Shown here in pieces: positions 1-64,000 of a stretch of DNA of 64,000 nucleotides (positions are counted from its first letter, which is position 1; every line of letters begins with the position of its first letter). The position numbers and the translations under genes were made by a program. The notes under the pieces are model-generated. The model did no database searches and was not told where the DNA came from. It saw nothing but the letters and a program-made list of their open reading frames with translations. Source of the stretch: Pseudomonadota bacterium. Lineage in GTDB: Bacteria > Pseudomonadota > Gammaproteobacteria > Steroidobacterales > Woeseiaceae. The stretch spans positions 1,576 to 65,575 of the forward strand of contig JBCBNU010000008.1 in NCBI GenBank assembly GCA_039821645.1, read 5' to 3'.

Positions 1-360
1 ACATGCCCAACTCAATCCAATCTCCTCGTCTACGACTGGAGTCCACGCCAGAGACTTTCCAGACAACTCCGATTCCGCGGCTTCGTTGAATGTAACAACT
101 ACAACGCCAGAAAATATTTCTAACGACGATACGACACCGTAGGAGGTATCGCTTGGCGTTTCACTCATACCAGCTTCCACACGGTTCTTCGGAAAGCGGC
201 CTGAGCTTAGAAAAATATCCGAAATAGCTGCTCGAGCCGCAGACGAAATCATCAGACCTTCACTAACGTCTCTACCAATAGGCGTGTTTGGCATGGTTTC
301 ACCGGCCAACACCGATAGCGAAAGAAACCACATGGCGACTATCGTAATAGTACCTCTCAC
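1..360 (-). CDS. Integron cassette ORF (start present, 3' end runs off the window): Sec-type signal peptide fused to a type IV pilin head domain
   Basis: Absent from the ORF track because it is open at the window edge. My reverse-strand translation starts at GTG 360, with GGAG at 367-370 (6-nt spacer). It reads MRGTITIVAMWFLSLSVLAGETMPNTPIGRDVSEGLMISSAARAAISDIFLSSGRFPKNRVEAGMSETPSDTSYGVVSSLEIFSGVVVVTFNEAAESELSGKSLAWTPVVDEEIGLSWAC... The pattern VSEG..(x)..G.FP.N...AG......Y(V).S.E...GVV..TF.....L.GK.L.W.P.......W.C matches PilE/PilA-class pilin heads. The hydrophobic alpha1-N segment is replaced by a signal-peptide-like N-terminus. Confidence 0.6.
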   Translation of the reverse strand, partial: MRGTITIVAMWFLSLSVLAGETMPNTPIGRDVSEGLMISSAARAAISDIFLSSGRFPKNRVEAGMSETPSDTSYGVVSSLEIFSGVVVVTFNEAAESELSGKSLAWTPVVDEEIGLSWAC

Positions 361-383
361 ATCAAACTCCTTCTCAAAACGCG

Positions 384-482
384 ATCTAACGCGTTAGCTC
401 AGCTGCACTTGAGGCTGGCGCGGGCTTGGCGACAGCCAAGCTCGTGACAGGGTCAAGTGACTGCTGCAGCGTCTGGTTAGGT
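384..482 (-). mobile_element. attC recombination site (~99 bp) between two integron cassettes
   Basis: On the cassette (minus) strand, the inverse core R'' ACCTAAC (482->476, fits RYYYAAC) overlaps the TAA stop of ORF 477-848. The core R' GTTAGAT (390->384, fits GTTRRRY) is complementary to R'' at 6 of 7 positions. Between them are imperfect inverted arms, GCTGCAGCAGTCACTTGA and TCAAGTGCAGCTGAGC, with unpaired bases, plus a central hairpin CTTGGCTGTCGCCAAG. Confidence 0.6.
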
Positions 483-848
483 TGCGACACGCTGCCACCA
501 AAGAAAGCCAGCTGCGACAATTGTTACTACGTTGAAGACCGGAGCTTTATTGTAAATGAGCGGCAATCGCTGCATCGGATCTCGACCGAACACCGCAGGA
601 ACGGCGACAATGCTAAGCCCGATGAATGCTACGACAACAAACCACCATGGGAGCTCCAGGAATCCCCAAACGATTAAGGCAAGCATCGCCGGAAAGGCCA
701 ACGCTCCTACTATTTGACGCCACATCGACTCGTGCTGTGTGAGGACGAGCCCGGCACTATCTCTGGACATGATTCGGATGGCATAACCCGCGATAAGGGA
801 AGCAGCCAGAGCGAGAATAAAAATTGCCAAGTTCACGTTCAGTTCCAT
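477..848 (-). CDS. First integron cassette ORF: small hydrophobic membrane protein (about 4 TM segments), function unknown
   Basis: The 123-aa ORF is transcribed away from intI. It is bounded by a GTTAGGT core 6 nt upstream of its ATG and by the attC overlapping its stop. The sequence is strongly hydrophobic (LAIFILALAASLIAGYAI, ALAFPAMLALIVWGFLELPWWFVVVAFIGLSIVAVPAVF). Confidence 0.6.
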   Translation of the reverse strand: MELNVNLAIFILALAASLIAGYAIRIMSRDSAGLVLTQHESMWRQIVGALAFPAMLALIVWGFLELPWWFVVVAFIGLSIVAVPAVFGRDPMQRLPLIYNKAPVFNVVTIVAAGFLWWQRVAT

Positions 849-1104
849 CTCGCGACCTAACAGCTGATTCTATGGAAGATGCTGAGTAACGTGCGTGCGG
901 TGTTGATCACTGTTTGGGCCCCTCCGTGGATCAAGTTAGTGTCTGTGAACACCCCAAAAACTACACTGAGTCTGTGATTGCCCGCAACGTGTAATTACAG
1001 CTGCGTCTTTTGAACTGCAGTCCTTGTATTCCATAGCGACAGGAAGCAGGACCTCGCGAGGTTACTGACAAACCACCCGTTTCTCACGATCTGGCCAGAA
1101 AGGC
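849..1104 (-). mobile_element. Putative attI / cassette-promoter region; recombination core GTTAGGT at 861->855
   Basis: This non-coding gap lies between divergent intI and the first cassette. The only GTTRRRY-type core (minus strand GTTAGGT, plus-strand coordinates 855-861) abuts the cassette. I found no matching RYYYAAC partner in 862-1104, so I read this as attI rather than another attC. Confidence 0.35.
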
Positions 1105-1164
1105 GTGAAGCGTTCAGGGGTGGATGCGGTGAAACTCCGAGGGAAAGAAACCCCGGGAGCAGTC

Positions 1165-2259
1165 ATGGACGACATCCGCCCGCCGATTGACAAGGAGCCT
1201 GAGCGCTTCATCGATCAATTGCGACGCAGCATTCGGAACGAAGGACTCAGTTATGAGACGGAGAAGACTTATGTGCATTGGTCGAAACGGTTTATCCGTC
1301 ATCATGGTTTCCGCCACCCCACCGATATGGGCGCCGAACAGGTGACGGAATTTCTGACCGATCTTGCCGAGCGGGCTCGGGTTGCGCCTGCGACCCAACG
1401 CACTGCTCTTAACGCACTCGTGTTTTTGTTCCAGCGCCATCTAAAGCAGGAACTCGGCATGCTGCCGTTTCGCTATGCGAAAAAACAACGGCCGATGCCC
1501 AGTGCGTTCACTCATATCGAAGCGAACGCAGTGATCGAACAACTCGACGGCGAGACTGCACTCATCGCGCGGCTAATGTATGGCGCTGGGCTTCGTGTCT
1601 CCGAAACGTTGCGCTTAAGGATCAAGGACATCGACTTCGGAGCGCTGCAGATCACGGTACGAGACGGTAAGGGTTCGAGCGATCGATGCACACTGCTGCC
1701 GACATCGGTTGTTGCACCACTCACCCAACAAATCGAAAAGGTCGAAAAGCTCCACGCGTTCGATACCACCTGTGGCTACGGTAAGGTGTACTTGCCCTAC
1801 GCTCTGGCGCGCAAATACCCGGAGCTCGCGAGCGAGACTGCGTGGCAGTTCTTGTTCCCTGCTCGCGAAATCTCCGCTGATCCAATCGACGGCACGCTAC
1901 GTCGTCATCACCGACACCCGACAGGCGTGCAACGGGCTGTGAAATGGGCGATCAAGGCCTCCGGATTCAAACGAAAAGCGAGCTGCCACACGTTTCGACA
2001 CTCGTTCGCGACGCGACTGATCGAAACCGGCTACGACATCAAACTCGTGCAGTCACTGCTCGGCCACAAAGACATCCGCACAACCGAGATCTACCTGCAC
2101 GTCGTGCGCAACCGCGCGGGCGCGATCGTGAGCCCGGTCGACAACTTAGCGACTACTCTTCATCGAGCAGCGGTGGCAGACGCACGCCCTGCAAGCCACC
2201 GGGTGAATCGAGCAATCCCTCTCCGGCGACAGCCGCCTCGACGTCGAGTCCAAAATTGA
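1165..2259 (+). CDS. intI: Integron integrase IntI (tyrosine recombinase)
   Basis: Box I is ARLMYGAGLRVSETLRLRIKDID. The catalytic K is in VRDGKGSSDR. The IntI-specific insertion is YLPYALARKYPELASETAWQFLFPA. Box II is HTFRHSFATRL...LLGHKDIRTTEIYLHV. I prefer the ATG at 1165 (GGGAG 5 nt upstream) over the track's GTG at 1105. The last ~35 aa are Arg/Pro-rich and overlap the convergent gene. Confidence 0.9.
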   Translation: MDDIRPPIDKEPERFIDQLRRSIRNEGLSYETEKTYVHWSKRFIRHHGFRHPTDMGAEQVTEFLTDLAERARVAPATQRTALNALVFLFQRHLKQELGMLPFRYAKKQRPMPSAFTHIEANAVIEQLDGETALIARLMYGAGLRVSETLRLRIKDIDFGALQITVRDGKGSSDRCTLLPTSVVAPLTQQIEKVEKLHAFDTTCGYGKVYLPYALARKYPELASETAWQFLFPAREISADPIDGTLRRHHRHPTGVQRAVKWAIKASGFKRKASCHTFRHSFATRLIETGYDIKLVQSLLGHKDIRTTEIYLHVVRNRAGAIVSPVDNLATTLHRAAVADARPASHRVNRAIPLRRQPPRRRVQN

Positions 2260-2536
2260 GCTCGAGATAGTCGAGCAACATCACGCGCACCTCGGGCGAC
2301 ACGACGGGCATGTTTTGAGTCTCGCTCATCCACGTCATGAGCTTGTCCCAACCCTCACGACTCTGCCGTTGCTGTTTGATCAGATCGAGCGAGTGGCAGG
2401 AACCACAAAAACCACCAGTGAGTTCGCGATTGGGGCCTGCGGGCCAGTCCTCGCCAAATGGGTCCGCATCAGCAAAGACGTCGCTGCACACCAGCACCCA
2501 CGCAACAAACAGCCAGCGGTATACAGTGGACATCAC
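2153..2536 (-). CDS. Small secreted mono-haem cytochrome c, probable electron-acceptor subunit of the adjacent molybdoenzyme (SorB-like)
   Basis: It has a signal peptide (WLFVAWVLVCSDVFA) and a single CXXCH motif (CGSCH). Its start overlaps the stop of the upstream Mo-enzyme gene. Confidence 0.7.
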   Translation of the reverse strand: MMSTVYRWLFVAWVLVCSDVFADADPFGEDWPAGPNRELTGGFCGSCHSLDLIKQQRQSREGWDKLMTWMSETQNMPVVSPEVRVMLLDYLELNFGLDVEAAVAGEGLLDSPGGLQGVRLPPLLDEE

Positions 2537-3855
2537 GCGTCACCCACCAGCACAGCGATCCGGTGCAGCGCATTGTTGAGATAACCCTTGGGGTTCCAGG
2601 CGACGACCATCGGCTGACGCTCGCCCGCTGAATCGGTCGCGCGTGCCCACACCTCAAAATACCCCTGAGACGGGAAGCGCAGCTCGGTCCGCCATGCTTG
2701 CCATGAACCAGGATTTGGGGCTTCGTCTAAAGCTGCGGGTTGCCAGCTGGCACCAAAATCAATCGAAGTCTCGACGCAAGCCACAGACCGGTCGCCCGCC
2801 CACGCGTGCCCTGCGACCCGCAACGGGGACACGGAAGACGCATAACGCACACCGTTCTTCGGAGTTGTAATCATCGACTTCACCGGCATCGAACCGATCG
2901 TCACGAAGTCCGCCTTCTCGACCTTCGAGCCGGGCACCACCGGCTGGCGCGGCACCGAGTACGACGGCGGCGCCATCTTCGCACCCGTCCATTTCTCGGT
3001 CGCCACATGAATCTGGGTCAACCACTTCTGCGAACACGAGCCTGGCCACCCGGGCACGACCAGCCGCAGCGGCGCGCCGTTATGCGGATGGATCGCCTCG
3101 CCGTTCTGCTCAAACGCGATGAGGTTGTTCGGATCCAATGCCTTCTCAATCGGCACGCCCCGCGACAAAGACTGCTTGTCCGGCACACCGGAGATATGCG
3201 CATCAGCGCCAAGGTGCCCTGTGTACACAGCTTCTGGTTTCACACCCGCGCGCTCGAGCACATCAACAAGCCGCACGCCGGTCCAACGTGAATTGCCAAT
3301 CGCACCGAGTGTCCACTGATTGCCGCTCGCCGGCGGGTTGAAGCTCGCCCGCCCGTTGCCGCCGCACTCGAGCTGAAGTGCGGCCTCCACCACCTCGAAC
3401 TCACGCTTGAGATCGGCGATCGACAACACGAGCTCACGCTCGACAGCGCCCGTGATTCGCAGCCGCCAGGCACCGACGTCCACATCGGTCGGCGGAATGC
3501 CGTTGTTGCGAATGAAATGCCGTTCGCGAGGTGTGACTAGATCGGTCAGTAAATGCGGTGGCGTTTCGGCATTCAGCGGACGATCGTTCAACAAGACGAG
3601 TCCAGACTTACCCGCAATTTCGAAAGGCTCGCCCGTCTCTGCAAAAGCGGCCGGGATCAGACCTGCAGGCATGTGCCGGTGAAACGGAATCCAGCCGCCG
3701 ACCGCCGCAGCCATCGCCGTAAGCCCCGCATTTTTCAAAAAACCGCGCCGCGAGAGCGCCGATCGACGCCCGAACACGGCGAGATCACCCCGCTCCGGAT
3801 TCTCTGCATACAATTCAAACAGGCCGCGTTCGACTCGGCTCATATCGATTCCCAC
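2533..3855 (-). CDS. Sulfite-oxidase-family molybdopterin oxidoreductase (SorA/SoxC-like sulfite dehydrogenase), Tat-exported
   Basis: The twin-arginine signal is SRRGFLKNAGLTAMAAAVGG. HFIRNNG is present, as is the Mo-ligand Cys context LECGGNGR. The C-terminal region looks like the dimerisation domain. Confidence 0.85.
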   Translation of the reverse strand: MGIDMSRVERGLFELYAENPERGDLAVFGRRSALSRRGFLKNAGLTAMAAAVGGWIPFHRHMPAGLIPAAFAETGEPFEIAGKSGLVLLNDRPLNAETPPHLLTDLVTPRERHFIRNNGIPPTDVDVGAWRLRITGAVERELVLSIADLKREFEVVEAALQLECGGNGRASFNPPASGNQWTLGAIGNSRWTGVRLVDVLERAGVKPEAVYTGHLGADAHISGVPDKQSLSRGVPIEKALDPNNLIAFEQNGEAIHPHNGAPLRLVVPGWPGSCSQKWLTQIHVATEKWTGAKMAPPSYSVPRQPVVPGSKVEKADFVTIGSMPVKSMITTPKNGVRYASSVSPLRVAGHAWAGDRSVACVETSIDFGASWQPAALDEAPNPGSWQAWRTELRFPSQGYFEVWARATDSAGERQPMVVAWNPKGYLNNALHRIAVLVGDA

Positions 3856-4012
3856 CCCGCCTCGCGAATCCCGCGAACTTCATCGCGATTATACGGTCTT
3901 TCCTGTTGAAGCCTCAGGGCGATCCGCCGCTAGACATATTTAGGACATAGAGTATCGTTACTCTGTGCTGGGGGGACATGATCTGAATGAGCTGTACACG
4001 GAGGACCGTCAT

Positions 4013-4708
4013 ATGTCAGCACTCGTAATCGCGGTAATTGGATTTGCTTGTTTTCTGGCCGGATTGGGCATCGCTTACTGGTTCATCAAGACCGATAGCG
4101 ATATCAACGCCGAAAAAGCGGAGAACCTCCGCACCGAGTTCGATACGTATAAGACTGACGTCAGCCAGCATTTCACTGAAACCGCTCGCCACTTCCAGGC
4201 GATCGGCGAACAATACCGCGCGTTGTATAACCACATGGCCGACGGCGCCGAGAACCTGCTCGGTCCCGAGGGCGAAGAGGCGCAACGCAAGTTTGCGTTG
4301 ATCGCACCCGCCGCCGCGGCAGCAGAAACCGCCGCCACAGATGCCGGCGAAGTGATCGAAAGCGCCGCAGTCGAACCTGAAGTAGAGGCTGAGGACGAGA
4401 CGGTTCAGGGCGCCATTGACGATGGCGAAATCACAGCAGAAGCGGAAGCACCAGAAGTCGAGCAGGAGGCGCCCGTCGTTGAGGCCGAGGCGGAATCGAC
4501 TGAAGAGATCATCGTAGACGAGGCTGCCGAGGAAGCAGTTGCTGAGGTCGAGGCTCCTGAAGCGAAAGAGGAAGCTGCGGAAGACGATACCGTTGAGATG
4601 AAAGCGCTGGATACATCAGCGATCGAGGCAGAAGCCGAGGACGAAGCGTCGGCGGTGGAAGGTGCGACGGTACATGTGTTGCACAAAGCCAAGGAAAACG
4701 CGGCCTGA
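4013..4708 (+). CDS. YhcB/ZapG-family (DUF1043) inner-membrane protein with a long acidic Glu/Ala-rich tail
   Basis: An N-terminal TM segment (ALVIAVIGFACFLAGLGIAYWF) is followed by SQHFTETARHFQAIGEQYRALYNHMA, which resembles E. coli YhcB SHFARSAELLDTMAHDYRQLYQHMA. I prefer the ATG at 4013 (GAGGA 7 nt upstream) over the track start at 3965. Confidence 0.7.
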   Translation: MSALVIAVIGFACFLAGLGIAYWFIKTDSDINAEKAENLRTEFDTYKTDVSQHFTETARHFQAIGEQYRALYNHMADGAENLLGPEGEEAQRKFALIAPAAAAAETAATDAGEVIESAAVEPEVEAEDETVQGAIDDGEITAEAEAPEVEQEAPVVEAEAESTEEIIVDEAAEEAVAEVEAPEAKEEAAEDDTVEMKALDTSAIEAEAEDEASAVEGATVHVLHKAKENAA

Positions 4709-4722
4709 CACGCTCTAGACAG

Positions 4723-4753
4723 TGCATATTTGGTCATTTTCACCAAATATGCA
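4723..4753. terminator. Perfect 12-bp inverted repeat (TGCATATTTGGT-N7-ACCAAATATGCA): hairpin/terminator or operator
   Basis: Read directly from the sequence, 15 nt after the yhcB-like stop and followed by TCTTT. The stem is AT-rich, so the terminator role is uncertain. Confidence 0.35.
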
Positions 4754-4812
4754 TCTTTACTGACCATTTTCGGTTTGCTACGTTATTAATCAGTAAACAG
4801 GGAGTTGCTGTC

Positions 4813-5547
4813 GTGTTTCGCGTACCCGTGATTCTGTTCGCCGTCGTGTTCTCTTTATCGTTGTCGCAGATGGCGTTCGCCCAATCTGGCAGCGGCCAGC
4901 TCGGTTTCCCCGGCGAGCCCATGAGCGAAAGACGTCTGAAAACAGCCAAGAAAGCGGAAGCAGCGTTTGAGGCGGGCAACTATAAAGACGCGTTTTGGTA
5001 CTACAGCACCGAACTCGCCCCGATTGGCGATAAGTACGCCCAGTACATGGTCGGCTACATGACGGCGCGCGGCCTCGGCACGCAAGCCGACCCGATCCGC
5101 GGCGCGGCCTGGTACCTGCTTGCCGCCGAGCGCGGCCATGACCCGCTGGTGAACAACTTCGAGTCGATTATGGCCGACCTCACGCCGACCCAAAGGGTCC
5201 GAGCGCAGGAAATCGCTGCGGAGCTGCGTGTCGAATATGGAGACCGCGAACTGGTCGAGCGGTTGATTCGTCTGGATATCGATCGGCTCGCGGAAACCAC
5301 CGGCAGCCGGATACGCGGCCGCGATAAATGCTCAACGCGCTCGCTGCGTGTGATCGACCCACGTCGTTTCGGCAGCATGGACGGATCGCGCTACTGCAAA
5401 ATGCTGAACGACCGCATTGATTCTCGCGTCGCCTACCTTACGGGCTACATCGAGTACAGCGGCCTGGAGCTCCTGCCCGACGAGGAGCTGGACAAAGCGG
5501 CGTCGAGCGAGACGGACGAGGACGAGACAGAATCGACCGACGAGTAG
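4813..5547 (+). CDS. Secreted Sel1-like (SLR/TPR) repeat protein with an acidic C-terminus
   Basis: It has a signal peptide (VILFAVVFSLSLSQMAFA). SLR-like motifs include AQYMVGYMTARGLGTQADPIRGAAWYLLAAERG. GGGAG lies 8 nt upstream of the GTG start. Confidence 0.7.
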   Translation: MFRVPVILFAVVFSLSLSQMAFAQSGSGQLGFPGEPMSERRLKTAKKAEAAFEAGNYKDAFWYYSTELAPIGDKYAQYMVGYMTARGLGTQADPIRGAAWYLLAAERGHDPLVNNFESIMADLTPTQRVRAQEIAAELRVEYGDRELVERLIRLDIDRLAETTGSRIRGRDKCSTRSLRVIDPRRFGSMDGSRYCKMLNDRIDSRVAYLTGYIEYSGLELLPDEELDKAASSETDEDETESTDE

Positions 5548-5563
5548 GCAGTCGCGTTTTGCG

Positions 5564-7042
5564 TTAGTCGACGCGCGCCAGCAACCGGATCACGAAAGAT
5601 GGTGCCCCTCCGCCGCTGTCGCCGTTCATAGCGCCGGTCAGCGCAATCTGCACACCAGTGACCGCCGCATCAAACCCATCAGCATCCGGCGTCGGCACGT
5701 AATCGAACGGCGCGCCACCCCCGGGCTGGTTGCTGAAGCGCACCCCCGTCGCAAAAGTGAGCGATACGCCGCTCGCCACCCCGCCATCGGTAAACACCAC
5801 CGGATCGCCTGAACCGGTATCCACAAAAAGAGAAAGGTCGTCCGGGATCACGTCGGTCAACACCAGCGTGTCGGTATCCACCGCACCCGAGCCAGTATTG
5901 GAAACACTGAGGTCATACGCTTTGATCGCACCGGGGATAGCGTAGGGGTTGGTCGTGCCGTTCACCGGGTCGGAAATCGTCGACGACACCTTGGTCACCT
6001 GCAGCTGCGGCAGGTCGCGCACATCAAGACAAACGTCATCAACGTGCCAGAAATCGAACGCGAGGCCCGAACCGCCCTCTTGGCGGAATCGAATCCGGAA
6101 CGCCGCATGCCGCGCGCCGACCGGCATCGCGTAGTTGCGATTAAAAATCTCGCCGGGCGTCCCGCTGCCACCAAACGTCTCGAGCAGTACCCAGGTGTTG
6201 CCTGAATCGAGGTACTCGATCGTGAAGTCTTCGATGCCATCGGGATTCTCGCTAAATGCATCGGCGCCGCGGCGTACCCACAGCGACACCGCATCGAACG
6301 CCGGGTCCGTCGTATCGATGGCATTCGAGGTGACGGTGACCTGCCCACCGTTCGTAAACAGACTCGCGCTGGGCGACTGGAAGGTTGCGCTACTGGTGCC
6401 CGCGTTGCCGCCGGCCGATGTCACCGTCCAGTTGGTCGAGAGTCCGGTATCGAACTCATCGCAAGTTCCGACAACAAGCGCGGGCGCTGCAACACGCTCA
6501 ACGACGCGAATGTCATCCACATGCCAGTAGTCAAAATCGTTGCCGGAGCCACCGGTCTGGCGCACCCGCAACGCGGTGTTCGCGTGCAATGCATCGGGTG
6601 GCAAGAAGATCGTATCCTGAAAAATCTGTCCTTCCGGGCCGCCACCGGGATAGGTGATGAGACTGCCCCAGGTGCCATTCGCGCGGCGATACTCGATCAC
6701 GAGATCTTCGCCGCCGTCCGGGTACTCGCTAAACGCATCGCTGCCGCGCCGCACCCAAAGGCTCACTTCCGCCGCGGGTACTGCCGCCGAGAACGTTGGG
6801 CCAGTCGTGATGACAGGATCGTGGCGCGTAAACAAACCGCGCGTGCCAGAGTTCGACACATCAACGCCGGTCAGGATGCCCGAGCGAAATCCGTTGTTCG
6901 TGGTCCACGGCGCAATATTGGCGCGCTCGAAATTATCCGTGAACAGCACATCGCCGGGTGCAGCAAAAGCCGCACCCGGAGCAAGCAGCGCGAACCACGT
7001 CATTGCGGTGCGCCAGTGTCTCAGGCGATGGGTCAGGGACAT
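5564..7042 (-). CDS. Secreted protein with two copies of a ~190-aa domain and a C-terminal DUF11/CARDB-like beta domain
   Basis: It has a signal peptide (WFALLAPGAAFAAP). The internal duplication is visible as LWVRRGSDAFSEYPDGGEDLVIEYRRANGTWGSL...DFDYWHVDDIRV versus LWVRRGADAFSENPDGIEDFTIEYLDSGNTWVLL...AFDFWHVDDVCL. The C-terminal segment LQVTKVSSTISDPVNG...YDLSVSNTGSGAV is DUF11-like. Confidence 0.7.
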   Translation of the reverse strand: MSLTHRLRHWRTAMTWFALLAPGAAFAAPGDVLFTDNFERANIAPWTTNNGFRSGILTGVDVSNSGTRGLFTRHDPVITTGPTFSAAVPAAEVSLWVRRGSDAFSEYPDGGEDLVIEYRRANGTWGSLITYPGGGPEGQIFQDTIFLPPDALHANTALRVRQTGGSGNDFDYWHVDDIRVVERVAAPALVVGTCDEFDTGLSTNWTVTSAGGNAGTSSATFQSPSASLFTNGGQVTVTSNAIDTTDPAFDAVSLWVRRGADAFSENPDGIEDFTIEYLDSGNTWVLLETFGGSGTPGEIFNRNYAMPVGARHAAFRIRFRQEGGSGLAFDFWHVDDVCLDVRDLPQLQVTKVSSTISDPVNGTTNPYAIPGAIKAYDLSVSNTGSGAVDTDTLVLTDVIPDDLSLFVDTGSGDPVVFTDGGVASGVSLTFATGVRFSNQPGGGAPFDYVPTPDADGFDAAVTGVQIALTGAMNGDSGGGAPSFVIRLLARVD

Positions 7043-7183
7043 GCGTCATTGCAGCCAAATTAACCTCAACACAGTCTATCGAGCAGCGACTTGACATAGC
7101 GTGCGAAAGATCACATTGCGAAACATGTGTCTGAAGCATTTTTTTGTTAGCTTTCAGGCCTTTCTCATCGACAGGCAACCCTA

Positions 7184-8824
7184 ATGGCTGATCGCTCCGG
7201 CTTCATTGCGGGCGGGACATCACTTGCGGAGACGCAGGCGGAATACCTCGAAAAGCTGCTGGCACGAAACGCCCAAACCGTGTTCGGACGCCGACATAGC
7301 TTCAGCGACGTCGTCGCCGGCGGTGCGTATGCGGATGTGCCGTTTATGCGCTACGACGCCGTCGCAGGCTTCGAGGATGGCAGCTATTGGCCGGACGCGT
7401 CGAACTACACCACCGATCGCATCAGTGCGTGGTTCCTGACCAGCGGCTCGTCGAGCACACCAAAACGGATACCGGTGACCAGCAGTCTCGTTCGCGAAAA
7501 AGCGGGTGCATTCTCGTTGTTCTGGGACGCGATCTATGCCGACCACCCGGGACTGCGCACCGGCAAATTCATCGCCAACTTTGGCGACAGCGGACACAGC
7601 GCACGCAACCAGAACAACGTGTTGGAGGTTTCCGAAACCACCTTCTGGAACCAGCGCATGCAAGGTTTCCAGGCAAGCGACCGCTGGCCGATTCCGCGTC
7701 AGATCACGGCGATCGAATCGCCTGAGTGGCGCTACTACGCGGCGGCCCGGTTAGCACTACAAGGTGAGCTGCACGCAATGATGGGGCTAAACCCATCGAC
7801 GCTGCTCAAGTTTTGTGAGGTGCTCACAACCCACGGCGATGCACTTGCTGCAGGACTCAAGCACGGCAATTGGGGCGTAGCAGCGCTGGATGACGCATCG
7901 TTGCCCGAAAAACTCACCAGCCGTTTGGCCACATCTTCCGAAGCGGCAAGCCGACTGATCACCGCGATCAGTAGCACAGGCAAAACGCAGCTGCCCGACA
8001 TCTGGCCAACACTCGAACTGATGATCTGCTGGCAGTCCGCACTGGTCGGCCCGTATCTGAACCTGCTGCGCGAACACTCGGGCGGCGTTGCTTATCGCGA
8101 CTACATCACTCAGTCGAGCGAATGCATCATGGCTATCCCGATGGTCGACAACGATTGCGGCGGACTGCTCGCCTACCAGACGCACTACTACGAGTTCATC
8201 CCTGAGTCCGAAACCGAGGCGACCCACCCTCGCACGCTCGGCGCACACGAGCTGGAGCAGGATGCGCGCTATGAACTGGTCGTCACTACCGGAGGTGGTC
8301 TCTACCGCTATCGCACCGCCGACTGCGTGCAGGTCGTCGGTTTCGACAACGGCATTCCGCATTTGAGTTTCCAATATCGACTCGGGCGCACGTCGAGCAT
8401 CACCGGCGAGAAACTCACCGAGGCGCAGGTGCTCGATGCCCTTCGTACGATGACCGGTCCATCCGCATTCCACCGTCAGGATTTGATTGTGCATCCGCGT
8501 ACCGGGGAACGACCGCACTACGCGTTGTTAAGTGCGGGCAGCAATGTCACCGAAGGCACAACCGATGAGGACCTCAGTGCGCTCGCCAACGCTTTTCACG
8601 ATGCGCTGTGTGCCTCCAACGGTGAATACGCGGATAAGTGCGCATCGCTGCGACTCGGCAAACCGAGTGTGGTCATCGTGACCGACGAAGACATCGCTGC
8701 GCTACACCGAAAACTACGCGCAAGCCACGTCGGCGACGACCAGTACAAGCCCGGCGTCCTGCGACGCGAGCATGATCTTGATGCCAGCATGACCGTCTTG
8801 CGCGAAGCCCATGCAGATACGTAG
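7184..8824 (+). CDS. GH3-family adenylate-forming acyl-acid amido synthetase
   Basis: The motif FLTSGSSSTPKRIPVT matches the GH3 (T/S)SGT(T/S)xxxxKxIP adenylation motif. The 546-aa length and overall layout are typical of bacterial GH3 homologues. Confidence 0.8.
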   Translation: MADRSGFIAGGTSLAETQAEYLEKLLARNAQTVFGRRHSFSDVVAGGAYADVPFMRYDAVAGFEDGSYWPDASNYTTDRISAWFLTSGSSSTPKRIPVTSSLVREKAGAFSLFWDAIYADHPGLRTGKFIANFGDSGHSARNQNNVLEVSETTFWNQRMQGFQASDRWPIPRQITAIESPEWRYYAAARLALQGELHAMMGLNPSTLLKFCEVLTTHGDALAAGLKHGNWGVAALDDASLPEKLTSRLATSSEAASRLITAISSTGKTQLPDIWPTLELMICWQSALVGPYLNLLREHSGGVAYRDYITQSSECIMAIPMVDNDCGGLLAYQTHYYEFIPESETEATHPRTLGAHELEQDARYELVVTTGGGLYRYRTADCVQVVGFDNGIPHLSFQYRLGRTSSITGEKLTEAQVLDALRTMTGPSAFHRQDLIVHPRTGERPHYALLSAGSNVTEGTTDEDLSALANAFHDALCASNGEYADKCASLRLGKPSVVIVTDEDIAALHRKLRASHVGDDQYKPGVLRREHDLDASMTVLREAHADT

Positions 8825-9914
8825 CATCACGCTGAACCGGGCGCGTATCCCGTTTCGCCAAGCGTTCAGCCACGCCGCAGCGAAACGTGCGGAAAGCGAT
8901 GTGATTCATGTGGCGATCACCGATGATTCGGGTCACACCGGTTTCGGCGAGATTCAGGCACGCCCGTATGTCACCGGCGAGGACAACGACGCGGTGTTCG
9001 AGCGCACGGCACCGGCACTCGCAGAGCAACTGCTCAACGTCACACTGACCGATCGTGCGAGCGTCGAGCACTGGCTTGCAACGCGCGCCGATCGCACGTC
9101 ACAACCCGCCTGCGTGGGCGGCTTTGATCTCGCGCTACATGACCTCTTGGATTTGAACGGTCTGCTCGACTGGTCTAATGCACTCGGTCCCGCTCGCACG
9201 CGACCCATCGGCAAGTGCATCACCATTGGCGACGATCAGGACGACAAGGCACTGATCAAACAGGCGCGCTTCGCGCGACTCTCGGGTTGCACAGTGGCCA
9301 AACTGAAAGTCAGCGGGCCAGATGACCTTGAACGTTGCCAAACATTGCGCAAACACCTTGGGGCGGCAATCGCCATCCGCCTCGATGGCAACGGGCAGAT
9401 GACGCTCGATGGCGCGACCGAATTGCTGACTCGGGCAGCAGACCTCGACCTTCAGTCTTTAGAAGAACCGTTTGATGCCAAGGCGACGGACGTGGATGAG
9501 CGCTTGCGCACACTTCATGCTGAGACGGGTGTCGCATTAGTCGCGGATGAGTCCGCCTGCACAGCGGCAGATGTCGAGCGCTGCGCGGAACAATCAACCT
9601 ACCAGATCATCAACGCGCGCGTGGGCAAGTGCGGCGGCATTACCGGCGTGCGCGATGTGGTCGATGCTGCCCGCAAGCACGGGCTTGGGCTCGTGTGTGG
9701 GACGATGGTGGGCGAGAGTGCAGTATTGCTTCGCTACAGCAAAAAATTATTGCATCATTGCGATGCGCTGGATTACGTCGAGGGCATCGACCAAAACAAG
9801 ACGTTGTTGGCAGACGAGGTGATCGTTGCATGCGAGGATGCTGCGTTGAGTCACTTCCACTGGCAGCAGGACAAGCGCGAGCTATTCACGGTGGGGACCA
9901 GGAATTTCGGATAA
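8811..9914 (+). CDS. Enolase-superfamily enzyme, MLE subgroup (OSBS / N-acyl-amino-acid racemase / dipeptide epimerase-like)
   Basis: The KxK motif is in VAKLKVSG. The metal ligands are in IRLDGNG, SLEEP and VADES. The second catalytic Lys is in NARVGKCGG. The start overlaps the GH3 gene by 14 nt. Confidence 0.8.
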   Translation: MQIRSITLNRARIPFRQAFSHAAAKRAESDVIHVAITDDSGHTGFGEIQARPYVTGEDNDAVFERTAPALAEQLLNVTLTDRASVEHWLATRADRTSQPACVGGFDLALHDLLDLNGLLDWSNALGPARTRPIGKCITIGDDQDDKALIKQARFARLSGCTVAKLKVSGPDDLERCQTLRKHLGAAIAIRLDGNGQMTLDGATELLTRAADLDLQSLEEPFDAKATDVDERLRTLHAETGVALVADESACTAADVERCAEQSTYQIINARVGKCGGITGVRDVVDAARKHGLGLVCGTMVGESAVLLRYSKKLLHHCDALDYVEGIDQNKTLLADEVIVACEDAALSHFHWQQDKRELFTVGTRNFG

Positions 9915-9934
9915 TTGAATCAGGAGCACTATCC

Positions 9935-10171
9935 ATGGCTGAGTCCAAACAAGAAAAAATCCAGGCGTTCATCGCGACTCTGAACCCTGCTGCGGCAGAC
10001 GGTCTCGATCCGGACGCCAACCTGCTGCAGGACGAAATCGTTGACAGCGTCGCCATGATGGATGTCATCGTGTGGCTGGAAGAGACTTTCGATATCTCGA
10101 TCGATCCTGATGACCTGACGCCGGAGAATTTCGGCACGGTCAACAGCATCGTCGCCTACCTCGACCGCTAG
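9935..10171 (+). CDS. Acyl/peptidyl carrier protein
   Basis: This is a 78-aa acidic protein with a phosphopantetheine-site-like LLQDEIVDSVAMMDVIVWLEE. The ATG at 9935 has AGGAG 8 nt upstream. The track ORF from 9629 is an out-of-context N-terminal extension. Confidence 0.8.
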   Translation: MAESKQEKIQAFIATLNPAAADGLDPDANLLQDEIVDSVAMMDVIVWLEETFDISIDPDDLTPENFGTVNSIVAYLDR

Positions 10172-10177
10172 AACACC

Positions 10178-11680
10178 ATGCGCCTGGAACAGGCGTTTGC
10201 CCGGATTGCTACCGAACGCGACGAGCACCTCGCGGTGTCCGTCGTGGGTGGTGGTTCGCTCACCTATGGCGAGCTGCATGCGCGCGCGACGCACTACGCC
10301 GCTGCACTGCAGGCATCGGGCATCGTTGAGGGAGACCGTGTCGGCATCGTCTCACGTCACAACGCGGAGGCGATTGCATTGTTCTGGGGGGTCATGACCG
10401 CCGGGGCCATCGTCGTGTGGATGAACGATGATGCCAAAGGCAAAGACCTGCCTGCGGTGTGTGCGAGCGCCGATCCGAAACTGATCGTGGTTCAGGGCGA
10501 GAAGCAGCAGCGGCTGTTCGCCAACAACGATGAGATGTACGAACGCGTGATGGAGCTCGAAGTGTTGGCCGGTATGGCCGTGCTGCCGCCCGAGCCGATT
10601 ACCGGTGACGAAAACGCGCCTGCGGTCATCGTTTACACCTCGGGTAGTAGCGGTCGGCCAAAAGGCGTGTGTCTTTCGCACAAGAACCTCTACACCGTCG
10701 ATCGTTCGGTGATCGAACACATGCCGATCACGCCCGACGACATTTACCTCATGGTGGTGCCGTTGCATTACGTCCACGGCATCATGCAGCTGACCGTGCA
10801 CCTGCTTGCCGGCGCAACGCTGCACTTCCACGATAGCTTCCTGTTTCCGGCACAGGTCGTCGATGCACTCGTCAACTTGCGCTGCACCGGTTTCTCCGGC
10901 GTCCCGTTTCACTTCAATGCGCTGATGACGCGCGGCAGCCTGCTTGATCGGGAGCTGCCGGATCTTCGCTGGGTCACGGTGACGGGGGGCAAACTTCCGG
11001 CCGATGCGATCCTCACCATTTCGGATCGCTTCCCGGAACTCGAATTTCATATCGCCTATGGGCAGACCGAGTGCGCACCGCGTGCCACCGCACTCAAGCC
11101 CGACCGTATTCGGCGCAAACCGGATTCGGTCGGCAGCCCCATCCCGAACGTAAACGTCGAGATCATCGGCAACGACAACACCCCAGTGCCGCAAGGTCAG
11201 AAAGGCGAAGTCGTTGTCTCTGGCGACAACATCATGCTCGGTTATTGGAACGATCCGGAAACCACCGCAGAAGCAATCGACGATCAGGGACGACTGCGCA
11301 CGGGCGACATCGGTTATTTCGATGACGAAGGGGATCTGTTCCTCGTCGGCCGCCGCTCAGCGATGATCAAGTCGGCGGGCGAGCGCATTGTGCCCGAGGA
11401 GATCGAACGTGTTCTGGATGCGCACCCTGCCGTGATGGAGTCTGTGGTCATCGGTGTCGCCGATGACATGTTAGGCCAACGCGTCGTCGCCCACGTTCGC
11501 GTCGAGGCGCAAGCGAGTCTCGACGATGCGCTCGGCGCTGAACTGCGCACCCATTGCCTGCGCACCATTCCCCTGCCGCGTGCACCGCGAGAGTTCCACC
11601 TGTGCCGGGACTTTCCGCGCAAAGCCAACGGCAAGCCGGACCGCGTTGCGCTCGCCAGCCTCGGAGCCGAAAACGCATGA
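10178..11680 (+). CDS. AMP-dependent synthetase/ligase (class I adenylate-forming enzyme)
   Basis: The A3 motif is IVYTSGSSGRPKGV. Also present are YGQTE, TGDIGYFDDEGDLFLVGR and a terminal K (PRKANGKPDR). Confidence 0.9.
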   Translation: MRLEQAFARIATERDEHLAVSVVGGGSLTYGELHARATHYAAALQASGIVEGDRVGIVSRHNAEAIALFWGVMTAGAIVVWMNDDAKGKDLPAVCASADPKLIVVQGEKQQRLFANNDEMYERVMELEVLAGMAVLPPEPITGDENAPAVIVYTSGSSGRPKGVCLSHKNLYTVDRSVIEHMPITPDDIYLMVVPLHYVHGIMQLTVHLLAGATLHFHDSFLFPAQVVDALVNLRCTGFSGVPFHFNALMTRGSLLDRELPDLRWVTVTGGKLPADAILTISDRFPELEFHIAYGQTECAPRATALKPDRIRRKPDSVGSPIPNVNVEIIGNDNTPVPQGQKGEVVVSGDNIMLGYWNDPETTAEAIDDQGRLRTGDIGYFDDEGDLFLVGRRSAMIKSAGERIVPEEIERVLDAHPAVMESVVIGVADDMLGQRVVAHVRVEAQASLDDALGAELRTHCLRTIPLPRAPREFHLCRDFPRKANGKPDRVALASLGAENA

Positions 11681-13038
11681 CCGATCATTCCACCCGTGAT
11701 CTTCGCGAGTTCCTCGAATTCGCTGAGTCCAAGGGCAAGTCCGCGTGGCTACAAATCGACAAACCAATCTCGCCCAAATTTATGACGACCGCGGTGGTCA
11801 CGGGTCTTGCGCGCAAGTTGCGCAGCCCGGTGATTCGCTTCAACGACATTGAAGGCAGCGGCCTGCCGACGGTCACCAATATTTGCGCATCGTTGGATCG
11901 GGTCGCGCGCAGTGCCGGTATGACTGCGAATGATCTGAACGAGCGTCTCGTCGGTGCGATGTCGGCGGGTATTAAACCCGTGGTCCTCGGTCGCAAAGAC
12001 ACACCTGCGCAACAAGTCGTTCGTGACGCCGATGCCTTCAGCCTTCACGAATTGCCAGCGCTCTACTACACCGACACACAGGACGCGCCCTATCTGACAT
12101 CCGCGCTTGTCGTCGGTCGTGATCCCGACACTGGCGCACACAACCTCAGCTTCCACCGACTAATGATCGCCGACGATCACACCTGCGCGATCTACATGAC
12201 ACCCGGCGGACACCTCGATCAGATCTGGCACAAGTACAGTGCCCGTGGCGAACCCACACCGTTAGCAGCGGTCGTTGGCAACCACCCGTTGTGGTGCTAC
12301 GGCGCGTTGATCGCCGGTGCGTTGGAACACGAGGACTACGAGGTCGTCAGTGGATTACTCGACGCACCACTCGCGCTCACGCGTTGCTTATCGCACCCCG
12401 AGCTTCAAGTGCCTGCACTGGCCGAGATGATTTTTGAGGGTGTTATCGAACCTGCTGAGACCCTGCAGGAAGGCCCGTTCGGTGAGTTCTTGGGCTACGT
12501 TGCTGACAAGGCGGCACGACCGGTAGTGCGATTTACCAAGCTGACGCATCGCGAGCAACCGATCTACCAGGACATCGTCGCGGGCCAGACCGAACACGCC
12601 ACGATGTCGAGTGTGAGTCTGCGTGCCCGTTTAAATCGCGACTATATGCAGGACGAACCTGCGATCCGCGATTTCTGGTTGCCTGCGCCGATGACCATCT
12701 TCCTGTCAGTGGAGGAACACGCTGAGGACTTCGACGCTCAAGCGTTCATGGAGCAGTTGCTCACTAAAGAGGCGTATCTCAAACAGGCGATCGCGTTCGA
12801 CGCGGATGTCGATCTGCGCAAGCAAGCGAGTGTGCAGATGGCGCTTGCTTGCTTCACACAACCGGGGCGCGATGTGACGATCTATACCGACCAGAACGGT
12901 AACGGCGTGGATCCGTCAGAAACCGACGGGCGCACGTCCAAGATTGCTATCGACGCACGCTCGCGCATCCATGCGGTGCGTAATCTCTTGCCGGAGAGTG
13001 TCGAGACCGAGTTTGATCTCAACGATTGGATTCGCTGA
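11677..13038 (+). CDS. UbiD-family (prFMN-dependent) decarboxylase
   Basis: The UbiD-like N-terminus is DLREFLEFAESKGKSAWLQIDKPISPKFMTTAV and the length is 453 aa. The ATG at 11677 overlaps the ligase stop (ATGA). The track start at 11554 would add 41 Arg/Pro-rich residues. Confidence 0.8.
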   Translation: MTDHSTRDLREFLEFAESKGKSAWLQIDKPISPKFMTTAVVTGLARKLRSPVIRFNDIEGSGLPTVTNICASLDRVARSAGMTANDLNERLVGAMSAGIKPVVLGRKDTPAQQVVRDADAFSLHELPALYYTDTQDAPYLTSALVVGRDPDTGAHNLSFHRLMIADDHTCAIYMTPGGHLDQIWHKYSARGEPTPLAAVVGNHPLWCYGALIAGALEHEDYEVVSGLLDAPLALTRCLSHPELQVPALAEMIFEGVIEPAETLQEGPFGEFLGYVADKAARPVVRFTKLTHREQPIYQDIVAGQTEHATMSSVSLRARLNRDYMQDEPAIRDFWLPAPMTIFLSVEEHAEDFDAQAFMEQLLTKEAYLKQAIAFDADVDLRKQASVQMALACFTQPGRDVTIYTDQNGNGVDPSETDGRTSKIAIDARSRIHAVRNLLPESVETEFDLNDWIR

Positions 13039-13815
13039 TCAGTTCGCGGTGCGACCGCCGTCGACGTTCAGGGTCTGCCCGGTAATCGAACGACTCTCGT
13101 CCGTCGCCAGATAATTCACCAATGAGGCAACGTCCTCGGGCGTCACAAGGCGGCCTGTTGGTGTGTCGTCGACCAGGTCCTGCTCGTGTTTTTCAATGCT
13201 CACGCCTTTGATCCTGGCGCGCGCACCTTGGGTCTGCGCAAACAACTTGGTCTTCACGTAGCCCGGTTGCACGGCATTCACGGTGATGCCGAGTGCCGCC
13301 ACTTCCAAGGCCAGCGAGCGCACCATGCCGGCGACCCCCGCTTTGGAAGCCGCGTAGATCGCGTTGAAAGGTGCGCCGACCTCGGCAGAAATCGAACCGA
13401 CGTGGATGATGCGCCCGAAGCGTGCACGAATCATCGGGCGCAACGCAGCGCGGGAGATATTGAACGCACCGAGCGTGTTGACGCGCACTACCCGCTCCCA
13501 ATCCGCATCTTTACCGAGCAGCACAGGTGCGATGTAACTCACGCCTGCGCAGTTGACCACCGCGCTCAAGCCACGTTGGTCGGTGGCAACCTGCTTCACC
13601 ACGTCGCGGCATTCATCGCCATCATCGATCAGCAGTTTTACTGGATGGAGCGTGCGCTCGGCGTTGGCGAGCGCTTCACACGCCTGCTCTGCCTGCTCGA
13701 TCGTACGCCCGGAGATCACCACACGGTGGCCCGCATCAGCCAATCGTTCACAGATCGAAGCCCCAATGTCTCCGGTGCCCCCGACGACCAGCACCGCGCC
13801 ATCACTCATCCCCAT
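13039..13815 (-). CDS. Short-chain dehydrogenase/reductase (FabG-like)
   Basis: The cofactor motif is VVGGTGDIGASI, NCAG is present, and the catalytic YAASKAGV motif is present. Confidence 0.9.
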   Translation of the reverse strand: MGMSDGAVLVVGGTGDIGASICERLADAGHRVVISGRTIEQAEQACEALANAERTLHPVKLLIDDGDECRDVVKQVATDQRGLSAVVNCAGVSYIAPVLLGKDADWERVVRVNTLGAFNISRAALRPMIRARFGRIIHVGSISAEVGAPFNAIYAASKAGVAGMVRSLALEVAALGITVNAVQPGYVKTKLFAQTQGARARIKGVSIEKHEQDLVDDTPTGRLVTPEDVASLVNYLATDESRSITGQTLNVDGGRTAN

Positions 13816-15527
13816 GGGCTGATCCTGATGTCGTCGGGGTCATCTTCCCAGCCGTTCGCCTCGTTGATCCATTCACGACGCACTTCAAGCTCACCGTTGT
13901 TGTGGGTGGCAAACAGATTGGTCAGCCAGTTCGCATCGTCGCGCTCGGGATAGTCGCTGCGATAGTGCGCACCACGGCTTTCCTTGCGCATGTCCGCCGC
14001 TCCGATAATCACCTCGGCAACGTCATGCAGATTGCGTTGCTCATAGGCAAGCGCGTAATCGAGCGGTTCGCGAATCGCGAGCTGCTCGTTCAAACGTTGG
14101 CGATCTGCCGCGATGTAGTCGCGTGCCTCGGCAAGCGTCGTTGCATCTTTCTCGACCGTGAGCAGCTTCCACATCGTGTACTGCAACTCACGACGCATCG
14201 TGTCGATATCAACCTGACCCTTCGCTTTTTGGAACGTACGCAGCGCATCAAAATGGGCAAGCGCGTCGTCGTCGGAAATACTGACCTGCGGTCTTGAGCC
14301 GCACTGCTCGCCAGCGAACCGCCCGGCACGCCAACCGAACACTTGTGACCCCCCGAGCATCGTGCCGCCCAGACGATCGGCGCCTTGCCAACCACCGGCC
14401 TCACCGACCGCGTACAAACCCGATACCGTCGACTCGGCGCGCTCATCGATGCGAATGCCACCGTTACTCGAATGGTGATGGATCTGCACCTGAACGAGAT
14501 CGTTCTTGATATCGATGCCGTTGTCGATCATGAAGTTCTCAAACAGCTCGTGCTTAAAGCCCCGCGTTGCGTGTGACAGATCGAGGAACACAGCGTTGTT
14601 CTCGGTGCCCCGCCCTGCCAACACCTCGTTCTTGATCGCGCGATCGATATGCAAAGACGCATCCCGGCAGCTCACAGGCCAGTGCGCCGCCTTGAGGTTG
14701 CAACCTTCGATCATCGAATCCGCATCTGGATAGTAGTCCCGCAGGAACGATTTACCGTGCTTGTTGATCAGGCGATAAGGCTCTTCCATTTCGTAGAGCA
14801 TGACGATCGCCTGTTGCGGCCAGGTGGTCGCCAACCCCTGCTGCATGTACTCCATGTTGAACAGATCGGCGCCTGCACGCGCCGCCATCGCGTAACCGTC
14901 GCCGGTGTTGCCCTGCGGGTTGAAGCTGTAGGTGAACAACTGACCAACGCCGCCGGTCGCGATCACGACCGCACCCGCTTCGACGACAAACGGGTCACCA
15001 TCGTCTGTCACACCCACCGCGCCGATGCAGCGCCCGTTGTCGACCACCAAATCTGTGAAGTTGGCGTGTTCGAGCACTTGCGTGTTCGTGCCTTCGATCA
15101 CTGCTTTTTGCACCGCCACGATCCGGTTGGTCTTCAGATCACTCTTGTGCCCTTCCATCGTCGCAAGCATCTTGCTTTGAAAGCGCATGCCCATCGACTG
15201 CAATCGCTTCACCGCGTCAGACACTTCGTCCACAAAAATCTGGCACAGCGCCGGATCAGCCATGCCCAAACCCGACTGCAGCATATCGGCGTGCACGAGT
15301 TCCGGCGGATTGAAAAAACCACCTTTCGGTCCGACGGTTCGGATCGTCCAGAAATCGCCGATGGGGTTCGAAGTGGCACCGGCGCCGCGCACACCAGGGA
15401 TACCAAATCGCCCTTTGACAGCGAGCATGGTCCGTGCTCCGGCATCGTGTGCCGCGATCGTCGACGCGGTTGCCGCACCGCCACCGCCGATCACCAAAAC
15501 GTCTGTGTTGTAGCGCTGCAATTTCAT
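13806..15527 (-). CDS. FAD-dependent oxidoreductase of the SdhA/FrdA/NadB flavoprotein family
   Basis: The dinucleotide fold is DVLVIGGGGAATASTIAAHDAG. The family signature is ESRGAHYRSDYPERDD. I prefer the ATG at 15527 (MKLQRY), 2 nt downstream of the upstream gene's stop. The track start at 15821 adds 98 non-protein-like residues. Confidence 0.85.
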   Translation of the reverse strand: MKLQRYNTDVLVIGGGGAATASTIAAHDAGARTMLAVKGRFGIPGVRGAGATSNPIGDFWTIRTVGPKGGFFNPPELVHADMLQSGLGMADPALCQIFVDEVSDAVKRLQSMGMRFQSKMLATMEGHKSDLKTNRIVAVQKAVIEGTNTQVLEHANFTDLVVDNGRCIGAVGVTDDGDPFVVEAGAVVIATGGVGQLFTYSFNPQGNTGDGYAMAARAGADLFNMEYMQQGLATTWPQQAIVMLYEMEEPYRLINKHGKSFLRDYYPDADSMIEGCNLKAAHWPVSCRDASLHIDRAIKNEVLAGRGTENNAVFLDLSHATRGFKHELFENFMIDNGIDIKNDLVQVQIHHHSSNGGIRIDERAESTVSGLYAVGEAGGWQGADRLGGTMLGGSQVFGWRAGRFAGEQCGSRPQVSISDDDALAHFDALRTFQKAKGQVDIDTMRRELQYTMWKLLTVEKDATTLAEARDYIAADRQRLNEQLAIREPLDYALAYEQRNLHDVAEVIIGAADMRKESRGAHYRSDYPERDDANWLTNLFATHNNGELEVRREWINEANGWEDDPDDIRISPWG

Positions 15528-15529
15528 AG

Positions 15530-16699
15530 TCACGCTACCGCTGTCACGATGGCTGCGTACTGATCGGGGAAGCTTCCCGAAATCGATTCGATATCCGGCC
15601 AGATTTCGCCTTGCGAGAAGCCCGCCAATTCGAACACCCGCAACCAGTTCTCGGGTGCGAGATAGCAATGCACCGGCCGGTAGTCCTGATTGCGGATCGC
15701 AGCGGTACGGTGATACACCGAGAGGTTCAGTGACAGCTCGCGCGGCGCCATATCGCGCGGCGTCAGTCGAATCCGCTCCGCAAACAGCACACGGCCGCCG
15801 GGCTTCAGAGTCTCTTTGCACGACTTCAGAAACGCGACAATATCTTTTGCTACGTGCGCAGCATTGACCGCGTAGATCAAATCGAAGTCACCCTGCGGCA
15901 CCTTTTGTTCCGACAGTGGATTGTTGAGGTCTGCGAACCGCCAGTCGGTGCTCACGTCCGGGTAGTCGGCGCGGATTTCATGGCGCGTACCCATAATGAA
16001 CTTCGCGCTGATGTCGGTGAAGTGATAGTGCTCGACACGATCGAGTTCGTTCTTGGCAGCAAGATGTTTGAACAGATTGCGAATGCCGTTGCCGGTGCCG
16101 CCGCCGATTTCGAGAATGCGACCTTTCGGCAACAGCATATCGATGGCCTTCGCCCCCATGATACCGTGCACGTTCTGCAATGGGTCGGTGTTAGTCGCGC
16201 GGAACCAGAGCTCCTGAAACTCGGACTCACGACCCGACAGAATCGCGTCGAGAAAATCGGGCTCGTCCTTCAGCGAACGTACCCAATGATCAGCACCGAA
16301 TTGCAGAAACTCGAGGGGTGACACGTATTCATCGCCGAGCGCCGCCATATCCTTTTCGATGCCGGCGATATCGCGCGGTGGTGTCGCTACCGCACCCGTG
16401 TGCTGGAAGCTTGGCGTCCCGTCCGACTCGGTGCGGATGACGAAGTCAAAGCGTGCGCTCAACCGATCCAGCATCGCCTCCAGTGTGATGAACGCAGAAT
16501 CGACATAGCCCAATGACTCGGTCAGAGCTGCCGGCGTCGTCGGCACCGCCAATTCCGTCGTCAGGTTCAATGAGCGGTAAAGGCCGAGCAGATGAAAATC
16601 GAGCGCCTCCTGCAGCAGCGCCGCCCCCTGGATCATTTCCGGAGTGAAGAGATCCTCAACACACCAACGGGTGAAGTCCTGTCTGAGTTGTTCGGTCAC
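15530..16699 (-). CDS. Class I SAM-dependent methyltransferase with an N-terminal helical domain
   Basis: Motif I is ILEIGGGTGNGIRNL and the post-I acidic residue is in HYHFTDIS. About 190 aa precede the Rossmann fold. Confidence 0.85.
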   Translation of the reverse strand: MTEQLRQDFTRWCVEDLFTPEMIQGAALLQEALDFHLLGLYRSLNLTTELAVPTTPAALTESLGYVDSAFITLEAMLDRLSARFDFVIRTESDGTPSFQHTGAVATPPRDIAGIEKDMAALGDEYVSPLEFLQFGADHWVRSLKDEPDFLDAILSGRESEFQELWFRATNTDPLQNVHGIMGAKAIDMLLPKGRILEIGGGTGNGIRNLFKHLAAKNELDRVEHYHFTDISAKFIMGTRHEIRADYPDVSTDWRFADLNNPLSEQKVPQGDFDLIYAVNAAHVAKDIVAFLKSCKETLKPGGRVLFAERIRLTPRDMAPRELSLNLSVYHRTAAIRNQDYRPVHCYLAPENWLRVFELAGFSQGEIWPDIESISGSFPDQYAAIVTAVA

Positions 16700-16741
16700 G
16701 ATTCGATCCTTTTGGTTATTGTTTGGGTTCCCGTGCTGCGA

Positions 16742-17620
16742 TCAGGCGGCCGTTGATCCCATCGCCTGCGCCACTTCGTCGGTCCACGCCGTCACAGCGG
16801 AGATCGTCTCGGGTAGTGCATCAAATTGCACCCCATGCTCACCGGGAACGATGGTATGCGATTTGGGGGTCCCTTTGACGTGACGCCATGCACGCAAATG
16901 CTTTTCGTTGTCGGACAGCCGATCCTGTTCGGCCAACACCATGAGCGTCGGCAAGCGCAGTTTTGCCCAACGCGGGCCGAGCATGCGGTTCATATCAACC
17001 AGGCACTGATTGAAACGCGGTGAAACCTCACACGTTCGAAGTGGATCCGGAATGATGAAGTTCTCATAGGCAGGGCCGCGAGTGAACCGATCGATCGGCA
17101 CGTGCGGCTCGTATTGCGCCTCGCCGGAATCCCCAACCACTAAATCGGCACCGCCGATGTCATCTGCCGGAAAAATCGACGGGGCGATCATCAGAAACGA
17201 CGCAACCCCTGCGGCATCGCGCGACAACGCATTGAGCGCGTACGTCGCCCCCCAGCAAAACCCGCCGAGGTGGGTGGTCAGTGTGTCGGAGGCATAGTGG
17301 TGTCGCACCGCATCAACATCGTCGAGCAGCTGCGCGGTCGATGGCGCATCGCCACTCGCCGACGTGCTGAGCCCGGCTCCGCGACGGTCCACCGCAAGCA
17401 CAGCAACACCTTGCTCCGCCAAGCCCTGGCCTAAAGTCTCGAGCCACCCGGAATGACTGACCACGCCGTGTAGCAAGATAATCTGATGTGCATATGGGCG
17501 ATTCGGCACATAGCGCCGCACCGGCAATGATTCACCATCAGAGGAAATGACAGATTCGAGCAGCTTCTCGGTCATGCGCTGTAGTCTACCCAAAACCGCG
17601 ATGGTTCGATCCCGATGCAT
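16742..17620 (-). CDS. Alpha/beta-fold hydrolase with a Cys in the nucleophile elbow (GFCWG)
   Basis: The oxyanion region is ILLHGVVSHSGW. The nucleophile elbow reads HLGGFCWGATYAL (GxCxG, as in dienelactone hydrolase and PhaC, not GxSxG). The C-terminus contains PGEHG. Confidence 0.75.
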   Translation of the reverse strand: MHRDRTIAVLGRLQRMTEKLLESVISSDGESLPVRRYVPNRPYAHQIILLHGVVSHSGWLETLGQGLAEQGVAVLAVDRRGAGLSTSASGDAPSTAQLLDDVDAVRHHYASDTLTTHLGGFCWGATYALNALSRDAAGVASFLMIAPSIFPADDIGGADLVVGDSGEAQYEPHVPIDRFTRGPAYENFIIPDPLRTCEVSPRFNQCLVDMNRMLGPRWAKLRLPTLMVLAEQDRLSDNEKHLRAWRHVKGTPKSHTIVPGEHGVQFDALPETISAVTAWTDEVAQAMGSTAA

Positions 17621-17686
17621 CCACTCTCAAGAACGTGACGAAGTTCACATAACTCGAATCACGTGGATCACCTTGGGAGCACCGTC

Positions 17687-18907
17687 ATGTCGGCGCCTAT
17701 CGATTTCGCCCAATCGCCTGCATTTGACCTGGCTGACCCGGATTTCCACACCTATGGGGATGTGGACCAGGTATTCCGCGACCTGCGCAGAACAGAGCCC
17801 GTCTATTGGCAGCGGGAAAAAGACGGTCCCGGGTTTTGGTCGATCACCAAGTACGACGACATCGTCGCAGTATCGAAAAATCCCAAGATCTTCAGCTCCG
17901 ATCTGGAGCGCGGTGGATTCCACATCGAGGACAGCCGCACCTTCGCCGTGAATACCGGCACCAATATGATCACCAGTGACCCGCCGCAACATAGCGCTTA
18001 CCGCAAGGCGGTCGCGCCAGCGTTTGCGCCTACCCGCGTGCGCGAGCTGGCAGCCACCATTCAAAACTCTGTGGCTGAAGTCATGCAGGCATTGGCGTCT
18101 CGCAGCACTTTCGATTTCGTTGATCTCGTATCGGCACCCGTCGCGATCGATGTCCTCGCACGCTTGCTAGGGGCCAGCAGGAACAAGCAAGACCTGATTC
18201 GCTGGTCCGATGAATTGGTGGGCTATGACGATCCAACGGTGCGCTCTTCGGAAGCGGAAATCACCGAGAGCCTGCGACGCATGTCCATGTTCGCCCTCGG
18301 GCTGCGGTTGAAGTACTCCAAGGCGCCAGAAGACACGATGATCTCGATGCTGGTAAACAGCAAGACGGATGCTGGTAAGCCGATGAACGTCAGCGATTTC
18401 ATCGCGACCTTTATCCTGCTGATCGTCGCGGGTAACGAGACCTCTCGGAATGCGATCTCCGGCGGCATGCTCGCCCTGTTCGAAAACGCGCCGCAAAAGC
18501 GATTGCTCAGCGAGCATCCCGAACTTGCCAATGCCGCCGCCAACGAGATCGTGCGCTGGGTGACACCCGTGATCTACATGCGACGCACCGCGACCGAAGA
18601 CGTCACGTTGCGAAACACACGGATCAAAGCGGGCGACAAAGTTGTGCTTTGGTACACCTCGGGTAATAGAGATGAGGATACCTTTGAGCGCCCTTACGAG
18701 TTTGATATCACCCGCCAGAAAGCAGCGCATCTCGGGTTCGGTAGCGGTACGCACTATTGCGTCGGTTCACGGGTCGCACGGATGCAGATCGGCATCCTGT
18801 TTACGTCGCTGTTGCAGCGCTACCCGAATATTCAACTCGCAGGTGACGTCGAGAAGCTGCGCTCCAACTTCATCAACGGCGTCAAACGGATGCCGGTCAG
18901 TGTGTGA
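17687..18907 (+). CDS. Cytochrome P450
   Basis: The haem-binding loop is HLGFGSGTHYCVGSRVA. The I-helix is LLIVAGNETSRNAI and the ExxR motif is EIVRW. The ATG at 17687 has GGGAG 7 nt upstream. Confidence 0.9.
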   Translation: MSAPIDFAQSPAFDLADPDFHTYGDVDQVFRDLRRTEPVYWQREKDGPGFWSITKYDDIVAVSKNPKIFSSDLERGGFHIEDSRTFAVNTGTNMITSDPPQHSAYRKAVAPAFAPTRVRELAATIQNSVAEVMQALASRSTFDFVDLVSAPVAIDVLARLLGASRNKQDLIRWSDELVGYDDPTVRSSEAEITESLRRMSMFALGLRLKYSKAPEDTMISMLVNSKTDAGKPMNVSDFIATFILLIVAGNETSRNAISGGMLALFENAPQKRLLSEHPELANAAANEIVRWVTPVIYMRRTATEDVTLRNTRIKAGDKVVLWYTSGNRDEDTFERPYEFDITRQKAAHLGFGSGTHYCVGSRVARMQIGILFTSLLQRYPNIQLAGDVEKLRSNFINGVKRMPVSV

Positions 18908-18916
18908 ATCGGTGGT

Positions 18917-19999
18917 CTAGACGTCGTTATCGATGAACGAGAGCACGACCTGATCGACCGACGCGCCTTCAACGTGTGACAGTCCCACCGTGACGAAGGC
19001 ACTGAACGAATCGCGCACCCGAAAATGCGCTCGCGCCAGTACAACGGCAGCCGCCGACTGGTGATCGGGAATCGTAAACGTCAGAGAGCGCCGTCTGCCT
19101 GCATGGCGTCGTGTCAGTTCATCAACGAGCGCGCGCAGCGCATCGTCGGTGGTGTAAGCCATGTCTCCCACGATGAGCGCATTGTTCACGCCCGAGCGAA
19201 GTGCGGCGAAGGCTGCCGCGCACCCATGCTGGTCTTCGACGGCAACGAGGTCATAGTGGTGGTTTGGGCTTTTCTTGATTCGCCAATCGACAAACTGCGC
19301 ATCGCGCCTGCCGATCTGCCAACCACCCGCGACCAGTGATTGCCAAAGTCCGTCCATGAATTCTGGTGTGTAATCGACTACTTGATATCCGCTGCGCCGG
19401 AACGAGGCCCGGAGCGCATAGAAGCTGCGCGATACGAGATTCAATGCGCCACCCACTGGAGTTGCGAGCGCACCTGGCAGCCTCGATTTCAGATAGGCGG
19501 TAAAGTCGAGCGGCAGCACATAAATATCGAGCGAGTAACCGAGTTTGTGGCCTCCGAAGGAACGAACCTTGCCCGAAAGCGGGTTTGGAAACCCGAAAAT
19601 GAAATCGGAGCGTTCCCGTGCGTACTGCAGAAAGTCTTTCTGGAACTTGAGCGCCGGGCCAAGGCTACGGTGCTCCGGTTCGACGGCAAAATCGCCGAAC
19701 ACTGACCCGATTGCACGCTCACCCGCCACAACAAATTCGCGCGGGCTGAGGCACACCACACCAACGTTCCGCTGCTCCGGCTTGTAACTCAGGAATAGCA
19801 CTGTGCCTGCGCCCGCCGGATTATCCCGGTAATACCAATCCAGCTTCTCGCGTTGCGGTGGATTATCGCCAGGCAGAAAACGCCACAGACGCAGGATATC
19901 GTCAGCATCACGCTCAAGATCGCCCTCTTGAATCTCGTAGAGGTCGCTGACTTTCGCGCTACGTGGCTTTTCTGCGGACTGCTGCTGCACGGCACTCAC
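18917..19999 (-). CDS. GNAT-like acyltransferase (two-domain, 360 aa)
   Basis: An acetyl-CoA motif-A-like segment is VEPEHRSLGPALKF (R-x-x-G-x-A). The assignment rests on this motif and the protein size only. Confidence 0.55.
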   Translation of the reverse strand: MSAVQQQSAEKPRSAKVSDLYEIQEGDLERDADDILRLWRFLPGDNPPQREKLDWYYRDNPAGAGTVLFLSYKPEQRNVGVVCLSPREFVVAGERAIGSVFGDFAVEPEHRSLGPALKFQKDFLQYARERSDFIFGFPNPLSGKVRSFGGHKLGYSLDIYVLPLDFTAYLKSRLPGALATPVGGALNLVSRSFYALRASFRRSGYQVVDYTPEFMDGLWQSLVAGGWQIGRRDAQFVDWRIKKSPNHHYDLVAVEDQHGCAAAFAALRSGVNNALIVGDMAYTTDDALRALVDELTRRHAGRRRSLTFTIPDHQSAAAVVLARAHFRVRDSFSAFVTVGLSHVEGASVDQVVLSFIDNDV

Positions 20000-20583
20000 T
20001 GGTTACCTAAACCCTCCCAGGGTTCGTAGAGTTCATTATTGACGCCCGCAAGGCTCATGACGCGACCGACGGTCTCGCGCACCATCGTCTCGATATCTGG
20101 CGGGTTCGAATAAAACGCCGGCACCGGAGGGTAAACAATACCACCCATCTCTGTCACCGCAGCCATGTTACGAATGTGTGCAAGATTCAGCGGCGTCTCG
20201 CGGGCCAGTAAAATGACGCGTCGCCGCTCCTTCAGCATCACATCGGCGGAACGCGTAATCAGCGACCCGCCGATGCCCTGTCCGATGCAGCCGAGTGTTT
20301 TCATGGAGCATGGCGCGACGATCATCGCGGTCGACGGAAAAGAGCCGCTCGCAATCGAAGCACCGACGTTGCGATCATCGTGCACCACATCGGCCGTTGC
20401 CTCGAGCTCGGATTTCTTCAGACCGGTCTCGGTGGTAACGGTGAGGTAACCCGCGGCGGATACGATCAGATGCGATTGCACGTTGGGCAGTTCGCGCAGC
20501 GCTCGAAGTAGGGTTACGCCATAGACGGATCCGGACGCACCGGAGATTCCGACAATGATCTTATGTTCACGCGGACTGGACAT
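19996..20583 (-). CDS. ubiX: UbiX/Pad1-family flavin prenyltransferase (prFMN synthase)
   Basis: The N-terminus is IIVGISGASGSVYGVTLLRAL, followed by MIVAPCSMKTLGCI. The 195-aa length is typical. Confidence 0.9.
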   Translation of the reverse strand: MSSPREHKIIVGISGASGSVYGVTLLRALRELPNVQSHLIVSAAGYLTVTTETGLKKSELEATADVVHDDRNVGASIASGSFPSTAMIVAPCSMKTLGCIGQGIGGSLITRSADVMLKERRRVILLARETPLNLAHIRNMAAVTEMGGIVYPPVPAFYSNPPDIETMVRETVGRVMSLAGVNNELYEPWEGLGNQ

Positions 20584-20702
20584 AAGTAGACAAAAGTCAC
20601 TGTTTTAGAAAAGAAAAACAAGAATAATCGGAATATTACAATCATTGCGTTGATTTTTCCGAGTAAAAACTCGACGATTTCCCGCCGGAAGGGAGTATTC
20701 AC

Positions 20703-23700
20703 GTGTTAGACATGAAATCAGTCTTGCGACAGGTTTGGGCGGGCGCCCTGATGGTGGTGATCGTCGGTACGCTGGCGGCTTGCTCGCCCTCAGGCGACGA
20801 CGAAGTGCAACTGCTGCCGATCGCGACGCCGGATACGGTCGGCCTTTCGCAGTCGGGTGCAGAATCCGCGATCCGCGGTGCGGGGCTTGAGGTCGGGACG
20901 GTCACCGTTGAGAGCAGCAACACCGTCGCCGCAGGCAGTGTGATTTCGCAGGACCCACTGGCTGGCACTGATTTGCCACAGGGTTCCACCGTCGATCTCA
21001 TCGTGTCGGGCGGCCCTGCCGACGTCCCGGTGCCCGACACCGCGGGCCTGAGCCAGGCTGAGGCCGAGGCCGCGATCGTGGCCGCCGGGTTTGTGGTCGG
21101 CACCGTGATCACAGAAGCGAGCGACACCGTCGCGCTCGGCGGTGTAATCCGGACGAGTCCACCCGCCTCCGACCTCCTAGCGCCTGGCAGCACCATCAAT
21201 TTGGTGGTCTCGGCCGGACCGAACAACACACCCGTTCCGAACGTCGCAGGGCTGAGCGAGGCCGATGCACGTGCAGCCATCCTTATGGCTGGGTTGACGA
21301 TCGGTAACGTTACGGGCGAAGCGAGCGACGTCGTGCCCGTCGGCAGTGTGATTCGCACCGACCCGCTCGTCGGCACAGAAATCACCGCAGGTGCACCCGT
21401 CGATATTATTGTCTCGCTGGGACCGGCCAATGTCGCGGTCCCCGATGTCACCAACCTCACCAGTGCTTCCGCCGCTCAAGCTCTGATTGATGCGGGGCTG
21501 ATCGTCGGAGACGTGACGTTCGCGGTCAGCGTCGATGTGCCGGCAGGCAGTATCATCAGCCAAGATCCGGCCGCAGCTGCGCTAGTCGCGGCAGGCACCG
21601 CGGTCAACCTTGTCGAATCACTCGGGCCCGATGCCGTTCCTGTTCCAGACATCGTGGGTCTGCAACAAGCCGATGCAGAGTCGGTGGTGACCACGGCCGG
21701 ACTTGCGGTCGGCAATATCGGTTTGCAGGTCTCGACGCTGGTGCCCGAAGGCGAGGTACTGAGTCAGTCGATTCCGCCTGGCACACAAGTGATTCCTGGC
21801 ACGACGCTCGACTTCGTGGTGTCTATCGGCGCACCGGTGACCGTACCGGATGTCACCGGCCTTAGCGAAGCTGACGCAAGCACCACACTCGTCGACGCGC
21901 GTCTGGTTGTCGGCAACGTCACGACACAAGAGGACTTGAACGTGCCTGCGGGCGATGTGATCTCTCAAAACCCCGCGGGGGGTGCGGTCGTCGATCCCCG
22001 CACAGCCGTTGACCTCGTCGTCTCGATTGGACCACCGACTACGGTCACACCGGGTGTCATCGGTCTCATGCAGATGGCCGCCGAACAGGCGGTTATCGAT
22101 GCACAACTGATCGTTGGGACGGTGACCCAACAACCATCGAACACTGTCGCTGCCGGTGTGGTTATCAGCCAGAGTCCAGCGGCCGGTGCCGTCTTGGTCG
22201 TCGGTAGTCCCGTTGATTTGGTCGTCTCCAGCGGTCCGCCGCAAGCGACTGTGCCGGACGTCGTTGGATTGACCGAGGCAGCCGCCGGCACCGCGCTTAA
22301 CAATGCAGGGCTCGTGACGGGCAACGTCACTCAGCAATCGTCGACCAGCGTCCCTGCCGGACAGGTCATCAGCCAGAACCCGGCAGCCGGATTGCAAGTG
22401 AACGCAGGCTCCGCGGTGGACCTTGTAGTGTCTTCAGGCCCGGCAAGCGTATCGGTACCGAATGTGGTGGGTCTCACTCAGGCCGCCGCCACCAGTACTA
22501 TTACCGGTGCCAACCTCGTGGTCGGCACCGTGAGTACGCAAACCTCCAACACGGTCGCCAACGGCGATATCATCAGCCAGAACCCGACGGGCGGTACCAC
22601 GGTCTCCGAAGGCAGCGCCGTTGATCTCGTTGTCTCCAGTGGCCCAGCAACGGTGTCCGTGCCGAACGTCGTTGGCCAATCGCAAGCCGCGGCCGAAGCA
22701 GCGATAACCGGGGCGAGTCTTGTGGTCGGCGTGGTTTCCAACGCCTCGTCAAACACCGTGGCGAGTGGTGATGTAATCAGCCAGAACCCGGCAGCCGGCA
22801 CGAACGTGACCGAAAACTCGGCGGTGAATATCGTCGTATCGACCGGCCCAGCCACCGCGTCGGTACCGAACGTCGTTGGCCTCTCTCAAGCGGCCGCGTC
22901 GAGCGCTATCACTGGAGCCAACCTGGTCGTTGGTAGCGTCACTACGCAGACGTCGAACACGGTCGCCAACGGCGATGTCATCAGCCAGAACCCGACGGGC
23001 GGTACCACAGTCTCCGAAGGCAGCGCTGTTGATCTCGTGGTGTCCAATGGCCCAGCAACCGTGTCCGTGCCGAACGTCGTGGGCCAATCGCAAGCGGCGG
23101 CCGAAGCGGCCATTACCGGGGCGAGTCTCGTGGTCGGTGTGGTCTCCAACGCCTCGTCGAACACCGTGGCGAGTGGCGATGTGATCAGCCAGGACCCGGC
23201 AGCCGGCGCGAACGTCGCCGAGAACTCGGCTGTGAATATTGTTGTATCGACCGGACCTGCGACGTCGAGTTTCACCGACGAGTTCAACGATGCGGCCTCG
23301 CTGTCCGACTGGTCGCTGCGCCACCAGGTTGAAGGCACGAACCAGCAATACAGCACGCTTGACATCGACACCTCGCGCGCTGGCTATCTCGTGTTGATTC
23401 CCTCGGTGCGATCGGGATGGTTTGCCTCCGGCAGAGCACCGCTCGTATTCAAGGAAATCACCGGCAACTTCGCTGTGCAGACTTATGTGGTTGCACGCAG
23501 CCTTGGCTCGGCGAGCGTAGCGCCTGCGAGCGAGTTCAACTCGGCCGGTCTACTCGCGCGGAATCCGGCTGGCGCAACAGGGCCTGAAAACTACATCATG
23601 GTGAACCTCGGCCGGCAGGATACCCGCATCGCGGGCAGTATCGGCAGCGAGGCCAAAACCACGGTGAACTCGTCCTCTACCCTGACGCTCGATGCTGCCG

Positions 23701-23936
23701 GGTTCGAGGGCGACATCCTGCTGTGCCGAGTGGGCAATGAGATGATCGCGTATCGCAGACTGGCAGCCGATCCGGATTGGGTGGAACTCGATCGCTATAC
23801 CCGCGCGGATTTACCCGCAACCTTGCAGGTCGGCCTCGTAGTCAACGCGTTCCAAATGCCAATCGACATTCGTGCCGAGTTCGACTACGTCCGCGAGCTG
23901 CCAACACCGAGCAACGACACGCAGTGCACGCCTTGA
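20703..23936 (+). CDS. Lipoprotein with 12 tandem PASTA domains and a C-terminal ConA-like/DUF1349-like domain
   Basis: The lipobox is VGTLAAC. Twelve ~68-aa repeats have the form VPxVVGLsqaeAeaaIxxAGLvVGxVtxxxSxtVaxGxViSQxPaaGtxvxxGsaVdLvVSxGP, which is the PASTA consensus. The last ~255 aa (FTDEFNDAASLSDWS...) form a non-repeat beta-sandwich-like domain. Confidence 0.85.
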   Translation: MLDMKSVLRQVWAGALMVVIVGTLAACSPSGDDEVQLLPIATPDTVGLSQSGAESAIRGAGLEVGTVTVESSNTVAAGSVISQDPLAGTDLPQGSTVDLIVSGGPADVPVPDTAGLSQAEAEAAIVAAGFVVGTVITEASDTVALGGVIRTSPPASDLLAPGSTINLVVSAGPNNTPVPNVAGLSEADARAAILMAGLTIGNVTGEASDVVPVGSVIRTDPLVGTEITAGAPVDIIVSLGPANVAVPDVTNLTSASAAQALIDAGLIVGDVTFAVSVDVPAGSIISQDPAAAALVAAGTAVNLVESLGPDAVPVPDIVGLQQADAESVVTTAGLAVGNIGLQVSTLVPEGEVLSQSIPPGTQVIPGTTLDFVVSIGAPVTVPDVTGLSEADASTTLVDARLVVGNVTTQEDLNVPAGDVISQNPAGGAVVDPRTAVDLVVSIGPPTTVTPGVIGLMQMAAEQAVIDAQLIVGTVTQQPSNTVAAGVVISQSPAAGAVLVVGSPVDLVVSSGPPQATVPDVVGLTEAAAGTALNNAGLVTGNVTQQSSTSVPAGQVISQNPAAGLQVNAGSAVDLVVSSGPASVSVPNVVGLTQAAATSTITGANLVVGTVSTQTSNTVANGDIISQNPTGGTTVSEGSAVDLVVSSGPATVSVPNVVGQSQAAAEAAITGASLVVGVVSNASSNTVASGDVISQNPAAGTNVTENSAVNIVVSTGPATASVPNVVGLSQAAASSAITGANLVVGSVTTQTSNTVANGDVISQNPTGGTTVSEGSAVDLVVSNGPATVSVPNVVGQSQAAAEAAITGASLVVGVVSNASSNTVASGDVISQDPAAGANVAENSAVNIVVSTGPATSSFTDEFNDAASLSDWSLRHQVEGTNQQYSTLDIDTSRAGYLVLIPSVRSGWFASGRAPLVFKEITGNFAVQTYVVARSLGSASVAPASEFNSAGLLARNPAGATGPENYIMVNLGRQDTRIAGSIGSEAKTTVNSSSTLTLDAAGFEGDILLCRVGNEMIAYRRLAADPDWVELDRYTRADLPATLQVGLVVNAFQMPIDIRAEFDYVRELPTPSNDTQCTP
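22449..23264 (+). repeat. Direct tandem duplication of a 408-bp two-PASTA unit inside the lipoprotein gene
   Basis: Copy A (22449-22856) and copy B (22857-23264) align base for base with no indels. By eye they are roughly 85-90% identical, with many third-position differences. The protein repeats 9-10 and 11-12 are nearly identical. Confidence 0.8.
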
Positions 23937-23945
23937 TCAGCGAAT

Positions 23946-23976
23946 GAGTCAGGCGGGTTAATCGCCCGCCTGACTC
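23946..23976. terminator. Perfect 12-bp GC-rich hairpin between convergent genes (GAGTCAGGCGGG-N7-CCCGCCTGACTC)
   Basis: Read directly from the sequence. The right arm encodes the last 6 codons (ESQAGD) of gene 23958-25964 and the loop contains its stop codon. There is no U-tract on either side. Confidence 0.45.
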
Positions 23977-25964
23977 TCTGCCTGTTTCGCGGCCTGCTCA
24001 CGACGGTAATCGACGAACGCACGATACTCGGCAGCGCTCAGCTCGCCGTCCTTGTTCTGATCAAAGTTGCTTAGGCCACCCTCGGTGAACGCCTGGCGCA
24101 TGTCGTTGGGCATCTCCGCCGGGTCGAGACTTCCATTAAGATCATCGTCCATCGCGCCATAGAACTGGTTGATGCTGAACTGCAACGGATCATGTACCGG
24201 CGCCTCGACCGTGCCGTCTTTCCAGCGGAAAAAGAACCCGCCGTACAGCATTTCCTCGAATGACTGCAGCCCCCAATAGACGGGCTTCGTCGCATCAGGG
24301 TTCGACGGATTACGCTCGCTGTTGTCGTATACCGTGCGGTGCACGAGGCGTGTGCCCGCGGGCACCTCGACCGGCTGTTCAAGTGTGTAGGTATGCTGCC
24401 AGTTGAAGTCGTAACGGGGCACATGCAATAGCGGGGTTACCTTGCCGTCCGGGTAGTGCAGATCAAAGCTCGTGCTCTTGCCGCGGTAGTGCGCGTGTGG
24501 GAACAGGCTGTAGATCACCGCGTCTTCATCGAACTCAAAGTAACCGCGCTCCTGGTGATCACCCTCGCCTGGCGGAATCTGGATATCCCATCCCATAACG
24601 ACCTGTTGACGTAGATGGAATTCGGGTGGCTCCTCGTGGAAGTACAGCGCCACCTCTGACACATCGGTCACCTCACGTCCATAAGTCGTGTAGTGCATTT
24701 GCAGGTTGATCATGCCACCTGCTTTCACAAATACGCCGGTGCCTTCGGGGTAGATGTAGGACTCCTGGCCAGGCGCATAGCCCATCAGGTAGTTCTCGAA
24801 CACCGCCTCCAGCTCACGCTCTTCCGGTACTGGCTGCTCCGAGGTGCCGATCAGCACGTGGTGCACAACCTTGCCTTCACCGGGCTTGATCGTCACTGCG
24901 CGCACCCACACGTCTTTATCGAGTGGGTTCTCAATCGCGGGGAACTGGTAATCGACCACGCCAGTCGCGGGCACCGTGAACGCGGGCGACTGGACCACAA
25001 GATCCGGCTCGCCGAGCGGCCATGCTTCCGGCAACGGTGTCACGGCCTTCAACGGGTCAGGCCCTTCTCCACGAGGTGCGCCCGCTTCGATCCAGTGCAC
25101 GAGCGTTTGCTTCTCGGCAACAGTCAATGCACGCGACGCGCCGATCGGTGGATGATCATCTTCGACCGATACCTCCCACGGTGGCATACGGCGCGTACGT
25201 ACAACCTCGCGAATCATCGGCGCAAACCCACGCACCATCTCGTAGCTCGTCATCTCCCACGAACCAATACCGCCGGGTCTATGGCACGTCGTGCACCGCT
25301 CCTTGAGCATCGGCGCGATCGTTTCGCTGTAGCTGATTTCTGCATGCTGCGCGGTCAGCTCACGCTCCGGGAAGTTCACGATACATCCTACCGCCGGGCG
25401 GCTCGGGTTCGCCACTTCACGGCCTGCAACCACATTGGCGAGCGCGTCCTTCAGGTAGTGCTGCGTCGCTTCCTGCTTTTGCGTCTCGTAGCCCACACGA
25501 TCACTCAGCGCGCCTCGGTAGGCGATCTTCCAGTCGTTAGTGGTGATCACGAGTACCTCACCGGTACGGTCGAGCTCGAGTGCCTCGCCGATCAGCTGCG
25601 TCTCATCTTTGAGAATCGGCATGTCGATACCGAATGCTTCCGCTTCCTCGCGGATCGCCGCGCGCGTGTCCTGAAGACTCGCGTTGATCATGGCGAATAC
25701 CACACCCTGATCTGCGTATTCGTCGCGAACCGCCTTGTAGTCGGAAATCAGGTTGCGACCAATCGGGCAGGCGTTGCCCTGCACCATCAGAACGATAGCC
25801 TTCTGGTCTTTGTAATAGTAGAGCTCGTGTGACTTCCGGTCCTGATCCAGCAGGCGAAAATTCTCAACTCGTTCCACTTTGGCATGCGCTGTCGACGCAA
25901 GGCCGATTAACGCGAGAATAAACAGTCCCAATCGCATTTGCGTAGTCCCCATGAACGCAATCAA
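23958..25964 (-). CDS. Secreted multidomain protein: thioredoxin-fold (redoxin) domain, c-type haem motif, PHM/DBH-like two-copper monooxygenase domains and two EF-hands
   Basis: It has a signal peptide (LFILALIGLASTAHA). The redoxin-like N-terminus is KAIVLMVQGNACPIG. CTTCH is a CXXCH motif. CuH-like His residues are in VVHHVL and LQMHY. CuM-like ligands are in PHAHYRG and EEMLYG. The EF-hand loops are DDDLNGSLDPAE and DQNKDGELSAAE. Confidence 0.7.
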   Translation of the reverse strand: MIAFMGTTQMRLGLFILALIGLASTAHAKVERVENFRLLDQDRKSHELYYYKDQKAIVLMVQGNACPIGRNLISDYKAVRDEYADQGVVFAMINASLQDTRAAIREEAEAFGIDMPILKDETQLIGEALELDRTGEVLVITTNDWKIAYRGALSDRVGYETQKQEATQHYLKDALANVVAGREVANPSRPAVGCIVNFPERELTAQHAEISYSETIAPMLKERCTTCHRPGGIGSWEMTSYEMVRGFAPMIREVVRTRRMPPWEVSVEDDHPPIGASRALTVAEKQTLVHWIEAGAPRGEGPDPLKAVTPLPEAWPLGEPDLVVQSPAFTVPATGVVDYQFPAIENPLDKDVWVRAVTIKPGEGKVVHHVLIGTSEQPVPEERELEAVFENYLMGYAPGQESYIYPEGTGVFVKAGGMINLQMHYTTYGREVTDVSEVALYFHEEPPEFHLRQQVVMGWDIQIPPGEGDHQERGYFEFDEDAVIYSLFPHAHYRGKSTSFDLHYPDGKVTPLLHVPRYDFNWQHTYTLEQPVEVPAGTRLVHRTVYDNSERNPSNPDATKPVYWGLQSFEEMLYGGFFFRWKDGTVEAPVHDPLQFSINQFYGAMDDDLNGSLDPAEMPNDMRQAFTEGGLSNFDQNKDGELSAAEYRAFVDYRREQAAKQAESQAGD

Positions 25965-26018
25965 TAGGCAAATGATGCGCGCTCATCCGACCACCTGCAA
26001 CCAACCCATCACGGTCTG

Positions 26019-26052
26019 AAAAAAAAACGGCCAGACCCCGAAGGATCTGGCC
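26019..26052 (-). terminator. Rho-independent terminator of the TonB-dependent receptor gene
   Basis: The minus strand reads GGCCAGATCC-TTCG-GGGTCTGGCC (10-bp stem, tetraloop) followed by GTTTTTTTTT, 27 nt after the stop codon. Confidence 0.85.
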
Positions 26053-26078
26053 GCCTTAATCAGGCTTTTAACCTGCGA

Positions 26079-28541
26079 TTACTCGCCAAACGTTTTGCGA
26101 ATGGACAGACCGTAGGTACGCGGTGCGTTCGGGTAGCCGTTGAAGCTGCCTTCCTGCGCTACGGTCGGGAATGCACTCTGCAGGAACTCGTCTTCCGTCA
26201 GGTTGCGGCCCCACAGGCCGAATTCCCAGCCGCTCGGCGTTGCAATACCGAAGCTCGCGTTGAGCAGGCCGACTTCGCGAGAAGCGATTTCTTCCGGCAC
26301 GTTTTCGATCACCTGGACATCGCTCTCATACTGGTAGTCACCCCGCGCGAACGCGGTCCAGCCGTTGTTCAGCTCCCAAGTGTATGTCGCTGCGAGGCTG
26401 GCTGAGGTTTCACTGACGCCCGGAGGTGCCGTGCCAGTCAGGTCGCCGACGGAGCTCATGGTGAAGTCGTCAAATTCCGGATCGAGCAGCATCACCGCGA
26501 AGTTCAACTGCAGCTGCTCCGTCGCATACCACAGTGACTCGAACTCGAGACCCGTCGTGGACTGTTCACCCGCGTTGATCAGGCTGAAGCCCGTACCGGT
26601 GAATACGTTCGACTGGAAGCCTTCGATCGACTGATCGAAGATCGTCAAAGCGAAGTTACCGCGGTTGAAAGAGCCCTTAAGGCCCGCTTCAATGACCGTC
26701 GTCTCTTCGGGATCCGCAAAGCGCGTGCCCGGCAACTGCTGAGCCGGTGCAAGTCCGGCAGCCTGCAATGCACCAATATTTTGCGGCAGCGGACGGGAGT
26801 CACGTGACAGGTTCCAGGACGTTGCCTTGAAGCCTGTGCCGTAGCTGACGTAACCGTTAAGGCTGTCCGTCAAATCGTAAGCAAGACGTACGGTATAGGT
26901 AACGTCGGAATCATCAGAAGTTCCCGTCTCTACTTCGTTCGGAATAGAGAGCGTTTGCGGCAGGAACTGGAACGGACGCAGTGCCAGCAACTCGTTACAC
27001 GCCGGCGGCGGGTTGGTGGCAGAGCAAGGCACGTTCGCCAACTCTGGCGGCAAGCCGAGACCTACGCCAATAGCCGCGAAGTCCAACTGTGAGAATACGT
27101 CGTCGTTTTCCTGTCGCAGCGTGATGTCTTTCTCGACCTGCGTGTAGTTCGCGCCCACCGTCGCCGTAAAGCGATCGGTCAGGTAGAAATCGAAGTTCGC
27201 AAAGATCGACAGCGACTGATCGTCCTGCGTCGCAAAATCGCGTGCACCTGCGCCCTCAGCGAAGAACGTGCCTGGCGGCAGGCCAAGACCCGCTTCGAGA
27301 TCAGAGAACGTGTTCGGATCAGCACCTGTTGCTACAGCCAGCTGTTCACCGTATGCGCGGAAGTCAGCGCCGTACAGCAGCGCCGTGTTGTATGCCACAT
27401 CCTCCTGCGCGTAGAACAAACCGAGCAGGAAGTCGGTCTTCTCACCGAAGCTTGTCGTCAGACGAAGCTCTTGTGTGAAGGTGTCGATGTCACGGTCCTC
27501 GAAGTTGCGACCGATCAGGTCTGCACTCGTGAAGTCCGAGTCAGCGTTGGATACTGCGCTCTGGTTACGGAACGCGGTGATGGAGGTCACATCGAAGTTA
27601 TCGAAGCTGAAGTCCATCTGTGCCGAGATGCCGCTGTTCTCGATCTCATTGTCGGAATCGAAGTTGATGAACGTGCCGTAGGAGAACGGATCGTTCGGCA
27701 CCAGGCTGCCTCCTATTCCTTCTATGATGGCACCGGTCGGACCGTTGAACAGATTGGTCGTGCCGCAACAGTTCTCATCGATCTCGTCGAAGTCAGCGAT
27801 GATGCGCATGGAGAACGTTTCGTTCGGTTCGATCAACAGATCACCACGAACCCCGTAGCGGTTACGCTCATTCAGCTCGGAGCCATCCTCGAAGTTATCG
27901 AAGTAGCCGTCGCGCTGGTTGTAGTTGCCCGATAGGCTGAATGCTACGGTCTCCGATAGCGGGCCCGTGACATTGCCGCGGAACACTGTGGAGCCGAAGT
28001 TACCTGCCAGCACTTCAACAGAACCACCCGCTTCAAACTGCGGTGCCTGTGTGACGACACTGATAACACCCGCAGACGCGTTCTTACCAAACAGCGTGCT
28101 CTGCGGACCGCGCAGCACTTCGATACGCTCGAGGTTCGGCAGGTCAGACAAGGCAGATGCCGAACGAGAGCGGTAAACGCCGTCGATGAAGACGCCGACC
28201 GAAGGCTCGATACCCGGGTTGTTAGCACCGTTACCGAAACCGCGGATCAGAAAGTTGGTGTTGCCGGTTGACTGTAACTGGCTTACGCGAAGCGAAGGAA
28301 CAACCGTCTGCAGATCGATCACGTCGAGGATGACCGCTTTTTCAATGGTGTCCGCGTCGGTGACCGATACCGAGATGGGTACTTCCTGCAACGTTTGTTC
28401 GCGTTTTGCAGCCGTGACTATGATCTCTTCGAGAAACGCATCTTCCTGAGCGAATATTGGATTGGTTGCGACGCTCATCAGCGCGCCAAATGTCAGCGCT
28501 GAGCTTATCGCACTACGTCGTAACCCTTTGAAATTACGCAT
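26079..28541 (-). CDS. TonB-dependent outer-membrane receptor
   Basis: It has a signal peptide. The plug region is EEIIVTAAKREQTLQEVPISVSVTD...RVSQLQSTGNTNFLIRGFG...IEVLRGPQSTLFGKNASAGVISV. The rest is a long beta-barrel. Confidence 0.9.
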   Translation of the reverse strand: MRNFKGLRRSAISSALTFGALMSVATNPIFAQEDAFLEEIIVTAAKREQTLQEVPISVSVTDADTIEKAVILDVIDLQTVVPSLRVSQLQSTGNTNFLIRGFGNGANNPGIEPSVGVFIDGVYRSRSASALSDLPNLERIEVLRGPQSTLFGKNASAGVISVVTQAPQFEAGGSVEVLAGNFGSTVFRGNVTGPLSETVAFSLSGNYNQRDGYFDNFEDGSELNERNRYGVRGDLLIEPNETFSMRIIADFDEIDENCCGTTNLFNGPTGAIIEGIGGSLVPNDPFSYGTFINFDSDNEIENSGISAQMDFSFDNFDVTSITAFRNQSAVSNADSDFTSADLIGRNFEDRDIDTFTQELRLTTSFGEKTDFLLGLFYAQEDVAYNTALLYGADFRAYGEQLAVATGADPNTFSDLEAGLGLPPGTFFAEGAGARDFATQDDQSLSIFANFDFYLTDRFTATVGANYTQVEKDITLRQENDDVFSQLDFAAIGVGLGLPPELANVPCSATNPPPACNELLALRPFQFLPQTLSIPNEVETGTSDDSDVTYTVRLAYDLTDSLNGYVSYGTGFKATSWNLSRDSRPLPQNIGALQAAGLAPAQQLPGTRFADPEETTVIEAGLKGSFNRGNFALTIFDQSIEGFQSNVFTGTGFSLINAGEQSTTGLEFESLWYATEQLQLNFAVMLLDPEFDDFTMSSVGDLTGTAPPGVSETSASLAATYTWELNNGWTAFARGDYQYESDVQVIENVPEEIASREVGLLNASFGIATPSGWEFGLWGRNLTEDEFLQSAFPTVAQEGSFNGYPNAPRTYGLSIRKTFGE

Positions 28542-28698
28542 CTAAACCCCCGTTTAACGTGCGTCATATAGGATGGAGTGTGCGCCAGAAGCGCACCCAT
28601 GAACGCGCGGAGTATAGAGCACACCTCTCAGATTAGAAACAGGTTATGGCATAAACCCCTAATTATTCAGGAATAATGTTGTGTTAATGAGACACGCG

Positions 28699-30504
28699 TC
28701 ACGCTCGGTCGGATATCGCACGCAAAGCGTCGATCGAAACGCTGTGACAAGTATCGTCGAGTGTGGCGACCAACTGAATGTCCAGCCTCGCCTTGGGCAA
28801 CTCATAGCGGAAGAAGTACTCGCAAGCGGCTAGCTTGCCCTCGTAGAACGCTGAGTCACCGTTCGCCTCGATGCCACTCGCGGCGGCGAGTGCCTGTCGC
28901 AACCAGAGCCACGCAGCCACCACATGTCCGAATCCGTTCAAAAACACCGTGGCGTTCGCCAGCGCCAGCGTGCGGTCCGCGCACTCACCGGTCGCTCTGA
29001 CGGCCTCCAGCACCTCAGCCCACGCACCGTCTAGCTCTGCCGCGTGCGCGGCGAAGCGCGCATCTGCCCTCGCCGCTTCGAGATCATCCGCCATCTCCCC
29101 GGCGAGCAATTGCAAAGCGGCGCCATCACCCAGTCGCACCTTGCGACCGAGAATGTCGAGACCGTGGATCGCCCAGGTGCCCTCGTGGATATGATTAAGT
29201 CGATTGTCGCGGTAGTAGCGCTCGACCGGATAGTCTCGGGTGTAGCCGTAGCCACCGAGGATCTGGATCGCGAGTTTGTTGGCTTCAAGGCAATATTCCG
29301 ATGGCCAGCTCTTGGCCACCGGCGTGAGCAACTCCAGTAGCAACTCGTACGCATCGACGGTGTTCTTGTCCTCACTGATCGACTGGCGATCTTGTAACCA
29401 GCCACAGTACTGAATCAGCGCAAGACCACCCTCTACCCAGACTTTCTGCGCCATCAACATTCGGCGCACATCTGCGTGCTCGATGATCGGCACCTGCGGC
29501 TGCGCTGGATCCTTCGCACCGAGCGGTCGCCCTTGGCGGCGTTCCTGCGCGTAGTCGAGCGAATAGAGATAGCCACCCAGTCCTGCCATCACCGCGGCAA
29601 GCCCAACACCGATGCGCGCTTCGTTCATCATGTGGAACATGTTGGCAAGACCTGCGCCTTCAGCGCCGACAATATAGCCTTCGCTCGCCCCACCCTCGCC
29701 GAAGTTCAGCAAACAGTTCGTGGTGCCGCGCTGCCCCATCTTGTGATTCAAACCCGCAAGCGCAATGTGGTTGTCCTCACCGAGTGATCCATCCTCGTTC
29801 ACGCGAATCTTCGGCACTAGGAACAGGGAAATCCCTTTGACCCCTGCCGGGGCGTCCGGGGTTTTGGCGAGCACCATATGAATGATGTTTTCACTCAACG
29901 GCTGATCACCACCCGAGATCCACATCTTGGTGCCCTCGAGGTGGTAGGTCCCATCCGCCTGCTTAGTGGCCGTCGTGCGAACATCCGCCAGCGATGATCC
30001 CGCCTGTGTCTCCGACAAACACATCGTGCCGAACCAGCGTCCCTCCAACATCGGTGGCAGGAAGCGCGCCTTGAGTTCATCGCTACCGCACACGTTCAAC
30101 ATGTTCGCGTTCGCACCGGTCAGAAACAGATAATTGCTCGCCGCCGTGTTGGCGCAGGAAAACAGCCCACCAATCGCGTGCGAGACAGAGAACGGCAGCT
30201 GCATACCGCCAACATCCTGATCGAAGCCTGTGGTCAACATGCCCGCCTCGGAATAAGCCGCGAGCGCCTTACCCACCTCCGGCATCATCTCGACCTTCCC
30301 GTCGACAAACTTCGGCTCATTCGCATCCAGCTCGGCTGCGAGCGGCGCGAACTCCTCTTCGGCAATCGCTTGCGCCGTATCGAGAATCGCGGCCAATGTC
30401 TCCCTGTCGTATTCAGCATAGCGCGGCGCTTTCAGGACATCCTCGAGCCCAAACACTTCATAAAACAGGAAATCGAGATCGCGGCGACTCACGACTAGCG
30501 ACAT
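28699..30504 (-). CDS. Long-form acyl-CoA dehydrogenase (~600 aa, DmdC/FadE-like, with a C-terminal extension domain)
   Basis: ACAD middle and C-terminal motifs are present (LSETQAGSSLADVRTTA, GGYGYTRDYPVERYYRDNRLNHIHEGT), followed by an extra ~150 aa at the C-terminus. Confidence 0.85.
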   Translation of the reverse strand: MSLVVSRRDLDFLFYEVFGLEDVLKAPRYAEYDRETLAAILDTAQAIAEEEFAPLAAELDANEPKFVDGKVEMMPEVGKALAAYSEAGMLTTGFDQDVGGMQLPFSVSHAIGGLFSCANTAASNYLFLTGANANMLNVCGSDELKARFLPPMLEGRWFGTMCLSETQAGSSLADVRTTATKQADGTYHLEGTKMWISGGDQPLSENIIHMVLAKTPDAPAGVKGISLFLVPKIRVNEDGSLGEDNHIALAGLNHKMGQRGTTNCLLNFGEGGASEGYIVGAEGAGLANMFHMMNEARIGVGLAAVMAGLGGYLYSLDYAQERRQGRPLGAKDPAQPQVPIIEHADVRRMLMAQKVWVEGGLALIQYCGWLQDRQSISEDKNTVDAYELLLELLTPVAKSWPSEYCLEANKLAIQILGGYGYTRDYPVERYYRDNRLNHIHEGTWAIHGLDILGRKVRLGDGAALQLLAGEMADDLEAARADARFAAHAAELDGAWAEVLEAVRATGECADRTLALANATVFLNGFGHVVAAWLWLRQALAAASGIEANGDSAFYEGKLAACEYFFRYELPKARLDIQLVATLDDTCHSVSIDALRAISDRA

Positions 30505-30565
30505 GGGGTGCTCTCCTTTACAGATCGACGCGGAGCATACCGCAGCAGGGTCTGGGAATCTTCAT

Positions 30566-30585
30566 TTACGTTAACGTCAACGTAA
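30566..30585. promoter_or_regulatory. Candidate LiuR (MerR-type) operator: near-perfect 20-bp palindrome TTACGTTAACGTCAACGTAA
   Basis: The palindrome matches its own reverse complement at 18 of 20 positions. It lies 15 nt upstream of the liuR ATG, in the divergent promoter region shared with the acyl-CoA dehydrogenase gene. Confidence 0.45.
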
Positions 30586-30599
30586 GTTAAAGTGCGAGC

Positions 30600-31010
30600 A
30601 TGAGTAAAGTCATCGAAGCCACCTACGCCATCGGGGATCTCGCCGACGAGTTTGGAGTGACCACGCGCACACTGCGTTTTTATGAGGAAAAGGGTTTTCT
30701 GAAACCCGAACGCCGAGGCCGCGTGCGCTATTTCAGTCAGGCGGATCGCGTGCGCCTGCGTCTGCTGCTGCGTGGCAAACGTCTCGGTTTATCGTTGGAG
30801 GAGAGCGCGGAAATCGTCGATCTCTACCAAACGCCCGAGGGCTCAAAGCGTCAGTTGAAAGTGCTGTTGGCAAAGCTCGCCGAGCGACGCGAACAACTGC
30901 TCGAACAAGCGAGAGACCTTGAGGCAACGCTCGATGAACTGGAGCGCGTAGAACAGCAGTGTGGCGACGCGCTCGCACGGCTGGAATCGCACGGCGGGAC
31001 AGCACGATGA
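30600..31010 (+). CDS. liuR: MerR-family transcriptional regulator (LiuR-like)
   Basis: The HTH is [32 protein letters not shown], followed by a C-terminal coiled coil. It is the first gene of the leucine-catabolic operon. Confidence 0.8.
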
Positions 31011-32614
31011 GCCAAATCGACACAAAGATCGTGACCACAGATGATCGCTTCCGCGAAAACGCCGCGCACATGCGTGCGTTGGTCGAGGACCTCCGCAATG
31101 TCGTCGACAAAGTTTGCGAGGGCGGTGGCGCTGCACGACAGGCGCGTCATGTCGAGCGGGGTAAGTTGCTCGCTCGCGACCGCATCCGAGCCTTGATCGA
31201 TCCCGGCAGTGCGTTTCTTGAGCTTAGCCAGCTCGCCGCGCTCGACGTATACGAAACCGAGGTTCCCGCTGCTGGCATCATCACCGGCGTCGGTGTGATT
31301 CACGGGCGTGAGTGCATGCTTATCGCCAACGATGCCACCGTAAAAGGCGGGAGTTATTTTCCGCTGACCGGCAAGAAGCACCTACGCGCGCAACGCATCG
31401 CGTGGGAAAACCGCCTGCCGTGCATCTATCTCGTCGACTCGGGCGGTGCGTTCCTGCCGATGCAGGACGAAGTGTTCCCCGATCGCGAGCACTTCGGTCG
31501 TTGTTTTTTCCATCAGGCACGCATGTCGGCTGAGGGAATTCCACAGATTGCCGTGGTCATGGGTAGCTGCACCGCCGGCGGTGCATACGTGCCGGCAATG
31601 GCCGATGAATCGATCATCGTGGCTAATCAAGGCACGATCTTTTTGGGCGGACCGCCACTGGTCAAAGCCGCCACCGGTGAACAGGTCACGGCGGAGGCGC
31701 TCGGTGGCGCAGATGTACATTGCCGTGAATCAGGCGTCACCGATCACTATGCACGCAACGACGCACACGCACTGCAACTGGCGCGCGATGCCGTCAAGCG
31801 CCTGAATCGTGAGCCGACCACTGCACACTTGCGTCAGGAATCGGTGCCACCGGCCTATCCTGTCGAAGAGCTTTACGGTGTGGTTCCGAGCACGCTGAAC
31901 ACGCCCTACGATGTGCGCGAGGTCATCGCCCGAATTGTCGATGCGTCGGAGTTTCATGAATTCAAACCGCTCTACGGTGACACCCTCGTGTGTGGATTCG
32001 CAAACGTCGATGGCTACCCGGTGGGTATCGTTGCCAACAACGGCATTCTGTTCTCGGAGTCATCGCTTAAAGGTGCGCACTTCATAGAGTTGTGTACACA
32101 GCGCAAGACGCCGCTCGTGTTCCTGCAAAACATCACCGGCTTTATGGTCGGGCGGCAATACGAAGCACGCGGCATCGCGAAAGATGGCGCGAAGCTTGTG
32201 AACGCGGTCGCGTGCGCAAATGTGCCAAAGATCACTTTCATCATCGGCGGCTCATTCGGCGCCGGCAACTACGGCATGGCCGGACGCGCCTACGATCCAC
32301 GCTTCCTGTTCATGTGGCCGAATGCGCGCATTAGCGTGATGGGTGGTGAGCAGGCAGCAAGTGTCCTGGCCGAAGTCAAACGCGACCAACTCGAACGACA
32401 AGGCGAGACCCTTAGCGAAGCGGCTGAACAAGCAATCAAGCAACCGGTGATCGACAACTATGAGCGCCAGGGCCATCCCTACTACGCCTCGGCAAGACTG
32501 TGGGACGACGGTGTGATCGATCCGGCAGACACGCGTCGCGTGTTGTCGCGGTGTTTATCAGCAAGCCTTAACCGGGAAATCGAAGATACGCAGTTTGGCG
32601 TGTTCCGGATGTAA
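31007..32614 (+). CDS. liuB: Methylcrotonyl-CoA carboxylase, carboxyltransferase (beta) subunit
   Basis: This 535-aa carboxyltransferase contains the conserved blocks [20 protein letters not shown] and FGAGNYGM. It sits next to the biotin-carboxylase subunit and IVD. The ATG at 31007 overlaps the liuR stop (ATGA). Confidence 0.9.
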
Positions 32615-32616
32615 TC

Positions 32617-34599
32617 ATGGAAAAACTACTGATCGCCAATCGCGGTGAAATCGCCTGTCGCATTATCGCCACCGCAAAGAAACTCGGCATACCGACGGTC
32701 GCCGTCTTTTCGACGCCAGACGCTAGCGCACGACATGTCGAGCTGGCCGATGAGGCAGTGCACATCGGCGATGCTGCGCCGCAAGCGTCTTATCTCAAGC
32801 AGTCGGCGGTGCTCGATGCCGCGCGCCGCACAGGAGCGACCGCCATTCATCCGGGTTATGGATTTCTGTCCGAGAACGCGAGCTTTGCGCGCGCGTGTGC
32901 TGACGCGCACATGACGTTTGTCGGACCACCCGCCTCTGCGATTGATGCGATGGGCTCCAAGTCTGCCGCCAAGTCGATCATGCAGGCGGCCGGTGTACCG
33001 CTGTTGCCTGGCTATCACGGCGACGATCAGGCCGACGAGACACTTGAAAAAGCGGCTCTCGACATCGGTTATCCGGTGTTGCTGAAAGCTACGGCCGGGG
33101 GCGGTGGGAAAGGCATGCGAATCGTCGAGTCTGCAGGCGAGTTTGCAAACGCGTTGAAGACAGCGCGGCAAGAGGCTACGAGCGCATTTGGTGACGACAA
33201 GATGTTGGTCGAGAAGTATCTCGGCGCACCACGCCATATCGAGGTGCAGGTCTTTGCCGACACACACGGTAACTGCGTACACCTGCATGATCGTGACTGC
33301 TCCATCCAACGTCGCTATCAGAAAATTGTTGAAGAGGCCCCGGCTCCCGGCCTCGCTGAAGACTTGCGCGAGCGCATGGGCGCGGCAGCGATCGCTGCGG
33401 CTCGCGCCATCGATTACGTCGGCGCAGGCACGGTGGAATTTCTGCTCGAGGGTGACGGTTTCTATTTTATGGAAATGAACACCCGTTTGCAGGTGGAGCA
33501 CCCGGTTACCGAGGCAATCACTGGCGTTGATCTTGTGGCCTGGCAGTTGGCCATCGCCCGTGGCGAGGCGTTGCCGCTGTCGCAGTCGCAGATCCCGCGC
33601 GATGGTCATGCAATTGAGGCACGTATTTATGCCGAAGATGCGGACGCCGGGTTTCTGCCAACGCCAGGCCCAATCCATTCGCTGCGCTGGCCCGACAGCG
33701 AGCCACAAGCGCGCATCGACACCGGCGTTCGATCAGGCGATGTGGTCAGCATTCACTACGATCCAATGATTGCGAAAATGGTCCAATATGCAGACACCCG
33801 CGAGGCTGCGGCCAGCGCGCTGTCCAGAAGTCTGCGCGACACGCTGTTTGTCGGACTCACTACCAATGTCGATTTCCTGATTCGTGTGTTGGACGCTCCA
33901 GCGTTTCTGGCGTCGCATCCCACAACCGCATTTCTCGGTGAGCAGGCTGAAGCCGTTGAACGGCGTGAGCCGTCGAATGACGCAATCGTTACGGCGGCGC
34001 TAGCGCTCTGGCATGAGGCGCAATCCGCACAACCCGGTACTTCTTGGCATACCGGCACGGGATGGTGGCCAAATCAACCGCCGCAAGTGAGTTTTCAGAT
34101 GCAGGTAGGACCGATGGCACTGGATATAACGGTTGGCTTCGATTGCGATGGAACGATGCCGTCCGCCGTGCGCTGGTCAGAGAACGCCGTTGCCTTGGAG
34201 GGTGTTCGCATCTCAACAAACGAATTGGTCTTTGCGCGCGACGGCCATCGGATCCGCACGAGCGCCCTCATTCGAAACGGCATGGGCGTGATCAGCGCCG
34301 GGGCGCGCCAATGGTCAATCGCGAGAATTCCTCCCGATCTGGGCGAGGCATCCGTCGGTGTGTCCGATGGCACTTTACGAGCACCGATGACCGGACGTCT
34401 GGTCGAGCTGCAAGTACGCGCGGGAGACACCGTTAACGCGGGCGACACCATCCTCGTTATGGAGGCCATGAAGATGGCGCACACACTGACCGCGCCGATC
34501 AACGGCACGATCACCGACTGCCACGTCGCACCTGGCGACCTCGTCGAGGGCGGGCAAGTGCTCGTGCTCATTGAACCCGAACAAACCGATACCGATTAG
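32617..34599 (+). CDS. liuD: Methylcrotonyl-CoA carboxylase, biotin-carboxylase/BCCP (alpha) subunit
   Basis: The N-terminus is [14 protein letters not shown]. The ATP-grasp region contains GGGGKGMR. The protein also contains [14 protein letters not shown]. The C-terminal biotinyl motif is MEAMKM. Confidence 0.9.
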
Positions 34600-34607
34600 G
34601 AACTCCA

Positions 34608-35762
34608 ATGCTCGACTTTGATCTTGGTGAAGACATCGAACTGCTACGTGACACGGTGCGCCAATTCGCACAGGCGGAGATTGCGCCGCGCGCGCAAGAC
34701 ATCGATCGCGACAATGCATTCCCGACAGACCTTTGGCCGAAGTTCGGCGAACTGGGTCTGCTCGGCATGACGGTTGCTGAGGAATATGGTGGCAGCGGCA
34801 TGGGCTATCTGGCTCATGCGATCGCTTATGAGGAAATCTCGCGAGCATCGGCCTCCGTTGGTCTGTCCTACGGCGCCCATTCGAACCTCTGTGTGAACCA
34901 GATATACCGCAACGGCACCGATGCGCAACGCGAAAAATACCTGCCCGCATTATGCGCAGGCACTGCAGTGGGTGCGCTCGCGATGTCGGAGCCCGGTGCA
35001 GGATCGGACGTGGTCAGCATGCGTTTGAAAGCCACCGCCGACGGCGACCATTTCGTACTCAACGGCAGCAAGATGTGGATCACGAACGGACCGGACGCCC
35101 AAACCTATGTGATCTATGCGAAGACTGACCCCGATGCCGGCTCTCGCGGGATCACCGCATTTATCGTGGAGCGCGATACCCCCGGATTCACACAGGGCCC
35201 GAAACTGGACAAGCTCGGTATGCGTGGCTCCAACACCTGCGAGCTGATTTTTGAGGACTGCCGGATACCCGCGCAGACCATGCTCGGGAAACTGAATGAG
35301 GGCGTGCGCGTTCTGATGTCTGGCCTAGACTATGAACGCGCCCTGCTGGCTGCGGGCCCCGTTGGCATCATGCAGGCGGCAATGGATGTGGTGCTGCCCT
35401 ACATCCACGAGCGCAAACAGTTCGATCGACCGATCGGCGAGTTTCAACTGATGCAAGGCAAAATCGCCGACATGTACGCGTCGTTGAACGCATCGCGTGG
35501 ATATCTGTACGCTGTGTGCCGCGCTTGCGACAACGGCCGTGTCAGTCGTGCGGATTGTGCGGCGGTCATACTCTACACCGCAGAGCGCGCAACGCAGGTC
35601 GCGCTCGAAGCGATTCAGGCGCTCGGTGGCAACGGCTATATCAACGACTACCCCACTGGGCGCTTGTTGCGCGATGCGAAGCTGTACGAAATCGGTGCCG
35701 GCACTTCCGAGGTGCGCCGCATGTTGGTCGGTCGTGAACTGTTCGCCGCATCCGCGGGCTAG
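34608..35762 (+). CDS. liuA: Isovaleryl-CoA dehydrogenase
   Basis: This 384-aa ACAD contains [13 protein letters not shown] and [32 protein letters not shown]. It lies in the liu operon. Confidence 0.85.
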
Positions 35763-35771
35763 GAGAAAGCG

Positions 35772-36224
35772 ATGCCCGGTTTATATTTTGATGACACTCG
35801 AATCGGTCAGAAGATCGAGCACCGACTCCGACGCACTGTGACTGAGGCGGATAATGTCATGTTTTGTGCGATGACCCACAACCCGCAACCGCTGCATCTG
35901 GATGCCGAGTATGCGAGCAAGACCGAGTTCGGTCAGCGCGTCGTCAACAGTCTGTTCACGATGTCGCTGGCCGTCGGCATCAGCGTCGAGGACACCACCA
36001 ACGGCACGATCATTGCGAATCTCGGCTTCGGGGAAACACGCTTCACGAATCCAGTCTTTCATGGCGACACGCTGCGATTTGTCACCGAAGTCATCGACCG
36101 ACGTGATAGCAACTCGCGCCCCGATGCCGGCATCATCACGTTTCGCCACGAAGGCTTCAATCAACGCGAGGAAATGGTTTGCAGCATTACGCGAACCACG
36201 ATGCTACAGAGAAGCCCGACATGA
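35772..36224 (+). CDS. MaoC-like (hot-dog fold) enoyl-CoA hydratase
   Basis: This is a 150-aa single hot-dog protein. The segment MTHNPQPLHLDAEYA resembles the hydratase-2 D-x(4)-H region. Confidence 0.8.
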   Translation: MPGLYFDDTRIGQKIEHRLRRTVTEADNVMFCAMTHNPQPLHLDAEYASKTEFGQRVVNSLFTMSLAVGISVEDTTNGTIIANLGFGETRFTNPVFHGDTLRFVTEVIDRRDSNSRPDAGIITFRHEGFNQREEMVCSITRTTMLQRSPT

Positions 36225-37087
36225 GCGCTCGCGCGCGCTCATGGCTGTTTGTCCCCGGCGACAGCGAACGCAAGATTGAAAAGTCTGCCACCACCGACGC
36301 GGATGTCGTGGTGTATGACCTCGAGGACGCGGTGGTACCCGAGCGCCGTGCACATGCTCGCGAGCAAGTTGGCGCCATACTGCAGCGCTCCGTCGCTCCC
36401 GTTCAATGCGTACGCGTGAATCCTGTGGATACCGAAGCGTGTGCTCAAGACGTTGCGGCTGTCATGCCGCATGCTCCAGCCTGGATCATGCAGCCCAAGC
36501 TCCGCGGTGCAGCGTGCGCCGATCAACTCGCCGCACTCCTGCGCGACGTTGACAACAAAGCCGATGACGATCCGGAGGCGACACCTATCATCGCCATCGT
36601 CACGGAAACGCCGGAGATGGCGCTGAAGCTCCCCGCACTAAATTCCCTCAACCCACGGGTCCGCGCGATCACCTGGGGCGCCGAAGACCTGTCCGCTGCA
36701 CTCGGCGCTACGGCCACGCGCGACGCGAACGGCGACTGGTTATCGTTGTACCAACAGATGCGAAGTCAAACGTTACTGCTGGCAAGGTCGCTCGATGTGC
36801 TTGCGATCGACACACTGTTTGCTGACTTTCGGGATATCGCTGGGCTTATTCACTACGCGGCGGCTGCAGCACGTGACGGCTTTGATGGGCAGTTGGCGAT
36901 TCACCCCGCCCAGACCGACCCCATCAACACGGCATTTACCCCATCAGCAGAAGCACTTGAATACGCGCAACGCATCATCACTGCTTTCGCGGCAACACCC
37001 ACCGCCGGTGCTGTGCAACTCGACGGTCGCATGCTCGATCGACCGCATCTCACATTGGCCCAGAAACTGATCGCCCGCGCGGGTTAG
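36221..37087 (+). CDS. CitE/HpcH-family acyl-CoA lyase (citrate-lyase beta / malyl- or citramalyl-CoA lyase-like)
   Basis: The N-terminal signature is RSWLFVPGDSERKIEKSATTDADVVVYDLEDAV. Also present are ITWGAEDLSAALG and IHPAQ. The ATG at 36221 overlaps the MaoC stop (ATGA). Confidence 0.8.
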   Translation: MSARARSWLFVPGDSERKIEKSATTDADVVVYDLEDAVVPERRAHAREQVGAILQRSVAPVQCVRVNPVDTEACAQDVAAVMPHAPAWIMQPKLRGAACADQLAALLRDVDNKADDDPEATPIIAIVTETPEMALKLPALNSLNPRVRAITWGAEDLSAALGATATRDANGDWLSLYQQMRSQTLLLARSLDVLAIDTLFADFRDIAGLIHYAAAAARDGFDGQLAIHPAQTDPINTAFTPSAEALEYAQRIITAFAATPTAGAVQLDGRMLDRPHLTLAQKLIARAG

Positions 37088-37725
37088 ATCAAACCTAGCT
37101 CAATCGCTTTCAACACGGCGCGGGTGCGATCGCGCACGCCGAGCTTCGAGAGAATATTGGAGACCTGATTCTTGATCGTGCCTTCCGACTTGGACAGCGC
37201 CTGAGAAATTTCCTTGTTGCTGTAGCCCCCTGCCATCAGGCGAATGACCTCGGTCTCTCGCGGCGATAAGGGCTCGACGGCATCCGACGGCGTGTCGCCC
37301 GAACGCTCGCCTAACCCCTTCAACAGAGTCTGTGTCAGCGCGGGTTGAATCATGGTCTCGCCGCGTGCAACCGATTCGATCGCCGCCACGAGATCATCGA
37401 GCGAAACATCTTTAAGCAGGTAGCCCTTGGCGCCGGCACGAATACCGTCGAGCACCTGCTCATGGTCGTCAAAAGTTGTCAGGATAATCACCGGCACGCT
37501 CGAGCCGGCTTCGGTCAATGCACGAATTGCATCGGCACCGTTCAGGCGCGGCATACGCATGTCCATCAGGACAACATCGGGGTCGTGCGCTTCGACAAGT
37601 GCGACCGCCTCAGCACCATCATCGGCTTCGGCGACCACCTCGACGGCATCGGACAGCGCCAGTAAACCCGCGATGCCCTGTCGGACCAGCATCTGGTCAT
37701 CGATGAGCGCGACCCTTATCGGCAT
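37084..37725 (-). CDS. NarL/FixJ-type response regulator (REC domain plus LuxR HTH)
   Basis: The receiver domain contains DDQMLV...DVVLMDMRMP. The LuxR HTH is LSPRETEVIRLMAGGYSNKEISQAL. Confidence 0.9.
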   Translation of the reverse strand: MPIRVALIDDQMLVRQGIAGLLALSDAVEVVAEADDGAEAVALVEAHDPDVVLMDMRMPRLNGADAIRALTEAGSSVPVIILTTFDDHEQVLDGIRAGAKGYLLKDVSLDDLVAAIESVARGETMIQPALTQTLLKGLGERSGDTPSDAVEPLSPRETEVIRLMAGGYSNKEISQALSKSEGTIKNQVSNILSKLGVRDRTRAVLKAIELGLI

Positions 37726-38897
37726 TAGGCGGCTAAGGGAATCACGGCACGCAGCGCCACACCCTCTGGTGCCGGCTGAACTGCCAACGTACCGCCAACC
37801 GCTTGCAAACGTTCTCGCATGCCTTTGATGCCGTTGCCTTCGTCAAGCGATTCGGCGCCACCATCGTCACGGACGCTGACGTGCACTGCGCCATCTTCCT
37901 GATACACACGCACCCAGCTGTGCCGCGCGTTGCCGTGACGCAGCGAGTTAGTAATCGCTTCCTGCACACAGCGGATGATCGCATCCGCAATGTCGACATC
38001 CTCAACACTGACGGTCGCATCTACCTCCAGAGTGACGTCGAGCTGAGGCACGTTTTCCACCAACAATTCGAGCGAGCGACGCAGGTCAAGCGTGCCCTGA
38101 TCGCGCAACGAGGACACCGCCTCACGCACATCGGCCAACAAAAGCCGAGCCAATCCACGAGCTTGTTCAATGCGCTTGCGTGCTTCACCGTCGGCTTGGC
38201 GTTCTGCAATCTGAAGATTAATTGACAGCGCGGTGAGGTGGTGGCCGACCAGATCATGTAGGTCCCGCGCAATGCGAGTGCGTTCGCTTTGCCGCGACGC
38301 CTCGGACAACAAGTGTTGTGTGGCGACCAACTCGGCATACAACGCCTGAGTGTGATCGCGTGCTGCCTCAGCGCGCATCGCACTGCGTGCACTCATCAAG
38401 GCAAAGACATGAAACGTTGCGTATAGCGCCGTCGTCTCCACCGCGAAATCGTCACCCCATGAGAATGTCAGCATCGCCCACCACGCCAGCGTGACGCCGA
38501 ACAATGCCGCGAGGCAAGCACGCGATGGATACAGTGAGGGCATCATCGCGATCCAGATGATGGTAAAGATCTGTAGAAAATCAATGGAGATCAGACTGGC
38601 TAAGGCGAACACGCTCAGCAACTGAATCGCATGCAAGACCCGCCGAATCGTTAACGACCAGGCCTTGGTGTTCGATGCCAGCATCGCCACGAGGTACACG
38701 AGCAAGAGCGCGATGGTGGGTTCCAGCATCGCCATATAGGACACAGGATTCTTCGTCATCGTCCAAAGAACGATGCCACCGACCACAGCCCAGGTGCCGA
38801 TACCCGCATAAAAGTCGATACGCCACTGTTTCATTGGATTGTTCATAACCAGTATTGTGCCCTGCCTGCGGTATTGGGCAAATAGGCCAAAAGTCAT
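37725..38897 (-). CDS. Membrane sensor histidine kinase (HisKA_3 / NarX-DesK type)
   Basis: It has several N-terminal TM segments. The H-box is RIARDLHDLVGHHLTAL, the N-box is EAITNSLRHGNA and the G-box is DDGGAE...GNGIKGMRERL. The start is uncertain; an alternative is MNNPMK at 38846. Confidence 0.85.
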   Translation of the reverse strand: MTFGLFAQYRRQGTILVMNNPMKQWRIDFYAGIGTWAVVGGIVLWTMTKNPVSYMAMLEPTIALLLVYLVAMLASNTKAWSLTIRRVLHAIQLLSVFALASLISIDFLQIFTIIWIAMMPSLYPSRACLAALFGVTLAWWAMLTFSWGDDFAVETTALYATFHVFALMSARSAMRAEAARDHTQALYAELVATQHLLSEASRQSERTRIARDLHDLVGHHLTALSINLQIAERQADGEARKRIEQARGLARLLLADVREAVSSLRDQGTLDLRRSLELLVENVPQLDVTLEVDATVSVEDVDIADAIIRCVQEAITNSLRHGNARHSWVRVYQEDGAVHVSVRDDGGAESLDEGNGIKGMRERLQAVGGTLAVQPAPEGVALRAVIPLAA

Positions 38898-38977
38898 AGT
38901 GACAAGTCATGACAGGCGGCACTTCGAAGCGTGCGGTTCGCCGACGATACTGAGCTCACGCTAACGAGGAGTTCGTC

Positions 38978-39766
38978 ATGCACCATGTTCACCAGTCATT
39001 GCTCTACGCCCACATCGCCACTGGCCTCGTTGCCGTTATCGCCTTCTGGTTGCCGGTTGCCGCCCACAAAGGCTCTGACTGGCATATCCGGGCAGGCCGC
39101 TTCTACGTGTGGGCCATGTATGCAGTCACGGCCACCGCGTTTAGCATGTGTGTGCTGGTTCTGGTGAATCCTGTGGGCATCGCCGCTGAGGGCGAGTACA
39201 TCAGTGCCGAACGCGCTTGGTCAGTGCGCAGCAACGCCCAGACTTTTGCCGTATTCCTATTGATGCTATCGCTGCTGGTGTTGAGTGCGCTCAGACATGG
39301 ACTGCTCGCACTGCGCCTGAAATCCGATGCAAACGTTCTGAAGCGCCCGATGCACCGCGCGCTGATTATCGCGCTCGGTGTGGTCAGCGTACTCGTCGGA
39401 TGGGTGGGCGTTGACCAGGGCCGCATCCTGCTGATGGTCTTTGCTGTGCTCGGCATCAACGGCGCCATTCGCATGTTTCGCGAAACGCTTCGTTCCGAAT
39501 GGACCCGAGGCGAAATGGTATTCGCCCATCTGAACGGCCTGCTTGGCACCGGCATCGGCGCGTACACCGCGGTATTCGCATTCGGCGGTTCGAGACTGCT
39601 GGCCGAGTTGCTGCCCGGCCAGCTGCAAGTGATTCCATGGGTGACACCAGCGATCGTCGGCACGATCGTGGTCGCACGCATGAAGCGGCGCTATGTCCGC
39701 AAGACCACCGAACCCCGACGCGCCGGCGCGGTCGCATCAATCAAGGCGGCGCTGACACGAGCATAG
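38978..39766 (+). CDS. Polytopic inner-membrane protein of unknown function
   Basis: It has about 6 hydrophobic segments and I recognised no catalytic motif. Confidence 0.55.
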   Translation: MHHVHQSLLYAHIATGLVAVIAFWLPVAAHKGSDWHIRAGRFYVWAMYAVTATAFSMCVLVLVNPVGIAAEGEYISAERAWSVRSNAQTFAVFLLMLSLLVLSALRHGLLALRLKSDANVLKRPMHRALIIALGVVSVLVGWVGVDQGRILLMVFAVLGINGAIRMFRETLRSEWTRGEMVFAHLNGLLGTGIGAYTAVFAFGGSRLLAELLPGQLQVIPWVTPAIVGTIVVARMKRRYVRKTTEPRRAGAVASIKAALTRA

Positions 39767-39819
39767 TCACCATGACCCAACTCAATTCCAACTACACTCA
39801 ACGCCTGGAGGATAAAATC

Positions 39820-40815
39820 ATGTCGCGCATAGAAACGATTATCCGAAACCTGCCGCTGGTCTTGCTGCTGATGCTGGCGGCATCGATGGCACGTGCGAAT
39901 ACCCTCGACGACATTGCTACCGCACTGGAAAACGGCCAAACCACCGAAGCACAGGCAATGCTCGACGCTCTGGGTGACGACGCAACCGCGCCCGAAGTCC
40001 AATTATTACAAGGTCAGCTTTGGGTGCAGACCAACCAACTGGATGAGGCGTTTGAACTTCTGAGTCAAGTCACCGAAGCGCGCCCTGACAACGCGGACGC
40101 GCAGTACTGGCTCGGCGCTGCTGCCGGAAGCCTTGCTGCCAACGTCAGCATGTTCAAAGCAGGAAAGTACGCTCGCATCGTCAAGCGCGCGTTCACGCGC
40201 ACCATCGAAATCGATCCCGAGTACGAAGACGCCTACGCAGGGCTGATCAGCTTTCATCTGCAGGCGCCACGCATTGTTGGCGGCAGCAAGAAAGAGGCAC
40301 AAGCACTGGCCGAAAAACTGCAAACCCTCGATCCATTGCAAGGTGGTTTGTCTCTCGTCGACGTCTACCGTCAAACGCGGCGCGAAGACGAGGCGCGTGA
40401 ATTGCTGAAAGCCATGGCCGAGAGCATGCCCGACGAGCCGCGCGCGTGGAGTTCGCTGGGTTTTCAGGCACAAGGTGATGAGGATTGGGAAACCGCCCAC
40501 GAGGCTTTTAGCAAGGGTGCGAAGGCCGGCGATGATAGCCTTGAGCAAACTCGGGCACGGCTCGGCGCGCTCTACCAAGTTGGGCGCACTGCCGTTTTTG
40601 CGAACACCAACCTTGAAGCCGGTATTGAAGCATTGGACGACTACTTGAAGGCCGACCTGCCCGACGGGCTGCCGGGTAAGGACTGGGCACACTATCGCAA
40701 AGGGCTGTTGCTCGAGGCGTCAGACAACAAGAGCGCCGCATTGACCGCCTATACAAATGCCAGGGCGATTACCGAAGATGAGGAATTGTTGGCGCAACTC
40801 GGCCGCAAGCTCTAA
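39820..40815 (+). CDS. Secreted TPR-repeat protein
   Basis: The signal peptide is LPLVLLLMLAASMARA. TPR-like helical repeats include AQYWLGAAAGS and AYAGLISFHL. The ATG at 39820 has GGAGGA upstream. The track start at 39499 overlaps the previous gene. Confidence 0.7.
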   Translation: MSRIETIIRNLPLVLLLMLAASMARANTLDDIATALENGQTTEAQAMLDALGDDATAPEVQLLQGQLWVQTNQLDEAFELLSQVTEARPDNADAQYWLGAAAGSLAANVSMFKAGKYARIVKRAFTRTIEIDPEYEDAYAGLISFHLQAPRIVGGSKKEAQALAEKLQTLDPLQGGLSLVDVYRQTRREDEARELLKAMAESMPDEPRAWSSLGFQAQGDEDWETAHEAFSKGAKAGDDSLEQTRARLGALYQVGRTAVFANTNLEAGIEALDDYLKADLPDGLPGKDWAHYRKGLLLEASDNKSAALTAYTNARAITEDEELLAQLGRKL

Positions 40816-40818
40816 TAA

Positions 40819-41880
40819 TCAAGACTCAGGCGTGTGGCGCTCGAGAAATGTGATCAGGTCGTTCATGAAGGGGTGATAAAAATCATCCGCCTCCTCGAAC
40901 AGACAGTGCCGGGCTTCGGCGTAGACCTTTCCTTCACAGTTTGACAGCGCCGCACACGCCGCCTCTGACTTGGCGTTATCTACGAACGTGTCGTTCTCAG
41001 CGAGCGGCATCCACACCGGCAACGTGAGCTCTTTTAGCGTCTTTGCCTGCGCAGCGCTCGCACCGGATTCAAGCATCGCAATAAGGAAATCATTGGTTAG
41101 CCCGCCCACCTTCAGCGCTGGATCGGCGACCATCCACGAGTACCACAGACGCGTACGCGGGTTCGGATGACTGCAGTCACTCGCTTCGAGATTGTGTACC
41201 TGCAGATCATATGACCAGTCCGTGGTGCCCGGCGCATAGCGTTCACCCAGACCCATGCCCCGCAGCATAATCAACAGGGCCTTCTCGACCGAGCTCGGGC
41301 GATCCCCATACAAGCCATAAGCCGGCGTGATCAGAGCCGCTGCTGTAACCGAGTCGCCATCGGCAGTGGCGAGCACACGGGTGCCGAGCTGTGCACCCAT
41401 CGAAAGCCCCACTACAAACACCGGCAGGTTGGGGTAGACCTCGCGCGCGGTTCGGATCGCTGCCCGGCCGGCGGTCACATGAGGATCCAGAGAGGTGGCA
41501 TGGATTTTTTGCGGATTCGCGAGTGGACGGGCGCTGCCGCCCTGAGAGGGCCAATCGATCCCAACCACCGCGTAGCCCTCGTCCATCAGGCGCGTGAACG
41601 ATTCATAGTAAATGTTGAGTGGTGCGGAATAGCCCGGAAAGAATACGACCACCCCTGTCGGCGCGAACTGCGAGCCCAGCCCGATTCGAACGGTCCCCGC
41701 ACCATCCACTTTCAATTCACGCGTAGTCCAGTCCTCGGGTTTAGCAAACCTCGGGTCGTCGAGGACATCGGTCGCGTTGTCGGGAATCGCCACCAGGGGC
41801 GCGGGTTGCTCGCGCGATACCCACAATACCGCACCGAACACCAGCACGAGAAGAACAATGACGAACAACCAGCGATTCAT
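40819..41880 (-). CDS. Membrane-anchored alpha/beta hydrolase (lysophospholipase/monoacylglycerol-lipase-like)
   Basis: It has an N-terminal TM segment (WLFVIVLLVLVFGAVLWV). The nucleophile elbow is VVGLSMGAQLG. A His lies near the C-terminus (EARHCLFEE). Confidence 0.75.
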   Translation of the reverse strand: MNRWLFVIVLLVLVFGAVLWVSREQPAPLVAIPDNATDVLDDPRFAKPEDWTTRELKVDGAGTVRIGLGSQFAPTGVVVFFPGYSAPLNIYYESFTRLMDEGYAVVGIDWPSQGGSARPLANPQKIHATSLDPHVTAGRAAIRTAREVYPNLPVFVVGLSMGAQLGTRVLATADGDSVTAAALITPAYGLYGDRPSSVEKALLIMLRGMGLGERYAPGTTDWSYDLQVHNLEASDCSHPNPRTRLWYSWMVADPALKVGGLTNDFLIAMLESGASAAQAKTLKELTLPVWMPLAENDTFVDNAKSEAACAALSNCEGKVYAEARHCLFEEADDFYHPFMNDLITFLERHTPES

Positions 41881-41909
41881 GCGGCGATTCTATCGAGCCG
41901 ACACGGGAA

Positions 41910-44900
41910 TCACACCTCGTCGCGCTTGTGTTCCGGACCGGATGCAGAGAATCCCGCTCCGGAAACTGTGCGACCCGTCGGCGCTGGCTGCGTACCACTG
42001 AGTGTCTCTCTGAGCTTGCGCCACACAGCGGAGCAACCATCAAAGAAGTCCTGCCGAAGCATGTACAGCACCGGCACCATCACGAGGGTTATTACCGTAG
42101 CAAAGATGATACCGAAACTCAGGCTGACCGCCATCGGAATCACAAACTGCGCCTGAGCGCTGGTCTCGAGCATGATCGGTATCAGACCGATTGCGGTCGT
42201 CAAAGACGTCAGAATAATCGCACGGAAACGCGCTTTGCCCGACTGCACCACCGCCTGCTCCAACGCTACGCCCTCTTCGCGCGCCTTGTTGATGAAATCC
42301 ACCATGATCAGGCTGTCGTTTACCACCACGCCGGCCAGGGCAATCAATCCAAAGCAGGAGAACATGCTTACCGGCATATCGAGAATCAGGTGACCAATCA
42401 GTGCTCCGACGAAGCCGAACGGGATCACCGACATGATCATCAACGGCTGCGAATACGACTTCAGAGGAATCGCAATCAGTGCGTAAATCAGAAATAGCGC
42501 CGCAATCGAGGCATAACCAAGATTTTCGATGAACTCCTGCTCTTCAAGGCTGGCGCCCTCCAGCTTGTACTCAACACCGGGGTAGCGCTCGAGAATGCCG
42601 GGAATAACCCGTGCTGTCATATCCGCAATGATCGTACCGGGCTGCGACACCAGCGTATCGAGATCGGACGAGACCGTTACAGTGCGTTCACCGTTCTGGC
42701 GTGAAATTGCTGAATAAGCACTACCGTAGGTCGCCTTGGCTACCTCGCCGAACGGTACACGATCACCCTCAGGCGTCGTCACCAGCAGCGTCTCAAGGTC
42801 ATAGACAGAACGCCGGTCAGACTCCGGGAATCGAAGCATCACGCGGACCTCATCGCTACCACGTTGAATGCGCTGCACCTCCTCACCAAAAAAGGCCTGG
42901 CGAACCTGAGTGCCCAGCGAATTTAGCGTGATCCCGAGCGCCTCACCTTTCGGCTTGATCTCCAATTCGATCTCGTCACCTGCGGCGCTCGCCGAATTGC
43001 GAACATCGAACACACCCGGGTATGCCGAAAGTGCCTGAGTGACTTCTTCGGCTGCCGCCTCCATCGAAACAATGTTCTCGCTGGTAAGCGCAAAACTCAG
43101 CGGTGCACCGCCGCCAAAGGTCTGGCCATTCGTGAACTGCAGCGAGCGTACGCCCGGCAACTCACCTACCGCCTCGCGCCAGCGCGCTGCGTACTCGTCA
43201 CCGTCAATCAATTGGTCCTCGGTTGGCAACATCTCGATGATGACGCTGCCGCGTGTGCCGGTCTCGGTGAACGTCGCGGTATATTGCACCGGTTTTTCAG
43301 CGCCGGGGTTGTCTTCGAGGAAAGCTTCTTCAACCGCATACATTGCCTCCTCGATTTTCAAGAGCGTCGCATTACGATCCTCTTCCGGTGTGCCTGTCTG
43401 CATCGACACTGATGCGAACAGATAGTCTCCGGGCAGCGTCGGAAAAATAACGAGTCTGAGCGTGCCGCTTGCGAATAAACCACCCGCGAGAATGATCATC
43501 GCAAGGAAGGCGGTGAATGACACCGCACGCCAGCGCAGAGCCATTTGCAATAATGGCCCGTACACCCGATCGATGATCCAGTGCAAACCATGCTGCGTAC
43601 GTCGTTGTAGGCGTTGGAAGAATTTGCTAACCCACTGCAGCGGATTCATGCTCTTCGCATAGGGACTGAAAATCTTCTCCTCGTCGACCGGTTCGATTTT
43701 CGCGTGCGCCAAATGCGCTGGCAGTATCAACTTTGACTCCACCAGAGAAAAGATCAGGCACAAACTGACAACGACCGACACAGCTTCGAGGAAAGACCCG
43801 GCGACACCGCCAACAAACAGCATGGGCGCAAACGCGGCGATGGTCGTAAGCACACCGAAAGTGGCCGTGAGCGCGACTTTGTTCGCACCTAGAATCACGT
43901 TATCTACCGAATGCCCATCAGCACGCGTCTTTGTGTAGATACTCTCGCCAATGATGATGGCGTCATCCACCACAATACCGAGTACCAGTATGAAACCGAA
44001 CAGGCTGATGACATTGATTGTGACCGGCCACGGTGTGTAGGGCAGCAGCGCAACCGCGCCAAAGAAGGTCACCGGAATGCCGATCATGACCCATAGTGCA
44101 AATTTTAATCGCAGAAACAGACTGAGCACGATGAACACGAGCAGCAAACCCTGCCAGAGGTTTTTGAACATCATGTCGAGTCGCTGCTGTAGGTAAGATG
44201 CACGATCTACCCAAGTCACGATCTGTACTGAGTCGGGGAGCGTCTTGCGGAACTCTTTCACGTAGTCTTTGACGTACTTTGCGGTATCCAACTCGTTTTG
44301 CTGGCCGCCTGCCATCACCTGCATGTTGACAACCGACTGCTGATTGAGGCGACTAAAACCTTTGCTTTCGACAAAACCATCGTCAATACGAGCGATGTCC
44401 GATAGCGTTAGCCGGGTTCCGTCTGCGAATGTTCGCACCGCGATATCGGCATATTCCTGTCCAGTGAAGGCCTGGCCTTGTGTGCGCAATCGGATGTCGC
44501 CGCGGTCCGTTTTGATCGTGCCGCCCGGGATGTCACGAGCGCCGTTGCGAATCGCATTGGAGATCTCTGTCATCGTTAGGCCATAGCGCTCGAGTGTTGC
44601 CTGAGACACTTCGAAGCTGATTTCGTAGGCGCGGTCACCCAGGTACTGCACGTCGTTGATGCCCGGCAGTTTCAAAATACCGTCTCTGACATCCTTGGCG
44701 ACCTCTTTGCGCGCATAGGCATCCATATCGCCAAACACGGAAATGAAGATCACCGGGATCGGTACTTCAATGCGCTCGATGACCGGTTCCTCAGCCAGTT
44801 CCGGGAACGTATCGATCGCATCTACGCGCGTTTTAACCTGCGTTTGAACCTGATCGAGACTTGCGCTCGGTTCCAGCTCGATCGACACCGAGCCCGATCC

Positions 44901-45173
44901 TTCGCTGGCTGTCGAGGTGATTTCCGAGATGCCCGGAACGTCCTGCAGCGCCTCTTCGATGCGGATCAATATGCCCTGCTCAACCTCCTGCGGCGCAGCG
45001 CCGGGATACGGCACTCTGACGCTGATGATGTTCACCTCGAACTCGGGCGTCGTTTGCTTGCGGATCGTGGACGAGACGTAGAGGCCCGCCAGCACGATCA
45101 CCGCCAACAGAAGATTGGCCGCAACCGGGTTGCGTGCAAACCAGGCAATTAGTCCAGTAGGCTTTTCACTCAT
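41910..45173 (-). CDS. RND-family efflux transporter (AcrB/HAE-type inner-membrane pump)
   Basis: The 1087-aa protein has a 12-TM layout with two large periplasmic loops. Typical blocks include FARNPVAANLLLAVIVLAG and VVDDAIIIGESI. Confidence 0.9.
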   Translation of the reverse strand: MSEKPTGLIAWFARNPVAANLLLAVIVLAGLYVSSTIRKQTTPEFEVNIISVRVPYPGAAPQEVEQGILIRIEEALQDVPGISEITSTASEGSGSVSIELEPSASLDQVQTQVKTRVDAIDTFPELAEEPVIERIEVPIPVIFISVFGDMDAYARKEVAKDVRDGILKLPGINDVQYLGDRAYEISFEVSQATLERYGLTMTEISNAIRNGARDIPGGTIKTDRGDIRLRTQGQAFTGQEYADIAVRTFADGTRLTLSDIARIDDGFVESKGFSRLNQQSVVNMQVMAGGQQNELDTAKYVKDYVKEFRKTLPDSVQIVTWVDRASYLQQRLDMMFKNLWQGLLLVFIVLSLFLRLKFALWVMIGIPVTFFGAVALLPYTPWPVTINVISLFGFILVLGIVVDDAIIIGESIYTKTRADGHSVDNVILGANKVALTATFGVLTTIAAFAPMLFVGGVAGSFLEAVSVVVSLCLIFSLVESKLILPAHLAHAKIEPVDEEKIFSPYAKSMNPLQWVSKFFQRLQRRTQHGLHWIIDRVYGPLLQMALRWRAVSFTAFLAMIILAGGLFASGTLRLVIFPTLPGDYLFASVSMQTGTPEEDRNATLLKIEEAMYAVEEAFLEDNPGAEKPVQYTATFTETGTRGSVIIEMLPTEDQLIDGDEYAARWREAVGELPGVRSLQFTNGQTFGGGAPLSFALTSENIVSMEAAAEEVTQALSAYPGVFDVRNSASAAGDEIELEIKPKGEALGITLNSLGTQVRQAFFGEEVQRIQRGSDEVRVMLRFPESDRRSVYDLETLLVTTPEGDRVPFGEVAKATYGSAYSAISRQNGERTVTVSSDLDTLVSQPGTIIADMTARVIPGILERYPGVEYKLEGASLEEQEFIENLGYASIAALFLIYALIAIPLKSYSQPLMIMSVIPFGFVGALIGHLILDMPVSMFSCFGLIALAGVVVNDSLIMVDFINKAREEGVALEQAVVQSGKARFRAIILTSLTTAIGLIPIMLETSAQAQFVIPMAVSLSFGIIFATVITLVMVPVLYMLRQDFFDGCSAVWRKLRETLSGTQPAPTGRTVSGAGFSASGPEHKRDEV

Positions 45174-45182
45174 CGCACCGTC

Positions 45183-46376
45183 CTAGGGTCCCGTCGCAAC
45201 TGCATTGGAAGCGGGAGCTTGAGTGCTCGCAGCCTCCACGTTGTCATCATTGCCTACCCGCACCAGCATCCCATTCAATGGTGCTTCGAGCACTGTCAGC
45301 ACCACTCTGAGCTCTTCAAGCTGATCCGCCGCGACATACGCGTAGGTCGCATCGGTCCGAAGAAACTCCAGATTCCTGAGCCGCAACTGACTCTCGTCGT
45401 CGACAAAAACGACCTGGTCGTTCCCGCGAATAAGCGTGCGCGGAATACTGACTACGTCGTCAAGGACGATCCCCTCAATTTCGGCAGAGACAAAGGTGCC
45501 TGCAGGCAACGGTTCTGCATTGCCGGATTCTGCTGTTCTGAGATAAGGATCATCAATTGATGCCACCGAGAACACCATTCGGGTGCGCTCATCGACAACA
45601 CCTTCGGTCCGAACGATACGCCCCGCCCAGGTAACCTCACGGCCCCGGTAGCTGCCGCGCAAGGTCACCTCAGGCAAATCCTCTACCGCCGTGTTGACGC
45701 CGCTCTCCGGCAGATTCACAAACGCAAGATCATTGTCGGGCAACGGGAGGCGCACCTCGAAGCGATCGGTCGCAAAGACGGTGCCGATCGGCGAGCCGGG
45801 AGCCACATAGTCACCCAGCTCCGCATCGCGGCTTCTTACGAGCCCATCGTAGGGCACGATGATCCGTGTGCGGTCGAGGTCGCGCTCGGCACGCACCAAG
45901 TCAGCACGCGCAGACTCCAGCGCTGCTTTGGCCGACAGAAGCTCCGCCTCCGCGCGATAGCCCTGCTCCCTGAGTTTTTTGGCACCGTCATACTCAATCT
46001 GCCGCTGGTCTAACGCCGCTTTCGCGCGCGCCACCGCCACCTCGTAATTTGTAGGGTCGATCCGCATCAATTGCTCACCGGCAACAAAACTATCGCCAGG
46101 TTCAAACACAGAGGACAGTTTAACAACGGTACCGGCGACCTCGGCGCTCAATGAGGTCTGCGTCACCGGCAATACACTGCCCTGACTCTCGACGGAGAAC
46201 TGCACCTGCCCAGGTTCCAGTTCAAGCACGTTGACTAGTGGTGGTGGTCGGTCTTCAGACTTTGGTTGCGGTCGCGCCACATTGGCCATCATGAAGCTGA
46301 CCGCACTCAGTGCACCGCCGAGTATCACTATGATCAGAACGGCCCCGATCATGAATCCCTGAGTCCATTTAGGCAC
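45183..46376 (-). CDS. RND efflux periplasmic adaptor (membrane fusion protein)
   Basis: It has an N-terminal anchor, a coiled-coil hairpin (AKAALDQRQIEYDGAKKL...AKAALESARADLVRAERDL) and a beta-barrel domain. It lies immediately upstream of the pump gene. Confidence 0.9.
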   Translation of the reverse strand: MPKWTQGFMIGAVLIIVILGGALSAVSFMMANVARPQPKSEDRPPPLVNVLELEPGQVQFSVESQGSVLPVTQTSLSAEVAGTVVKLSSVFEPGDSFVAGEQLMRIDPTNYEVAVARAKAALDQRQIEYDGAKKLREQGYRAEAELLSAKAALESARADLVRAERDLDRTRIIVPYDGLVRSRDAELGDYVAPGSPIGTVFATDRFEVRLPLPDNDLAFVNLPESGVNTAVEDLPEVTLRGSYRGREVTWAGRIVRTEGVVDERTRMVFSVASIDDPYLRTAESGNAEPLPAGTFVSAEIEGIVLDDVVSIPRTLIRGNDQVVFVDDESQLRLRNLEFLRTDATYAYVAADQLEELRVVLTVLEAPLNGMLVRVGNDDNVEAASTQAPASNAVATGP

Positions 46377-46594
46377 AGGCTTATCCCTCTATCCTAAGCT
46401 CCGCGTACATTGTGCGCCCTCACCCCGGCCGATAGCCAGTGTTAGACAGCAATACAACGTCAAAAAGCGTCAAGAAGGGACCCGATGCTGCTAGCACCAG
46501 CATGCCTGTTCAAACGGTGATCGTTTGGGAATAAACCGCGACCGCGGTGTTGCTAAGCGATTGATTTTTTCACGGCACGAATTGGCTGGGGTCA

Positions 46595-48010
46595 TCAACC
46601 TTGTGCGGCTACCCGCGCTTCGATGATCCCAATCGCATCGTGAATCCTTGCGAGGGTTCTCGCCTTGCCGACTAGTGCCAGCGTATCGCCCACCCCGGGC
46701 GAGGCACCACCACCGGTGATCGCCACGCGTGTTGGCTGTCCGATCTTCCCAAGACCAATGCCTTGCGCTTCTGCGACTTGCGCCACCAGCGCACCAAGTG
46801 CGTCGGCCTCCCAGGTGTCGCTTGCCTGAAGCGCGGTGAGCAAGGCCTGCAATGGTTCCAGCGCAACCGGACGCAGGTGTTTTTTAGCAGCTCCTGCATC
46901 GACCTCTATGTCGTCGACGTAGAGGTATTGCAGACCGTCTGCCAGCGCACCGAGCGTGACCGCACGATCCCGGTAGATCTCAAACACGACAGCCGGGTCG
47001 GGTCCGACTGCCACATCAAGTCCACGCGAGTGCAATTGCTGGGCTAGCAAAGCGCCCATCTCGCCCGCATCGGCCGCTTGCAGGTAGTGCTGATTCAACC
47101 AGTCGAGCTTCTCGGTATTGAAGGCAGATGCCGAGGCATTGACATCCCCGATATCGAACAGCGCCACCATTTCGTCGATGGAAAAGACCTCCTGATCACC
47201 ATGCGACCATCCGAGCCGAACCAGGTAATTCAGAAGCGCCTCGGGCAAGTAGCCGGCATCCCGATAGTCGAGCACATTCACCGCGCCATGACGCTTGGAT
47301 AATCGAGAGCCGTCGTCGCCGAGAATCATTGGAACGTGGGCGTAAGTTGGTGGCGTTTTGCCGATCGCCTCGAACATATTGATCTGCCGCGGCGTGTTTG
47401 CGAGGTGGTCATCCCCTCGGATCACATGCGTGATCCCCATGTCTGCATCATCGACGACCACGGTGAAATTGTAGGTTGGCGTGCCGTCCGATCTCGCGAT
47501 GATCAAATCATCGAGCTCGCCATTGCTGATGTTGATGCGACCGCGAACCTGATCATCGAACCTCACTGTACCTTCCAGCGGATTCTTGAAACGCACAACC
47601 GGATCCACACCTTCGCGCGGCTCGTTGCGATCGCGGTATCGACCGTCGTATCGCGGCTTCTCGCCTGCGGCGCGTTGCGCCTCGCGTAACTCGTCGAGCT
47701 CCTCGCGAGTCGCGTAGCAATAGTACGCTTTGCCACTGTCCAGCCATTCATCGATGACCTCACGATAACGATCGAATCGATGAGTCTGGTAGTACGGGCC
47801 CTCGTCGGCATCCAGTCCCAGCCAAGCCATGCCGTCCAGGATGGCATCGACTGAGGCCTGCGTTGAGCGTTCGCGGTCGGTGTCCTCAATACGCAGCACG
47901 AACTGCCCGCCGTGGCGGCGCGCATAGAGCCAGGAAAACAATGCGGTGCGCACACCGCCTACGTGCAACACCCCGGTTGGACTCGGAGCGAATCGCGTCT
48001 TAATCGTCAT
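46595..48010 (-). CDS. gltX: Glutamate--tRNA ligase
   Basis: The N-terminus is [20 protein letters not shown] (HIGH-type motif), followed by VLRIEDTD. The KMSKS-type motif is RLSKRHG. Confidence 0.95.
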
Positions 48011-48037
48011 GTTGTGAATGATACCGACTCGTCTGCG

Positions 48038-49165
48038 CTATCGCGCGCCCTTGTAACCATCGACATAGGCGCGAGCGGCGAGCATCGATTGACGAAATTG
48101 CTGCAGGTCGTCTTCACTGACGGCGCCCTGCAATCGAGTCACCGACTCACGCAGCCCCCGAAGGGGTAGATCGCGGAACTGATTCAATCGCTGGATCTCG
48201 AAATACAGGTCCGGGTTTTCGTGCACGACAGTACTGCCCATCGCAAACTGCGCATCGAACGTAGGACTTGAGATCAGCGCCAGCGCCTCGGCATCAATAC
48301 CGCTGTTTGCGAGCGTGTCGACAAACGCGATGTTCACGAAATGCGAGAGCCCGAGTACGAACGCGATCAGCTCATCGTGCGCCTCCAGCGTCATGTCGAC
48401 CGATTCGACCATCGTATCGGCAAAAATCGCTCGCGCCGCTGCCGTCGCTTCGGGATTTCCGACATCGCAAAAGATCATGTGCCTGCCGGCCAATAGGCGT
48501 GTGGACGGACCAAACATCGGGTGCAATGAGGTCACCGATACGCCGGACTTGGCGAGCGACCGCAAAGGCTCGACCAAGGGCGTTTTGAGCGAACCCACAT
48601 CGAAGACCAGGCCACTTGGTGCGAGCTGCTCCAGCTCTGCCAGCAACGCTGCCGACACAGCGAGCGTTGCAGCAACGACAATCACGTCGTAATCCACCCC
48701 CGCCGCGGCAAGCGATTCGTGCACATGCGACTTTGAGAGGTCGGCTGCGGGATCAACGATGGCCACGGCATAACCCTGCGAATGGAAATACTCAACAAAC
48801 CATCGACCCATACGACCGGCGCCGCCGAGCACCAACGCGCTTTTGCCACTGCCACTCGCCGAGCCTCGGATTCTCGCTTGCTCCTGATCCTGCAGTGACG
48901 CACGGATGACAGCCGCGAGCACGTCGGTCGCCAGCTCCGGAGAAACCCCAACCGATTCGGCGGTCGCGCGCGCCTTGTCCAACACGACTTTCTCGCGCCG
49001 AAAATCACGCGTCTGGTGTCCTTCAGCAGCCTTGAGCTGACCGATCTGGCGCACGAGATCCTGACGCTCACCGATCGTCTCAACCAGCCGAGCATCGACC
49101 GCATCCAGTCGCTTGCGTAATTGATCCAACGCCTCGGAACGAATATCTGTTTGTTTTTCAGTCAA
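48038..49165 (-). CDS. tyrA: Bifunctional chorismate mutase / prephenate dehydrogenase
   Basis: The N-terminal CM_2 helix is LRKRLDAVDARLVETIGERQDLVRQIGQLK. This is followed by a Rossmann fold (LVLGGAGRMGRWF) and a PDH core. Confidence 0.85.
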   Translation of the reverse strand: MTEKQTDIRSEALDQLRKRLDAVDARLVETIGERQDLVRQIGQLKAAEGHQTRDFRREKVVLDKARATAESVGVSPELATDVLAAVIRASLQDQEQARIRGSASGSGKSALVLGGAGRMGRWFVEYFHSQGYAVAIVDPAADLSKSHVHESLAAAGVDYDVIVVAATLAVSAALLAELEQLAPSGLVFDVGSLKTPLVEPLRSLAKSGVSVTSLHPMFGPSTRLLAGRHMIFCDVGNPEATAAARAIFADTMVESVDMTLEAHDELIAFVLGLSHFVNIAFVDTLANSGIDAEALALISSPTFDAQFAMGSTVVHENPDLYFEIQRLNQFRDLPLRGLRESVTRLQGAVSEDDLQQFRQSMLAARAYVDGYKGAR

Positions 49166-49264
49166 TGTATGTCGCTTCAGGCAGCGCCTCGGCGAGTGTG
49201 ATCACAATCGCTGTTCCCGTTTTTCGCAGATGCTAGCATTCACGTGGCGCAGGTAGGAGCACAA

Positions 49265-50365
49265 ATGACGTTCGACGTCATCGAAATCGGAGCAGAATCG
49301 CTCCACCAGATTCGTGAACCATGGGAGTCACTTACAGATCGCGCCACCGAGCCGTTGCTGTTCCAGTCTTGGCACTGGTGCAAAGCTTGGCTGGAGTGTC
49401 ACTCAGATGCCTCGCGGGCCGAGCTCGAGCTAAAGCTGTTTGTGGCTAAGACGGAAGGCGGCGACTGGGTGGGTCTTGCACCACTCTTCATCCGACCAGT
49501 AAAGCGAATCGGCATCACGCTTCGATGCCTTCAGTTTGTAGGTGGCGCATCCGGGATGCGCACGGTCTTCAGGACGGAGTACAACGATTTTCTCCTTGAC
49601 GAAGCCCACGCTACAGCAGCGCGTGCGGCGTTGTGCGACGCGATAGTGCGTTGTCACGACTGGGATGAGTGGTCGCTGTCCGACATACCCGTCTGCGAAA
49701 CGCTCGATGCAGTGAGTACTCGTCTGCGAGGCAAGGGGCGAATGACCGCAGATGAGTTGGGGTACAGGGCCGATCTGTCTGACGGCTTTGATGCGTACAT
49801 CTCACAATTGCGCGGCAGCGCGCGCCGACAGCTGTTTAACAAACGCAAGCGCCTTGCAACCATTGGAGCAGTCCGTGTAAGCCACGTTTGCACCGAGCAA
49901 TGGCCAGACTTTCTGGAAGCCATGAACGATTTTCATACCAAGCGTTGGGGTCAACCGGTCATCGGGCCACTTCGCAGCCGGTTCCTGAATCTATTGTTGA
50001 ACGAGGATGGCGAAAATGCGCCCAAGCAAGCCAGTAGCTTACTGATGGTGGACGAAACGCCGTACTCCGCCTTACTCGACATTGATTACCGGGGGCGGCG
50101 ATACAACCTGCAGGCGGGCATCAATGACTGCGCGTCATCAGCGATCAGTCCTGGGCTACTGCACTTTGGCTTCAGCATGGAGGATGCCGCAGACCGACAG
50201 CTTAGCGCCTATGAGTTTCTGATCGGTCGCGGCAAGCATGAGAACTACAAGCAGTCCATCGCTACACAAGAGATACGCGCACTCAGCCTGAACTTTCCGA
50301 GGCCACTTTGGCTACGCACGCTCTACGCTGCCAACGATCGAATCAACCAGATCCTGGGACGTTAG
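49265..50365 (+). CDS. CelD/BcsL-like GNAT-fold acyltransferase (Acetyltransf_6-like)
   Basis: The N-terminal FQSWHWCKAW motif and the ~370-aa size resemble CelD-type proteins found in polysaccharide loci. The ATG at 49265 has AGGAG 5 nt upstream. The assignment is by resemblance only. Confidence 0.55.
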   Translation: MTFDVIEIGAESLHQIREPWESLTDRATEPLLFQSWHWCKAWLECHSDASRAELELKLFVAKTEGGDWVGLAPLFIRPVKRIGITLRCLQFVGGASGMRTVFRTEYNDFLLDEAHATAARAALCDAIVRCHDWDEWSLSDIPVCETLDAVSTRLRGKGRMTADELGYRADLSDGFDAYISQLRGSARRQLFNKRKRLATIGAVRVSHVCTEQWPDFLEAMNDFHTKRWGQPVIGPLRSRFLNLLLNEDGENAPKQASSLLMVDETPYSALLDIDYRGRRYNLQAGINDCASSAISPGLLHFGFSMEDAADRQLSAYEFLIGRGKHENYKQSIATQEIRALSLNFPRPLWLRTLYAANDRINQILGR

Positions 50366-52239
50366 TCGCGGACTCTGTTTTTCCAGCGCGGTGAGCGATA
50401 GAGCTCATCGACGAACGCGATATTTCCAGACTCAGCATAGGTGTGGATGCCAATGGCGCCGCTTCTGGTGCGAGGTGGAATATGCTCAAGCAGAACCTCT
50501 CGATAGTCGGTGGTCGACAGCGCTGTGACCTCCATGAAATTCAATCCGTAGCCGTAGCGATAGGTGCAATCCTGAGTCGGTCGAATCAGACGACCGTTTT
50601 TTTCGATCATTGCACCGCCCGGGCGCGAGGTCCTGCAATCGGAGACCACTGGGTTGAGTGGGTGCGCCTGCCACGGACCCACAAGATCCTCCGCAAAGTA
50701 GAGAAAACACTCATCCTGGGAAGACACCGCAGGGTGCGACTTCACGTTGGCGAACATCCACCACAGGCCATCACGTCGCAGCAGCGTCGCGTCCGACGCG
50801 TCAATGTCCTGCATTAGCACCGAGTGCAATGTCCACTCGTCGGGAAACGCGGTCGCCTTGTATAACTCGATCGTTTGGTTGGCTGACGTTTCTGGCAGCA
50901 TGTAGTACTCGCCACTGACGTCGAGAATCTGCGGATAGGAAAGGTGATAAGGGCGCTGCAATATCATTCGTGTGCCGCCGTCAGGCCTGCCGTTGGCATC
51001 GAGGGACACTCGGGATAGATGCCCGAGTTTACGCCGGTCACAGTACTCCTCAAAAAACAGGAATCGTGATTCACCGCTGACATGAATAAACGGGTCTGCC
51101 CGATAAATCCGGTCGGGGTTGTGCTGGACTTCGGCGAGTCGTGTCTCGCCGGTCAGCGCAAATGGTGTGGCCCGACGCAATCGCCATCGCTGCTCAAACA
51201 AATTGTTATCGACAAGTGCAATCGCTTTGCGAAAAACAGCGCGCACAACGTACAGGCTGTATGCGAGTGCGCCAGGGTGTGGCGCCGAGAAATTGCGCTC
51301 GAAGGATTGGTCGACCCTGGTGCGACAATCAGCGAAAAAGGCATTCGCCCCCAGCTGGCGCATACGCTGGACTGCCCGAGGGATACCAAACAGCATCTTC
51401 CAGTAATGGCGAGAGATGTTGTCTCTTGTCGAGTGGCGACTGGTTGCCATCCACGACTCCGCCAGAACGATTGGTGCGCGATCGGCAAACGTGACTGCGA
51501 GAGTGGATCGCGTCAGTGGCGCACCTTTGAGCACCGGCCAGAATCCAGCAGGGTAAGCCTGTGCGATGCCGGCGGGTGAACCGAGTAAAGACCAGACACC
51601 AAATCTGGCACTGGTAATCACTTCGGAGGGAACCGCTCGCAATCCACAATGCACAACCACATCGACATTCAGATCAACCAGGTGCTTGCGATCTGACTCC
51701 GAAAATGTGCCCGGAAGATCGACCAATACCTCACTGTCGAGATCCGCATCGCAACGACGCCAGGCGTCGGCGAAAACGAGGTTCCGATCAACGAGCTTTC
51801 GGTAGCTCGCCATCAAACGCCGTCGCATGCCACGACGCAAGCGCCCGTCCTGCCATCGAGGCTTGCTGCCTGGAGTCCGTCCGCCACGTCTGCGATCGTG
51901 CGCAATCATCACACCAGCGATTTCGACGCCATCATCCTGCGTGAAGCAATCCAGCAACTCGGCCACCCATGCAGGGATGGCGTATCGATCTAGAAAGAGT
52001 GCAACACGGGTTGGTAATTGTGATTCTTGTTCGCTCAACGCGTTCAAATCGCAGGTAGCTGAATGCCCAGAGTCTAATCGCTTCACGTGGGCGGCACGAG
52101 TCCGACCGGAGTGTCGGTTTCCCAACGTGGTTGTCTGCATTCTGCGACAGACCGAAGAGCCCGCTGCTTTCAGAGGGTTGCGCAGTGCATCTCGGCAAGC
52201 GGTGACCGGCCTGTTTCTGTCTGACGACACTTCGCCCAT
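50362..52239 (-). CDS. Two-domain protein: degenerate formyltransferase-like N-terminal domain plus GINT1/GH43-like beta-propeller-like C-terminal domain; start uncertain
   Basis: The N-terminal half resembles the formyltransferase fold (DVVVHCGLRAVPSEVITSARFGVWSL), but the catalytic N..H is not evident. The C-terminal half contains ADPFIHVSGESRFLFFEEY...YPQILDVSGEYYMLPETS...FPDEWT. The first ~85 codons are Arg-rich and probably not translated. Confidence 0.5.
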   Translation of the reverse strand: MGEVSSDRNRPVTACRDALRNPLKAAGSSVCRRMQTTTLGNRHSGRTRAAHVKRLDSGHSATCDLNALSEQESQLPTRVALFLDRYAIPAWVAELLDCFTQDDGVEIAGVMIAHDRRRGGRTPGSKPRWQDGRLRRGMRRRLMASYRKLVDRNLVFADAWRRCDADLDSEVLVDLPGTFSESDRKHLVDLNVDVVVHCGLRAVPSEVITSARFGVWSLLGSPAGIAQAYPAGFWPVLKGAPLTRSTLAVTFADRAPIVLAESWMATSRHSTRDNISRHYWKMLFGIPRAVQRMRQLGANAFFADCRTRVDQSFERNFSAPHPGALAYSLYVVRAVFRKAIALVDNNLFEQRWRLRRATPFALTGETRLAEVQHNPDRIYRADPFIHVSGESRFLFFEEYCDRRKLGHLSRVSLDANGRPDGGTRMILQRPYHLSYPQILDVSGEYYMLPETSANQTIELYKATAFPDEWTLHSVLMQDIDASDATLLRRDGLWWMFANVKSHPAVSSQDECFLYFAEDLVGPWQAHPLNPVVSDCRTSRPGGAMIEKNGRLIRPTQDCTYRYGYGLNFMEVTALSTTDYREVLLEHIPPRTRSGAIGIHTYAESGNIAFVDELYRSPRWKNRVRD

Positions 52240-52461
52240 TTTGGGCTTCTGAATAGCAAAACTCGCAATCGGTGCAAAAACAGGCAGTTAGATGCAAATC
52301 TGCGCGTCTGAAATTTGTGGCACAAAAGTTGCTTTACTTAACTTGGATTCGAAGCGCGTCGAGCCTGCACATCGTGGTTTTTGACGCGAGCATTACGTGA
52401 CACAAGCCTCAATTCGACGCTATGGCGCTGTCGGCGCGATCACAGGGTCGGCACACTAAGC

Positions 52462-52552
52462 GGCAGTTGAAAAGGCATAACCGTCGAAAGGCGGCGACGC
52501 AAAGCTACCGGTCTACAGGCGAGAGCCCACGACGGCGGAGTTACCAAACTCG
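52462..52552 (+). promoter_or_regulatory. c-di-GMP-I (GEMM) riboswitch aptamer in the 5' leader of lipoprotein gene 52638-53978
   Basis: The sequence is AAAAGGCAUAACCGUCGAAAGGCGGCGACGCAAAGCUACCGGUCUACAGGCGAGAGCCCACGACGGCGGAGUUACCAAAC. It matches conserved GEMM-I blocks as recalled from V. cholerae Vc2 (GGCAAACC..GAAAG..GGACGCAAAGCC.CCGG.CUA....GGUAGCGGGGUUACCGA). The first hairpin is CCGUC-GAAA-GGCGG, closed by a GNRA loop. The second arm is capped by GGC-GAGA-GCC. GGCAUAAC can pair with GUUACC to close the junction. Confidence 0.7.
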
Positions 52553-52637
52553 GGAGAGGCAGCCCTGCTTCTCTGTCTGCCGAAAACCGTGTATCCCAGC
52601 GTTCGTCGTCTCGACCTGACCAGGTGAAACAACGAGC

Positions 52638-53978
52638 ATGACACGCCGTATTCTCAGTCAGACAAAGCGATTTCCCACTCTGCTCGCGGTAGCGGGTTGT
52701 TCACTTGCTCTCGCGGCCTGCTCGGGCAGCGAAGATGCAACCGAGAACACGATTTTGGACGGTGGTGCTGGACCCACACCGACTCCAGTCGACAGCCAGC
52801 CGCCTCAGATCAGCATTTTGACGCCCGACGACGACGGGCGTGCCGAGACCAGCTCGACGGTTATTTCGCTGACCGGGCAAGCCTCGGACAATGTAGATGT
52901 TCAGAGCTTGGGATGGTCGAGCAATCGCGGCGATAGCGGTGACATCACCGTATCGTCCAACTGGATCAGTCCGCAAATATCGGTCTTCTCCGGCAGCAAC
53001 GTGATCACGGTGACCGCCGAAGACGCCGCTGGCAACACCGCCAGTGACACGATCACGATTGTGTTCGAGCCCAATTCGGCGCCGGAACCCGCGATGGGGA
53101 TGGTGAGCTTCAATCCTGATCTCACCAACCCGATCCGACTCGCAGACAACACGATTTCACGGCAGTTCGCCTATTTGTTTTTCGAACCCAATTCAGAGTG
53201 GATTGATCGCGGCGTCAGCCGAGTGGAGTTTTCGTGCTGCCGCTCGGTTACCGGCACGCCCGAACCACATTTGCCGACCGTCACCGACAGCGCGGCGCCG
53301 TGGGCGTTACCCATCGACCTCGTTCAGTTCGCAGCGGGCACGCGACGCGAGCTCTCCATCGATGTGATTTTCGCGGACAATGGCGAACGAGTGACGCAGC
53401 GAGTCGAATTCAACCTGGCGACCGCGAGTGGCGGCAACAACCGTGCACCGATCATCAGTGGCAACGCGCCTGGGACGGTCGTTGCGGGCGAAAACTACAG
53501 CTTCGTGCCGACGGCGAGCGATCCGGATGGCGACATGCTGACCTTTAGCGTGAGCAACCTGCCCCGCTGGGCATCGTTCGATCCGGTGACCGGCGAGATT
53601 TCGGGCACACCGGCCAACGGTGATGTTGGTCTGTTTCGTAATATTCGAATTCGCGTCTCCGATGGCATCAATACCGTGTCGCTGCCGCGTTTCGATGTGC
53701 AAGTCGATGCGGTGGCACTGCGTTCGGTGACGCTTAACTGGACGCCACCGACGCGTCGCGAGGACGGCTCACCGCTCAACGGCCTTTCGGGATATCAGGT
53801 CTACTACGGCCAGGTATCGGGCGTTTATCCGAACCGCAGATCGGTCAACGACGGCTCGATTTCGAGCTTCACGCTCGACAGCCTCCAGCCGGGAACGTGG
53901 TACGTAGCGATCACCTCGATAGACAACAACGGACTGGAAAGTGCGCTGTCGAATGAGGTCGCCAAACAGGCGCAATAA
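52638..53978 (+). CDS. Lipoprotein with Ig-like domains, a dystroglycan/cadherin-like 'putative Ig' domain and a C-terminal fibronectin type III domain
   Basis: The lipobox is SLALAAC. The Ig-like segment is NVITVTAEDAAGNTASDTITIVF. The putative-Ig segment is NRAPIISGNAPGTVVAGENYSFVPTASDPDGDMLTFSVSNLPRWASFDPVTGEISGTP. The FN3 segment is VTLNWTPPTRREDGSPLNGLSGYQVYYG...WYVAITSIDNNGLES. Confidence 0.8.
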   Translation: MTRRILSQTKRFPTLLAVAGCSLALAACSGSEDATENTILDGGAGPTPTPVDSQPPQISILTPDDDGRAETSSTVISLTGQASDNVDVQSLGWSSNRGDSGDITVSSNWISPQISVFSGSNVITVTAEDAAGNTASDTITIVFEPNSAPEPAMGMVSFNPDLTNPIRLADNTISRQFAYLFFEPNSEWIDRGVSRVEFSCCRSVTGTPEPHLPTVTDSAAPWALPIDLVQFAAGTRRELSIDVIFADNGERVTQRVEFNLATASGGNNRAPIISGNAPGTVVAGENYSFVPTASDPDGDMLTFSVSNLPRWASFDPVTGEISGTPANGDVGLFRNIRIRVSDGINTVSLPRFDVQVDAVALRSVTLNWTPPTRREDGSPLNGLSGYQVYYGQVSGVYPNRRSVNDGSISSFTLDSLQPGTWYVAITSIDNNGLESALSNEVAKQAQ

Positions 53979-54009
53979 CTCTGCAAAAACCGTGAGTTGC
54001 GCAAACCTG

Positions 54010-54035
54010 CGCCGCGAAAACAGCGCGGATTTTTG
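54010..54035 (+). terminator. Probable Rho-independent terminator after the first FN3 lipoprotein gene
   Basis: GCCGCG-AAAACA-GCGCGG is followed by ATTTTT, about 30 nt after the stop codon. The stem is short (5-6 bp). Confidence 0.5.
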
Positions 54036-54181
54036 CACGTTGCTTGAAACATGCCTGCTAAGTTACTGACGCCAATACACTAAATTGCTGCCGGTTTTTT
54101 TCGACAGTTGAGACCGGCGCATCTAGACCCGCATCATTCTGTCATGCGATTAAACATATTCCTCTTGCGGAGGTTCGATCA

Positions 54182-54619
54182 ATGATGTCGACAACCACCG
54201 CACACGGGTTGTTTTGTGCCCGTGCAACGCTCGTCGGCGCTGCAGCGCTGCTGTCCGTTATGCTTGCCGCCTGTGGTGGCGGTGGCGGCGGTAACCCGGA
54301 TAGCCGCACGGTTAGCACAGGCTCACCGAGCGGCTCCGGTGGTACCCCACCGCCGACGAACGGAAACATTGAGGTCGCGTGGACCCCGCCAACGGCGAAG
54401 GTCGACGGAACGGCGCTCACCGATCTTGCGGGGTATCGTTTCTATCTCGGTCGCGAGAGCGGGCGATACAGCGAAATGGTTCCGGTCAACAATCCTGGGC
54501 TCTCGCGATTGGTTCTGGAAAACCTCGAGGGCGGTACGTGGTTCGTGGCAATGACCTCCATGCGTCGCAATGGCGTGGAGAGTGATCTATCTAACGAGGT
54601 GGCAAAATCCACCAACTAA
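54182..54619 (+). CDS. Small lipoprotein consisting of a Gly/Pro linker and one FN3 domain (paralogue of the C-terminus of 52638-53978)
   Basis: The lipobox is VMLAAC. The FN3 segment is IEVAWTPPTAKVDGTALTDLAGYRFYLG...WFVAMTSMRRNGVESDLSNEVAK, which parallels VTLNWTPP...WYVAITSIDNNGLESALSNEVAK in the larger protein. Confidence 0.75.
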   Translation: MMSTTTAHGLFCARATLVGAAALLSVMLAACGGGGGGNPDSRTVSTGSPSGSGGTPPPTNGNIEVAWTPPTAKVDGTALTDLAGYRFYLGRESGRYSEMVPVNNPGLSRLVLENLEGGTWFVAMTSMRRNGVESDLSNEVAKSTN

Positions 54620-54623
54620 AGCC

Positions 54624-55760
54624 CTAGTCAACCGCATCCTGCAGTACGCAGACGGTCTGGTCGATGTCGACATTCTTGACGTGCGAGTGAATCGGCAGCG
54701 TCAATATCCGATCCGCAAAGTCGCTAGCACTTCCCAGCGAATCCTGCACAACGACATGTTCGTTAGTGCCGGGAATCTCATTCACAGGACGCGGATATAG
54801 CCGAGTTGCCCCGAGCCCAAGGCGCTCAAGGCGATTGAGTGCAAACTCCCGAGCCTCAGATGAAGGCGCCAAGACGGTGTAACGCAACAGGCTGCGTGAT
54901 GCATCCGCTTTGCACTCGCTGGGCAAGTCGCGCCATTCGGGCACTGACGAGAGACCTGCGGACCATAAGGCGCGCCGTGCTTCGAAATCAGTTGCCCGAA
55001 GATGTTGCGCTATGCCTGTGGCCACCGCAGCAATGCCGCCAGCATCCAACGTCGCCAGGCGGTGGAGCGGGTGGAAAACCGTCTCGCCGATGCTGAGACC
55101 CGGCAGCCGGAGCAACACCGAGTAGGCGCGAGGGTGAATCAACAGATTGTAGGCGAGACGCTTCAGCGCCGAGGGCGCCGAAACAGCGCCGCTCGTCGCA
55201 ACGCCTTCCACAGACGCTTCCAGCGCACTATCAGCAACCCATAGCGCACCGCCGACCAAGGCGCTGGCCGGTTTGCCACGGCCGAAGCTGAATACCAGTG
55301 CATCCGAGCAGCGCATCGCGATATCGCTTGGCGGATATGCCTGGCAGTGGTCATAAACCAGAGGCAGACCCACCGAGTCACAAAGGACACGCAGATCAGC
55401 CAGACGCTCGTCGATGCCTTGGAAATTCACGGCAACCAACGCGACCGCGTTCGGGCTCAGCGCACCCTTAAGCGCGGTCAGCGACATCCAGGGTCGGTCG
55501 CGCTCAAGGTCAACAAGTACCGCCTTAGCACCTGCAAAAGCGATAGCGCTAACGACATCGGGGCAAGTGTAGGCTGGCATGATGATTTCAGGTGTCCCTA
55601 TCACCGAGCTGCGCTGGATGATTGCCTTCAGGATTGCGGCGAGCGCCATTGTCCCCGAGCCAAAGAAACTGAGATCACGCCCTGCCAGTGGCTCCAGGTC
55701 CGCACCGCCGCTTGCCGGTATCGCCTCGCCGACAGGCCTAAGCGCGCGCAAGTGCTTCAC
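54624..55760 (-). CDS. DegT/DnrJ/EryC1-family PLP-dependent sugar aminotransferase
   Basis: The small-domain layout includes GSGTMALAAILKAI and IIMPAYTCPDVVSAIAFAGAKAVLVD. The Schiff-base Lys context is FSFGRGKP. Confidence 0.7.
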   Translation of the reverse strand: MKHLRALRPVGEAIPASGGADLEPLAGRDLSFFGSGTMALAAILKAIIQRSSVIGTPEIIMPAYTCPDVVSAIAFAGAKAVLVDLERDRPWMSLTALKGALSPNAVALVAVNFQGIDERLADLRVLCDSVGLPLVYDHCQAYPPSDIAMRCSDALVFSFGRGKPASALVGGALWVADSALEASVEGVATSGAVSAPSALKRLAYNLLIHPRAYSVLLRLPGLSIGETVFHPLHRLATLDAGGIAAVATGIAQHLRATDFEARRALWSAGLSSVPEWRDLPSECKADASRSLLRYTVLAPSSEAREFALNRLERLGLGATRLYPRPVNEIPGTNEHVVVQDSLGSASDFADRILTLPIHSHVKNVDIDQTVCVLQDAVD

Positions 55761-55763
55761 CCG

Positions 55764-56375
55764 TCATCGATCGCCTCGGCCGAACCATCGAACCAGCCGG
55801 CGACGGATACGCTTCAGGATTGGCTCTGCCCGCCGTGATTCGGCGGTATTCGCGCGTGGAAATGGTTTAGCGGGCACCTGATGCCCAAGAAAGCCGCATA
55901 ACGCTTGCCATCCATCTCCCGCAGTCAAGTCCATGATCAGCAAATCGTCGGGCCGGTCTTTAAAGTACTCACGAACTTCTTGCCCGTGTTGCCGGTAACG
56001 TTCGAGGTAAATCGATTCATTACCCTCTGGAGCACCTGCATCGGCACCGTAGATCATCTTGCGCATGGGAGTTGTTCGGGTACCAAAGTGCTTCACCTGG
56101 CTTCGAACCCATCCGTCAGCATCACGCTCGGTCAGGACAAATTTGCTGCCGGGATAACGCGCATCCAGCTCTTTGAAAACGATCGGCCAAGGGTTGTCCT
56201 GAAACGCATCGTACTCGGTAACGGCCTGCTCGATGATCGACCAGAGGTTCTCGGCAATATCCGGATCATGCACGCCGTTCGGCCCGGTTACTCGATACCC
56301 GAGTTCGCGCAGCGCCACCGTCATACTGGAGGTGCCGGTCTTGTGAAACCCGATGCAGAAAACCTTGGCCTTCAT
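55764..56375 (-). CDS. Sulfotransferase (P-loop-like, Sulfotransfer_4-type)
   Basis: The PAPS 5'-phosphosulfate-binding loop lies at the N-terminus: KVFCIGFHKTGTSSM. The ATG at 56375 has GGGGAG upstream. The track start at 56465 adds 30 Arg-rich residues. Confidence 0.7.
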   Translation of the reverse strand: MKAKVFCIGFHKTGTSSMTVALRELGYRVTGPNGVHDPDIAENLWSIIEQAVTEYDAFQDNPWPIVFKELDARYPGSKFVLTERDADGWVRSQVKHFGTRTTPMRKMIYGADAGAPEGNESIYLERYRQHGQEVREYFKDRPDDLLIMDLTAGDGWQALCGFLGHQVPAKPFPRANTAESRRAEPILKRIRRRLVRWFGRGDR

Positions 56376-56388
56376 CACTCTAGCTCCC

Positions 56389-57537
56389 CTACCGCACCGA
56401 CGGCTTCCACGTCGTGATTCGCTTCCCGCGAACAAACTGAATCGCGGCGAGCCCGATTGCCGCATTCACCTGGGCAAAGAAGAACACGACGCGCATCAGC
56501 CCACTTTCACGCAATACGGGGGCAACCCAGGCCATCAATGCCGCGCCGTAGAACAGCAATTGCGCGACCAAGGCCAGCAGGACCAAAGGGGACTTCGGTA
56601 CAAGCAATGTCGAGACAGCCAGTGCGAGGAGAAACCACGGGACCAGCCAGCGCATGATCTTGTGACTCCACACTTGAAACGCGAACCAACCCATCTTCGG
56701 GAAGCTCAACACCACAGGAGCACGCGCCACTGCAGTCATCCCTCGAATCACCGTGCGCACCTTGCGCTGAAACTCTTTCGCAGGATTCTTGATGTCTTTG
56801 TAGACGCCGATCACCGCCGGACTGGACACCGCGACGAGACCCTGGCGGGCGCAATTGAGTGCCGTGTTGAAGTCGCTGGGCGACACAATATCCCAGTCAC
56901 GACACACGCTTGCTCGCGCTGCGAAAAAAGAGCCACTCAGTCCCACCAGCCCGGCCAATCGAGACTCCTGCGCCCTCAGCCACATCTCATAGCGTACGTA
57001 CAATCCTTCGCCGGCCACCTCACCATCATCGGTGATAAAGCGGTCTTCGCTCGAAACCGCGCCGACGGTTGGGTCACGAAATACGTCGACGAGATTGCGG
57101 ATGGCTTCCACCGGAACCGACGTTGCTGCATCCGAAAACACGAGGATGTCGCCTGTCGCCGCCTTGACCGCAAGCGATTGCGCGTACTCTTTACCAAGAT
57201 GCTCGTCGGCGCGAACCAAAGTGACCCCTTCAGTGCGGCTGACAATCTCATCGGTTTCATCTGTCGAACAATCCGATGCGACGAGAATCTCAAATCGATC
57301 ATCGGGATAATCGATAGCGAGGCTATTGGCGAGCTTCTCCTCGATACGGGCCGCTTCATTGTGCGCCGCGATAATCAATGTCACCGAAGGTAGCGCGTCT
57401 TCCGTTGCAGCACCGGGCTCGCGCTTCGGCAACAACATCAGAATCAGGGGGTACAGGAAGTAGCTATAGACGGCACAAATCGCCAAAAAAACCACCAGCG
57501 CATCGGTCCAAAATGTACTCATCTGCGTGTACTCCAA
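56389..57537 (-). CDS. Membrane-embedded family-2 glycosyltransferase (TM - GT2 - multi-TM, synthase-like topology)
   Basis: The GT2 core is VTLIIAAHNEAARIEEKL...ILVASDCSTDETDEIV...VFSDAATS. There is one N-terminal TM segment and 3-4 C-terminal TM segments. QRKVRT lies at the position where processive synthases carry Q(Q/R)xRW. Confidence 0.85.
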   Translation of the reverse strand: MEYTQMSTFWTDALVVFLAICAVYSYFLYPLILMLLPKREPGAATEDALPSVTLIIAAHNEAARIEEKLANSLAIDYPDDRFEILVASDCSTDETDEIVSRTEGVTLVRADEHLGKEYAQSLAVKAATGDILVFSDAATSVPVEAIRNLVDVFRDPTVGAVSSEDRFITDDGEVAGEGLYVRYEMWLRAQESRLAGLVGLSGSFFAARASVCRDWDIVSPSDFNTALNCARQGLVAVSSPAVIGVYKDIKNPAKEFQRKVRTVIRGMTAVARAPVVLSFPKMGWFAFQVWSHKIMRWLVPWFLLALAVSTLLVPKSPLVLLALVAQLLFYGAALMAWVAPVLRESGLMRVVFFFAQVNAAIGLAAIQFVRGKRITTWKPSVR

Positions 57538-58400
57538 TGGGACAAATCACGCTCGATCAGTTTTCCAAGCAGGGCCACTTCCGGTGCAAACTCTGCGCGC
57601 AGTTGCGCTGCGAATTTCGGATCGCGTTGCGGCGTGCTGACGCCGCGGCGGTTGAATGCCCGCAACCGCTGTCCCAGCCCGAGCGACTGAATACCGAGCA
57701 GGCGCTTTGCGCCGCTGAGGCTTCGGCTCACCCACGCCGGTGGTCTGCGCACAAAGTGCTCCAGAGCTCGCGACTTATGCCCCTTTCGCGCGTTGTAAGC
57801 AGAAGCGTCCTCAATCGTGTGAGACGGCAGATCAAGGAAACGAAGTACTTCGGAGTACTGCTGCACAGAATCTGCCTTCAGATCCTCGAACACAACAAAG
57901 TGGATTTGTTCTCTTGGCACACGAGACAGGAGACGTTCGACCTGGGATCCCAATGCACACGCTGCCCGATAGTTTCGAATGCGCCCCGGCTCGTTCGGTT
58001 GCGCCATCCAGGCACGCTCCGGCGATGCCTCGGACTCTGACATGTTGTAGAGAAACTGCGAATGCAGCGAAAAAAACATATCCGCGGGATCACGCAGCAT
58101 CACCACTAGCTTTGCATCCGGCCGAAACCGCAGAATGTTGTCAACCGCTGTCTCAGAAAACAAATACCAGGTGGATGCCTCCCCCATCCGAGTGGCAGAA
58201 GGATCGGCGTTTTCAAAGAGTGCAAGGTAATCCCGTTCTGTCTGCACCGTCCGCATCTTCGGAAGATCCGTCGAAAAGAAGTTTGGCTCCTTGGGCTTGC
58301 ACACAAAAACGTTGGGATGCCGATCGAGGTAGACCCACATCGAGCTCGTACCAGACTTGGGCGCGCCGATGATAAAGAACTCGGGTTTCAAACTGCCCAC
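57519..58400 (-). CDS. Sulfotransferase (Sulfotransfer_1/3-type)
   Basis: The 5'-PSB loop is FIIGAPKSGTSSM. The 3'-PB region is VVMLRDPADMFFSLHSQ. Confidence 0.85.
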   Translation of the reverse strand: MGSLKPEFFIIGAPKSGTSSMWVYLDRHPNVFVCKPKEPNFFSTDLPKMRTVQTERDYLALFENADPSATRMGEASTWYLFSETAVDNILRFRPDAKLVVMLRDPADMFFSLHSQFLYNMSESEASPERAWMAQPNEPGRIRNYRAACALGSQVERLLSRVPREQIHFVVFEDLKADSVQQYSEVLRFLDLPSHTIEDASAYNARKGHKSRALEHFVRRPPAWVSRSLSGAKRLLGIQSLGLGQRLRAFNRRGVSTPQRDPKFAAQLRAEFAPEVALLGKLIERDLSHWSTRR

Positions 58401-58409
58401 CGATTCGCC

Positions 58410-59243
58410 CTATAAAATTTCATAACCAAAGTGACGAAGGGAGTCACCAGCAACTCGATTCACTATCGCGATTTGTTCAGGAGTCAGCTTCTCGATGCTG
58501 ATTTGATTCATGTTTCGAACCGCTTCTTTGCGTTCATGAATCGCCAGCGCCTCCGGACGATAGAAACCCTGCGTCGTATTGAGACCCGCAAACTCGGCGA
58601 CCCGCGCCAGCGCCGCTTCAGGGTCTTCGCACAGATCCTCATACTTCAGCCACATGAGGTTATCGAGGTGTTCAGCATCCTCGAGCAAGACGTCGTTGCC
58701 ACGCGCCCACTGACGCGCTGACATTTCGATTGGCCAGCCTTCATCGAAGTGCTTCGGATCCCCCTTACGGGTAATGCCCTCAGCCACGGCGTACCCATTC
58801 CTGACCAGCGCCACGAAGTACGCATCCTTGAAGTGCGCCTGCAGCCACCGAGTCCGAGCGGAATTGGGCGGTGACTTCTCCATGAACACTTCGCCCTGCC
58901 CGCGCGCGCGCATGCCCCACTCGCGTTTGATGCGCACCGCGTCGGGTCCGGCATCGTGTTCGGTGAGACGGAAAAGGGACTCTTTTTCAACCCACATCCG
59001 TGGCACACCGATCGCATAGTCCTTGACGAGCTGATCGGTGATGAAGTGTCCTTCGGTCGGCAGCGAACGTATTTCCGGGTGGCGAGACAACAATTCAGCG
59101 AGGAGCGTGGTCCCCGAGTTGTAGCAACCGACAAGAAACAACCATCTCTTCGGCGATGGAACAGGCGTCAGCGCAATTCGCACCTCTCGCCACATATTGC
59201 CAAGGCTTTCCCGGAATACCGATTTGAGTCGTGTCCCAGCCAT
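58410..59243 (-). CDS. Sulfotransferase (Sulfotransfer_3-type)
   Basis: The 5'-PSB-like loop is LFLVGCYNSGTTLLAELL. The second motif region is YFVALVRNGYAVAEG. Confidence 0.75.
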   Translation of the reverse strand: MAGTRLKSVFRESLGNMWREVRIALTPVPSPKRWLFLVGCYNSGTTLLAELLSRHPEIRSLPTEGHFITDQLVKDYAIGVPRMWVEKESLFRLTEHDAGPDAVRIKREWGMRARGQGEVFMEKSPPNSARTRWLQAHFKDAYFVALVRNGYAVAEGITRKGDPKHFDEGWPIEMSARQWARGNDVLLEDAEHLDNLMWLKYEDLCEDPEAALARVAEFAGLNTTQGFYRPEALAIHERKEAVRNMNQISIEKLTPEQIAIVNRVAGDSLRHFGYEIL

Positions 59244-59355
59244 AACGCGCGCACAACGCCCCTCATAAAAAACTCGCGAACTTTAGCCTATCCGCGCAGC
59301 GCCCGCTATGTTACAAAGCGCGTTTTTATAAGGTTCGAAAAGCGGAACGACGCGC

Positions 59356-60198
59356 ATGTATATCAGCGAAAAACTCGCGTTCGTCGAACTGCATAAGACC
59401 GGCGGGTCGCATATCGGTCGTTGGCTCGCGAAAACCTTACCGGGCGAGCAGATCGGCAAACATAATCGTCTCGCACCGGAGCACTATGACAAATTCGTCG
59501 TTGGCTCCGTACGTAACCCCTGGGATTGGTACGTCTCGCTCTGGGCCTACGGCTGCTCATCACGCGGCAGCGTCTGGAAGCAAACAACAGACGCCCCGAA
59601 CTGGGCCTACTATCGACGCTCTCTTCACCGCGAAATGGGCCGGCGACGGACGGGGCCAGCAATCGCTATACGTCAATGGTTCAACGATCGGCGTAAACCG
59701 CGAAGTGAGTGGCAGCGCACCTATAGTGACTCGAGCAATCCCGCTGCTTTCCAACGCTGGCTCAAGATGATGCTCAATCCCGGCCGAAGTCTTGATCTGC
59801 GCGAGGGCTACGGGTTTTCCTGGGTAGCCGAGCGGGCCGGCTTGATGAGCTATCGATACATCAAATTATTCACCAGCATCGGCGACGCGCTCTACCAAAC
59901 GAGGCATCAAGAGCCCATCGATGTGTTAATTGATCGTCTGGGATTTGTAGACGCGTTTGTGCGGACCGAGCAACTGGAGCCCGACCTGGTCGCTGCCATT
60001 GAGACTGCGCAGATCGGACTATCGTCCGAACAACGCACGGCAATTCTCGAATCCGGCGCACAGAAGACCAATACCTCTGATCGTCGATCAGCAGGCTTCT
60101 ACTACGACCCGGCAACGATCAAGCTCGTTGCAGAGCGCGAGCGCGTGATTATTGAGCGTCACGGTTACACACCGCCCGAACTTGAGAGCGCCCTATGA
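59356..60198 (+). CDS. Sulfotransferase (Sulfotransfer_2-like)
   Basis: The N-terminal loop is AFVELHKTGGSHI. The RNPW motif region is VVGSVRNPWDWYVSLWAY. Confidence 0.7.
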   Translation: MYISEKLAFVELHKTGGSHIGRWLAKTLPGEQIGKHNRLAPEHYDKFVVGSVRNPWDWYVSLWAYGCSSRGSVWKQTTDAPNWAYYRRSLHREMGRRRTGPAIAIRQWFNDRRKPRSEWQRTYSDSSNPAAFQRWLKMMLNPGRSLDLREGYGFSWVAERAGLMSYRYIKLFTSIGDALYQTRHQEPIDVLIDRLGFVDAFVRTEQLEPDLVAAIETAQIGLSSEQRTAILESGAQKTNTSDRRSAGFYYDPATIKLVAERERVIIERHGYTPPELESAL

Positions 60199-60965
60199 GT
60201 TTTCTCAAAGTCGCCTACGAGCGCTTGCTCGATGAGGAAACCCGGAAACGGATTTACAAGTGGCGGCACCCGGAACACTTCCAAAGAATGCGCGAACAGG
60301 TGAATCCCTCCGAGAAGGGTAATTTTTCACTAAAGCCATTCGACGAGCATCAATGCATCTTCGTGCATATCACCAAATCGGCGGGCACATCGGTGGCCTT
60401 GGCACTATTCGACCACCTGCCCTATCACCACACTGCACGGGACTACCGCGTGATCTACGGTCGAGACACCTTCGAGCGTTACTTCAAGTTTGCGTTCGTT
60501 CGTAATCCGTGGGATCGCCTGTATTCAGCGTACTCATACCTTCGCGGTGGAGGTTGGGATGAACACGATCAAGTATGGGCTGAAGAGCACCTGGCCCGCT
60601 TCACATCGTTTGAAGAATTCATACTTACGGCATTCTCTTGGCAGTGGCTCAGCCGACATCTGCACTTCAAGACTCAAATCGACTTTATCGGTGATCGACG
60701 ACAACAACCGATGATCGACCATCTAATGTACTTCGAAACGCTGACGACAGACTTCAACCATCTCGCACAGAAGCTGTCGCTTGACGCGCGCCTTGAACAC
60801 CGAAACCCCTCTGCCCGGGCTGGCTATAAAGAAGTCTACACGCCCGAGATGATCGCGGTGGTAGAACGGGTTTATGCTGACGACATCCGGACCTTCGGGT
60901 ACGACTTCGAAGGCATCGTGAACAGAACTCGGGTTGTCGACGGCGCCTGGACTCGCGATGACTGA
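60195..60965 (+). CDS. Sulfotransferase (Sulfotransfer_2 family)
   Basis: Motifs present are IFVHITKSAGTSV and FAFVRNPWDRLYSAYSY. The start overlaps the upstream sulfotransferase stop. Confidence 0.8.
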   Translation: MSFLKVAYERLLDEETRKRIYKWRHPEHFQRMREQVNPSEKGNFSLKPFDEHQCIFVHITKSAGTSVALALFDHLPYHHTARDYRVIYGRDTFERYFKFAFVRNPWDRLYSAYSYLRGGGWDEHDQVWAEEHLARFTSFEEFILTAFSWQWLSRHLHFKTQIDFIGDRRQQPMIDHLMYFETLTTDFNHLAQKLSLDARLEHRNPSARAGYKEVYTPEMIAVVERVYADDIRTFGYDFEGIVNRTRVVDGAWTRDD

Positions 60966-62085
60966 CTCCCGGCCTGGGTTCCTACTGGTTGCGAATTGGC
61001 CATCGGATGTAGGCTTTGCCTGGTGGTTGATGGAGAGCTACTGGGCAGCACTGGCCAACCACTACCACCCCGACTTCCGAATGGTACTGGCGTTTCCGAA
61101 AATCAACGAAATTCCAGCGGTGATTCGCAATGCGCCGATCGACACAGTCGAATACGCCTTCGGGCGGAACGCGATCGGCCTCGACCTTCAGTTCCTGCAG
61201 CGGCACCGGATTCGGGAGATTTACTTTAGCGACCGCCCAAACATTGACGCTCGTTACTTGCGCTATCGACGCGCTGGCGTCCAACACATTATTACGCACG
61301 ATCACACCCCCGGACTGCGCACGCCTCCGACGGGCCTCAAACGAGTCTTGAAATGGTCAAGGGCACGAATCCCGGGGCTTGTTTGCGATGCTGCGATCGG
61401 CGCTACGGAGTTTGTCCGACAGCGCACCATCGACACGAATCTCTTGCCAGCCGAAAAGTGCTTCGCCGTGCCGAACGGACTTCCGGCAGCGCAAGCACTA
61501 ACGCCGCGGAATCCGGTCGAGGAATTCGCGCTCGACCCTGATGCGGTGCACATGGTTATGACAGCGAGAGCCAATCCCTACAAAGGTCTACGGTTTGTAC
61601 TCGACTGCCTTGCCAGGTTTCGACGTACCGAATCCGTCGACCTTCAGTTCACGCTTTTGGGAGATGGGCCCATGCTGAACGAATTGATGACGCTGGCCGC
61701 CGATCACGATATCGCTGACGCGTGCCACTTCCCAGGCTATGTAGACGGCGTCAGTGCATTGCTGCCCGGCTTTGATTTTGCGATTCATCCGTCTAAGGGT
61801 GAAGTCGGATACTCACTCGCGATCCTCGAGTACATGCGAGCGGGCTTGGCGACGCTCGTGCCCGACAACCCATCCGTTTGCGGCGCAACCACCCATGGAC
61901 AAACGGGTCTTATCTTTCGTGAAGGCGACCAGGACGCTTGCATCGCGGCGATGAAAGCCATGGCGTGCGATCCAGCCTACCGCTCCGAACTCGGTGAGGC
62001 AGCAAGAATCGACGAAAGACGCTACTCACTAGCTAACGCACACAAGCGACTACTGGAAATTGTCGAAACGACACTCTCGCGTTAG
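60958..62085 (+). CDS. GT4-family (GT-B fold) glycosyltransferase
   Basis: The C-terminal domain carries the E-x7-E region: PSKGEVGYSLAILEYMRAGLATLVPD...GQTGLIF. The ATG at 60958 overlaps the upstream stop (ATGACTGA) and is preferred over the track's TTG at 60934. Confidence 0.85.
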   Translation: MTDSRPGFLLVANWPSDVGFAWWLMESYWAALANHYHPDFRMVLAFPKINEIPAVIRNAPIDTVEYAFGRNAIGLDLQFLQRHRIREIYFSDRPNIDARYLRYRRAGVQHIITHDHTPGLRTPPTGLKRVLKWSRARIPGLVCDAAIGATEFVRQRTIDTNLLPAEKCFAVPNGLPAAQALTPRNPVEEFALDPDAVHMVMTARANPYKGLRFVLDCLARFRRTESVDLQFTLLGDGPMLNELMTLAADHDIADACHFPGYVDGVSALLPGFDFAIHPSKGEVGYSLAILEYMRAGLATLVPDNPSVCGATTHGQTGLIFREGDQDACIAAMKAMACDPAYRSELGEAARIDERRYSLANAHKRLLEIVETTLSR

Positions 62086-63557
62086 TGCCGACCAAGCTTC
62101 GCCAAAAGCGCGATACGCACCGATTTGAGATCGTCGCGGGTTGCAGGGTCTCGCTCCAGCATCCACCAAAGTGCTCCAAGCAGGAAAAGCCCCAGCGCGC
62201 ACTTGCCCGCCGCACTGACCCATAGCGACATCTCCGCAAGAAAAAGTATGTCCAAGGCAACGACTGAAGCGCCGATGACGATAAACCAGAAAGCTGGGAA
62301 AAGCCGCACTGAGATATCAAACGTGCGCTTTGCTACTGATGCTGTGATCAACAACATAAGAAACGCAGCGGCCACTGTCGCGTAGGCTGCCCCAAGATAG
62401 CCAAGCGCGGGGATCATTGCGATGTACATCACGGTCAGCAGCGCAGCAGATCCATACTTCAGTGTCGCAATGAGGTAGGTGCGCTCCGAAGCAAGGAAAC
62501 TGACATTCAAGAACAGTGCGAGCTGCTTCAGAACGACGGAAAACGCTAATGGTGGGACTGCAAGTGAGGCCGTATGAAACGCCGGGTCTGCCATCACCCG
62601 GATAACGATGTCCGCGAACAAACTGATCCCGGTAGCCATAACCACTAGCGCTGCCGAAAGCAGGGCATAGACCGACCGGTAGACCGGAGCGCCCCGATCA
62701 TCGCGACGCAGTAGCGCAAAACGCTCAGTCTGCCACCATTGATTGAACGGTTGCCAAATCAGGATCATCACAAGAGTGCTGAATCGCGCTGCAAGGTCAT
62801 ACAACCCCACCTCGGACAAACCACCGAAATAGCGAATCATGAACCGATTGGCAAAAGTGACGTAGACCGCTGCTGCACTGCCTACCCACAATGGCCAGCT
62901 GAAGCGAATCAACCGTCGTGTTAGTGTCTTGCGGATGCGCCATCCACCCGTTTGGTAGATTGTGTAGACGCCCAAGACCAGACCGAAACCAGATGATGAC
63001 AACACTGTACTAGCGACCACACCGGCAACGCCCCATTCAAGAAACACGACAAACCAGATGTTTAGCGACAAAGCGACGACAAGCTTTGTGAGTGAAACCG
63101 CCATAAACAAGAAGGGTTTGTCGCGCAGTCGAATGTAAACCAATGCGTAGTTTTCGATGGCGACTGTGATCAGGGTGATGCCGTACAGCGCAACGAAGTG
63201 CCAGAGCGCGATATCGGCAAGGAATGCGTTCGCAAGCGGTCGTGACATTGCTGCGATCAGCAAGGCACCAATTCCGCTGGCGGTGATGGTAATCGCTAAT
63301 GCAGTGCCGATGACCGTGCCGCGCTCCTTTTCGTCATCGTGCTCGTAGTAGAACTTTGGAATCGCAGAGGCAAACCGGGCACCGAGAACGAGCTCGAAAA
63401 TCGAAATCAACAGCGCCAACATCGCGACGATGCCGTAATCGCTTGGCGCGAGATAGCGCGTGTAGATGGGCAGCATCAAAAAGCCGACGATCTGGCGAAT
63501 GATAGCGCCGGCGGAATAGATCCCGAGGTGTTTGGCAGCGTTCTTACGACGACCCAT
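62082..63557 (-). CDS. Wzx-like oligosaccharide flippase (MOP/polysaccharide biosynthesis protein family)
   Basis: The 491-aa protein has about 12-14 TM segments. The N-terminus (AKHLGIYSAGAIIRQIVGFLMLPIYTRYLAPSDYG) is typical of Wzx/RfbX. Confidence 0.8.
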   Translation of the reverse strand: MGRRKNAAKHLGIYSAGAIIRQIVGFLMLPIYTRYLAPSDYGIVAMLALLISIFELVLGARFASAIPKFYYEHDDEKERGTVIGTALAITITASGIGALLIAAMSRPLANAFLADIALWHFVALYGITLITVAIENYALVYIRLRDKPFLFMAVSLTKLVVALSLNIWFVVFLEWGVAGVVASTVLSSSGFGLVLGVYTIYQTGGWRIRKTLTRRLIRFSWPLWVGSAAAVYVTFANRFMIRYFGGLSEVGLYDLAARFSTLVMILIWQPFNQWWQTERFALLRRDDRGAPVYRSVYALLSAALVVMATGISLFADIVIRVMADPAFHTASLAVPPLAFSVVLKQLALFLNVSFLASERTYLIATLKYGSAALLTVMYIAMIPALGYLGAAYATVAAAFLMLLITASVAKRTFDISVRLFPAFWFIVIGASVVALDILFLAEMSLWVSAAGKCALGLFLLGALWWMLERDPATRDDLKSVRIALLAKLGRH

Positions 63558-63562
63558 ATCGC

Positions 63563-64000
63563 CTATTCCTGGGAAGAGGTTTGCGATCGGCGAATGTGTT
63601 CGTTATAGATAGCGGTCATTTGTTTGCCGATCACCTCACTGGAGAAACGACTCTCAACCCAATCACGTCCGGCAACCTGCCATTCCTGCCAACGGTCAGG
63701 GTGAGCCAAGACCCGCTTCAACGCATCAGCAATCGCTTGCGCGGATCGATCTTCAATCAAAAAGCCCGCTCGACCGTCGTCGATGCACTCGGGAATACCC
63801 CCGGTTCGCGTTGCGATGACCAACAAGCCCGACGCCTGCGCCTCCTGCAACACCACGCCTTGTGTTTCTTGCCAGCGGTCTGCAGATGCTCCAAGGGACG
63901 CCAACACCAGCACATGGCAACGCTCGAAGACCGCACGCAAGTCCTCATCCACCAGAAGCCCGTGGAAAACCACTTCATCTGTCAATCCGCCGGACTCAAC
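63563..64000 (-). CDS. GT1/GT4-family glycosyltransferase, C-terminal part only (5' end lies beyond the window)
   Basis: The reading frame stays open to the window edge. The GT-B C-terminal domain is VLVLASL...ETQGVVLQEAQASGLLVIATRTGGIPECIDDGRAGFLIEDRS. Confidence 0.8.
   Translation of the reverse strand, partial: VESGGLTDEVVFHGLLVDEDLRAVFERCHVLVLASLGASADRWQETQGVVLQEAQASGLLVIATRTGGIPECIDDGRAGFLIEDRSAQAIADALKRVLAHPDRWQEWQVAGRDWVESRFSSEVIGKQMTAIYNEHIRRSQTSSQE

Follow-up and report, generated by a model that had tools for sequence, protein, structure and literature searches.

Positions 7184-20583 of the window (the whole 64,000-nucleotide stretch of DNA analysed here) hold one copy of a widespread, horizontally shared and uncharacterised bacterial pathway. 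Its conserved core comprises eight genes, encoding an SDR, an alpha/beta-hydrolase with a Cys nucleophile, a GH3 enzyme, an enolase-like protein, an acyl carrier protein (ACP), an AMP-ligase, a UbiD-family enzyme and an SdhA/NadB-like flavoprotein. The 12 closely packed genes described in an earlier note on this DNA were confirmed by an ORF map with Pfam and NCBIfam searches; 11 of the 12 have clear Pfam assignments, and for the twelfth, AlphaFold and Foldseek indicate a tandem-GNAT fold. The features are as follows.

7043..7183, no strand: presumed promoter region, intergenic and divergent, upstream of the GH3 operon (ORF map)
7184-8824, plus strand: ATP-dependent acyl-acid amido synthetase of the GH3 family (Pfam GH3 N, M and C domains)
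8811-9914, plus strand: MR_MLE enolase-like protein (Pfam MR_MLE_C)
9935-10171, plus strand: PP-binding carrier protein, 78 aa (Pfam PP-binding)
10178-11680, plus strand: AMP-binding ligase of the ANL superfamily (Pfam AMP-binding, AMP-binding_C)
11677-13038, plus strand: UbiD-family prFMN-dependent (de)carboxylase (Pfam UbiD N, core and C domains)
13039-13815, minus strand: classical SDR (Pfam adh_short)
13806-15527, minus strand: soluble SdhA/FrdA/NadB-like flavoprotein (Pfam FAD_binding_2 and Succ_DH_flav_C)
15530-16699, minus strand: SAM methyltransferase, 389 aa (Pfam Methyltransf_12 and others)
16742-17620, minus strand: alpha/beta-hydrolase (Pfam Hydrolase_4)
17663 or 17687 to 18907, plus strand: P450 (Pfam p450)
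18917-19999, minus strand: tandem-GNAT-fold protein, 360 aa (AlphaFold and Foldseek)
19996-20583, minus strand: UbiX flavin prenyltransferase (Pfam Flavoprotein, NCBIfam UbiX)

Overlapping starts and stops, as the earlier note had stated, occur at four junctions (GH3/MLE, 14 nt; ligase/UbiD, 4 nt, ATGA; SDR/flavoprotein, 10 nt; GNAT/UbiX, 4 nt), and the convergent UbiD and SDR genes meet with zero gap. GH3 is translationally coupled to the enolase-like enzyme. A divergent gap of 66 bp, also claimed there, lies at 17621-17686, provided that 17620 is the hydrolase start and that the P450 begins with the ATG at 17687, its likelier start; alignment of orthologues suggests that the hydrolase may start at 17572 instead, which would widen the gap. 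The region 7043..7183 contains no Rfam element and no match to the sigma-70 consensus in a pattern scan, and the same scan of the whole cluster region gave no excess over chance. The family assignments hold, including those of the Cys-type hydrolase and the GNAT, and neither a ketosynthase nor a condensation domain was found by Pfam among the window's 12 ORFs or in the Pfam lists for genes called on contigs with related loci. UbiX alone among the cluster genes reaches a curated NCBIfam cut-off (247.4 bits against 188 for the UbiX family). A full-text search of a literature library found no paper describing a GH3 and UbiD cluster or this gene set, in agreement with the view that no characterised pathway has it.

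In a metagenome census, partner genes adjoined 32 of 32 close UbiD relatives with usable flanks and none of 36 distant relatives. At the close UbiD loci the GH3 and MLE genes were present in 10/10 and a downstream partner in 18/18, and the ligase lies upstream of UbiD in 26/26. Co-occurrence holds even where GH3 identity is as low as 34-54%, and the same gene order recurs amid unrelated flanks (GCA_038531945, GCA_021773015, GCA_029262195 and JGI 3300077288). In soil-type loci all eight core genes form one run on one strand. This arrangement is far beyond chance. Two unrelated convergent operons could in principle have come to lie side by side, as halves can occur separately (locus L097 has only the GNAT-hydrolase-methyltransferase-flavoprotein-SDR half) and no terminator or promoter signal marks a single unit, but complete co-occurrence over more than 30 independent contigs, distant GH3 genes and unrelated flanks included, and the one-strand run leave this explanation with virtually no probability, and on the census it was rejected. 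The gene-neighbourhood comparison suggested in the earlier note thus clearly found the GH3, UbiD, ACP and ligase genes together in related genomes rather than apart, and the proposal of a biosynthetic-type, co-inherited cluster of neither PKS nor NRPS kind is supported by co-occurrence across very distant genomes. The proposed twelve-gene unit stands for the eight core genes, which are conserved throughout, but not for the methyltransferase, GNAT, UbiX and P450, which are lineage- or strain-limited.

The irreducible pair of the pathway is GH3 with an atypical enolase-superfamily enzyme. The GH3 protein has the nucleotide motifs (TSGSSSTPK, YITQSSE and YRYRTAD), and its best PDB matches are plant GH3 enzymes; gene context is conserved for its 209 homologues. 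It is a distant relative of OlsH, scoring 59.7 bits against the NCBIfam OlsH model (cut-off 620). The enolase-like protein, which best matches dipeptide epimerases in the PDB, keeps the KxK motif and the metal ligands but has Arg270 at the position of the beta6 catalytic Lys, the alignments showing a K to R change there. Arg occupies this second catalytic Lys position in 32/32 cluster orthologues and 133/150 best library representatives. The MLE subgroup has a second catalytic Lys that this protein is missing, so it is not a standard racemase or cycloisomerase, and the earlier assignment to that subgroup has to be corrected in this respect. The pair stays together where all other partners change: in Aeoliella it forms a mini-cluster with an OleD-like reductase and a hydrolase, and in L099 it accompanies an LplT/PlsC/Aas-like acyl-activating fusion and a haem-oxygenase-like domain. 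Elsewhere the enolase-like protein is fused to an ACP (P0295/L098), an alpha/beta-hydrolase (P0341, P0368) or a haem-oxygenase-like oxidase (HDO) domain; acyl-activating genes always adjoin its loci, and EPS or PEP-CTERM genes often do. From context and fusions, acyl-amino-acid (lipid-type) chemistry associated with EPS/PEP-CTERM genes is indicated, and not specifically an aromatic secondary metabolite.

We therefore favour, tentatively, an N-acyl-amino-acid pathway like that of OlsH, in which the carboxylate end would be dehydrogenated or eliminated, UbiD would decarboxylate it, and a second acyl group would come from the ACP. OlsH is a bacterial GH3 that makes N-acyl-ornithine from a free fatty acid and ATP; OlsI, an alpha/beta-hydrolase, attaches the second acyl chain, and the operon also includes a methyltransferase gene (PMC12493201). 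Against this reading, the cluster's GH3, hydrolase and methyltransferase score far short of the OlsH and OlsI equivalog cut-offs, and the methyltransferase was matched by no OlsG-type model. PEP-CTERM/EPS genes are known to neighbour N-acyl-amino-acid synthase genes, according to a passage of PMC7293339 that cites Craig 2011, and the same neighbourhood is seen at relatives of the present cluster. As the first step, GH3 and ATP would join a free carboxylic acid, probably fatty or hydroxy-fatty, to an amino acid, giving an N-acyl amino acid. The free carboxylate end of this conjugate would then be processed by three carboxylate-requiring enzymes. The enolase-like enzyme would take the alpha-proton and, having only one Lys base, would probably carry out beta-elimination or one-base chemistry in place of racemisation; dehydrogenation (or reduction) between C-alpha and C-beta by the flavoprotein would yield an alpha,beta-unsaturated acid, and UbiD would remove CO2 to leave a vinyl or enamide group, with UbiX supplying its prFMN cofactor. 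The ligase would adenylate a second acyl group and load it on the carrier protein, where the SDR might act on the bound intermediate. Transfer of this group would fall to the Cys-hydrolase (cf. the O-acyltransferase OlsI) or, in the lineage of the window, to the tandem GNAT. Tailoring by the methyltransferase and P450 would be optional. In the biosynthesis of tautomycetin, 9-methylstreptimidone and triacsin, UbiD/UbiX pairs convert alpha,beta-unsaturated acids to terminal alkenes. FeeG/CndG, which convert N-acyl-tyrosine to enamides by oxidative decarboxylation, are a precedent for the enamide outcome, not for the enzymes of the present cluster.

In favour of this OlsH-like pathway, all the enzyme families and key residues are present. 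The carrier protein has its Ser within VDSV, and an identical gene is called at the same position in L001 and L002. The ligase, presumed to be the loader of the carrier protein, has PLHYVHG as its A4 region and lacks the Asp235 equivalent; without this Asp, which binds the alpha-amino group, it activates an acid and not an amino acid. In UbiD, residues N156, R161, H179, E265 and E270 are invariant in five aligned orthologues; from motif and spacing, in an alignment that does not include Fdc1, we take these to be the equivalents of Fdc1 N168, R173, H191, E277 and E282. The flavoprotein keeps the equivalents of Arg290, His351 and Arg386, has lost that of His244, and shows no SHT covalent-FAD motif at its N-terminus. 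It is the best-conserved gene of the cluster, with homologues named from five phyla at 64-68% identity and scores of 800-870 bits even in loci where UbiD is only ~36% identical. The SDR, which resembles FabG and 3-hydroxybutyrate dehydrogenase (217.9 bits against a cut-off of 222 for the NCBIfam FabG subfamily), is kept in both the gammaproteobacterial and the soil cluster types. The hydrolase, presumably an acyl transferase or thioesterase, has a G-F-C-W-G nucleophile elbow and the triad Cys122-Asp233-His262. The GxCWG motif is found in 16/17 orthologues, and in a 10-sequence alignment Cys is present in 9/9 cluster-type orthologues whereas the Aeoliella mini-cluster has Ser, a difference that counts against the OlsH-like pathway.

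The affinities of UbiD argue against the OlsH-like pathway. By PDB score it is closest to HmfF, a catabolic heteroaromatic decarboxylase (6h6x, 199 bits, against 113 for VdcC, 82 for TtnD and ~55 for Fdc1), and to aromatic-acid decarboxylases, and less close to the aliphatic enoate enzymes TtnD and Fdc1. In a rival reading, in line with the earlier note, the cluster would make a diffusible specialised metabolite from a (hetero)aromatic acid: UbiD would make or trim an aryl acid, which, once activated, would be held on an aryl carrier for reduction, oxidation or methylation, and GH3 would attach it to an amino acid, much as in petrobactin-type aryl-carrier chemistry or in the aryl-acid conjugates of plant GH3s. 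HmfF, VdcC and the indole-3-carboxylate and phenazine-1-carboxylate decarboxylases nearest to UbiD all act on (hetero)aromatic substrates, the aryl carrier AsbD is among the best NCBIfam matches of the ACP, plant GH3s use aryl acids as substrates for conjugation, VdcB and BagM are also similar to the UbiX model, and P450s were recruited independently in two lineages. We nevertheless consider this reading unlikely: the cluster has no enzyme forming an aromatic acid (chorismate-utilising, TAL/PAL or type III PKS) and no co-conserved transporter or regulator, the other partners of the GH3 and enolase-like pair are lipid-type, and the similarity scores all fall far under equivalog cut-offs. The order of chemistry proposed with it, in which a tethered unsaturated or aromatic acid would be decarboxylated, oxidised, methylated and amide-linked, stays plausible as a hypothesis.

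HmfF as best match also recalls catabolism of furanic or aromatic acids (HMF or chlorocatechol-like), with UbiD/UbiX decarboxylating, the ligase activating, and an MLE-like cycloisomerase, a Cys dienelactone-hydrolase-like enzyme and reductases handling ring-cleavage products. An MLE with a Cys alpha/beta-hydrolase is reminiscent of muconate cycloisomerase and dienelactone hydrolase, hydrolase orthologues have weak PcaD and MenH-type matches, and the ligase resembles aryl/acyl-CoA ligases. Such a role is improbable, as the carrier protein, GH3, PKS-type C-methyltransferase-like enzyme and tandem GNAT belong to biosynthesis and not to catabolism, the Lys kept by true MLEs is missing from the enolase-like protein, the cluster is embedded in EPS loci, and conserved genes for a ring-cleaving dioxygenase, a furoyl-CoA dehydrogenase or the usual catabolic regulators and transporters are absent. 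Quinone or cofactor biosynthesis by MenC-, MenE- and MenH-like enzymes with UbiD, UbiX and the methyltransferase, all three of them present, is more improbable still. The NCBIfam scores that recall it are below threshold (MenC, 82.9 against 200; MenE, 242.9 against 330; MenH for the L048 hydrolase, 32 against 208), MenB, MenD, MenF and a prenyltransferase are all absent, the methyltransferase and UbiX lie outside the core, UbiD scores lower against true UbiD and menaquinone decarboxylase than against VdcC/HmfF, and GH3, ACP, flavoprotein and GNAT would be left without a role.

The four remaining genes vary among lineages. The methyltransferase, whose best PDB matches are CurJ C-MT, PsoF, DisA, AprA MT2 and LovB, has its closest likeness in the C-methyltransferase domains of PKSs. 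The loci that carry it are L003, L005, L011, L018, L020, L050, L051 and L097; no soil-type locus has an intact copy, L012 having only fragmented ORFs like it. Both it and the tandem GNAT are confined to the gammaproteobacterial cluster type. For the 360-aa GNAT, sequence searches of Pfam, NCBIfam and the PDB gave no significant match (Acetyltransf_9 is weak, E 0.004), but Foldseek of its AlphaFold (AF2) model (pLDDT 88.7) found tandem-GNAT acyltransferases (Eis-like, N-myristoyltransferase) at E ~1e-12 and TM up to 0.61. An adjoining UbiX gene is limited to the near relatives L006-L010 (0/25 other close loci). The P450, an insertion between two genes of the minus strand, is a strain-level accessory found in only two or three near relatives (among them L007 and L010). 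The closest relative, L006, lacks window positions 17631-18862 and retains the last ~45 nt of the P450 ORF, so the loss there was a deletion. In Paraliomyxa the cluster is adjoined by a P450 with only 22% identity to that of the window.

Further points against the OlsH-like pathway concern the substrate. As UbiD enzymes can run in either direction, carboxylation with subsequent trapping by the ligase is possible; beside this alternative we note the overlap of the ligase and UbiD genes. The enolase-like::ACP fusion suggests that the substrate of the enolase-like protein may be carrier-tethered, for which a dicarboxylic acyl-ACP is a better fit than a free N-acyl amino acid. The cluster might then make a carrier-tethered acyl donor for glycan decoration, butirosin-AHBA-like or exosortase-A-module-like: the ligase would load a dicarboxylic (amino) acid on the ACP through one carboxylate, the other end, free for all three carboxylate-dependent enzymes, would pass to the enolase-like protein, flavoprotein and UbiD, the tandem GNAT or Cys-hydrolase would move the acyl group to an amino sugar of an exopolysaccharide, and GH3 would add a further amide, such as an amino acid on a uronic acid. 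Exosortase-A-associated TIGR03098 is near the top of the ligase's NCBIfam matches (302.6 bits, after the fatty-acid-ligase-type PRK06187 at 305.4, both sub-cut-off), and a distant tandem-GNAT homologue in an EPS locus adjoins an ACP, a ligase and an Asn synthase. Soil-type loci sit amid genes for Asn synthase, beta-helix proteins, FemAB-like GNATs, UDP-glucose dehydrogenase, GT2, YdjC, PGA_cap, Poly_export and Polysacc_synt. Glycan decoration is doubtful all the same: the TIGR03098 cut-off is 592, the hydrolase reaches only 16-24 bits on hydr1_PEP/hydr2_PEP, the core has no glycosyltransferase, and the L099 variant (PlsC/Aas) points to lipid acyl transfer. No glycan genes lie beside the cluster in the window or in several relatives (L003, L011), and the lack of adjacent EPS/PEP-CTERM genes in the window speaks against the OlsH-like pathway as well. 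Under that pathway, which we still prefer, the product is probably a tailored fatty-acid-amino-acid conjugate, amino-lipid-like and tied to the cell envelope or biofilm.

Twelve ORFs with almost no intergenic space occupy positions 7184-20583 of the window. All were assigned with Pfam and NCBIfam models except a 360-residue protein, which has no sequence-family match and was placed by structure.

Genes of the cluster in the window (coordinates, strand, assignment)
7184-8824 (+): GH3 amido synthetase
8811-9914 (+): MR_MLE enolase-superfamily protein
9935-10171 (+): PP-binding carrier protein (ACP), 78 aa
10178-11680 (+): AMP-binding ligase
11677-13038 (+): UbiD
13039-13815 (-): SDR
13806-15527 (-): FAD_binding_2/Succ_DH_flav_C flavoprotein
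15530-16699 (-): SAM methyltransferase
16742-17620 (-): Hydrolase_4 alpha/beta-hydrolase
17663/17687-18907 (+): P450
18917-19999 (-): 360-aa protein, tandem-GNAT fold by structure
19996-20583 (-): UbiX

The overlapping starts and stops described in the earlier note are real, measuring 14, 4, 10 and 4 nt, with ATGA at the ligase/UbiD junction. Its statement that ketosynthase and condensation domains are absent also holds: Pfam finds neither in the twelve ORFs, and neither appears in the precomputed Pfam lists of related loci. UbiX is the sole cluster protein to score over a curated NCBIfam cut-off. Searches with Rfam models for riboswitches at the cluster came up empty for the window and for seven related loci, and a pattern scan of the cluster for promoters and terminators gave counts no higher than the shuffled expectation.

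Homologues of the GH3 protein with 78%, 54%, 43% and 34% identity are present in four assemblies with unrelated flanks, where the enolase-like, ACP, ligase and UbiD genes come after them and SDR, flavoprotein and hydrolase genes accompany them. A genome-contig scan with a single UbiD gave near relatives only, so more distant contexts were taken from a lookup of the encoding contigs and from a metagenome scan. For the latter, five cluster UbiDs were aligned and a metagenome collection was scanned, giving 80 loci whose stop-to-stop ORFs were all searched with each of the twelve window proteins as a single phmmer query. These loci were split into 40 with a close UbiD (at least ~165 bits, corresponding to at least ~33% identity) and 40 with a weaker one.

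Partner genes at loci with a close or a weaker UbiD
At least one partner gene (usable flank): close 32/32; weaker 0/36
Ligase (at least 1.5 kb upstream): close 26/26; weaker 0/30
GH3 and enolase-like (at least 5 kb upstream): close 10/10; weaker 0/16
Flavoprotein, SDR or GH3 (at least 1.8 kb downstream): close 18/18; weaker 0/32
UbiX adjacent: close 0/25; weaker 17/33

The earlier note had allowed that the genes might fail to co-occur in other genomes; they clearly do co-occur, with partners at 32 of 32 close loci against 0 of 36 distant ones. Chance juxtaposition, which would make the cluster a mere accident of position, is essentially excluded. Since the SDR, hydrolase and ligase belong to promiscuous families, single weak matches in the census could be paralogues, but their fixed positions argue otherwise. 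The cluster is very probably a real, conserved and uncharacterised biosynthetic pathway.

The grouping proposed in the earlier note is thus co-inherited, although as an eight-gene core and not as the twelve-gene unit it described; the remaining genes are lineage-specific tailoring genes. In soil-type loci the core runs on one strand in the order SDR, hydrolase, GH3, enolase-like protein, ACP, ligase, UbiD, flavoprotein. Methyltransferase and tandem GNAT genes are found only in loci of the gammaproteobacterial type (L003, L005, L011, L018, L020, L050, L051 and L097), and an adjacent UbiX is confined to L006-L010, the near relatives of the window. The two halves of the cluster are separable, as L097 carries GNAT, hydrolase, methyltransferase, flavoprotein and SDR genes alone. 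Taxon names used here are the source annotations of the homologues, and the cluster context was verified for the cited loci only.

The P450 was rejected as a core member, being missing from most relatives and found only in the window, L007 and L010. In L006 (93-95% nucleotide identity) window positions 17631-18862 are cleanly missing, a loss of ~1.2 kb at L006 15944-15955 that removes the P450; the last ~45 nt of its ORF are kept, which identifies the junction as a deletion scar. The more distant relatives L007 and L010 keep the P450 that L006, the closest relative, has lost. A P450 beside the flavoprotein in the cultured myxobacterium Paraliomyxa miuraensis (L096; GCA_026337845, JAOVZF010000141.1) is only 22% identical and thus points to independent recruitment. 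This locus reads ligase, UbiD, then P450-flavoprotein, with a transposase and nSTAND/CHAT/SIR2 defence-type genes inserted between ligase and UbiD, and the fetched sequence ends before the GH3 side. As at least part of the cluster seems to be present in this cultured species, the question is experimentally approachable.

The window GH3 protein matches three GH3 domains (PF03321/PF23571/PF23572) with 104.4, 79.4 and 24.5 bits against a gathering threshold of 23.6, and retains all three nucleotide-binding motifs (TSGSSSTPK, YITQSSE and YRYRTAD). Its PDB matches are plant GH3 structures only. Among bacterial GH3 enzymes only OlsH has been characterised; it uses ATP and free fatty acid to form N-acyl-ornithine. 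In its planctomycete operon OlsG is a methyltransferase and OlsI an alpha/beta-hydrolase that attaches a second acyl chain, whose donor the authors give only as 'acyl-CoA or acyl-ACP'; they also note that bacterial GH3 homologues without a known specificity number in the thousands (PMC12493201). The Ols operon resembles the present cluster in having a bacterial GH3 that forms an N-acyl amino acid from a free acid and ATP, an alpha/beta-hydrolase acting as acyltransferase and a methyltransferase, and the window GH3 scores weakly against the OlsH model. The equivalog cut-offs are nevertheless far off: for OlsH (NF052613, cut-off 620) the window GH3 reaches 59.7 bits, a soil orthologue 127 and that of Aeoliella 78, and for OlsI (NF052614, cut-off 385) the window hydrolase gives no match at E<=0.01 and the orthologue in L048 18.6 bits. 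Moreover, the window hydrolase has a Cys nucleophile, the methyltransferase of the cluster is optional and resembles PKS C-methyltransferases, and enolase-like, ACP, ligase, UbiD, flavoprotein and SDR genes are all missing from the Ols operon. The full-text literature searched holds no description of GH3 and UbiD in one cluster.

GH3 and the enolase-like protein form an invariant dyad. In the planctomycete Aeoliella the dyad stands with a relative of OleD-like 2-alkyl-3-oxoalkanoate reductases and a Ser-type hydrolase, and in contig L099, where three PEP-CTERM proteins are encoded close by, it comes after a 1134-aa MFS-PlsC-AMP-binding (LplT/Aas-like) protein. The earlier note assigned the enolase-like protein to the MLE subgroup. 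This is borne out by the KxK motif (K164-x-K166) and the metal ligands D192, E218 and D246, which are invariant and align to those of dipeptide epimerases, but not by the second catalytic Lys: Arg270 aligns to the beta6 catalytic Lys (YkfB K268, at the end of strand 6) in five of five PDB alignments. Arg occupies this position in all 32 cluster orthologues; among the 150 best matches of an exhaustive HMMER search through 1.84 billion representatives (50% clustering; P0261-P0410), the residue is Arg in 133 and Lys in 7. The protein belongs to a large, separate 'Arg-beta6' subfamily. It shares the TIM barrel, KxK motif and Asp/Glu/Asp ligands with MLE-subgroup racemases and epimerases (YkfB, the dipeptide epimerases 3q45, 3jva and 3rit, NSAR and OSBS), its closest relatives among which act on the C-terminal residue of N-acylated amino acids, and differs from them in the invariant Arg. 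A canonical role as N-acyl-amino-acid racemase or dipeptide epimerase is weakened by this replacement, which makes a two-base racemase mechanism, or 1,1-proton transfer, unlikely; we infer that one-base enolisation coupled to beta-elimination, or a syn-dehydration like that of OSBS, is likelier.

Fusions give a further view of this family. The enolase-like domain is joined to an alpha/beta-hydrolase in two representative proteins (P0341 and P0368), to a haem-oxygenase-like diiron oxidase domain in L099 and to an ACP in P0295, a protein whose ACP part is a clear orthologue of the window ACP and whose upstream neighbour is a GH3 C-terminus. On the contig of this last fusion (L098) the following gene (1639-1995) is not the usual ligase, and its N-terminus matches none of the twelve window proteins.

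The ligase is best matched in the PDB by the LgrA A2 domain, and scores 230.5 against 317.4 for the NRPS adenylation model TIGR01733. Its A4 region, PLHYVHG, is however of the acyl-CoA-synthetase type and has no equivalent of Asp235 (FDxS, core A4). An amino-acid-activating ligase of NRPS or DltA type was therefore rejected; despite the A-domain match the ligase is expected to activate an acid and not an alpha-amino acid. The exosortase-A-associated acyl-CoA ligase model TIGR03098 was likewise missed (302.6 bits against 592). As the earlier note had stated, the hydrolase is of the Cys type, with a G-F-C-W-G elbow and a Cys122-Asp233-His262 triad; Cys is kept in nine of nine cluster-type orthologues in a ten-sequence alignment and GxCWG in 16 of 17. 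The conserved Cys triad argues for a thioester acyl-enzyme, that is, for acyl transfer or off-loading from a thioester. A PDB sequence search matched neither the hydrolase nor the 360-aa protein. The earlier note called the latter a GNAT, correctly, though only structure reveals it: sequence models are sub-threshold, and an AlphaFold model built with 18 homologues (pLDDT 88.7) gave Foldseek matches to Eis-like proteins, N-myristoyltransferase and the clavulanate tandem GNAT (E 1e-10 to 1e-13), which place it among tandem-GNAT acyltransferases. By hhalign it shows no homology to the FemAB-like GNATs of soil loci; to a 375-aa unknown protein of those loci there is a weak partial match (probability 30%). 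The methyltransferase is most similar to PKS C-methyltransferase domains, and the SDR resembles FabG and 3-hydroxybutyrate dehydrogenase (217.9 against a cut-off of 222).

The window UbiD carries its Pfam domains at 169, 44 and 32 bits, all over cut-off, and N156, R161, H179, E265 and E270 are invariant in five aligned orthologues; by motif and spacing, not by alignment to Fdc1, we take these residues to be counterparts of the Fdc1 Glu-Arg-Glu network and metal/phosphate ligands. The protein falls slightly short of the TIGR00148 subfamily (211.6 against 244.85), and as an equivalog VdcC (187.8 against 650), E. coli UbiD (111 against 788), BagN (108 against 1000) and the menaquinone decarboxylase (122 against 496) were all rejected. 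A quinone pathway of Men or Ubi type, which sub-threshold MenC-, MenE- and MenH-like matches might suggest, is essentially excluded, its defining enzymes being missing. The PDB ranking is headed by HmfF with 199 bits, ahead of VdcC (113), AnInD (104), PhdA (96), TtnD (82) and Fdc1 (~55). HmfF, the 2,5-furandicarboxylate decarboxylase of the HmfF/HmfG system (PDB 6h6x, 6h6v), acts on a furoate whose carboxylate sits on a heteroatom-bearing sp2 carbon, a position that the carboxylate of an N-acyl dehydro-amino acid would share. HmfF is, however, catabolic and stands in another gene context, and 199 bits points to a shared clade rather than a shared substrate. The nearest relatives of UbiD favour the proposal of the earlier note, an aryl-acid conjugate metabolite, which we nonetheless consider rather unlikely. 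Catabolism of a furanic or aromatic acid is improbable.

Alkenes are formed from alpha,beta-unsaturated acids by UbiD/UbiX pairs in tautomycetin, 9-methylstreptimidone and triacsin biosynthesis, and the UbiX gene can lie outside the cluster (PMC11350588; bioRxiv 10.1101/2021.05.12.443849). TtnD/TtnC (tautomycetin), SmdK/SmdJ and Tri10/Tri9 (triacsin) resemble the window pair in placing a prFMN decarboxylase and its cofactor synthase inside a biosynthetic cluster, and we liken their late decarboxylation of an alpha,beta-unsaturated acid to the window cluster. Those systems are PKS-based, whereas the window UbiD is nearer to HmfF than to TtnD and UbiX is usually non-adjacent in this cluster family; the unsaturation that a PKS dehydratase or TtnF provides in Ttn-type pathways would here come from the SdhA-like flavoprotein or an enolase-type lyase. 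The window 'Flavoprotein' gene is a bona fide UbiX (NF004685, 247.4 against 188; TIGR00421, 201.1 against 108.9; CoaBC/HFCD only 14 bits), and an HFCD/LanD-type oxidative decarboxylase was rejected for it.

By far the best-conserved cluster gene is that of the SdhA/NadB-like flavoprotein, with 64-68% identity to proteins named from Acidobacteriota, Gemmatimonadota, Myxococcota, Alpha- and Gammaproteobacteria. FAD_binding_2 and the C-terminal domain are present, the equivalents of NadB Arg290, His351 and Arg386 are kept, that of His244 (FrdA H232) is replaced, and the SHT motif for covalent FAD is absent. All equivalog scores lie below cut-off (TfrA 264 against 718, NadB 183 against 453). These residues fit a soluble enzyme that would oxidise or reduce a C-C bond beside one carboxylate, the site for a second carboxylate being altered.

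Many related loci lie in exopolysaccharide (EPS) or PEP-CTERM neighbourhoods.

Neighbours of the cluster in related loci
L012: Poly_export, Pel9A
L014: PEP-CTERM protein, Polysacc_synt
L005: Asn synthase, LPG_synthase_TM, FkbH
L044, L048, L042: Asn synthase, beta-helix, FemAB-like GNATs, UDP-glucose dehydrogenase
L049: GT2, YdjC, epimerase, GFO
L033: GH5
L029, L097: PGA_cap

Directly beside the cluster in the window there are no genes of EPS/PEP-CTERM type. Upstream, a phage-type tyrosine integrase gene (1105-2259, +) lies near the window start, ~5 kb from the cluster, and is followed by a molybdopterin oxidoreductase gene and ZapG-like, Sel1 and Reelin-repeat genes. Divergent from UbiX, 20703-23936 (+) encodes a 1077-aa predicted lipoprotein (LAAC lipobox-like N-terminus) with at least 12 PASTA repeats and without kinase or PBP domain; proteins with PASTA repeats alone are unusual for proteobacterial genomes. 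The next gene (23958-25964, -; 668 aa) is an odd bacterial fusion of AhpC/TSA-Redoxin with a copper type II ascorbate-dependent monooxygenase C-terminal domain. An ordinary leucine/isovalerate-type catabolic block at 30959-37087 (carboxyltransferase, biotin carboxylase-BCCP fusion, acyl-CoA dehydrogenase, HpcH/HpaI-type lyase) has no relation to the cluster. At 49244-52239 a FemAB-like GNAT gene (Acetyltransf_6), of the family that flanks the cluster in soil contigs, adjoins a gene for a protein with GINT1_N, a domain of glucosamine inositolphosphorylceramide transferase. A c-di-GMP-I riboswitch (52464-52548, +; 74 bits, gathering score 35) lies upstream of the gene for a surface protein with He_PIG/Big_9/fn3 domains (52638-53978); the same unit occurs in L005 (GCA_021773015; 7954-8034, -) ~2 kb from the GH3 cluster and beside gltX. 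As the syntenic gltX of the window (46595-48010) is 26 kb from the cluster, the cluster is placed differently relative to this biofilm-type unit.

Two other systems share this setting. PMC7293339, citing Craig et al. 2011, places N-acyl-amino-acid synthase (NAS) genes beside PEP-CTERM/EPS genes, and N-acyl tyrosines are converted by unrelated enzymes to dehydrotyrosines, by desaturation, or to enamides, by oxidative decarboxylation (PMC12479983, PMC11959600). As is proposed for the present cluster, FeeG/NAS-type systems make N-acyl amino acids with a dedicated ACP and an acid-activating enzyme and oxidatively decarboxylate or desaturate the amino-acid head; they also share the PEP-CTERM/EPS link of the related loci. 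They are non-homologous, however, with a GNAT-type NAS in place of GH3 and the single flavin oxidase FeeG in place of the SdhA-like flavoprotein and UbiD; enamide formation by the window cluster is hypothetical. The exosortase-A (PEP-CTERM) set TIGR03098-03101 has a stand-alone ACP, a dedicated ligase, alpha/beta-hydrolases, a GNAT/FemAB-type transferase, a decarboxylation step and an EPS-locus setting, but its cut-offs are missed, its decarboxylase is a PLP enzyme and not a UbiD, and its own function is unproven. The logic of butirosin BtrI/J/K/H, with a stand-alone ACP and ligase, a transferase and a decarboxylation, is presumably comparable. The enolase::ACP fusion and the EPS context favour an ACP-tethered diacid donor for glycan decoration, a main rival reading that we likewise consider rather unlikely.

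We rate the cluster as akin to carrier-protein-assisted acyl-amino-acid biosynthesis, and tentatively, at less than even confidence, favour a model of acyl-amino-acid or amino-lipid type. Its reaction steps are ones we infer from the observed enzyme families, catalytic residues, co-inheritance and fusions. GH3 would produce an N-acyl amino acid, and the enolase-like protein, flavoprotein and UbiD, all of which would need a free carboxylate, would act at that end of the conjugate, which would become an alpha,beta-unsaturated acid and, after loss of CO2, a vinyl or enamide group. The ligase would load a second acid onto the ACP, and this acyl group would be moved by the Cys-hydrolase (cf. OlsI) or the tandem GNAT. 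Methyltransferase and P450 would tailor the product, with prFMN supplied by UbiX.

A more specific reading, unlikely to hold in all its parts together, is a hitherto unrecognised two-enzyme oxidative decarboxylation of the GH3-made N-acyl amino acid, in which the SdhA/NadB-like dehydrogenase would give the alpha,beta-unsaturated (dehydro-amino-acid) carboxylate and prFMN UbiD would decarboxylate it to an enamide or vinyl head group. At least five phyla would thereby share a new class of products, either amino-lipids of envelope or biofilm or acyl groups linked to EPS, and the 'Arg-beta6' enolase would perform a new reaction, a one-base elimination on a carrier-linked or N-acylated substrate. 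The enzyme families are known; the gene combination, the 'Arg-beta6' branch and the pairing of an SdhA-like flavoprotein and UbiD beside GH3 are undescribed in the sources searched.

OlsH, reported in 2025, is so far the one bacterial GH3 with known function, and the cluster provides a second, far more elaborate GH3 context. It defines a large enolase-superfamily branch with an altered catalytic residue and connects amino-acid conjugates with prFMN/UbiD chemistry, which interests biocatalysis as a route to alkenes and to CO2 fixation. Soil Acidobacteriota, Gemmatimonadota, Myxococcota and marine Proteobacteria carry the eight-gene core, often in exopolysaccharide/PEP-CTERM loci, so its product may be a common, as yet unseen component of the biofilm matrix or outer membrane.

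Follow-up and report, generated by a model that had tools for sequence, protein, structure and literature searches.

A twelve-PASTA lipoprotein with a lectin-fold head, an uncharacterised protein design from a Woeseiaceae bacterium

PASTA domains are the muropeptide-binding modules of PknB/PrkC-type kinases and, to our knowledge, have been studied only as sensors of one to five copies on kinases and penicillin-binding proteins (PBPs). The window analysed here, a 64,000-nt stretch of a contig from a member of the Woeseiaceae (a dominant, globally abundant group in marine sediment), encodes a predicted lipoprotein with twelve such domains. This raises the question of what a long PASTA array does in a protein that has neither kinase nor transpeptidase. 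We find that this design, a twelve-PASTA lipoprotein with a lectin-fold head, is real and uncharacterised and that it recurs commonly among uncultured diderm bacteria, and we weigh below how it might work.

The gene and its PASTA array

The open reading frame (20703..23936, + strand) has exactly the boundaries given in an earlier, preliminary description of this DNA, begins with GTG and encodes a protein of 1077 aa (Table 1). The GC content of the gene (0.61-0.62) lies close to that of its flanks (0.58-0.60), and recent horizontal transfer, though considered, was set aside. A six-frame search of the genome placed all 12 PASTA units within this single ORF, which is the sole PASTA gene of the genome; long antisense ORFs within it were rejected as real genes and are by-products of the GC-rich repeats. 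A consensus scan for promoters and terminators identified neither for the gene. The hairpin that follows it lacks a T-tract and was not called by the terminator scan; it is possibly a bidirectional terminator or a 3' stabiliser. The host can be considered diderm, as had been supposed, because a TonB-dependent receptor gene lies two genes downstream and LolB is encoded in the genome.

Table 1. Sequence features of the PASTA lipoprotein gene and its flanks (positions within the window)
Feature	Position	Strand	Basis
Shine-Dalgarno-like sequence GGAAGGGAG, 3' end 7 nt before the GTG start	20687..20695	+	Read from sequence
Predicted type-II (lipoprotein) signal peptide, aa 1-27, lipobox LAAC at end	20703..20783	+	Read from sequence
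Short acidic tether SPSGDDEVQLLP, aa 28-39, from lipid anchor to first PASTA unit	20784..20819	+	Sequence
12 PASTA units head to tail, aa 40-853, period 66-70 aa	20820..23261	+	Pfam, repeat alignment
PASTA units R9-R10, first copy of duplicated two-unit 408-bp block	22446..22853	+	Tandem Repeats Finder
PASTA units R11-R12, second copy of duplicated block	22854..23261	+	94% nt identity to L019 u1/u2
Head domain, aa 855-1077, DUF1349-like ConA-fold beta-sandwich	23265..23933	+	AF2, Foldseek, homologues
12-bp GC-rich hairpin GAGTCAGGCGGG / CCCGCCTGACTC, between convergent genes	23946..23976	.	Read from sequence

The repeats were compared with known families by profile and by structure. Pfam PF03793 (PASTA) matches the protein over 12 stretches (E-value: 4.9e-166, 539 bits overall), and the individual units score 44-63 bits each against a gathering score of 23.2. 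In the whole-protein model a beta-alpha-beta-beta-beta pattern is repeated 12 times (pLDDT ~80 in the units), in keeping with the PASTA fold of ~65-70 aa, in which one helix packs on a small beta-sheet. Three modelled units superpose in Foldseek on the linear ectodomains 3M9G (TMt 0.73), 5E10 (0.73) and 5E12 (0.60), while the compact PASTA pair of PBP1 (7O61/7O4C) fits them at TMt 0.43-0.44 with an rmsd of 13-16 A. The PDB sequence matches of the array are Stk1 and PknB, with 3PY9 at an E-value of 6.5e-20. Based on the PF03793 and fold matches, the repeats are true PASTA domains rather than another Ig-like family, and the count of twelve given in the preliminary description is confirmed.

Neither of the usual PASTA-bearing protein classes accommodates this gene product. 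A Pfam search of the protein at E ≤ 1 returned no kinase (Pkinase) and no transpeptidase family. It is not a PASTA Ser/Thr kinase, as there is no Pkinase match and the protein starts with a lipoprotein signal peptide; the match to NCBIfam NF033483 (PknB/Stk1) is limited to profile positions 365-563, the PASTA part. Nor is it a PASTA-bearing PBP, transpeptidase and transglycosylase domains being absent from the Pfam matches. Lipoproteins were recognized by a positively charged n-region and a hydrophobic h-region, together with a lipobox [LVI][ASTVI][GAS]C among the first ~35 residues. In the N-terminal sequence MLDMKSVLRQVWAGALMVVIVGTLAAC, a positively charged n-region precedes a hydrophobic core, and the lipobox L-A-A-C that follows ends in Cys27, features typical of signal peptidase II substrates; Cys27 is predicted to be the lipidated residue and membrane anchor. 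The original assignment as a lipoprotein without a kinase or PBP domain therefore stands. Cys27 is invariant in an alignment of 20 orthologues (A2), and a lipobox was found in all PASTA-bearing homologues scanned except three, two of which are named partial. The tether that follows is modelled at pLDDT <50.

The last four units are the two copies of a duplicated block. Tandem Repeats Finder detects a period of 408 in the array with 84% identity, and the repeat alignment gives amino acid identities of 87% for R9/R11 and 96% for R10/R12. The R9-R10 block is orthologous to units 1-2 of L018 (88% nt identity), and the R11-R12 block has as its orthologue the only copy present in L019, whose allele has 10 units. 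Collapse or expansion of the repeats during assembly was considered and rejected: nucleotide identity between the duplicated blocks is just 83-89%, and the independent assembly L018/P0004 contains the same 12-unit, 1077-aa gene (95% identity), which shows that the unit number is not an assembly artefact.

The head domain and the protein family

The C-terminal domain was modelled with AF2 at a pLDDT of 90.2 and a pTM of 0.90, and Foldseek found 184 matches in the PDB at E ≤ 0.001, led by the DUF1349 structures 3MEP and 3O12 (TMt 0.71-0.75), GH43 C-terminal domains and legume lectins. The modelled domain is a two-sheet beta-sandwich (jelly roll) that superposes on the ConA-like lectin/glucanase fold; its sequence identity to lectins is 8-16%. 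Modelling, which the preliminary description had called for, thus gives a confident ConA-like head as well as PASTA-fold units; the lectin-like beta-sandwich that had been described is upheld in its fold, but its size is 223 aa and not ~255 aa. The head alone has no Pfam match (PF07081 is absent even at E ≤ 10) and no PDB sequence match, and it was therefore identified solely through its homologues and its structure. Some homologues do pass the PF07081 gathering score of 32.4 (P0033, 114 bits; P0035, 33.7; P0070, 34.5). As this link is only transitive, the head is termed DUF1349-like and not a member of that family. The DUF1349-like domain family comprises 988 clusters, and we know of no ligand for DUF1349.

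Two sets of conserved residues stand out in the head. First, Cys1008 and Cys1075 are co-conserved in 71 of the 72 domain copies that cover both positions; they are predicted to form a disulfide, which indicates an oxidising, extracytoplasmic compartment. Second, D859, R953, N963, E983, K985, R1009, R1034 and D1036 are invariant in alignment A2 and could form an active site. The head might accordingly be read as an enzyme (a glycoside hydrolase or polysaccharide lyase) and the protein as a tethered exo-enzyme, at either location discussed below. The ConA-like fold does include GH16 and similar enzymes, and Foldseek matches include the GH16 beta-glucanase 1GBG and the "glycosidic hydrolase" 3WVJ (both TMt ~0.5); however, the best matches are legume lectins and DUF1349 structures that are non-enzymatic or of unknown function, and the GH16-type ExDxxE motif is absent from the sequence on inspection by eye. 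GH43 C-terminal domains match at TMq 0.67-0.69, but this domain is itself accessory rather than catalytic. We consider an enzymatic head unlikely.

PASTA matches occur in 17 of the 18 other genomes of the genus (7-12 per genome), and the units are confined to one gene in every orthologue examined. The family layout is a lipobox, (PASTA)n and a head, where n is 2, 4, 5, 7, 8, 9, 10, 11 or 12, and even orthologues that are ~95-97% identical differ in having 10 or 12 units. All orthologues examined but one share the PASTA and head architecture. In the exception, from genus member G014 (L033), seven PASTA units remain but the head is gone; the array may therefore be functional in its own right. 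Conversely, the closest PASTA-less relatives of the head are lipoproteins (P0040, P0042 and P0045, 52-55% identity; also P0049, P0051 and P0053) in which a disordered, acidic, Asp/Gly/Pro-rich linker of roughly 40-150 aa takes the place of the array. Judged by these sequences, the head appears to be the conserved element and the spacer interchangeable across the family.

In the closest relatives the gene is flanked by UbiX/GNAT genes upstream and by redoxin-Cu-monooxygenase and TonB receptor genes downstream. No conserved operon partner was found among the orthologues, as the genes next to it are unrelated in more distant members of the genus and in a second genus; the protein thus appears to work alone. 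Because the synteny is limited to the closest relatives, neither the biosynthetic cluster upstream nor the TonB receptor nearby is regarded as linked to the gene.

Metagenomes contain many kinase-less PASTA arrays of 6-27 units that end in diverse domains (2,199 matches), with carriers among the Hydrogenedentes, Planctomycetota and Pseudomonadota, so a copy number of 12 is not exceptional. The rarity implied by the preliminary description is not borne out by these matches or by the distribution within the genus. That description had also allowed that the architecture might prove common and already characterised. Common it is, but it is still uncharacterised: our literature search yielded no publication on poly-PASTA lipoproteins, on PASTA domains in Woeseiaceae or on what DUF1349 does, and no cultured carrier was identified.

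Anchor, stalk and head

With moderate confidence, we favour a reading in which the protein is an outer-membrane-anchored stalk of variable length that presents a ligand-binding head, probably glycan-binding and probably at the cell surface. The Sec/signal peptidase II signal and lipobox would supply lipidated Cys27 as the anchor, and twelve kinase-type PASTA units arranged head to tail would carry the DUF1349-like ConA-fold head, with its predicted disulfide, at the far end. Delivery to the outer membrane by the Lol pathway would be expected because residue +2 after Cys27 is Ser and the genome encodes LolB. The array would then serve chiefly as an extended and acidic stalk of variable length, and the head would be the working part, probably binding a glycan or similar ligand, displayed at the surface, where it would help the cell adhere or capture polymers in marine sediment. 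Gain or loss of units by tandem duplication or deletion would tune the reach of the head. Of the roles listed in the preliminary description, a spacer or stalk with a glycan-binding or adhesin head is thus favoured, and a cell-wall sensor less so.

The anchor could in principle lie in the inner membrane, with the array projecting outward across the periplasm in the orientation of a Gram-positive PASTA ectodomain. The +2 sorting rule was derived in Enterobacteriaceae and might not hold for the Woeseiaceae lineage, lipoprotein sorting rules outside Enterobacteriaceae being poorly defined, and this orientation would mimic that of the kinase ectodomains. However, residue +2 is S, G or T among the PASTA-bearing homologues scanned, and never D, and an extended array would be longer than the periplasm even from this membrane. 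Inner-membrane retention is highly improbable.

PASTA units span ~3-3.5 nm each in PknB/PrkC ectodomain structures, and from this general value a 12-unit array would be roughly 40 nm long, which exceeds the width of the periplasm. The long-range shape is not established, as the pTM of the whole-protein model is 0.33. The superposition of consecutive units on extended PknB/Stk1 ectodomains supports, at the level of models, the earlier suggestion that twelve extended units would outreach the periplasm.

By analogy with kinase PASTA domains, which bind muropeptides, the array may have a role at peptidoglycan. The protein would then be a periplasmic, peptidoglycan-associated one, with its lipid anchor in the outer membrane's inner leaflet and its 12 units bound multivalently along the sacculus, and would serve as an outer membrane-peptidoglycan tether, ruler or sensor; the ligand of the ConA-like domain would be glycan strands or a partner in the periplasm. 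This reading is possible though doubtful. The units are most similar to those of the muropeptide-binding PknB/PrkC-type kinases. Lys, Trp, Tyr, His and Cys are all missing from the array, however, and its 62 Asp+Glu against 6 Arg (net charge ~ -56) make it unlikely that such a surface binds anionic peptidoglycan. This acidic, Lys-free composition speaks circumstantially against binding of muropeptides, lipid II or beta-lactams by the array. The head-less protein of G014 is consistent with an array that functions by itself; on the other hand, a disordered linker takes the place of the array in relatives. LpoA and LpoB exemplify outer-membrane lipoproteins whose long linkers pass through the sacculus, but a range of 2 to 12 units, with 10 or 12 in near-identical orthologues, is a poor fit to a strict periplasm-spanning geometry of fixed width, as is an extended 12-unit rod.

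Location itself is argued both ways. Default Lol sorting leads to the periplasmic face, and surface display of a gammaproteobacterial lipoprotein needs an export route; a search for Slam (PF04575) found no match in the genome, the control genomes likewise being without a match. Against a periplasmic location, PASTA domains of other diderm phyla are also found within RTX, RHS, reprolysin/Calx-beta, FG-GAP and EF-hand proteins, and those in RTX, RHS and T9SS-type secreted proteins never meet peptidoglycan. The head family is also found with T9SS sorting, PKD, Big_7 and TSP3 domains. Both modules are thus also present in other proteins that are exported past the outer membrane, which would support display at the surface. 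It is also conceivable, but quite improbable, that poly-PASTA lipoproteins are periplasmic rulers or tethers in which the outer-membrane-anchored array binds the cell's own peptidoglycan, the number of units sets or senses the spacing between outer membrane and wall, and the head docks onto glycan strands.

The gene is a clear and intact instance of a long PASTA array without a kinase, as a putative lipid-anchored stalk with interchangeable end domains, a design that is widespread in uncultured diderms (up to 27 units) and nearly universal in one Woeseiaceae genus. If it is such a stalk, the PASTA fold would be separated from peptidoglycan sensing, diderm cell biology would gain a new kind of length-tunable surface spacer, and the orphan DUF1349-like family would gain an extracellular binding context. 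If it is instead a periplasmic ruler, the "Gram-positive" PASTA module would contribute structurally to the diderm envelope of Woeseiaceae.

Comparison with known systems

The arrays of PknB/PrkC/Stk1/StkP-type kinases (3M9G, 3PY9, 2KUI, 5E10 and 5E12) belong to the same family, PF03793, and the modelled array shares their head-to-tail linear geometry (TMt 0.73 to 3M9G). In contrast to these kinases, the window protein has a predicted lipid anchor, no kinase domain and no transmembrane helix, a ConA-like terminal domain and a diderm gammaproteobacterial host. It also has 12 units where the kinases have 3-5, and these are very acidic and Lys-free. The S. aureus PrkC array also ends in a beta-sandwich (Ig-like) domain. 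The PASTA domains of PBP2x and S. aureus PBP1 (7O61, 7O4C) lie outside the cytoplasmic membrane, as predicted for the window protein, which differs in having no transpeptidase and in the poor fit of the PBP1 pair to its model.

Among metagenomic poly-PASTA proteins, the 12-PASTA lipoproteins P0222, P0226 and P0241 and the 27-unit P0181 share a signal or lipobox and a long kinase-less array, and, like the window protein, such proteins often have a distinct end domain. The end differs among them (none, EF-hand, FG-GAP, CotH/LTD, Laminin_G_3 or InlB B-repeat), many are from other phyla, and several of their arrays contain ~3-4% Lys where that of the window protein contains none.

The best structural matches to the head, DUF1349 proteins ECA2234 (3MEP) and yeast YJL217W (3O12), are small, stand-alone proteins of unknown function. 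The window head is ~40 aa longer, has the conserved Cys pair and is predicted to be exported and tethered. In the SusE/SusF surface lipoproteins of Bacteroidota, tandem beta-rich modules hold carbohydrate-binding domains off the outer membrane. Their genes lie in polysaccharide-utilisation loci beside SusC/D, whereas the window gene has no conserved neighbour, and the domain families are unrelated; the likeness is a functional analogy, in which a lipid anchor is combined with tandem beta-rich modules.

The gene, its anchor and its neighbours

ORF listing and translation bear out the open reading frame that the preliminary description had placed here: it is single and unbroken, encodes 1077 aa, and begins at a GTG codon 7 nt from the end of a Shine-Dalgarno sequence (GGAAGGGAG). 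The N-terminus of the product (MLDMKSVLRQVWAGALMVVIVGTLAAC) has the classic features of a signal-peptidase-II signal, including the lipobox LAAC and Cys27. Pfam recovers PF03793 (PASTA) in 12 separate stretches (E-value: 4.9e-166), confirming both the copy number and the family that had been claimed from sequence. A Pfam search found neither a kinase nor a transpeptidase domain in the protein, in agreement with its description as a predicted lipoprotein lacking both, and the match to the NCBIfam PknB model is confined to the PASTA section (profile positions 365-563). The host was likewise correctly described as diderm, as there is a TonB-dependent receptor gene two genes downstream and LolB is encoded in the genome. 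When the assembly containing the window (2.94 Mb, 122 contigs, 90% complete) was searched for PASTA in six frames, all 12 matches fell within this ORF, making it the sole PASTA gene of the genome.

The PASTA gene has a divergent neighbour on its upstream side and a convergent one on its downstream side, and comparison of neighbourhoods across relatives revealed no operon partner for it. Synteny around the locus is limited to the closest relatives; distant members of the genus and a second genus have wholly different neighbours. The convergent gene encodes an unusual redoxin-monooxygenase fusion with EF-hand-like motifs at the sequence end. The hairpin between the two genes has no T-tract and was not called by a consensus terminator scan. 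On the other side, the 360-aa ORF is kept in relatives at 56-97% identity. The P450 gene, located between an alpha/beta-hydrolase gene and this ORF, is also found in the compared loci L018 and L020; it is absent from the otherwise syntenic L019 (about 6163-6218), and neither L027 nor L028 has a match to it.

Coordinates of the PASTA gene, its neighbours and PASTA genes compared with it
Feature	Sequence	Coordinates	Strand	Description
PASTA lipoprotein gene	window	20703-23936	+	lipobox, 12 PASTA units (R1-R12), head
Redoxin-monooxygenase gene	window	23958-25964	-	668 aa; AhpC/redoxin and copper type-II monooxygenase C-terminal domain; convergent, downstream
Hairpin	window	23946-23976		perfect, 12 bp, GC-rich; between the convergent genes; stop codon of minus-strand gene in loop
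360-aa ORF	window	18917-19999	-	between P450 and UbiX genes; no Pfam match
Cytochrome P450 gene	window	17663-18907		
Head-less variant	L033 (genome G014; genus of the window)	8766-10295	+	509 aa; lipobox LGAC, 7 PASTA; ends right after last unit
Peroxidase-PASTA gene	L025 (Acidobacteriota MAG)	4044-9533	+	1829 aa; animal-haem-peroxidase, RTX repeats, two PASTA, Laminin_G_3
RHS-repeat gene	L026 ('delta proteobacterium' MAG)	4368-14141	+	3257 aa; beta-helix, FG-GAP, one PASTA, Big_2
Reprolysin-like gene	L032 (genome G020; family of the window, other genus)	4324-10146	+	1940 aa; reprolysin-like metalloprotease, four Calx-beta, two C-terminal PASTA by Pfam

The PASTA array

The array covers aa 40-853; its units recur every 66-70 aa, and hardly any linker separates them. 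Pairwise identity among R1-R8 is approximately 40-60%, while R9 and R11 are 87% identical and R10 and R12 are 96% identical, a pattern that stems from tandem duplication of a 408-bp block encoding two units. The two block copies are 83-89% identical in nucleotides; as this is below their protein identity, purifying selection has kept both. L018 has all four units (R9-R12), and the close relative L019 has a single block orthologous to R11-R12 (94% nucleotide identity). The array contains no Lys, Trp, Tyr, His or Cys, has 6 Arg versus 62 Asp and Glu, and consists of 63% Val, Ala, Gly, Ser and Thr. By sequence its units match the solved ectodomains of Staphylococcus aureus Stk1/PrkC and Mycobacterium tuberculosis PknB (E-values: 6.5e-20 to 6.2e-06).

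In an AlphaFold model of the whole protein (20-sequence alignment, mean pLDDT 79), the array is composed of twelve identical beta-alpha-beta-beta-beta units. Using Foldseek, three consecutive units aligned with 3M9G, an extended crystal structure of three PASTA domains, at TMt 0.73 (rmsd 4.4 A), and model units matched 5E10 at 0.73 and 5E12 at 0.60. In contrast, the two PASTA domains of S. aureus PBP1 (7O61, 7O4C), which form a compact pair, fit the model poorly (TMt 0.43-0.44, rmsd 13-16 A). Based on these fits the array is, at the model level, a linear kinase-type rod, although its long-range shape is tentative, given a low pTM of 0.33. PASTA units of PknB and PrkC each measure 3-3.5 nm, from which we estimate an array length of about 40 nm.

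The C-terminal head and its relatives

The head occupies aa 855-1077. The preliminary description had proposed a ConA-like lectin domain of about 255 aa; the fold is upheld by the structure model and its PDB matches, while the size is 223 aa. Searched alone, the head matches no Pfam family at E ≤ 10, and sequence comparison with the PDB gave nothing meaningful. Its model (29-sequence alignment, pLDDT 90.2, pTM 0.90) is a near all-beta sandwich. In the PDB it most closely matches two DUF1349 structures, 3MEP and 3O12; C-terminal ConA-like domains of GH43 proteins and numerous legume lectins rank next. At the fold level, and as modelled, "ConA-like" is thus correct. We use "DUF1349-like" because the head itself fails Pfam PF07081 membership; the literature searched gave no ligand for DUF1349.

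Searching 1.84 billion representatives exhaustively with phmmer (E ≤ 0.001) gave 988 clusters of head homologues. These are stand-alone, tandem (up to 5 copies) or fused to other modules (Big_7, PKD, TSP3, esterases and a T9SS sorting domain), and several of them exceed the PF07081 (DUF1349) threshold. Metagenomic proteins P0033 (with the 5 copies; 1432 aa), P0034 (979 aa) and P0005 (756 aa) carry 4-5 tandem copies, and in P0210 a DUF1349 match (residues 432-574) falls within a PASTA array of 10 units. Cys1008 (LCRVG) and Cys1075 (QCTP) are co-conserved: among homologous domain copies, 72 span both positions and 71 of these have both cysteines. This suggests a disulfide and hence an extracytoplasmic head.

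The nearest head relatives without PASTA (P0040, P0042 and P0045, 52-55% identical; P0049, P0051 and P0053 are also close) are lipoproteins in which a lipobox is followed by a low-complexity Asp/Gly/Pro/Ser-rich segment of approximately 40-150 aa and the head. This layout indicates that lipid anchor and head are constant and that the segment between them is interchangeable. Within the family recovered by the head search (lipobox, n PASTA units, head), n is 2, 4, 5, 7, 8, 9, 10, 11 or 12; orthologues that share approximately 95-97% identity with the window protein contain either 10 or 12 units. The residue after the lipidated Cys is Ser, Gly or Thr across the family, never Asp.

Proposed arrangement and comparison with other PASTA proteins

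As this residue is Ser in the window protein and LolB is present, the anchor is predicted by Lol rules to lie in the outer membrane. The array would serve mainly as a spacer or stalk, not as a peptidoglycan sensor, for five reasons. First, the number of units is variable and differs even among near-identical strains. Second, a disordered linker stands in for the array in relatives. Third, the array is acidic and Lys-free. Fourth, its modelled geometry is linear. Fifth, each of the two modules is also found in proteins that are exported past the outer membrane. Since a rod of the estimated length would not fit across the periplasm, surface display is favoured. We give this composite, an anchor-stalk-head lipoprotein displayed at the surface, about an even chance. 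Its main rival, a periplasmic protein that binds the sacculus multivalently, is rather improbable in our judgement. That arrangement agrees with what PASTA does in kinases, with the default Lol topology and with the head-less variant of G014; moreover, a surface-export route was not identified, a search for Slam (PF04575) having given no match, with the control genomes likewise silent.

The Woeseiaceae are a family known from marine sediments. PASTA matches were found in 17 of 18 other species-level genomes of the genus (7-12 per genome), in one ORF every time in the orthologues examined; the orthologue in G004, a genome of the same genus, shares 100% identity with P0263. Elsewhere in the family and order, genera are mostly without PASTA, and an even sampling of the class showed it in 14 of 299 other genomes. 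An array-based database search returned 2,199 proteins at E ≤ 1e-20, with Hydrogenedentes, Planctomycetota and Pseudomonadota MAGs as named sources. In 103 of these, units were counted with an HMM derived from the repeats of the window protein; they number 6-27 per protein, and only one of the 103 has a kinase domain. Many matches are lipobox and PASTA only, such as P0222 (12 units by Pfam), and others bear EF-hand, FG-GAP, CotH/LTD, DUF1349, Laminin_G_3 or InlB-B-repeat modules. The 12-PASTA design is typical of a large metagenomic class and not unique.

In other diderm phyla, single PASTA units are embedded in giant secreted proteins. Judged by domain content, PASTA and a ConA-fold domain have been paired independently a second time in the L025 protein, and L032 shows PASTA as a module of what is predicted to be a large secreted protease. 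The L026 protein has an odd tip, a C-terminal fumarylacetoacetate-hydrolase-like domain.

Both domains of the window protein belong to known families, and databases label such proteins "PASTA domain-containing protein". The architecture is therefore common, as the database and genus counts indicate, but not already characterized: our literature search found no paper on kinase-less poly-PASTA lipoproteins, PASTA in Woeseiaceae or DUF1349 function. It is best described as a new, uncharacterized architectural variant of a known domain family. A 2016 review considered PASTA to be restricted to Firmicutes and Actinobacteria; the window protein points to a peptidoglycan-independent use of PASTA in diderm envelopes.

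Follow-up and report, generated by a model that had tools for sequence, protein, structure and literature searches.

The leader of a lipoprotein gene in the window, i.e., the whole 64-kb stretch of DNA analysed here, carries an RNA element that is best explained as a functional c-di-GMP-I riboswitch acting as a translational OFF switch on a one-gene mRNA, a reading to which a probability of about 0.6 is assigned. The parts of this reading differ in strength: it is practically certain that the element is a genuine c-di-GMP-I riboswitch controlling the gene at 52638-53978, control at the level of translation is reasonably favoured by the fold models, and the OFF direction, in which c-di-GMP would lower expression, is given even odds on the same models. 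The riboswitch is an ordinary copy: it belongs to a well-known class and is picked up by any Rfam scan; the new points are its target in this clade and the predicted translational OFF control.

The earlier note had placed a GEMM/c-di-GMP-I riboswitch at 52462-52552 and had proposed scoring against Rfam RF01051 as a check. In a cmscan search with all 4227 Rfam families, RF01051 (c-di-GMP-I) is the sole match in the window; it covers 52464-52548 on the plus strand, within the interval proposed, with 74.0 bits (E 1.2e-12) and model positions 1-87 of 87, untruncated and far above the gathering score of 35 bits, so that the class assignment is borne out. A rescan of 52200-52700 at permissive thresholds returned no Rfam family besides RF01051. 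The features of the aptamer are the following:

52464-52550, plus strand: c-di-GMP-I aptamer (RF01051, 74 bits, full length)
52465-52469 with 52545-52550, plus strand: proposed closing helix P1 of the aptamer, assigned by eye
52481-52494, plus strand: first hairpin of the aptamer, GAAA loop, with an A-C mismatch at its base
52503-52542, plus strand: second hairpin of the aptamer, GAGA loop (RF01051 alignment)
G52474, A52501 and C52544, plus strand: predicted ligand contacts, equivalent to Vc2 G20, A47 and C92 (cmscan alignment)
C52498-G52535, plus strand: inter-helix pair, equivalent to Vc2 C44-G83 (cmscan alignment)

All the blocks from which the motif had been recognized are present in the sequence (GGCAUAACC, CCGUC-GAAA-GGCGG, GACGCAAAGC, CCGGUCUA, a GAGA-capped second arm and GGCGGAGUUACC). 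The GEMM motif consists of two adjacent hairpins joined by AAA, the first of which combines stems of 2 and 6 bp with a 3-nt internal loop and is capped by a GNRA loop (PMC1950547); the first hairpin of the window follows this layout as GC / AUA / (A)CCGUC-GAAA-GGCGG(C) / GAC / GC, then AAA, the A-C mismatch being the sixth pair of its stem. With a GAAA first loop a tetraloop receptor is expected in the second hairpin, and the corresponding region (CUAC...CACGAC in the window vs CUAA...UAUGAC in the family consensus) is a variant of the receptor-like bulge. Mapped through the cmscan alignment, G52474 (immediately 5' to the first helix), A52501 (first in the AAA linker) and C52544 (in the 3' UUACC) would correspond to the three Vc2 residues that contact both guanines of c-di-GMP (PMC6140456, PMC4744006), and the G-to-A spacing of 27 nt is identical to that of Vc1 and Vc2. 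Among 30 aptamers of the order, compensatory changes occur in 10 of the 20 predicted pairs. The RF01051 score, the hairpin layout, the ligand-contact bases, the covariation and the conserved position 5' of the gene all identify the element as a member of the c-di-GMP-I class.

A single Rfam model covers both GEMM-I and GEMM-Ib, and from its score alone an aptamer for c-di-GMP cannot be told from one that senses 3',3'-cGAMP. This second ligand, or the decay of the aptamer to a non-functional relic, is a very remote alternative: cGAMP-sensing GEMM-Ib RNAs have an A at the Vc2 G20-equivalent position (PMC6140456), but this position is G52474 in the window and an invariant G in 30/30 aptamers of the clade, and the G20 of wild-type Vc2 discriminates against cGAMP (PMC6140456). 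A relic is opposed by the conservation of the aptamer, with covariation, before every orthologue of the gene. The predicted ligand is c-di-GMP and not cGAMP, because the bases equivalent to G20, A47 and C92 of Vc2 are present. The genome has 25 GGDEF-domain matches.

The regulated gene and its surroundings on the same strand comprise:

52638-53978, plus strand: regulated gene, 446-aa lipoprotein (open reading frame and Pfam)
residues about 56-142, about 150-265, 271-356 and 350-424 of this protein: Ig-like, unassigned beta-rich, He_PIG and FN3 modules, respectively
54012-54038, plus strand: terminator-like hairpin with a T run, downstream of the lipoprotein gene (terminator scan)
54182-54619, plus strand: small paralogue, a 145-aa single-FN3 lipoprotein (tblastn)

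The AUG begins 89 nt after the end of the aptamer, on the same strand, and the encoded protein has a signal peptide with the lipobox LAAC (residues 25-28), He_PIG, Big_9 and fn3 domains above the Pfam cut-off and weaker Ig-like Pfam matches at its N-terminus (residues 56-142); the Ig/FN3 lipoprotein proposed as the target in the earlier note is in this way confirmed. An NCBIfam search of the 446-aa protein gave no match, and its database name is 'putative Ig domain-containing protein'. Its AlphaFold model (mean pLDDT 61.6) reaches pLDDT values of about 80-85 for residues 150-355 and is low in the remainder, and Foldseek retrieves with it only generic Ig/cadherin/FN3 beta-sandwich chains, e.g., SraP, SiiE and cadherin-23. 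The product is an adhesin-like surface lipoprotein without a catalytic domain. The terminator-like hairpin with its T run suggests that the lipoprotein mRNA is a one-gene transcript. The 145-aa paralogue, which matches by tblastn the C-terminal FN3 end of the 446-aa protein and is retained downstream in three other species (G006, G011 and G013), is probably transcribed separately from its own promoter; a promoter-like site lies ahead of it at 54108-54137.

The window derives from a 2.94-Mb metagenome-assembled genome with two RF01051 copies, and the family is found in 40/41 related genomes. Full-length orthologues of the lipoprotein occur in 10 of the 19 species genomes of the genus, with 46-99% identity, and the riboswitch lies directly upstream of all ten. 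In G010, G018, G019, G020 (twice), G032 and G039 the same class of riboswitch precedes genes for shorter He_PIG-FN3 lipoproteins. In particular, when the best-scoring match of each genome is taken, a He_PIG-FN3 gene is downstream in 11 of the 30 relatives' riboswitch loci, and in 12/32 with the window's own locus. The He_PIG-FN3 lipoprotein family is thus a principal c-di-GMP riboswitch target in the clade, and it has the riboswitch in many genera. The hosts are probably sediment-dwelling, uncultured gammaproteobacteria; a search of the available literature found no paper on the riboswitch-lipoprotein pairing or on this bacterial group.

Other riboswitch loci were observed in the same genomes. 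The second copy of the window genome (L001 1501-1586, i.e., G000:C18:13479-13564; 74.2 bits) precedes a gene for a 464-aa FAD_binding_4 / ALO-type oxidase, a pairing seen again in L030, L025, L031 and L012; the junction reads GUCGC, vs the usual GACGC, in L001, L030, L025 and L031. In L017, L019 and L028, from other families of the order (G028, G037 and G027), the riboswitch lies 280-330 nt before a pilM-like gene, assigned by eye from its N-terminal sequence, with a probable PBP1A-like gene on the other side. Tandem aptamer arrangements have been described for the c-di-GMP-I class, and paired aptamers 150-230 nt apart on one strand are present at G039:C84:7084-7401, G036:C35:8609-8902 and G029:C53:10073-10315. 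Locus L058 (G032:C1:3640500-3660499), from a complete genome, contains two units of riboswitch and short He_PIG/FN3 lipoprotein within 10 kb, adjoining a larger multi-repeat He_PIG protein.

The lipoprotein unit is located at the edge of a polysaccharide locus rich in sulfotransferases, as had been claimed and as the Pfam assignments of the flanking genes support:

55764-56465, 57519-58400, 58410-59243 and 60195-60965: sulfotransferase genes (Pfam)
59356-60198: probable fifth sulfotransferase gene, 280 aa (KTGGS motif and weak similarity)

The flanking genes encode a DegT protein, these sulfotransferases, GT2 and GT1 glycosyltransferases and a flippase, with GNAT and GINT1-like genes on the other side of the unit. 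Of the five sulfotransferase genes counted earlier, four are recognized by Pfam; the product of 59356-60198 has no Pfam match but shows weak pairwise similarity (E 5e-6) to that of the adjoining Sulfotransfer_2 gene, and its KTGGS is presumably a motif of the kind found in sulfotransferase PAPS-binding loops, so it is probably the fifth of the locus. The genes next to the lipoprotein gene (DegT, sulfotransferase and GT2) are encoded on the minus strand and converge on it, so that they are not co-transcribed with it; the riboswitch can act on the lipoprotein gene only. The synteny with the polysaccharide locus is kept in the close relative L033 and in G006, G011 and G013, and the riboswitch-lipoprotein unit adjoins such a locus in 7/10 species. 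In G009, G014 and G017 (L048, L051 and L052) the unit lies between tyrA and gltX without polysaccharide genes nearby; in fact, it is tyrA and gltX that stay beside the unit throughout the genus, and the polysaccharide arm varies. The link of c-di-GMP signalling to the matrix locus drawn in the earlier note holds as adjacency but not as co-regulation: it is only a positional association, limited to some species of the genus, because the neighbours are on the opposite strand and the genes are absent nearby in three species. A functional tie between the lipoprotein riboswitch and the sulfated polymer is possible, adjacency being the only evidence for it, and the adjoining sulfated-polysaccharide genes should not be read as riboswitch-controlled.

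The region from the aptamer to the start codon contains the candidate expression platform:

52483-52500, plus strand: aptamer segment GUCGAAAGGCGGCGACGC, first hairpin and junction, with an alternative pairing to 52599-52615
52553-52574, plus strand: spacer hairpin GGAGAGGCA-GCCC-UGCUUCUCU without a following U tract (constrained and unconstrained folds)
52599-52617, plus strand: switch element GCGUUCGUCGUCUCGACCU, complementary to 52483-52500 and to the ribosome-binding region
52601-52640, plus strand: sequestering hairpin, occluding the Shine-Dalgarno AGGUG (52622-52626) together with the stretch up to the AUG (52638-52640)

A terminator scan called no terminator-like site between the aptamer and the AUG, in agreement with the claim that no U-tract terminator follows the aptamer. 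Local hairpins that bury the Shine-Dalgarno (SD) sequence and the AUG, with energies of -11.5 to -16 kcal/mol, are found in the leaders of 9/9 orthologues, and where the SD differs, the anti-SD strand differs with it (ACCU/AGGU, UUCC/GGAA, UCCC/GGGA and CACCUU/AAGGUG). In the window the start region of the 52638 gene is the third least accessible among 44 genes. These conserved hairpins are most simply explained by translational control, which makes it quite improbable that regulation takes place mainly at the RNA level, whether through ligand-dependent RNA stability as for Vc2 or through termination by Rho within the 89-nt spacer or at the beginning of the coding region. An RNA-level mechanism would fit the lack of an intrinsic terminator, the C-rich and G-poor composition of the spacer at 52560-52620 (C/G 1.77 vs 1.08 for the window) and the behaviour of Vc2, in which c-di-GMP binding stabilises the upstream RNA, with 3' ends just after the aptamer (10.1101/617340); the C-over-G bias is mild, however, and Rho could be secondary to a translational effect.

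For translational control, the switching partner of the ribosome site would be the aptamer itself. The centroid fold of the leader pairs 52490-52500 with 52599-52610, and the duplex between aptamer and switch element is predicted by RNAduplex at -24 kcal/mol in the window and at -22 to -32 kcal/mol across the leaders, exceeding dinucleotide shuffles in 8/9 of them (p 0.004-0.10 each, mostly a weak 0.04-0.10), where the nine leaders share ancestry and are not independent trials. In 7/9 orthologues the best aptamer-complementary site of the leader is the 5' strand of the sequestering hairpin and ends 21-28 nt before the AUG; in G006 and G011 the site is at another place. The segment 52483-52500 is invariant in all orthologues of the genus, whereas the other riboswitches of the clade covary there, and an invariant first hairpin with an A-C mismatch would fit a second pairing constraint. 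The unconstrained minimum-energy fold of the window keeps the first hairpin and rearranges only the junction and the second hairpin; moreover, the GAAA-capped first hairpin is a local stem that folds immediately upon synthesis, and a strand 100 nt away may not displace it fast enough in vivo. As a clade-wide design, invasion of the aptamer was rejected, and the feature is specific to the full-length lipoprotein leaders, because the complementarity is non-significant in the pilM and short-lipoprotein leaders. Another candidate, a long-range helix between the bases 5' of P1 and a CUGCC/CCGCC box after the aptamer, was discarded by eye, its registers differing between close relatives.

When the aptamer is forced to fold, the start region becomes less accessible in 8/9 leaders and more accessible in none, at a cost in predicted stability of 4-12 kcal/mol in 8/9 leaders (none in G014). 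The Kd of Vc2 for c-di-GMP is picomolar (PMC6140456), and 4-12 kcal/mol is, as a rough estimate, in the range that picomolar-to-nanomolar ligand binding can repay. In the proposed OFF mechanism, transcription would probably start from a sigma-54-type promoter at 52318-52333; in the ligand-free RNA the long-range pairing of 52599-52617 with 52483-52500 would be the more stable state, leaving the ribosome site freer. Binding of c-di-GMP would lock the junction bases into the ligand pocket, so that the switch strand 52599-52617 would fold back onto the ribosome site (hairpin 52601-52637) and less protein would be translated, possibly followed by Rho-dependent termination as a secondary effect.

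By the usual biofilm logic c-di-GMP would not be expected to turn off an adhesin-like protein, and the earlier note had implied the opposite, more adhesin with more c-di-GMP, which the fold analysis speaks against. A translational ON switch, in which c-di-GMP frees the ribosome site through a rearrangement that the folds did not capture, e.g., of P1 (52465-52469/52545-52550) and the spacer hairpin, would agree with the promotion of adhesion by c-di-GMP, and at high c-di-GMP the cell would then produce the lipoprotein along with the matrix polysaccharide, next to whose locus the lipoprotein gene lies in 7/10 species. Expression platforms are usually coupled to P1, which would fit its involvement. 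Furthermore, a gammaproteobacterial c-di-GMP-I riboswitch that acts positively precedes an adhesin gene, namely Vc1 before gbpA (PMC4744006), and the original description of GEMM proposed an ON model for those RNAs in which terminators compete with the second hairpin (PMC1950547). Nevertheless, an ON switch is considered unlikely: no element was found that pairs with the anti-SD strand solely in the presence of a folded aptamer, it is the aptamer itself that competes most strongly for the sequestering strand, and the effect of the enforced aptamer on start-site accessibility has the wrong sign in 8/9 leaders.

Upstream of the aptamer the leader has further conserved elements:

52318-52333, plus strand: sigma-54-type -24/-12 motif TGGCACaaaagTTGCT, exact TGGCAC-N5-TTGCW match
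52350-52385, plus strand: variable terminator-like hairpin ending at the conserved GGTTTTTGAC (fold of nine leaders)
52392-52414, plus strand: invariant box ATTACGTGAC-N4-GCCTCAATT, with fixed spacing in 9/9 orthologues
52429-52453, plus strand: leader hairpin UGUCGGC ... GUCGGCA just 5' of the aptamer (predicted fold, modest support)

The motif TGGCACaaaagTTGCT, the sole exact TGGCAC-N5-TTGCW match in the window, is the putative promoter of the riboswitch mRNA, with a predicted transcription start near 52344. Every full-length orthologue has it 146-154 nt upstream of the aptamer (about 146 nt in the window), and it is missing from most other riboswitch leaders. The -24 GG and -12 GC are conserved, the 5-nt spacer varies freely among orthologues, and the genome encodes rpoN and at least 12 enhancer-binding proteins with the Sigma54_activat domain; exact copies of the motif number 11 in the genome vs 2 for the reversed control. 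A sigma-70 consensus scan of the intergenic region found no promoter, and the conserved TTGAC / TTACGTGAC / GCCTCA blocks were rejected as -35/-10 elements, the would-be -10 being without the conserved A at its second position. The role of the sigma-54-type motif is uncertain because of the terminator-like hairpin between it and the aptamer, owing to which the motif may not drive the riboswitch mRNA.

This hairpin, the conserved end of which is also given as GGUUUUUGAC, is followed after 0-1 nt by a run of 5-6 U in 9/9 orthologues. It is strong in G006, G014 and G017 and weak in the window genome: the whole segment as far as the U run folds with -4.8 to -6.2 kcal/mol in G000, G016 and G001, whose hairpin beside the U run has only 3-4 bp, and with as much as -18 kcal/mol in G006 and G017. 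RNAalifold found no in-register consensus pairs from the sigma-54-type motif to the invariant box. The box, described as unique in the genome, is not enriched there (11 loose matches vs 8 for the control), and this lack of enrichment rules it out as a site of a general regulator; it matches no Rfam family and has no consensus structure by RNAalifold. At the place equivalent to 52429-52453 the orthologues have a hairpin of different sequence (GUGU...ACAC type). A tentative and rather doubtful extension of the OFF reading is that of a multi-input leader, in which a sigma-54 promoter, a terminator-like hairpin, an invariant 23-nt box and a riboswitch of unusual platform would be combined, bound c-di-GMP shielding the first hairpin and junction of the aptamer from invasion by the anti-SD strand and so turning translation OFF; if this is true, the He_PIG/FN3 lipoproteins would be surface proteins of low c-di-GMP, i.e., of dispersed or motile cells, and not biofilm adhesins.

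With the riboswitch before them in many genera, the He_PIG/FN3 lipoproteins provide a conserved direct c-di-GMP target in an uncultured group, and this conserved position makes otherwise unannotated 'putative Ig domain' proteins candidates for surface factors of the lifestyle switch. The leaders are also a compact and testable case of terminator-less translational control, possibly OFF and possibly combined with sigma-54.

Among the known systems, the GEMM-Ib 3',3'-cGAMP riboswitches of Geobacter (e.g., Gs1761) share the fold and the Rfam model with the window RNA but have an A at the Vc2 G20 position (PMC6140456), where the window and its 30 clade relatives have G. Cd1 of Clostridioides difficile and Bc1 of Bacillus thuringiensis belong to the same aptamer class, and the targets of riboswitches of this type are often surface structures or motility genes (PMC4744006; PMC11218506); Cd1 and Bc1 act via rho-independent terminators, whereas no terminator follows the window aptamer. 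Vc1 of Vibrio cholerae is, like the window RNA, a class-I aptamer with conserved contacts before a surface adhesion gene in a gammaproteobacterium (PMC4744006). Its target GbpA is a secreted chitin-binding protein instead of a He_PIG/FN3 lipoprotein, and Vc1 raises expression with c-di-GMP (PMC4744006), whereas the window RNA is predicted to be OFF. Vc2, before tfoY (VC1722) in V. cholerae, is likewise gammaproteobacterial and has the same Rfam family, the same G20/A47/C92 contacts and the GAAA loop; its target is a regulator and not a surface lipoprotein, and the switching partner proposed for the window (first hairpin and junction) is not a described Vc2 element. Unlike Vc2, the window leader has a sigma-54-type motif and an extra invariant box. 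Vc2, too, is without an intrinsic terminator after the aptamer and is reported to be an OFF switch (10.1101/617340); Vc2/tfoY is thus a precedent for a terminator-less OFF switch of the c-di-GMP-I class.
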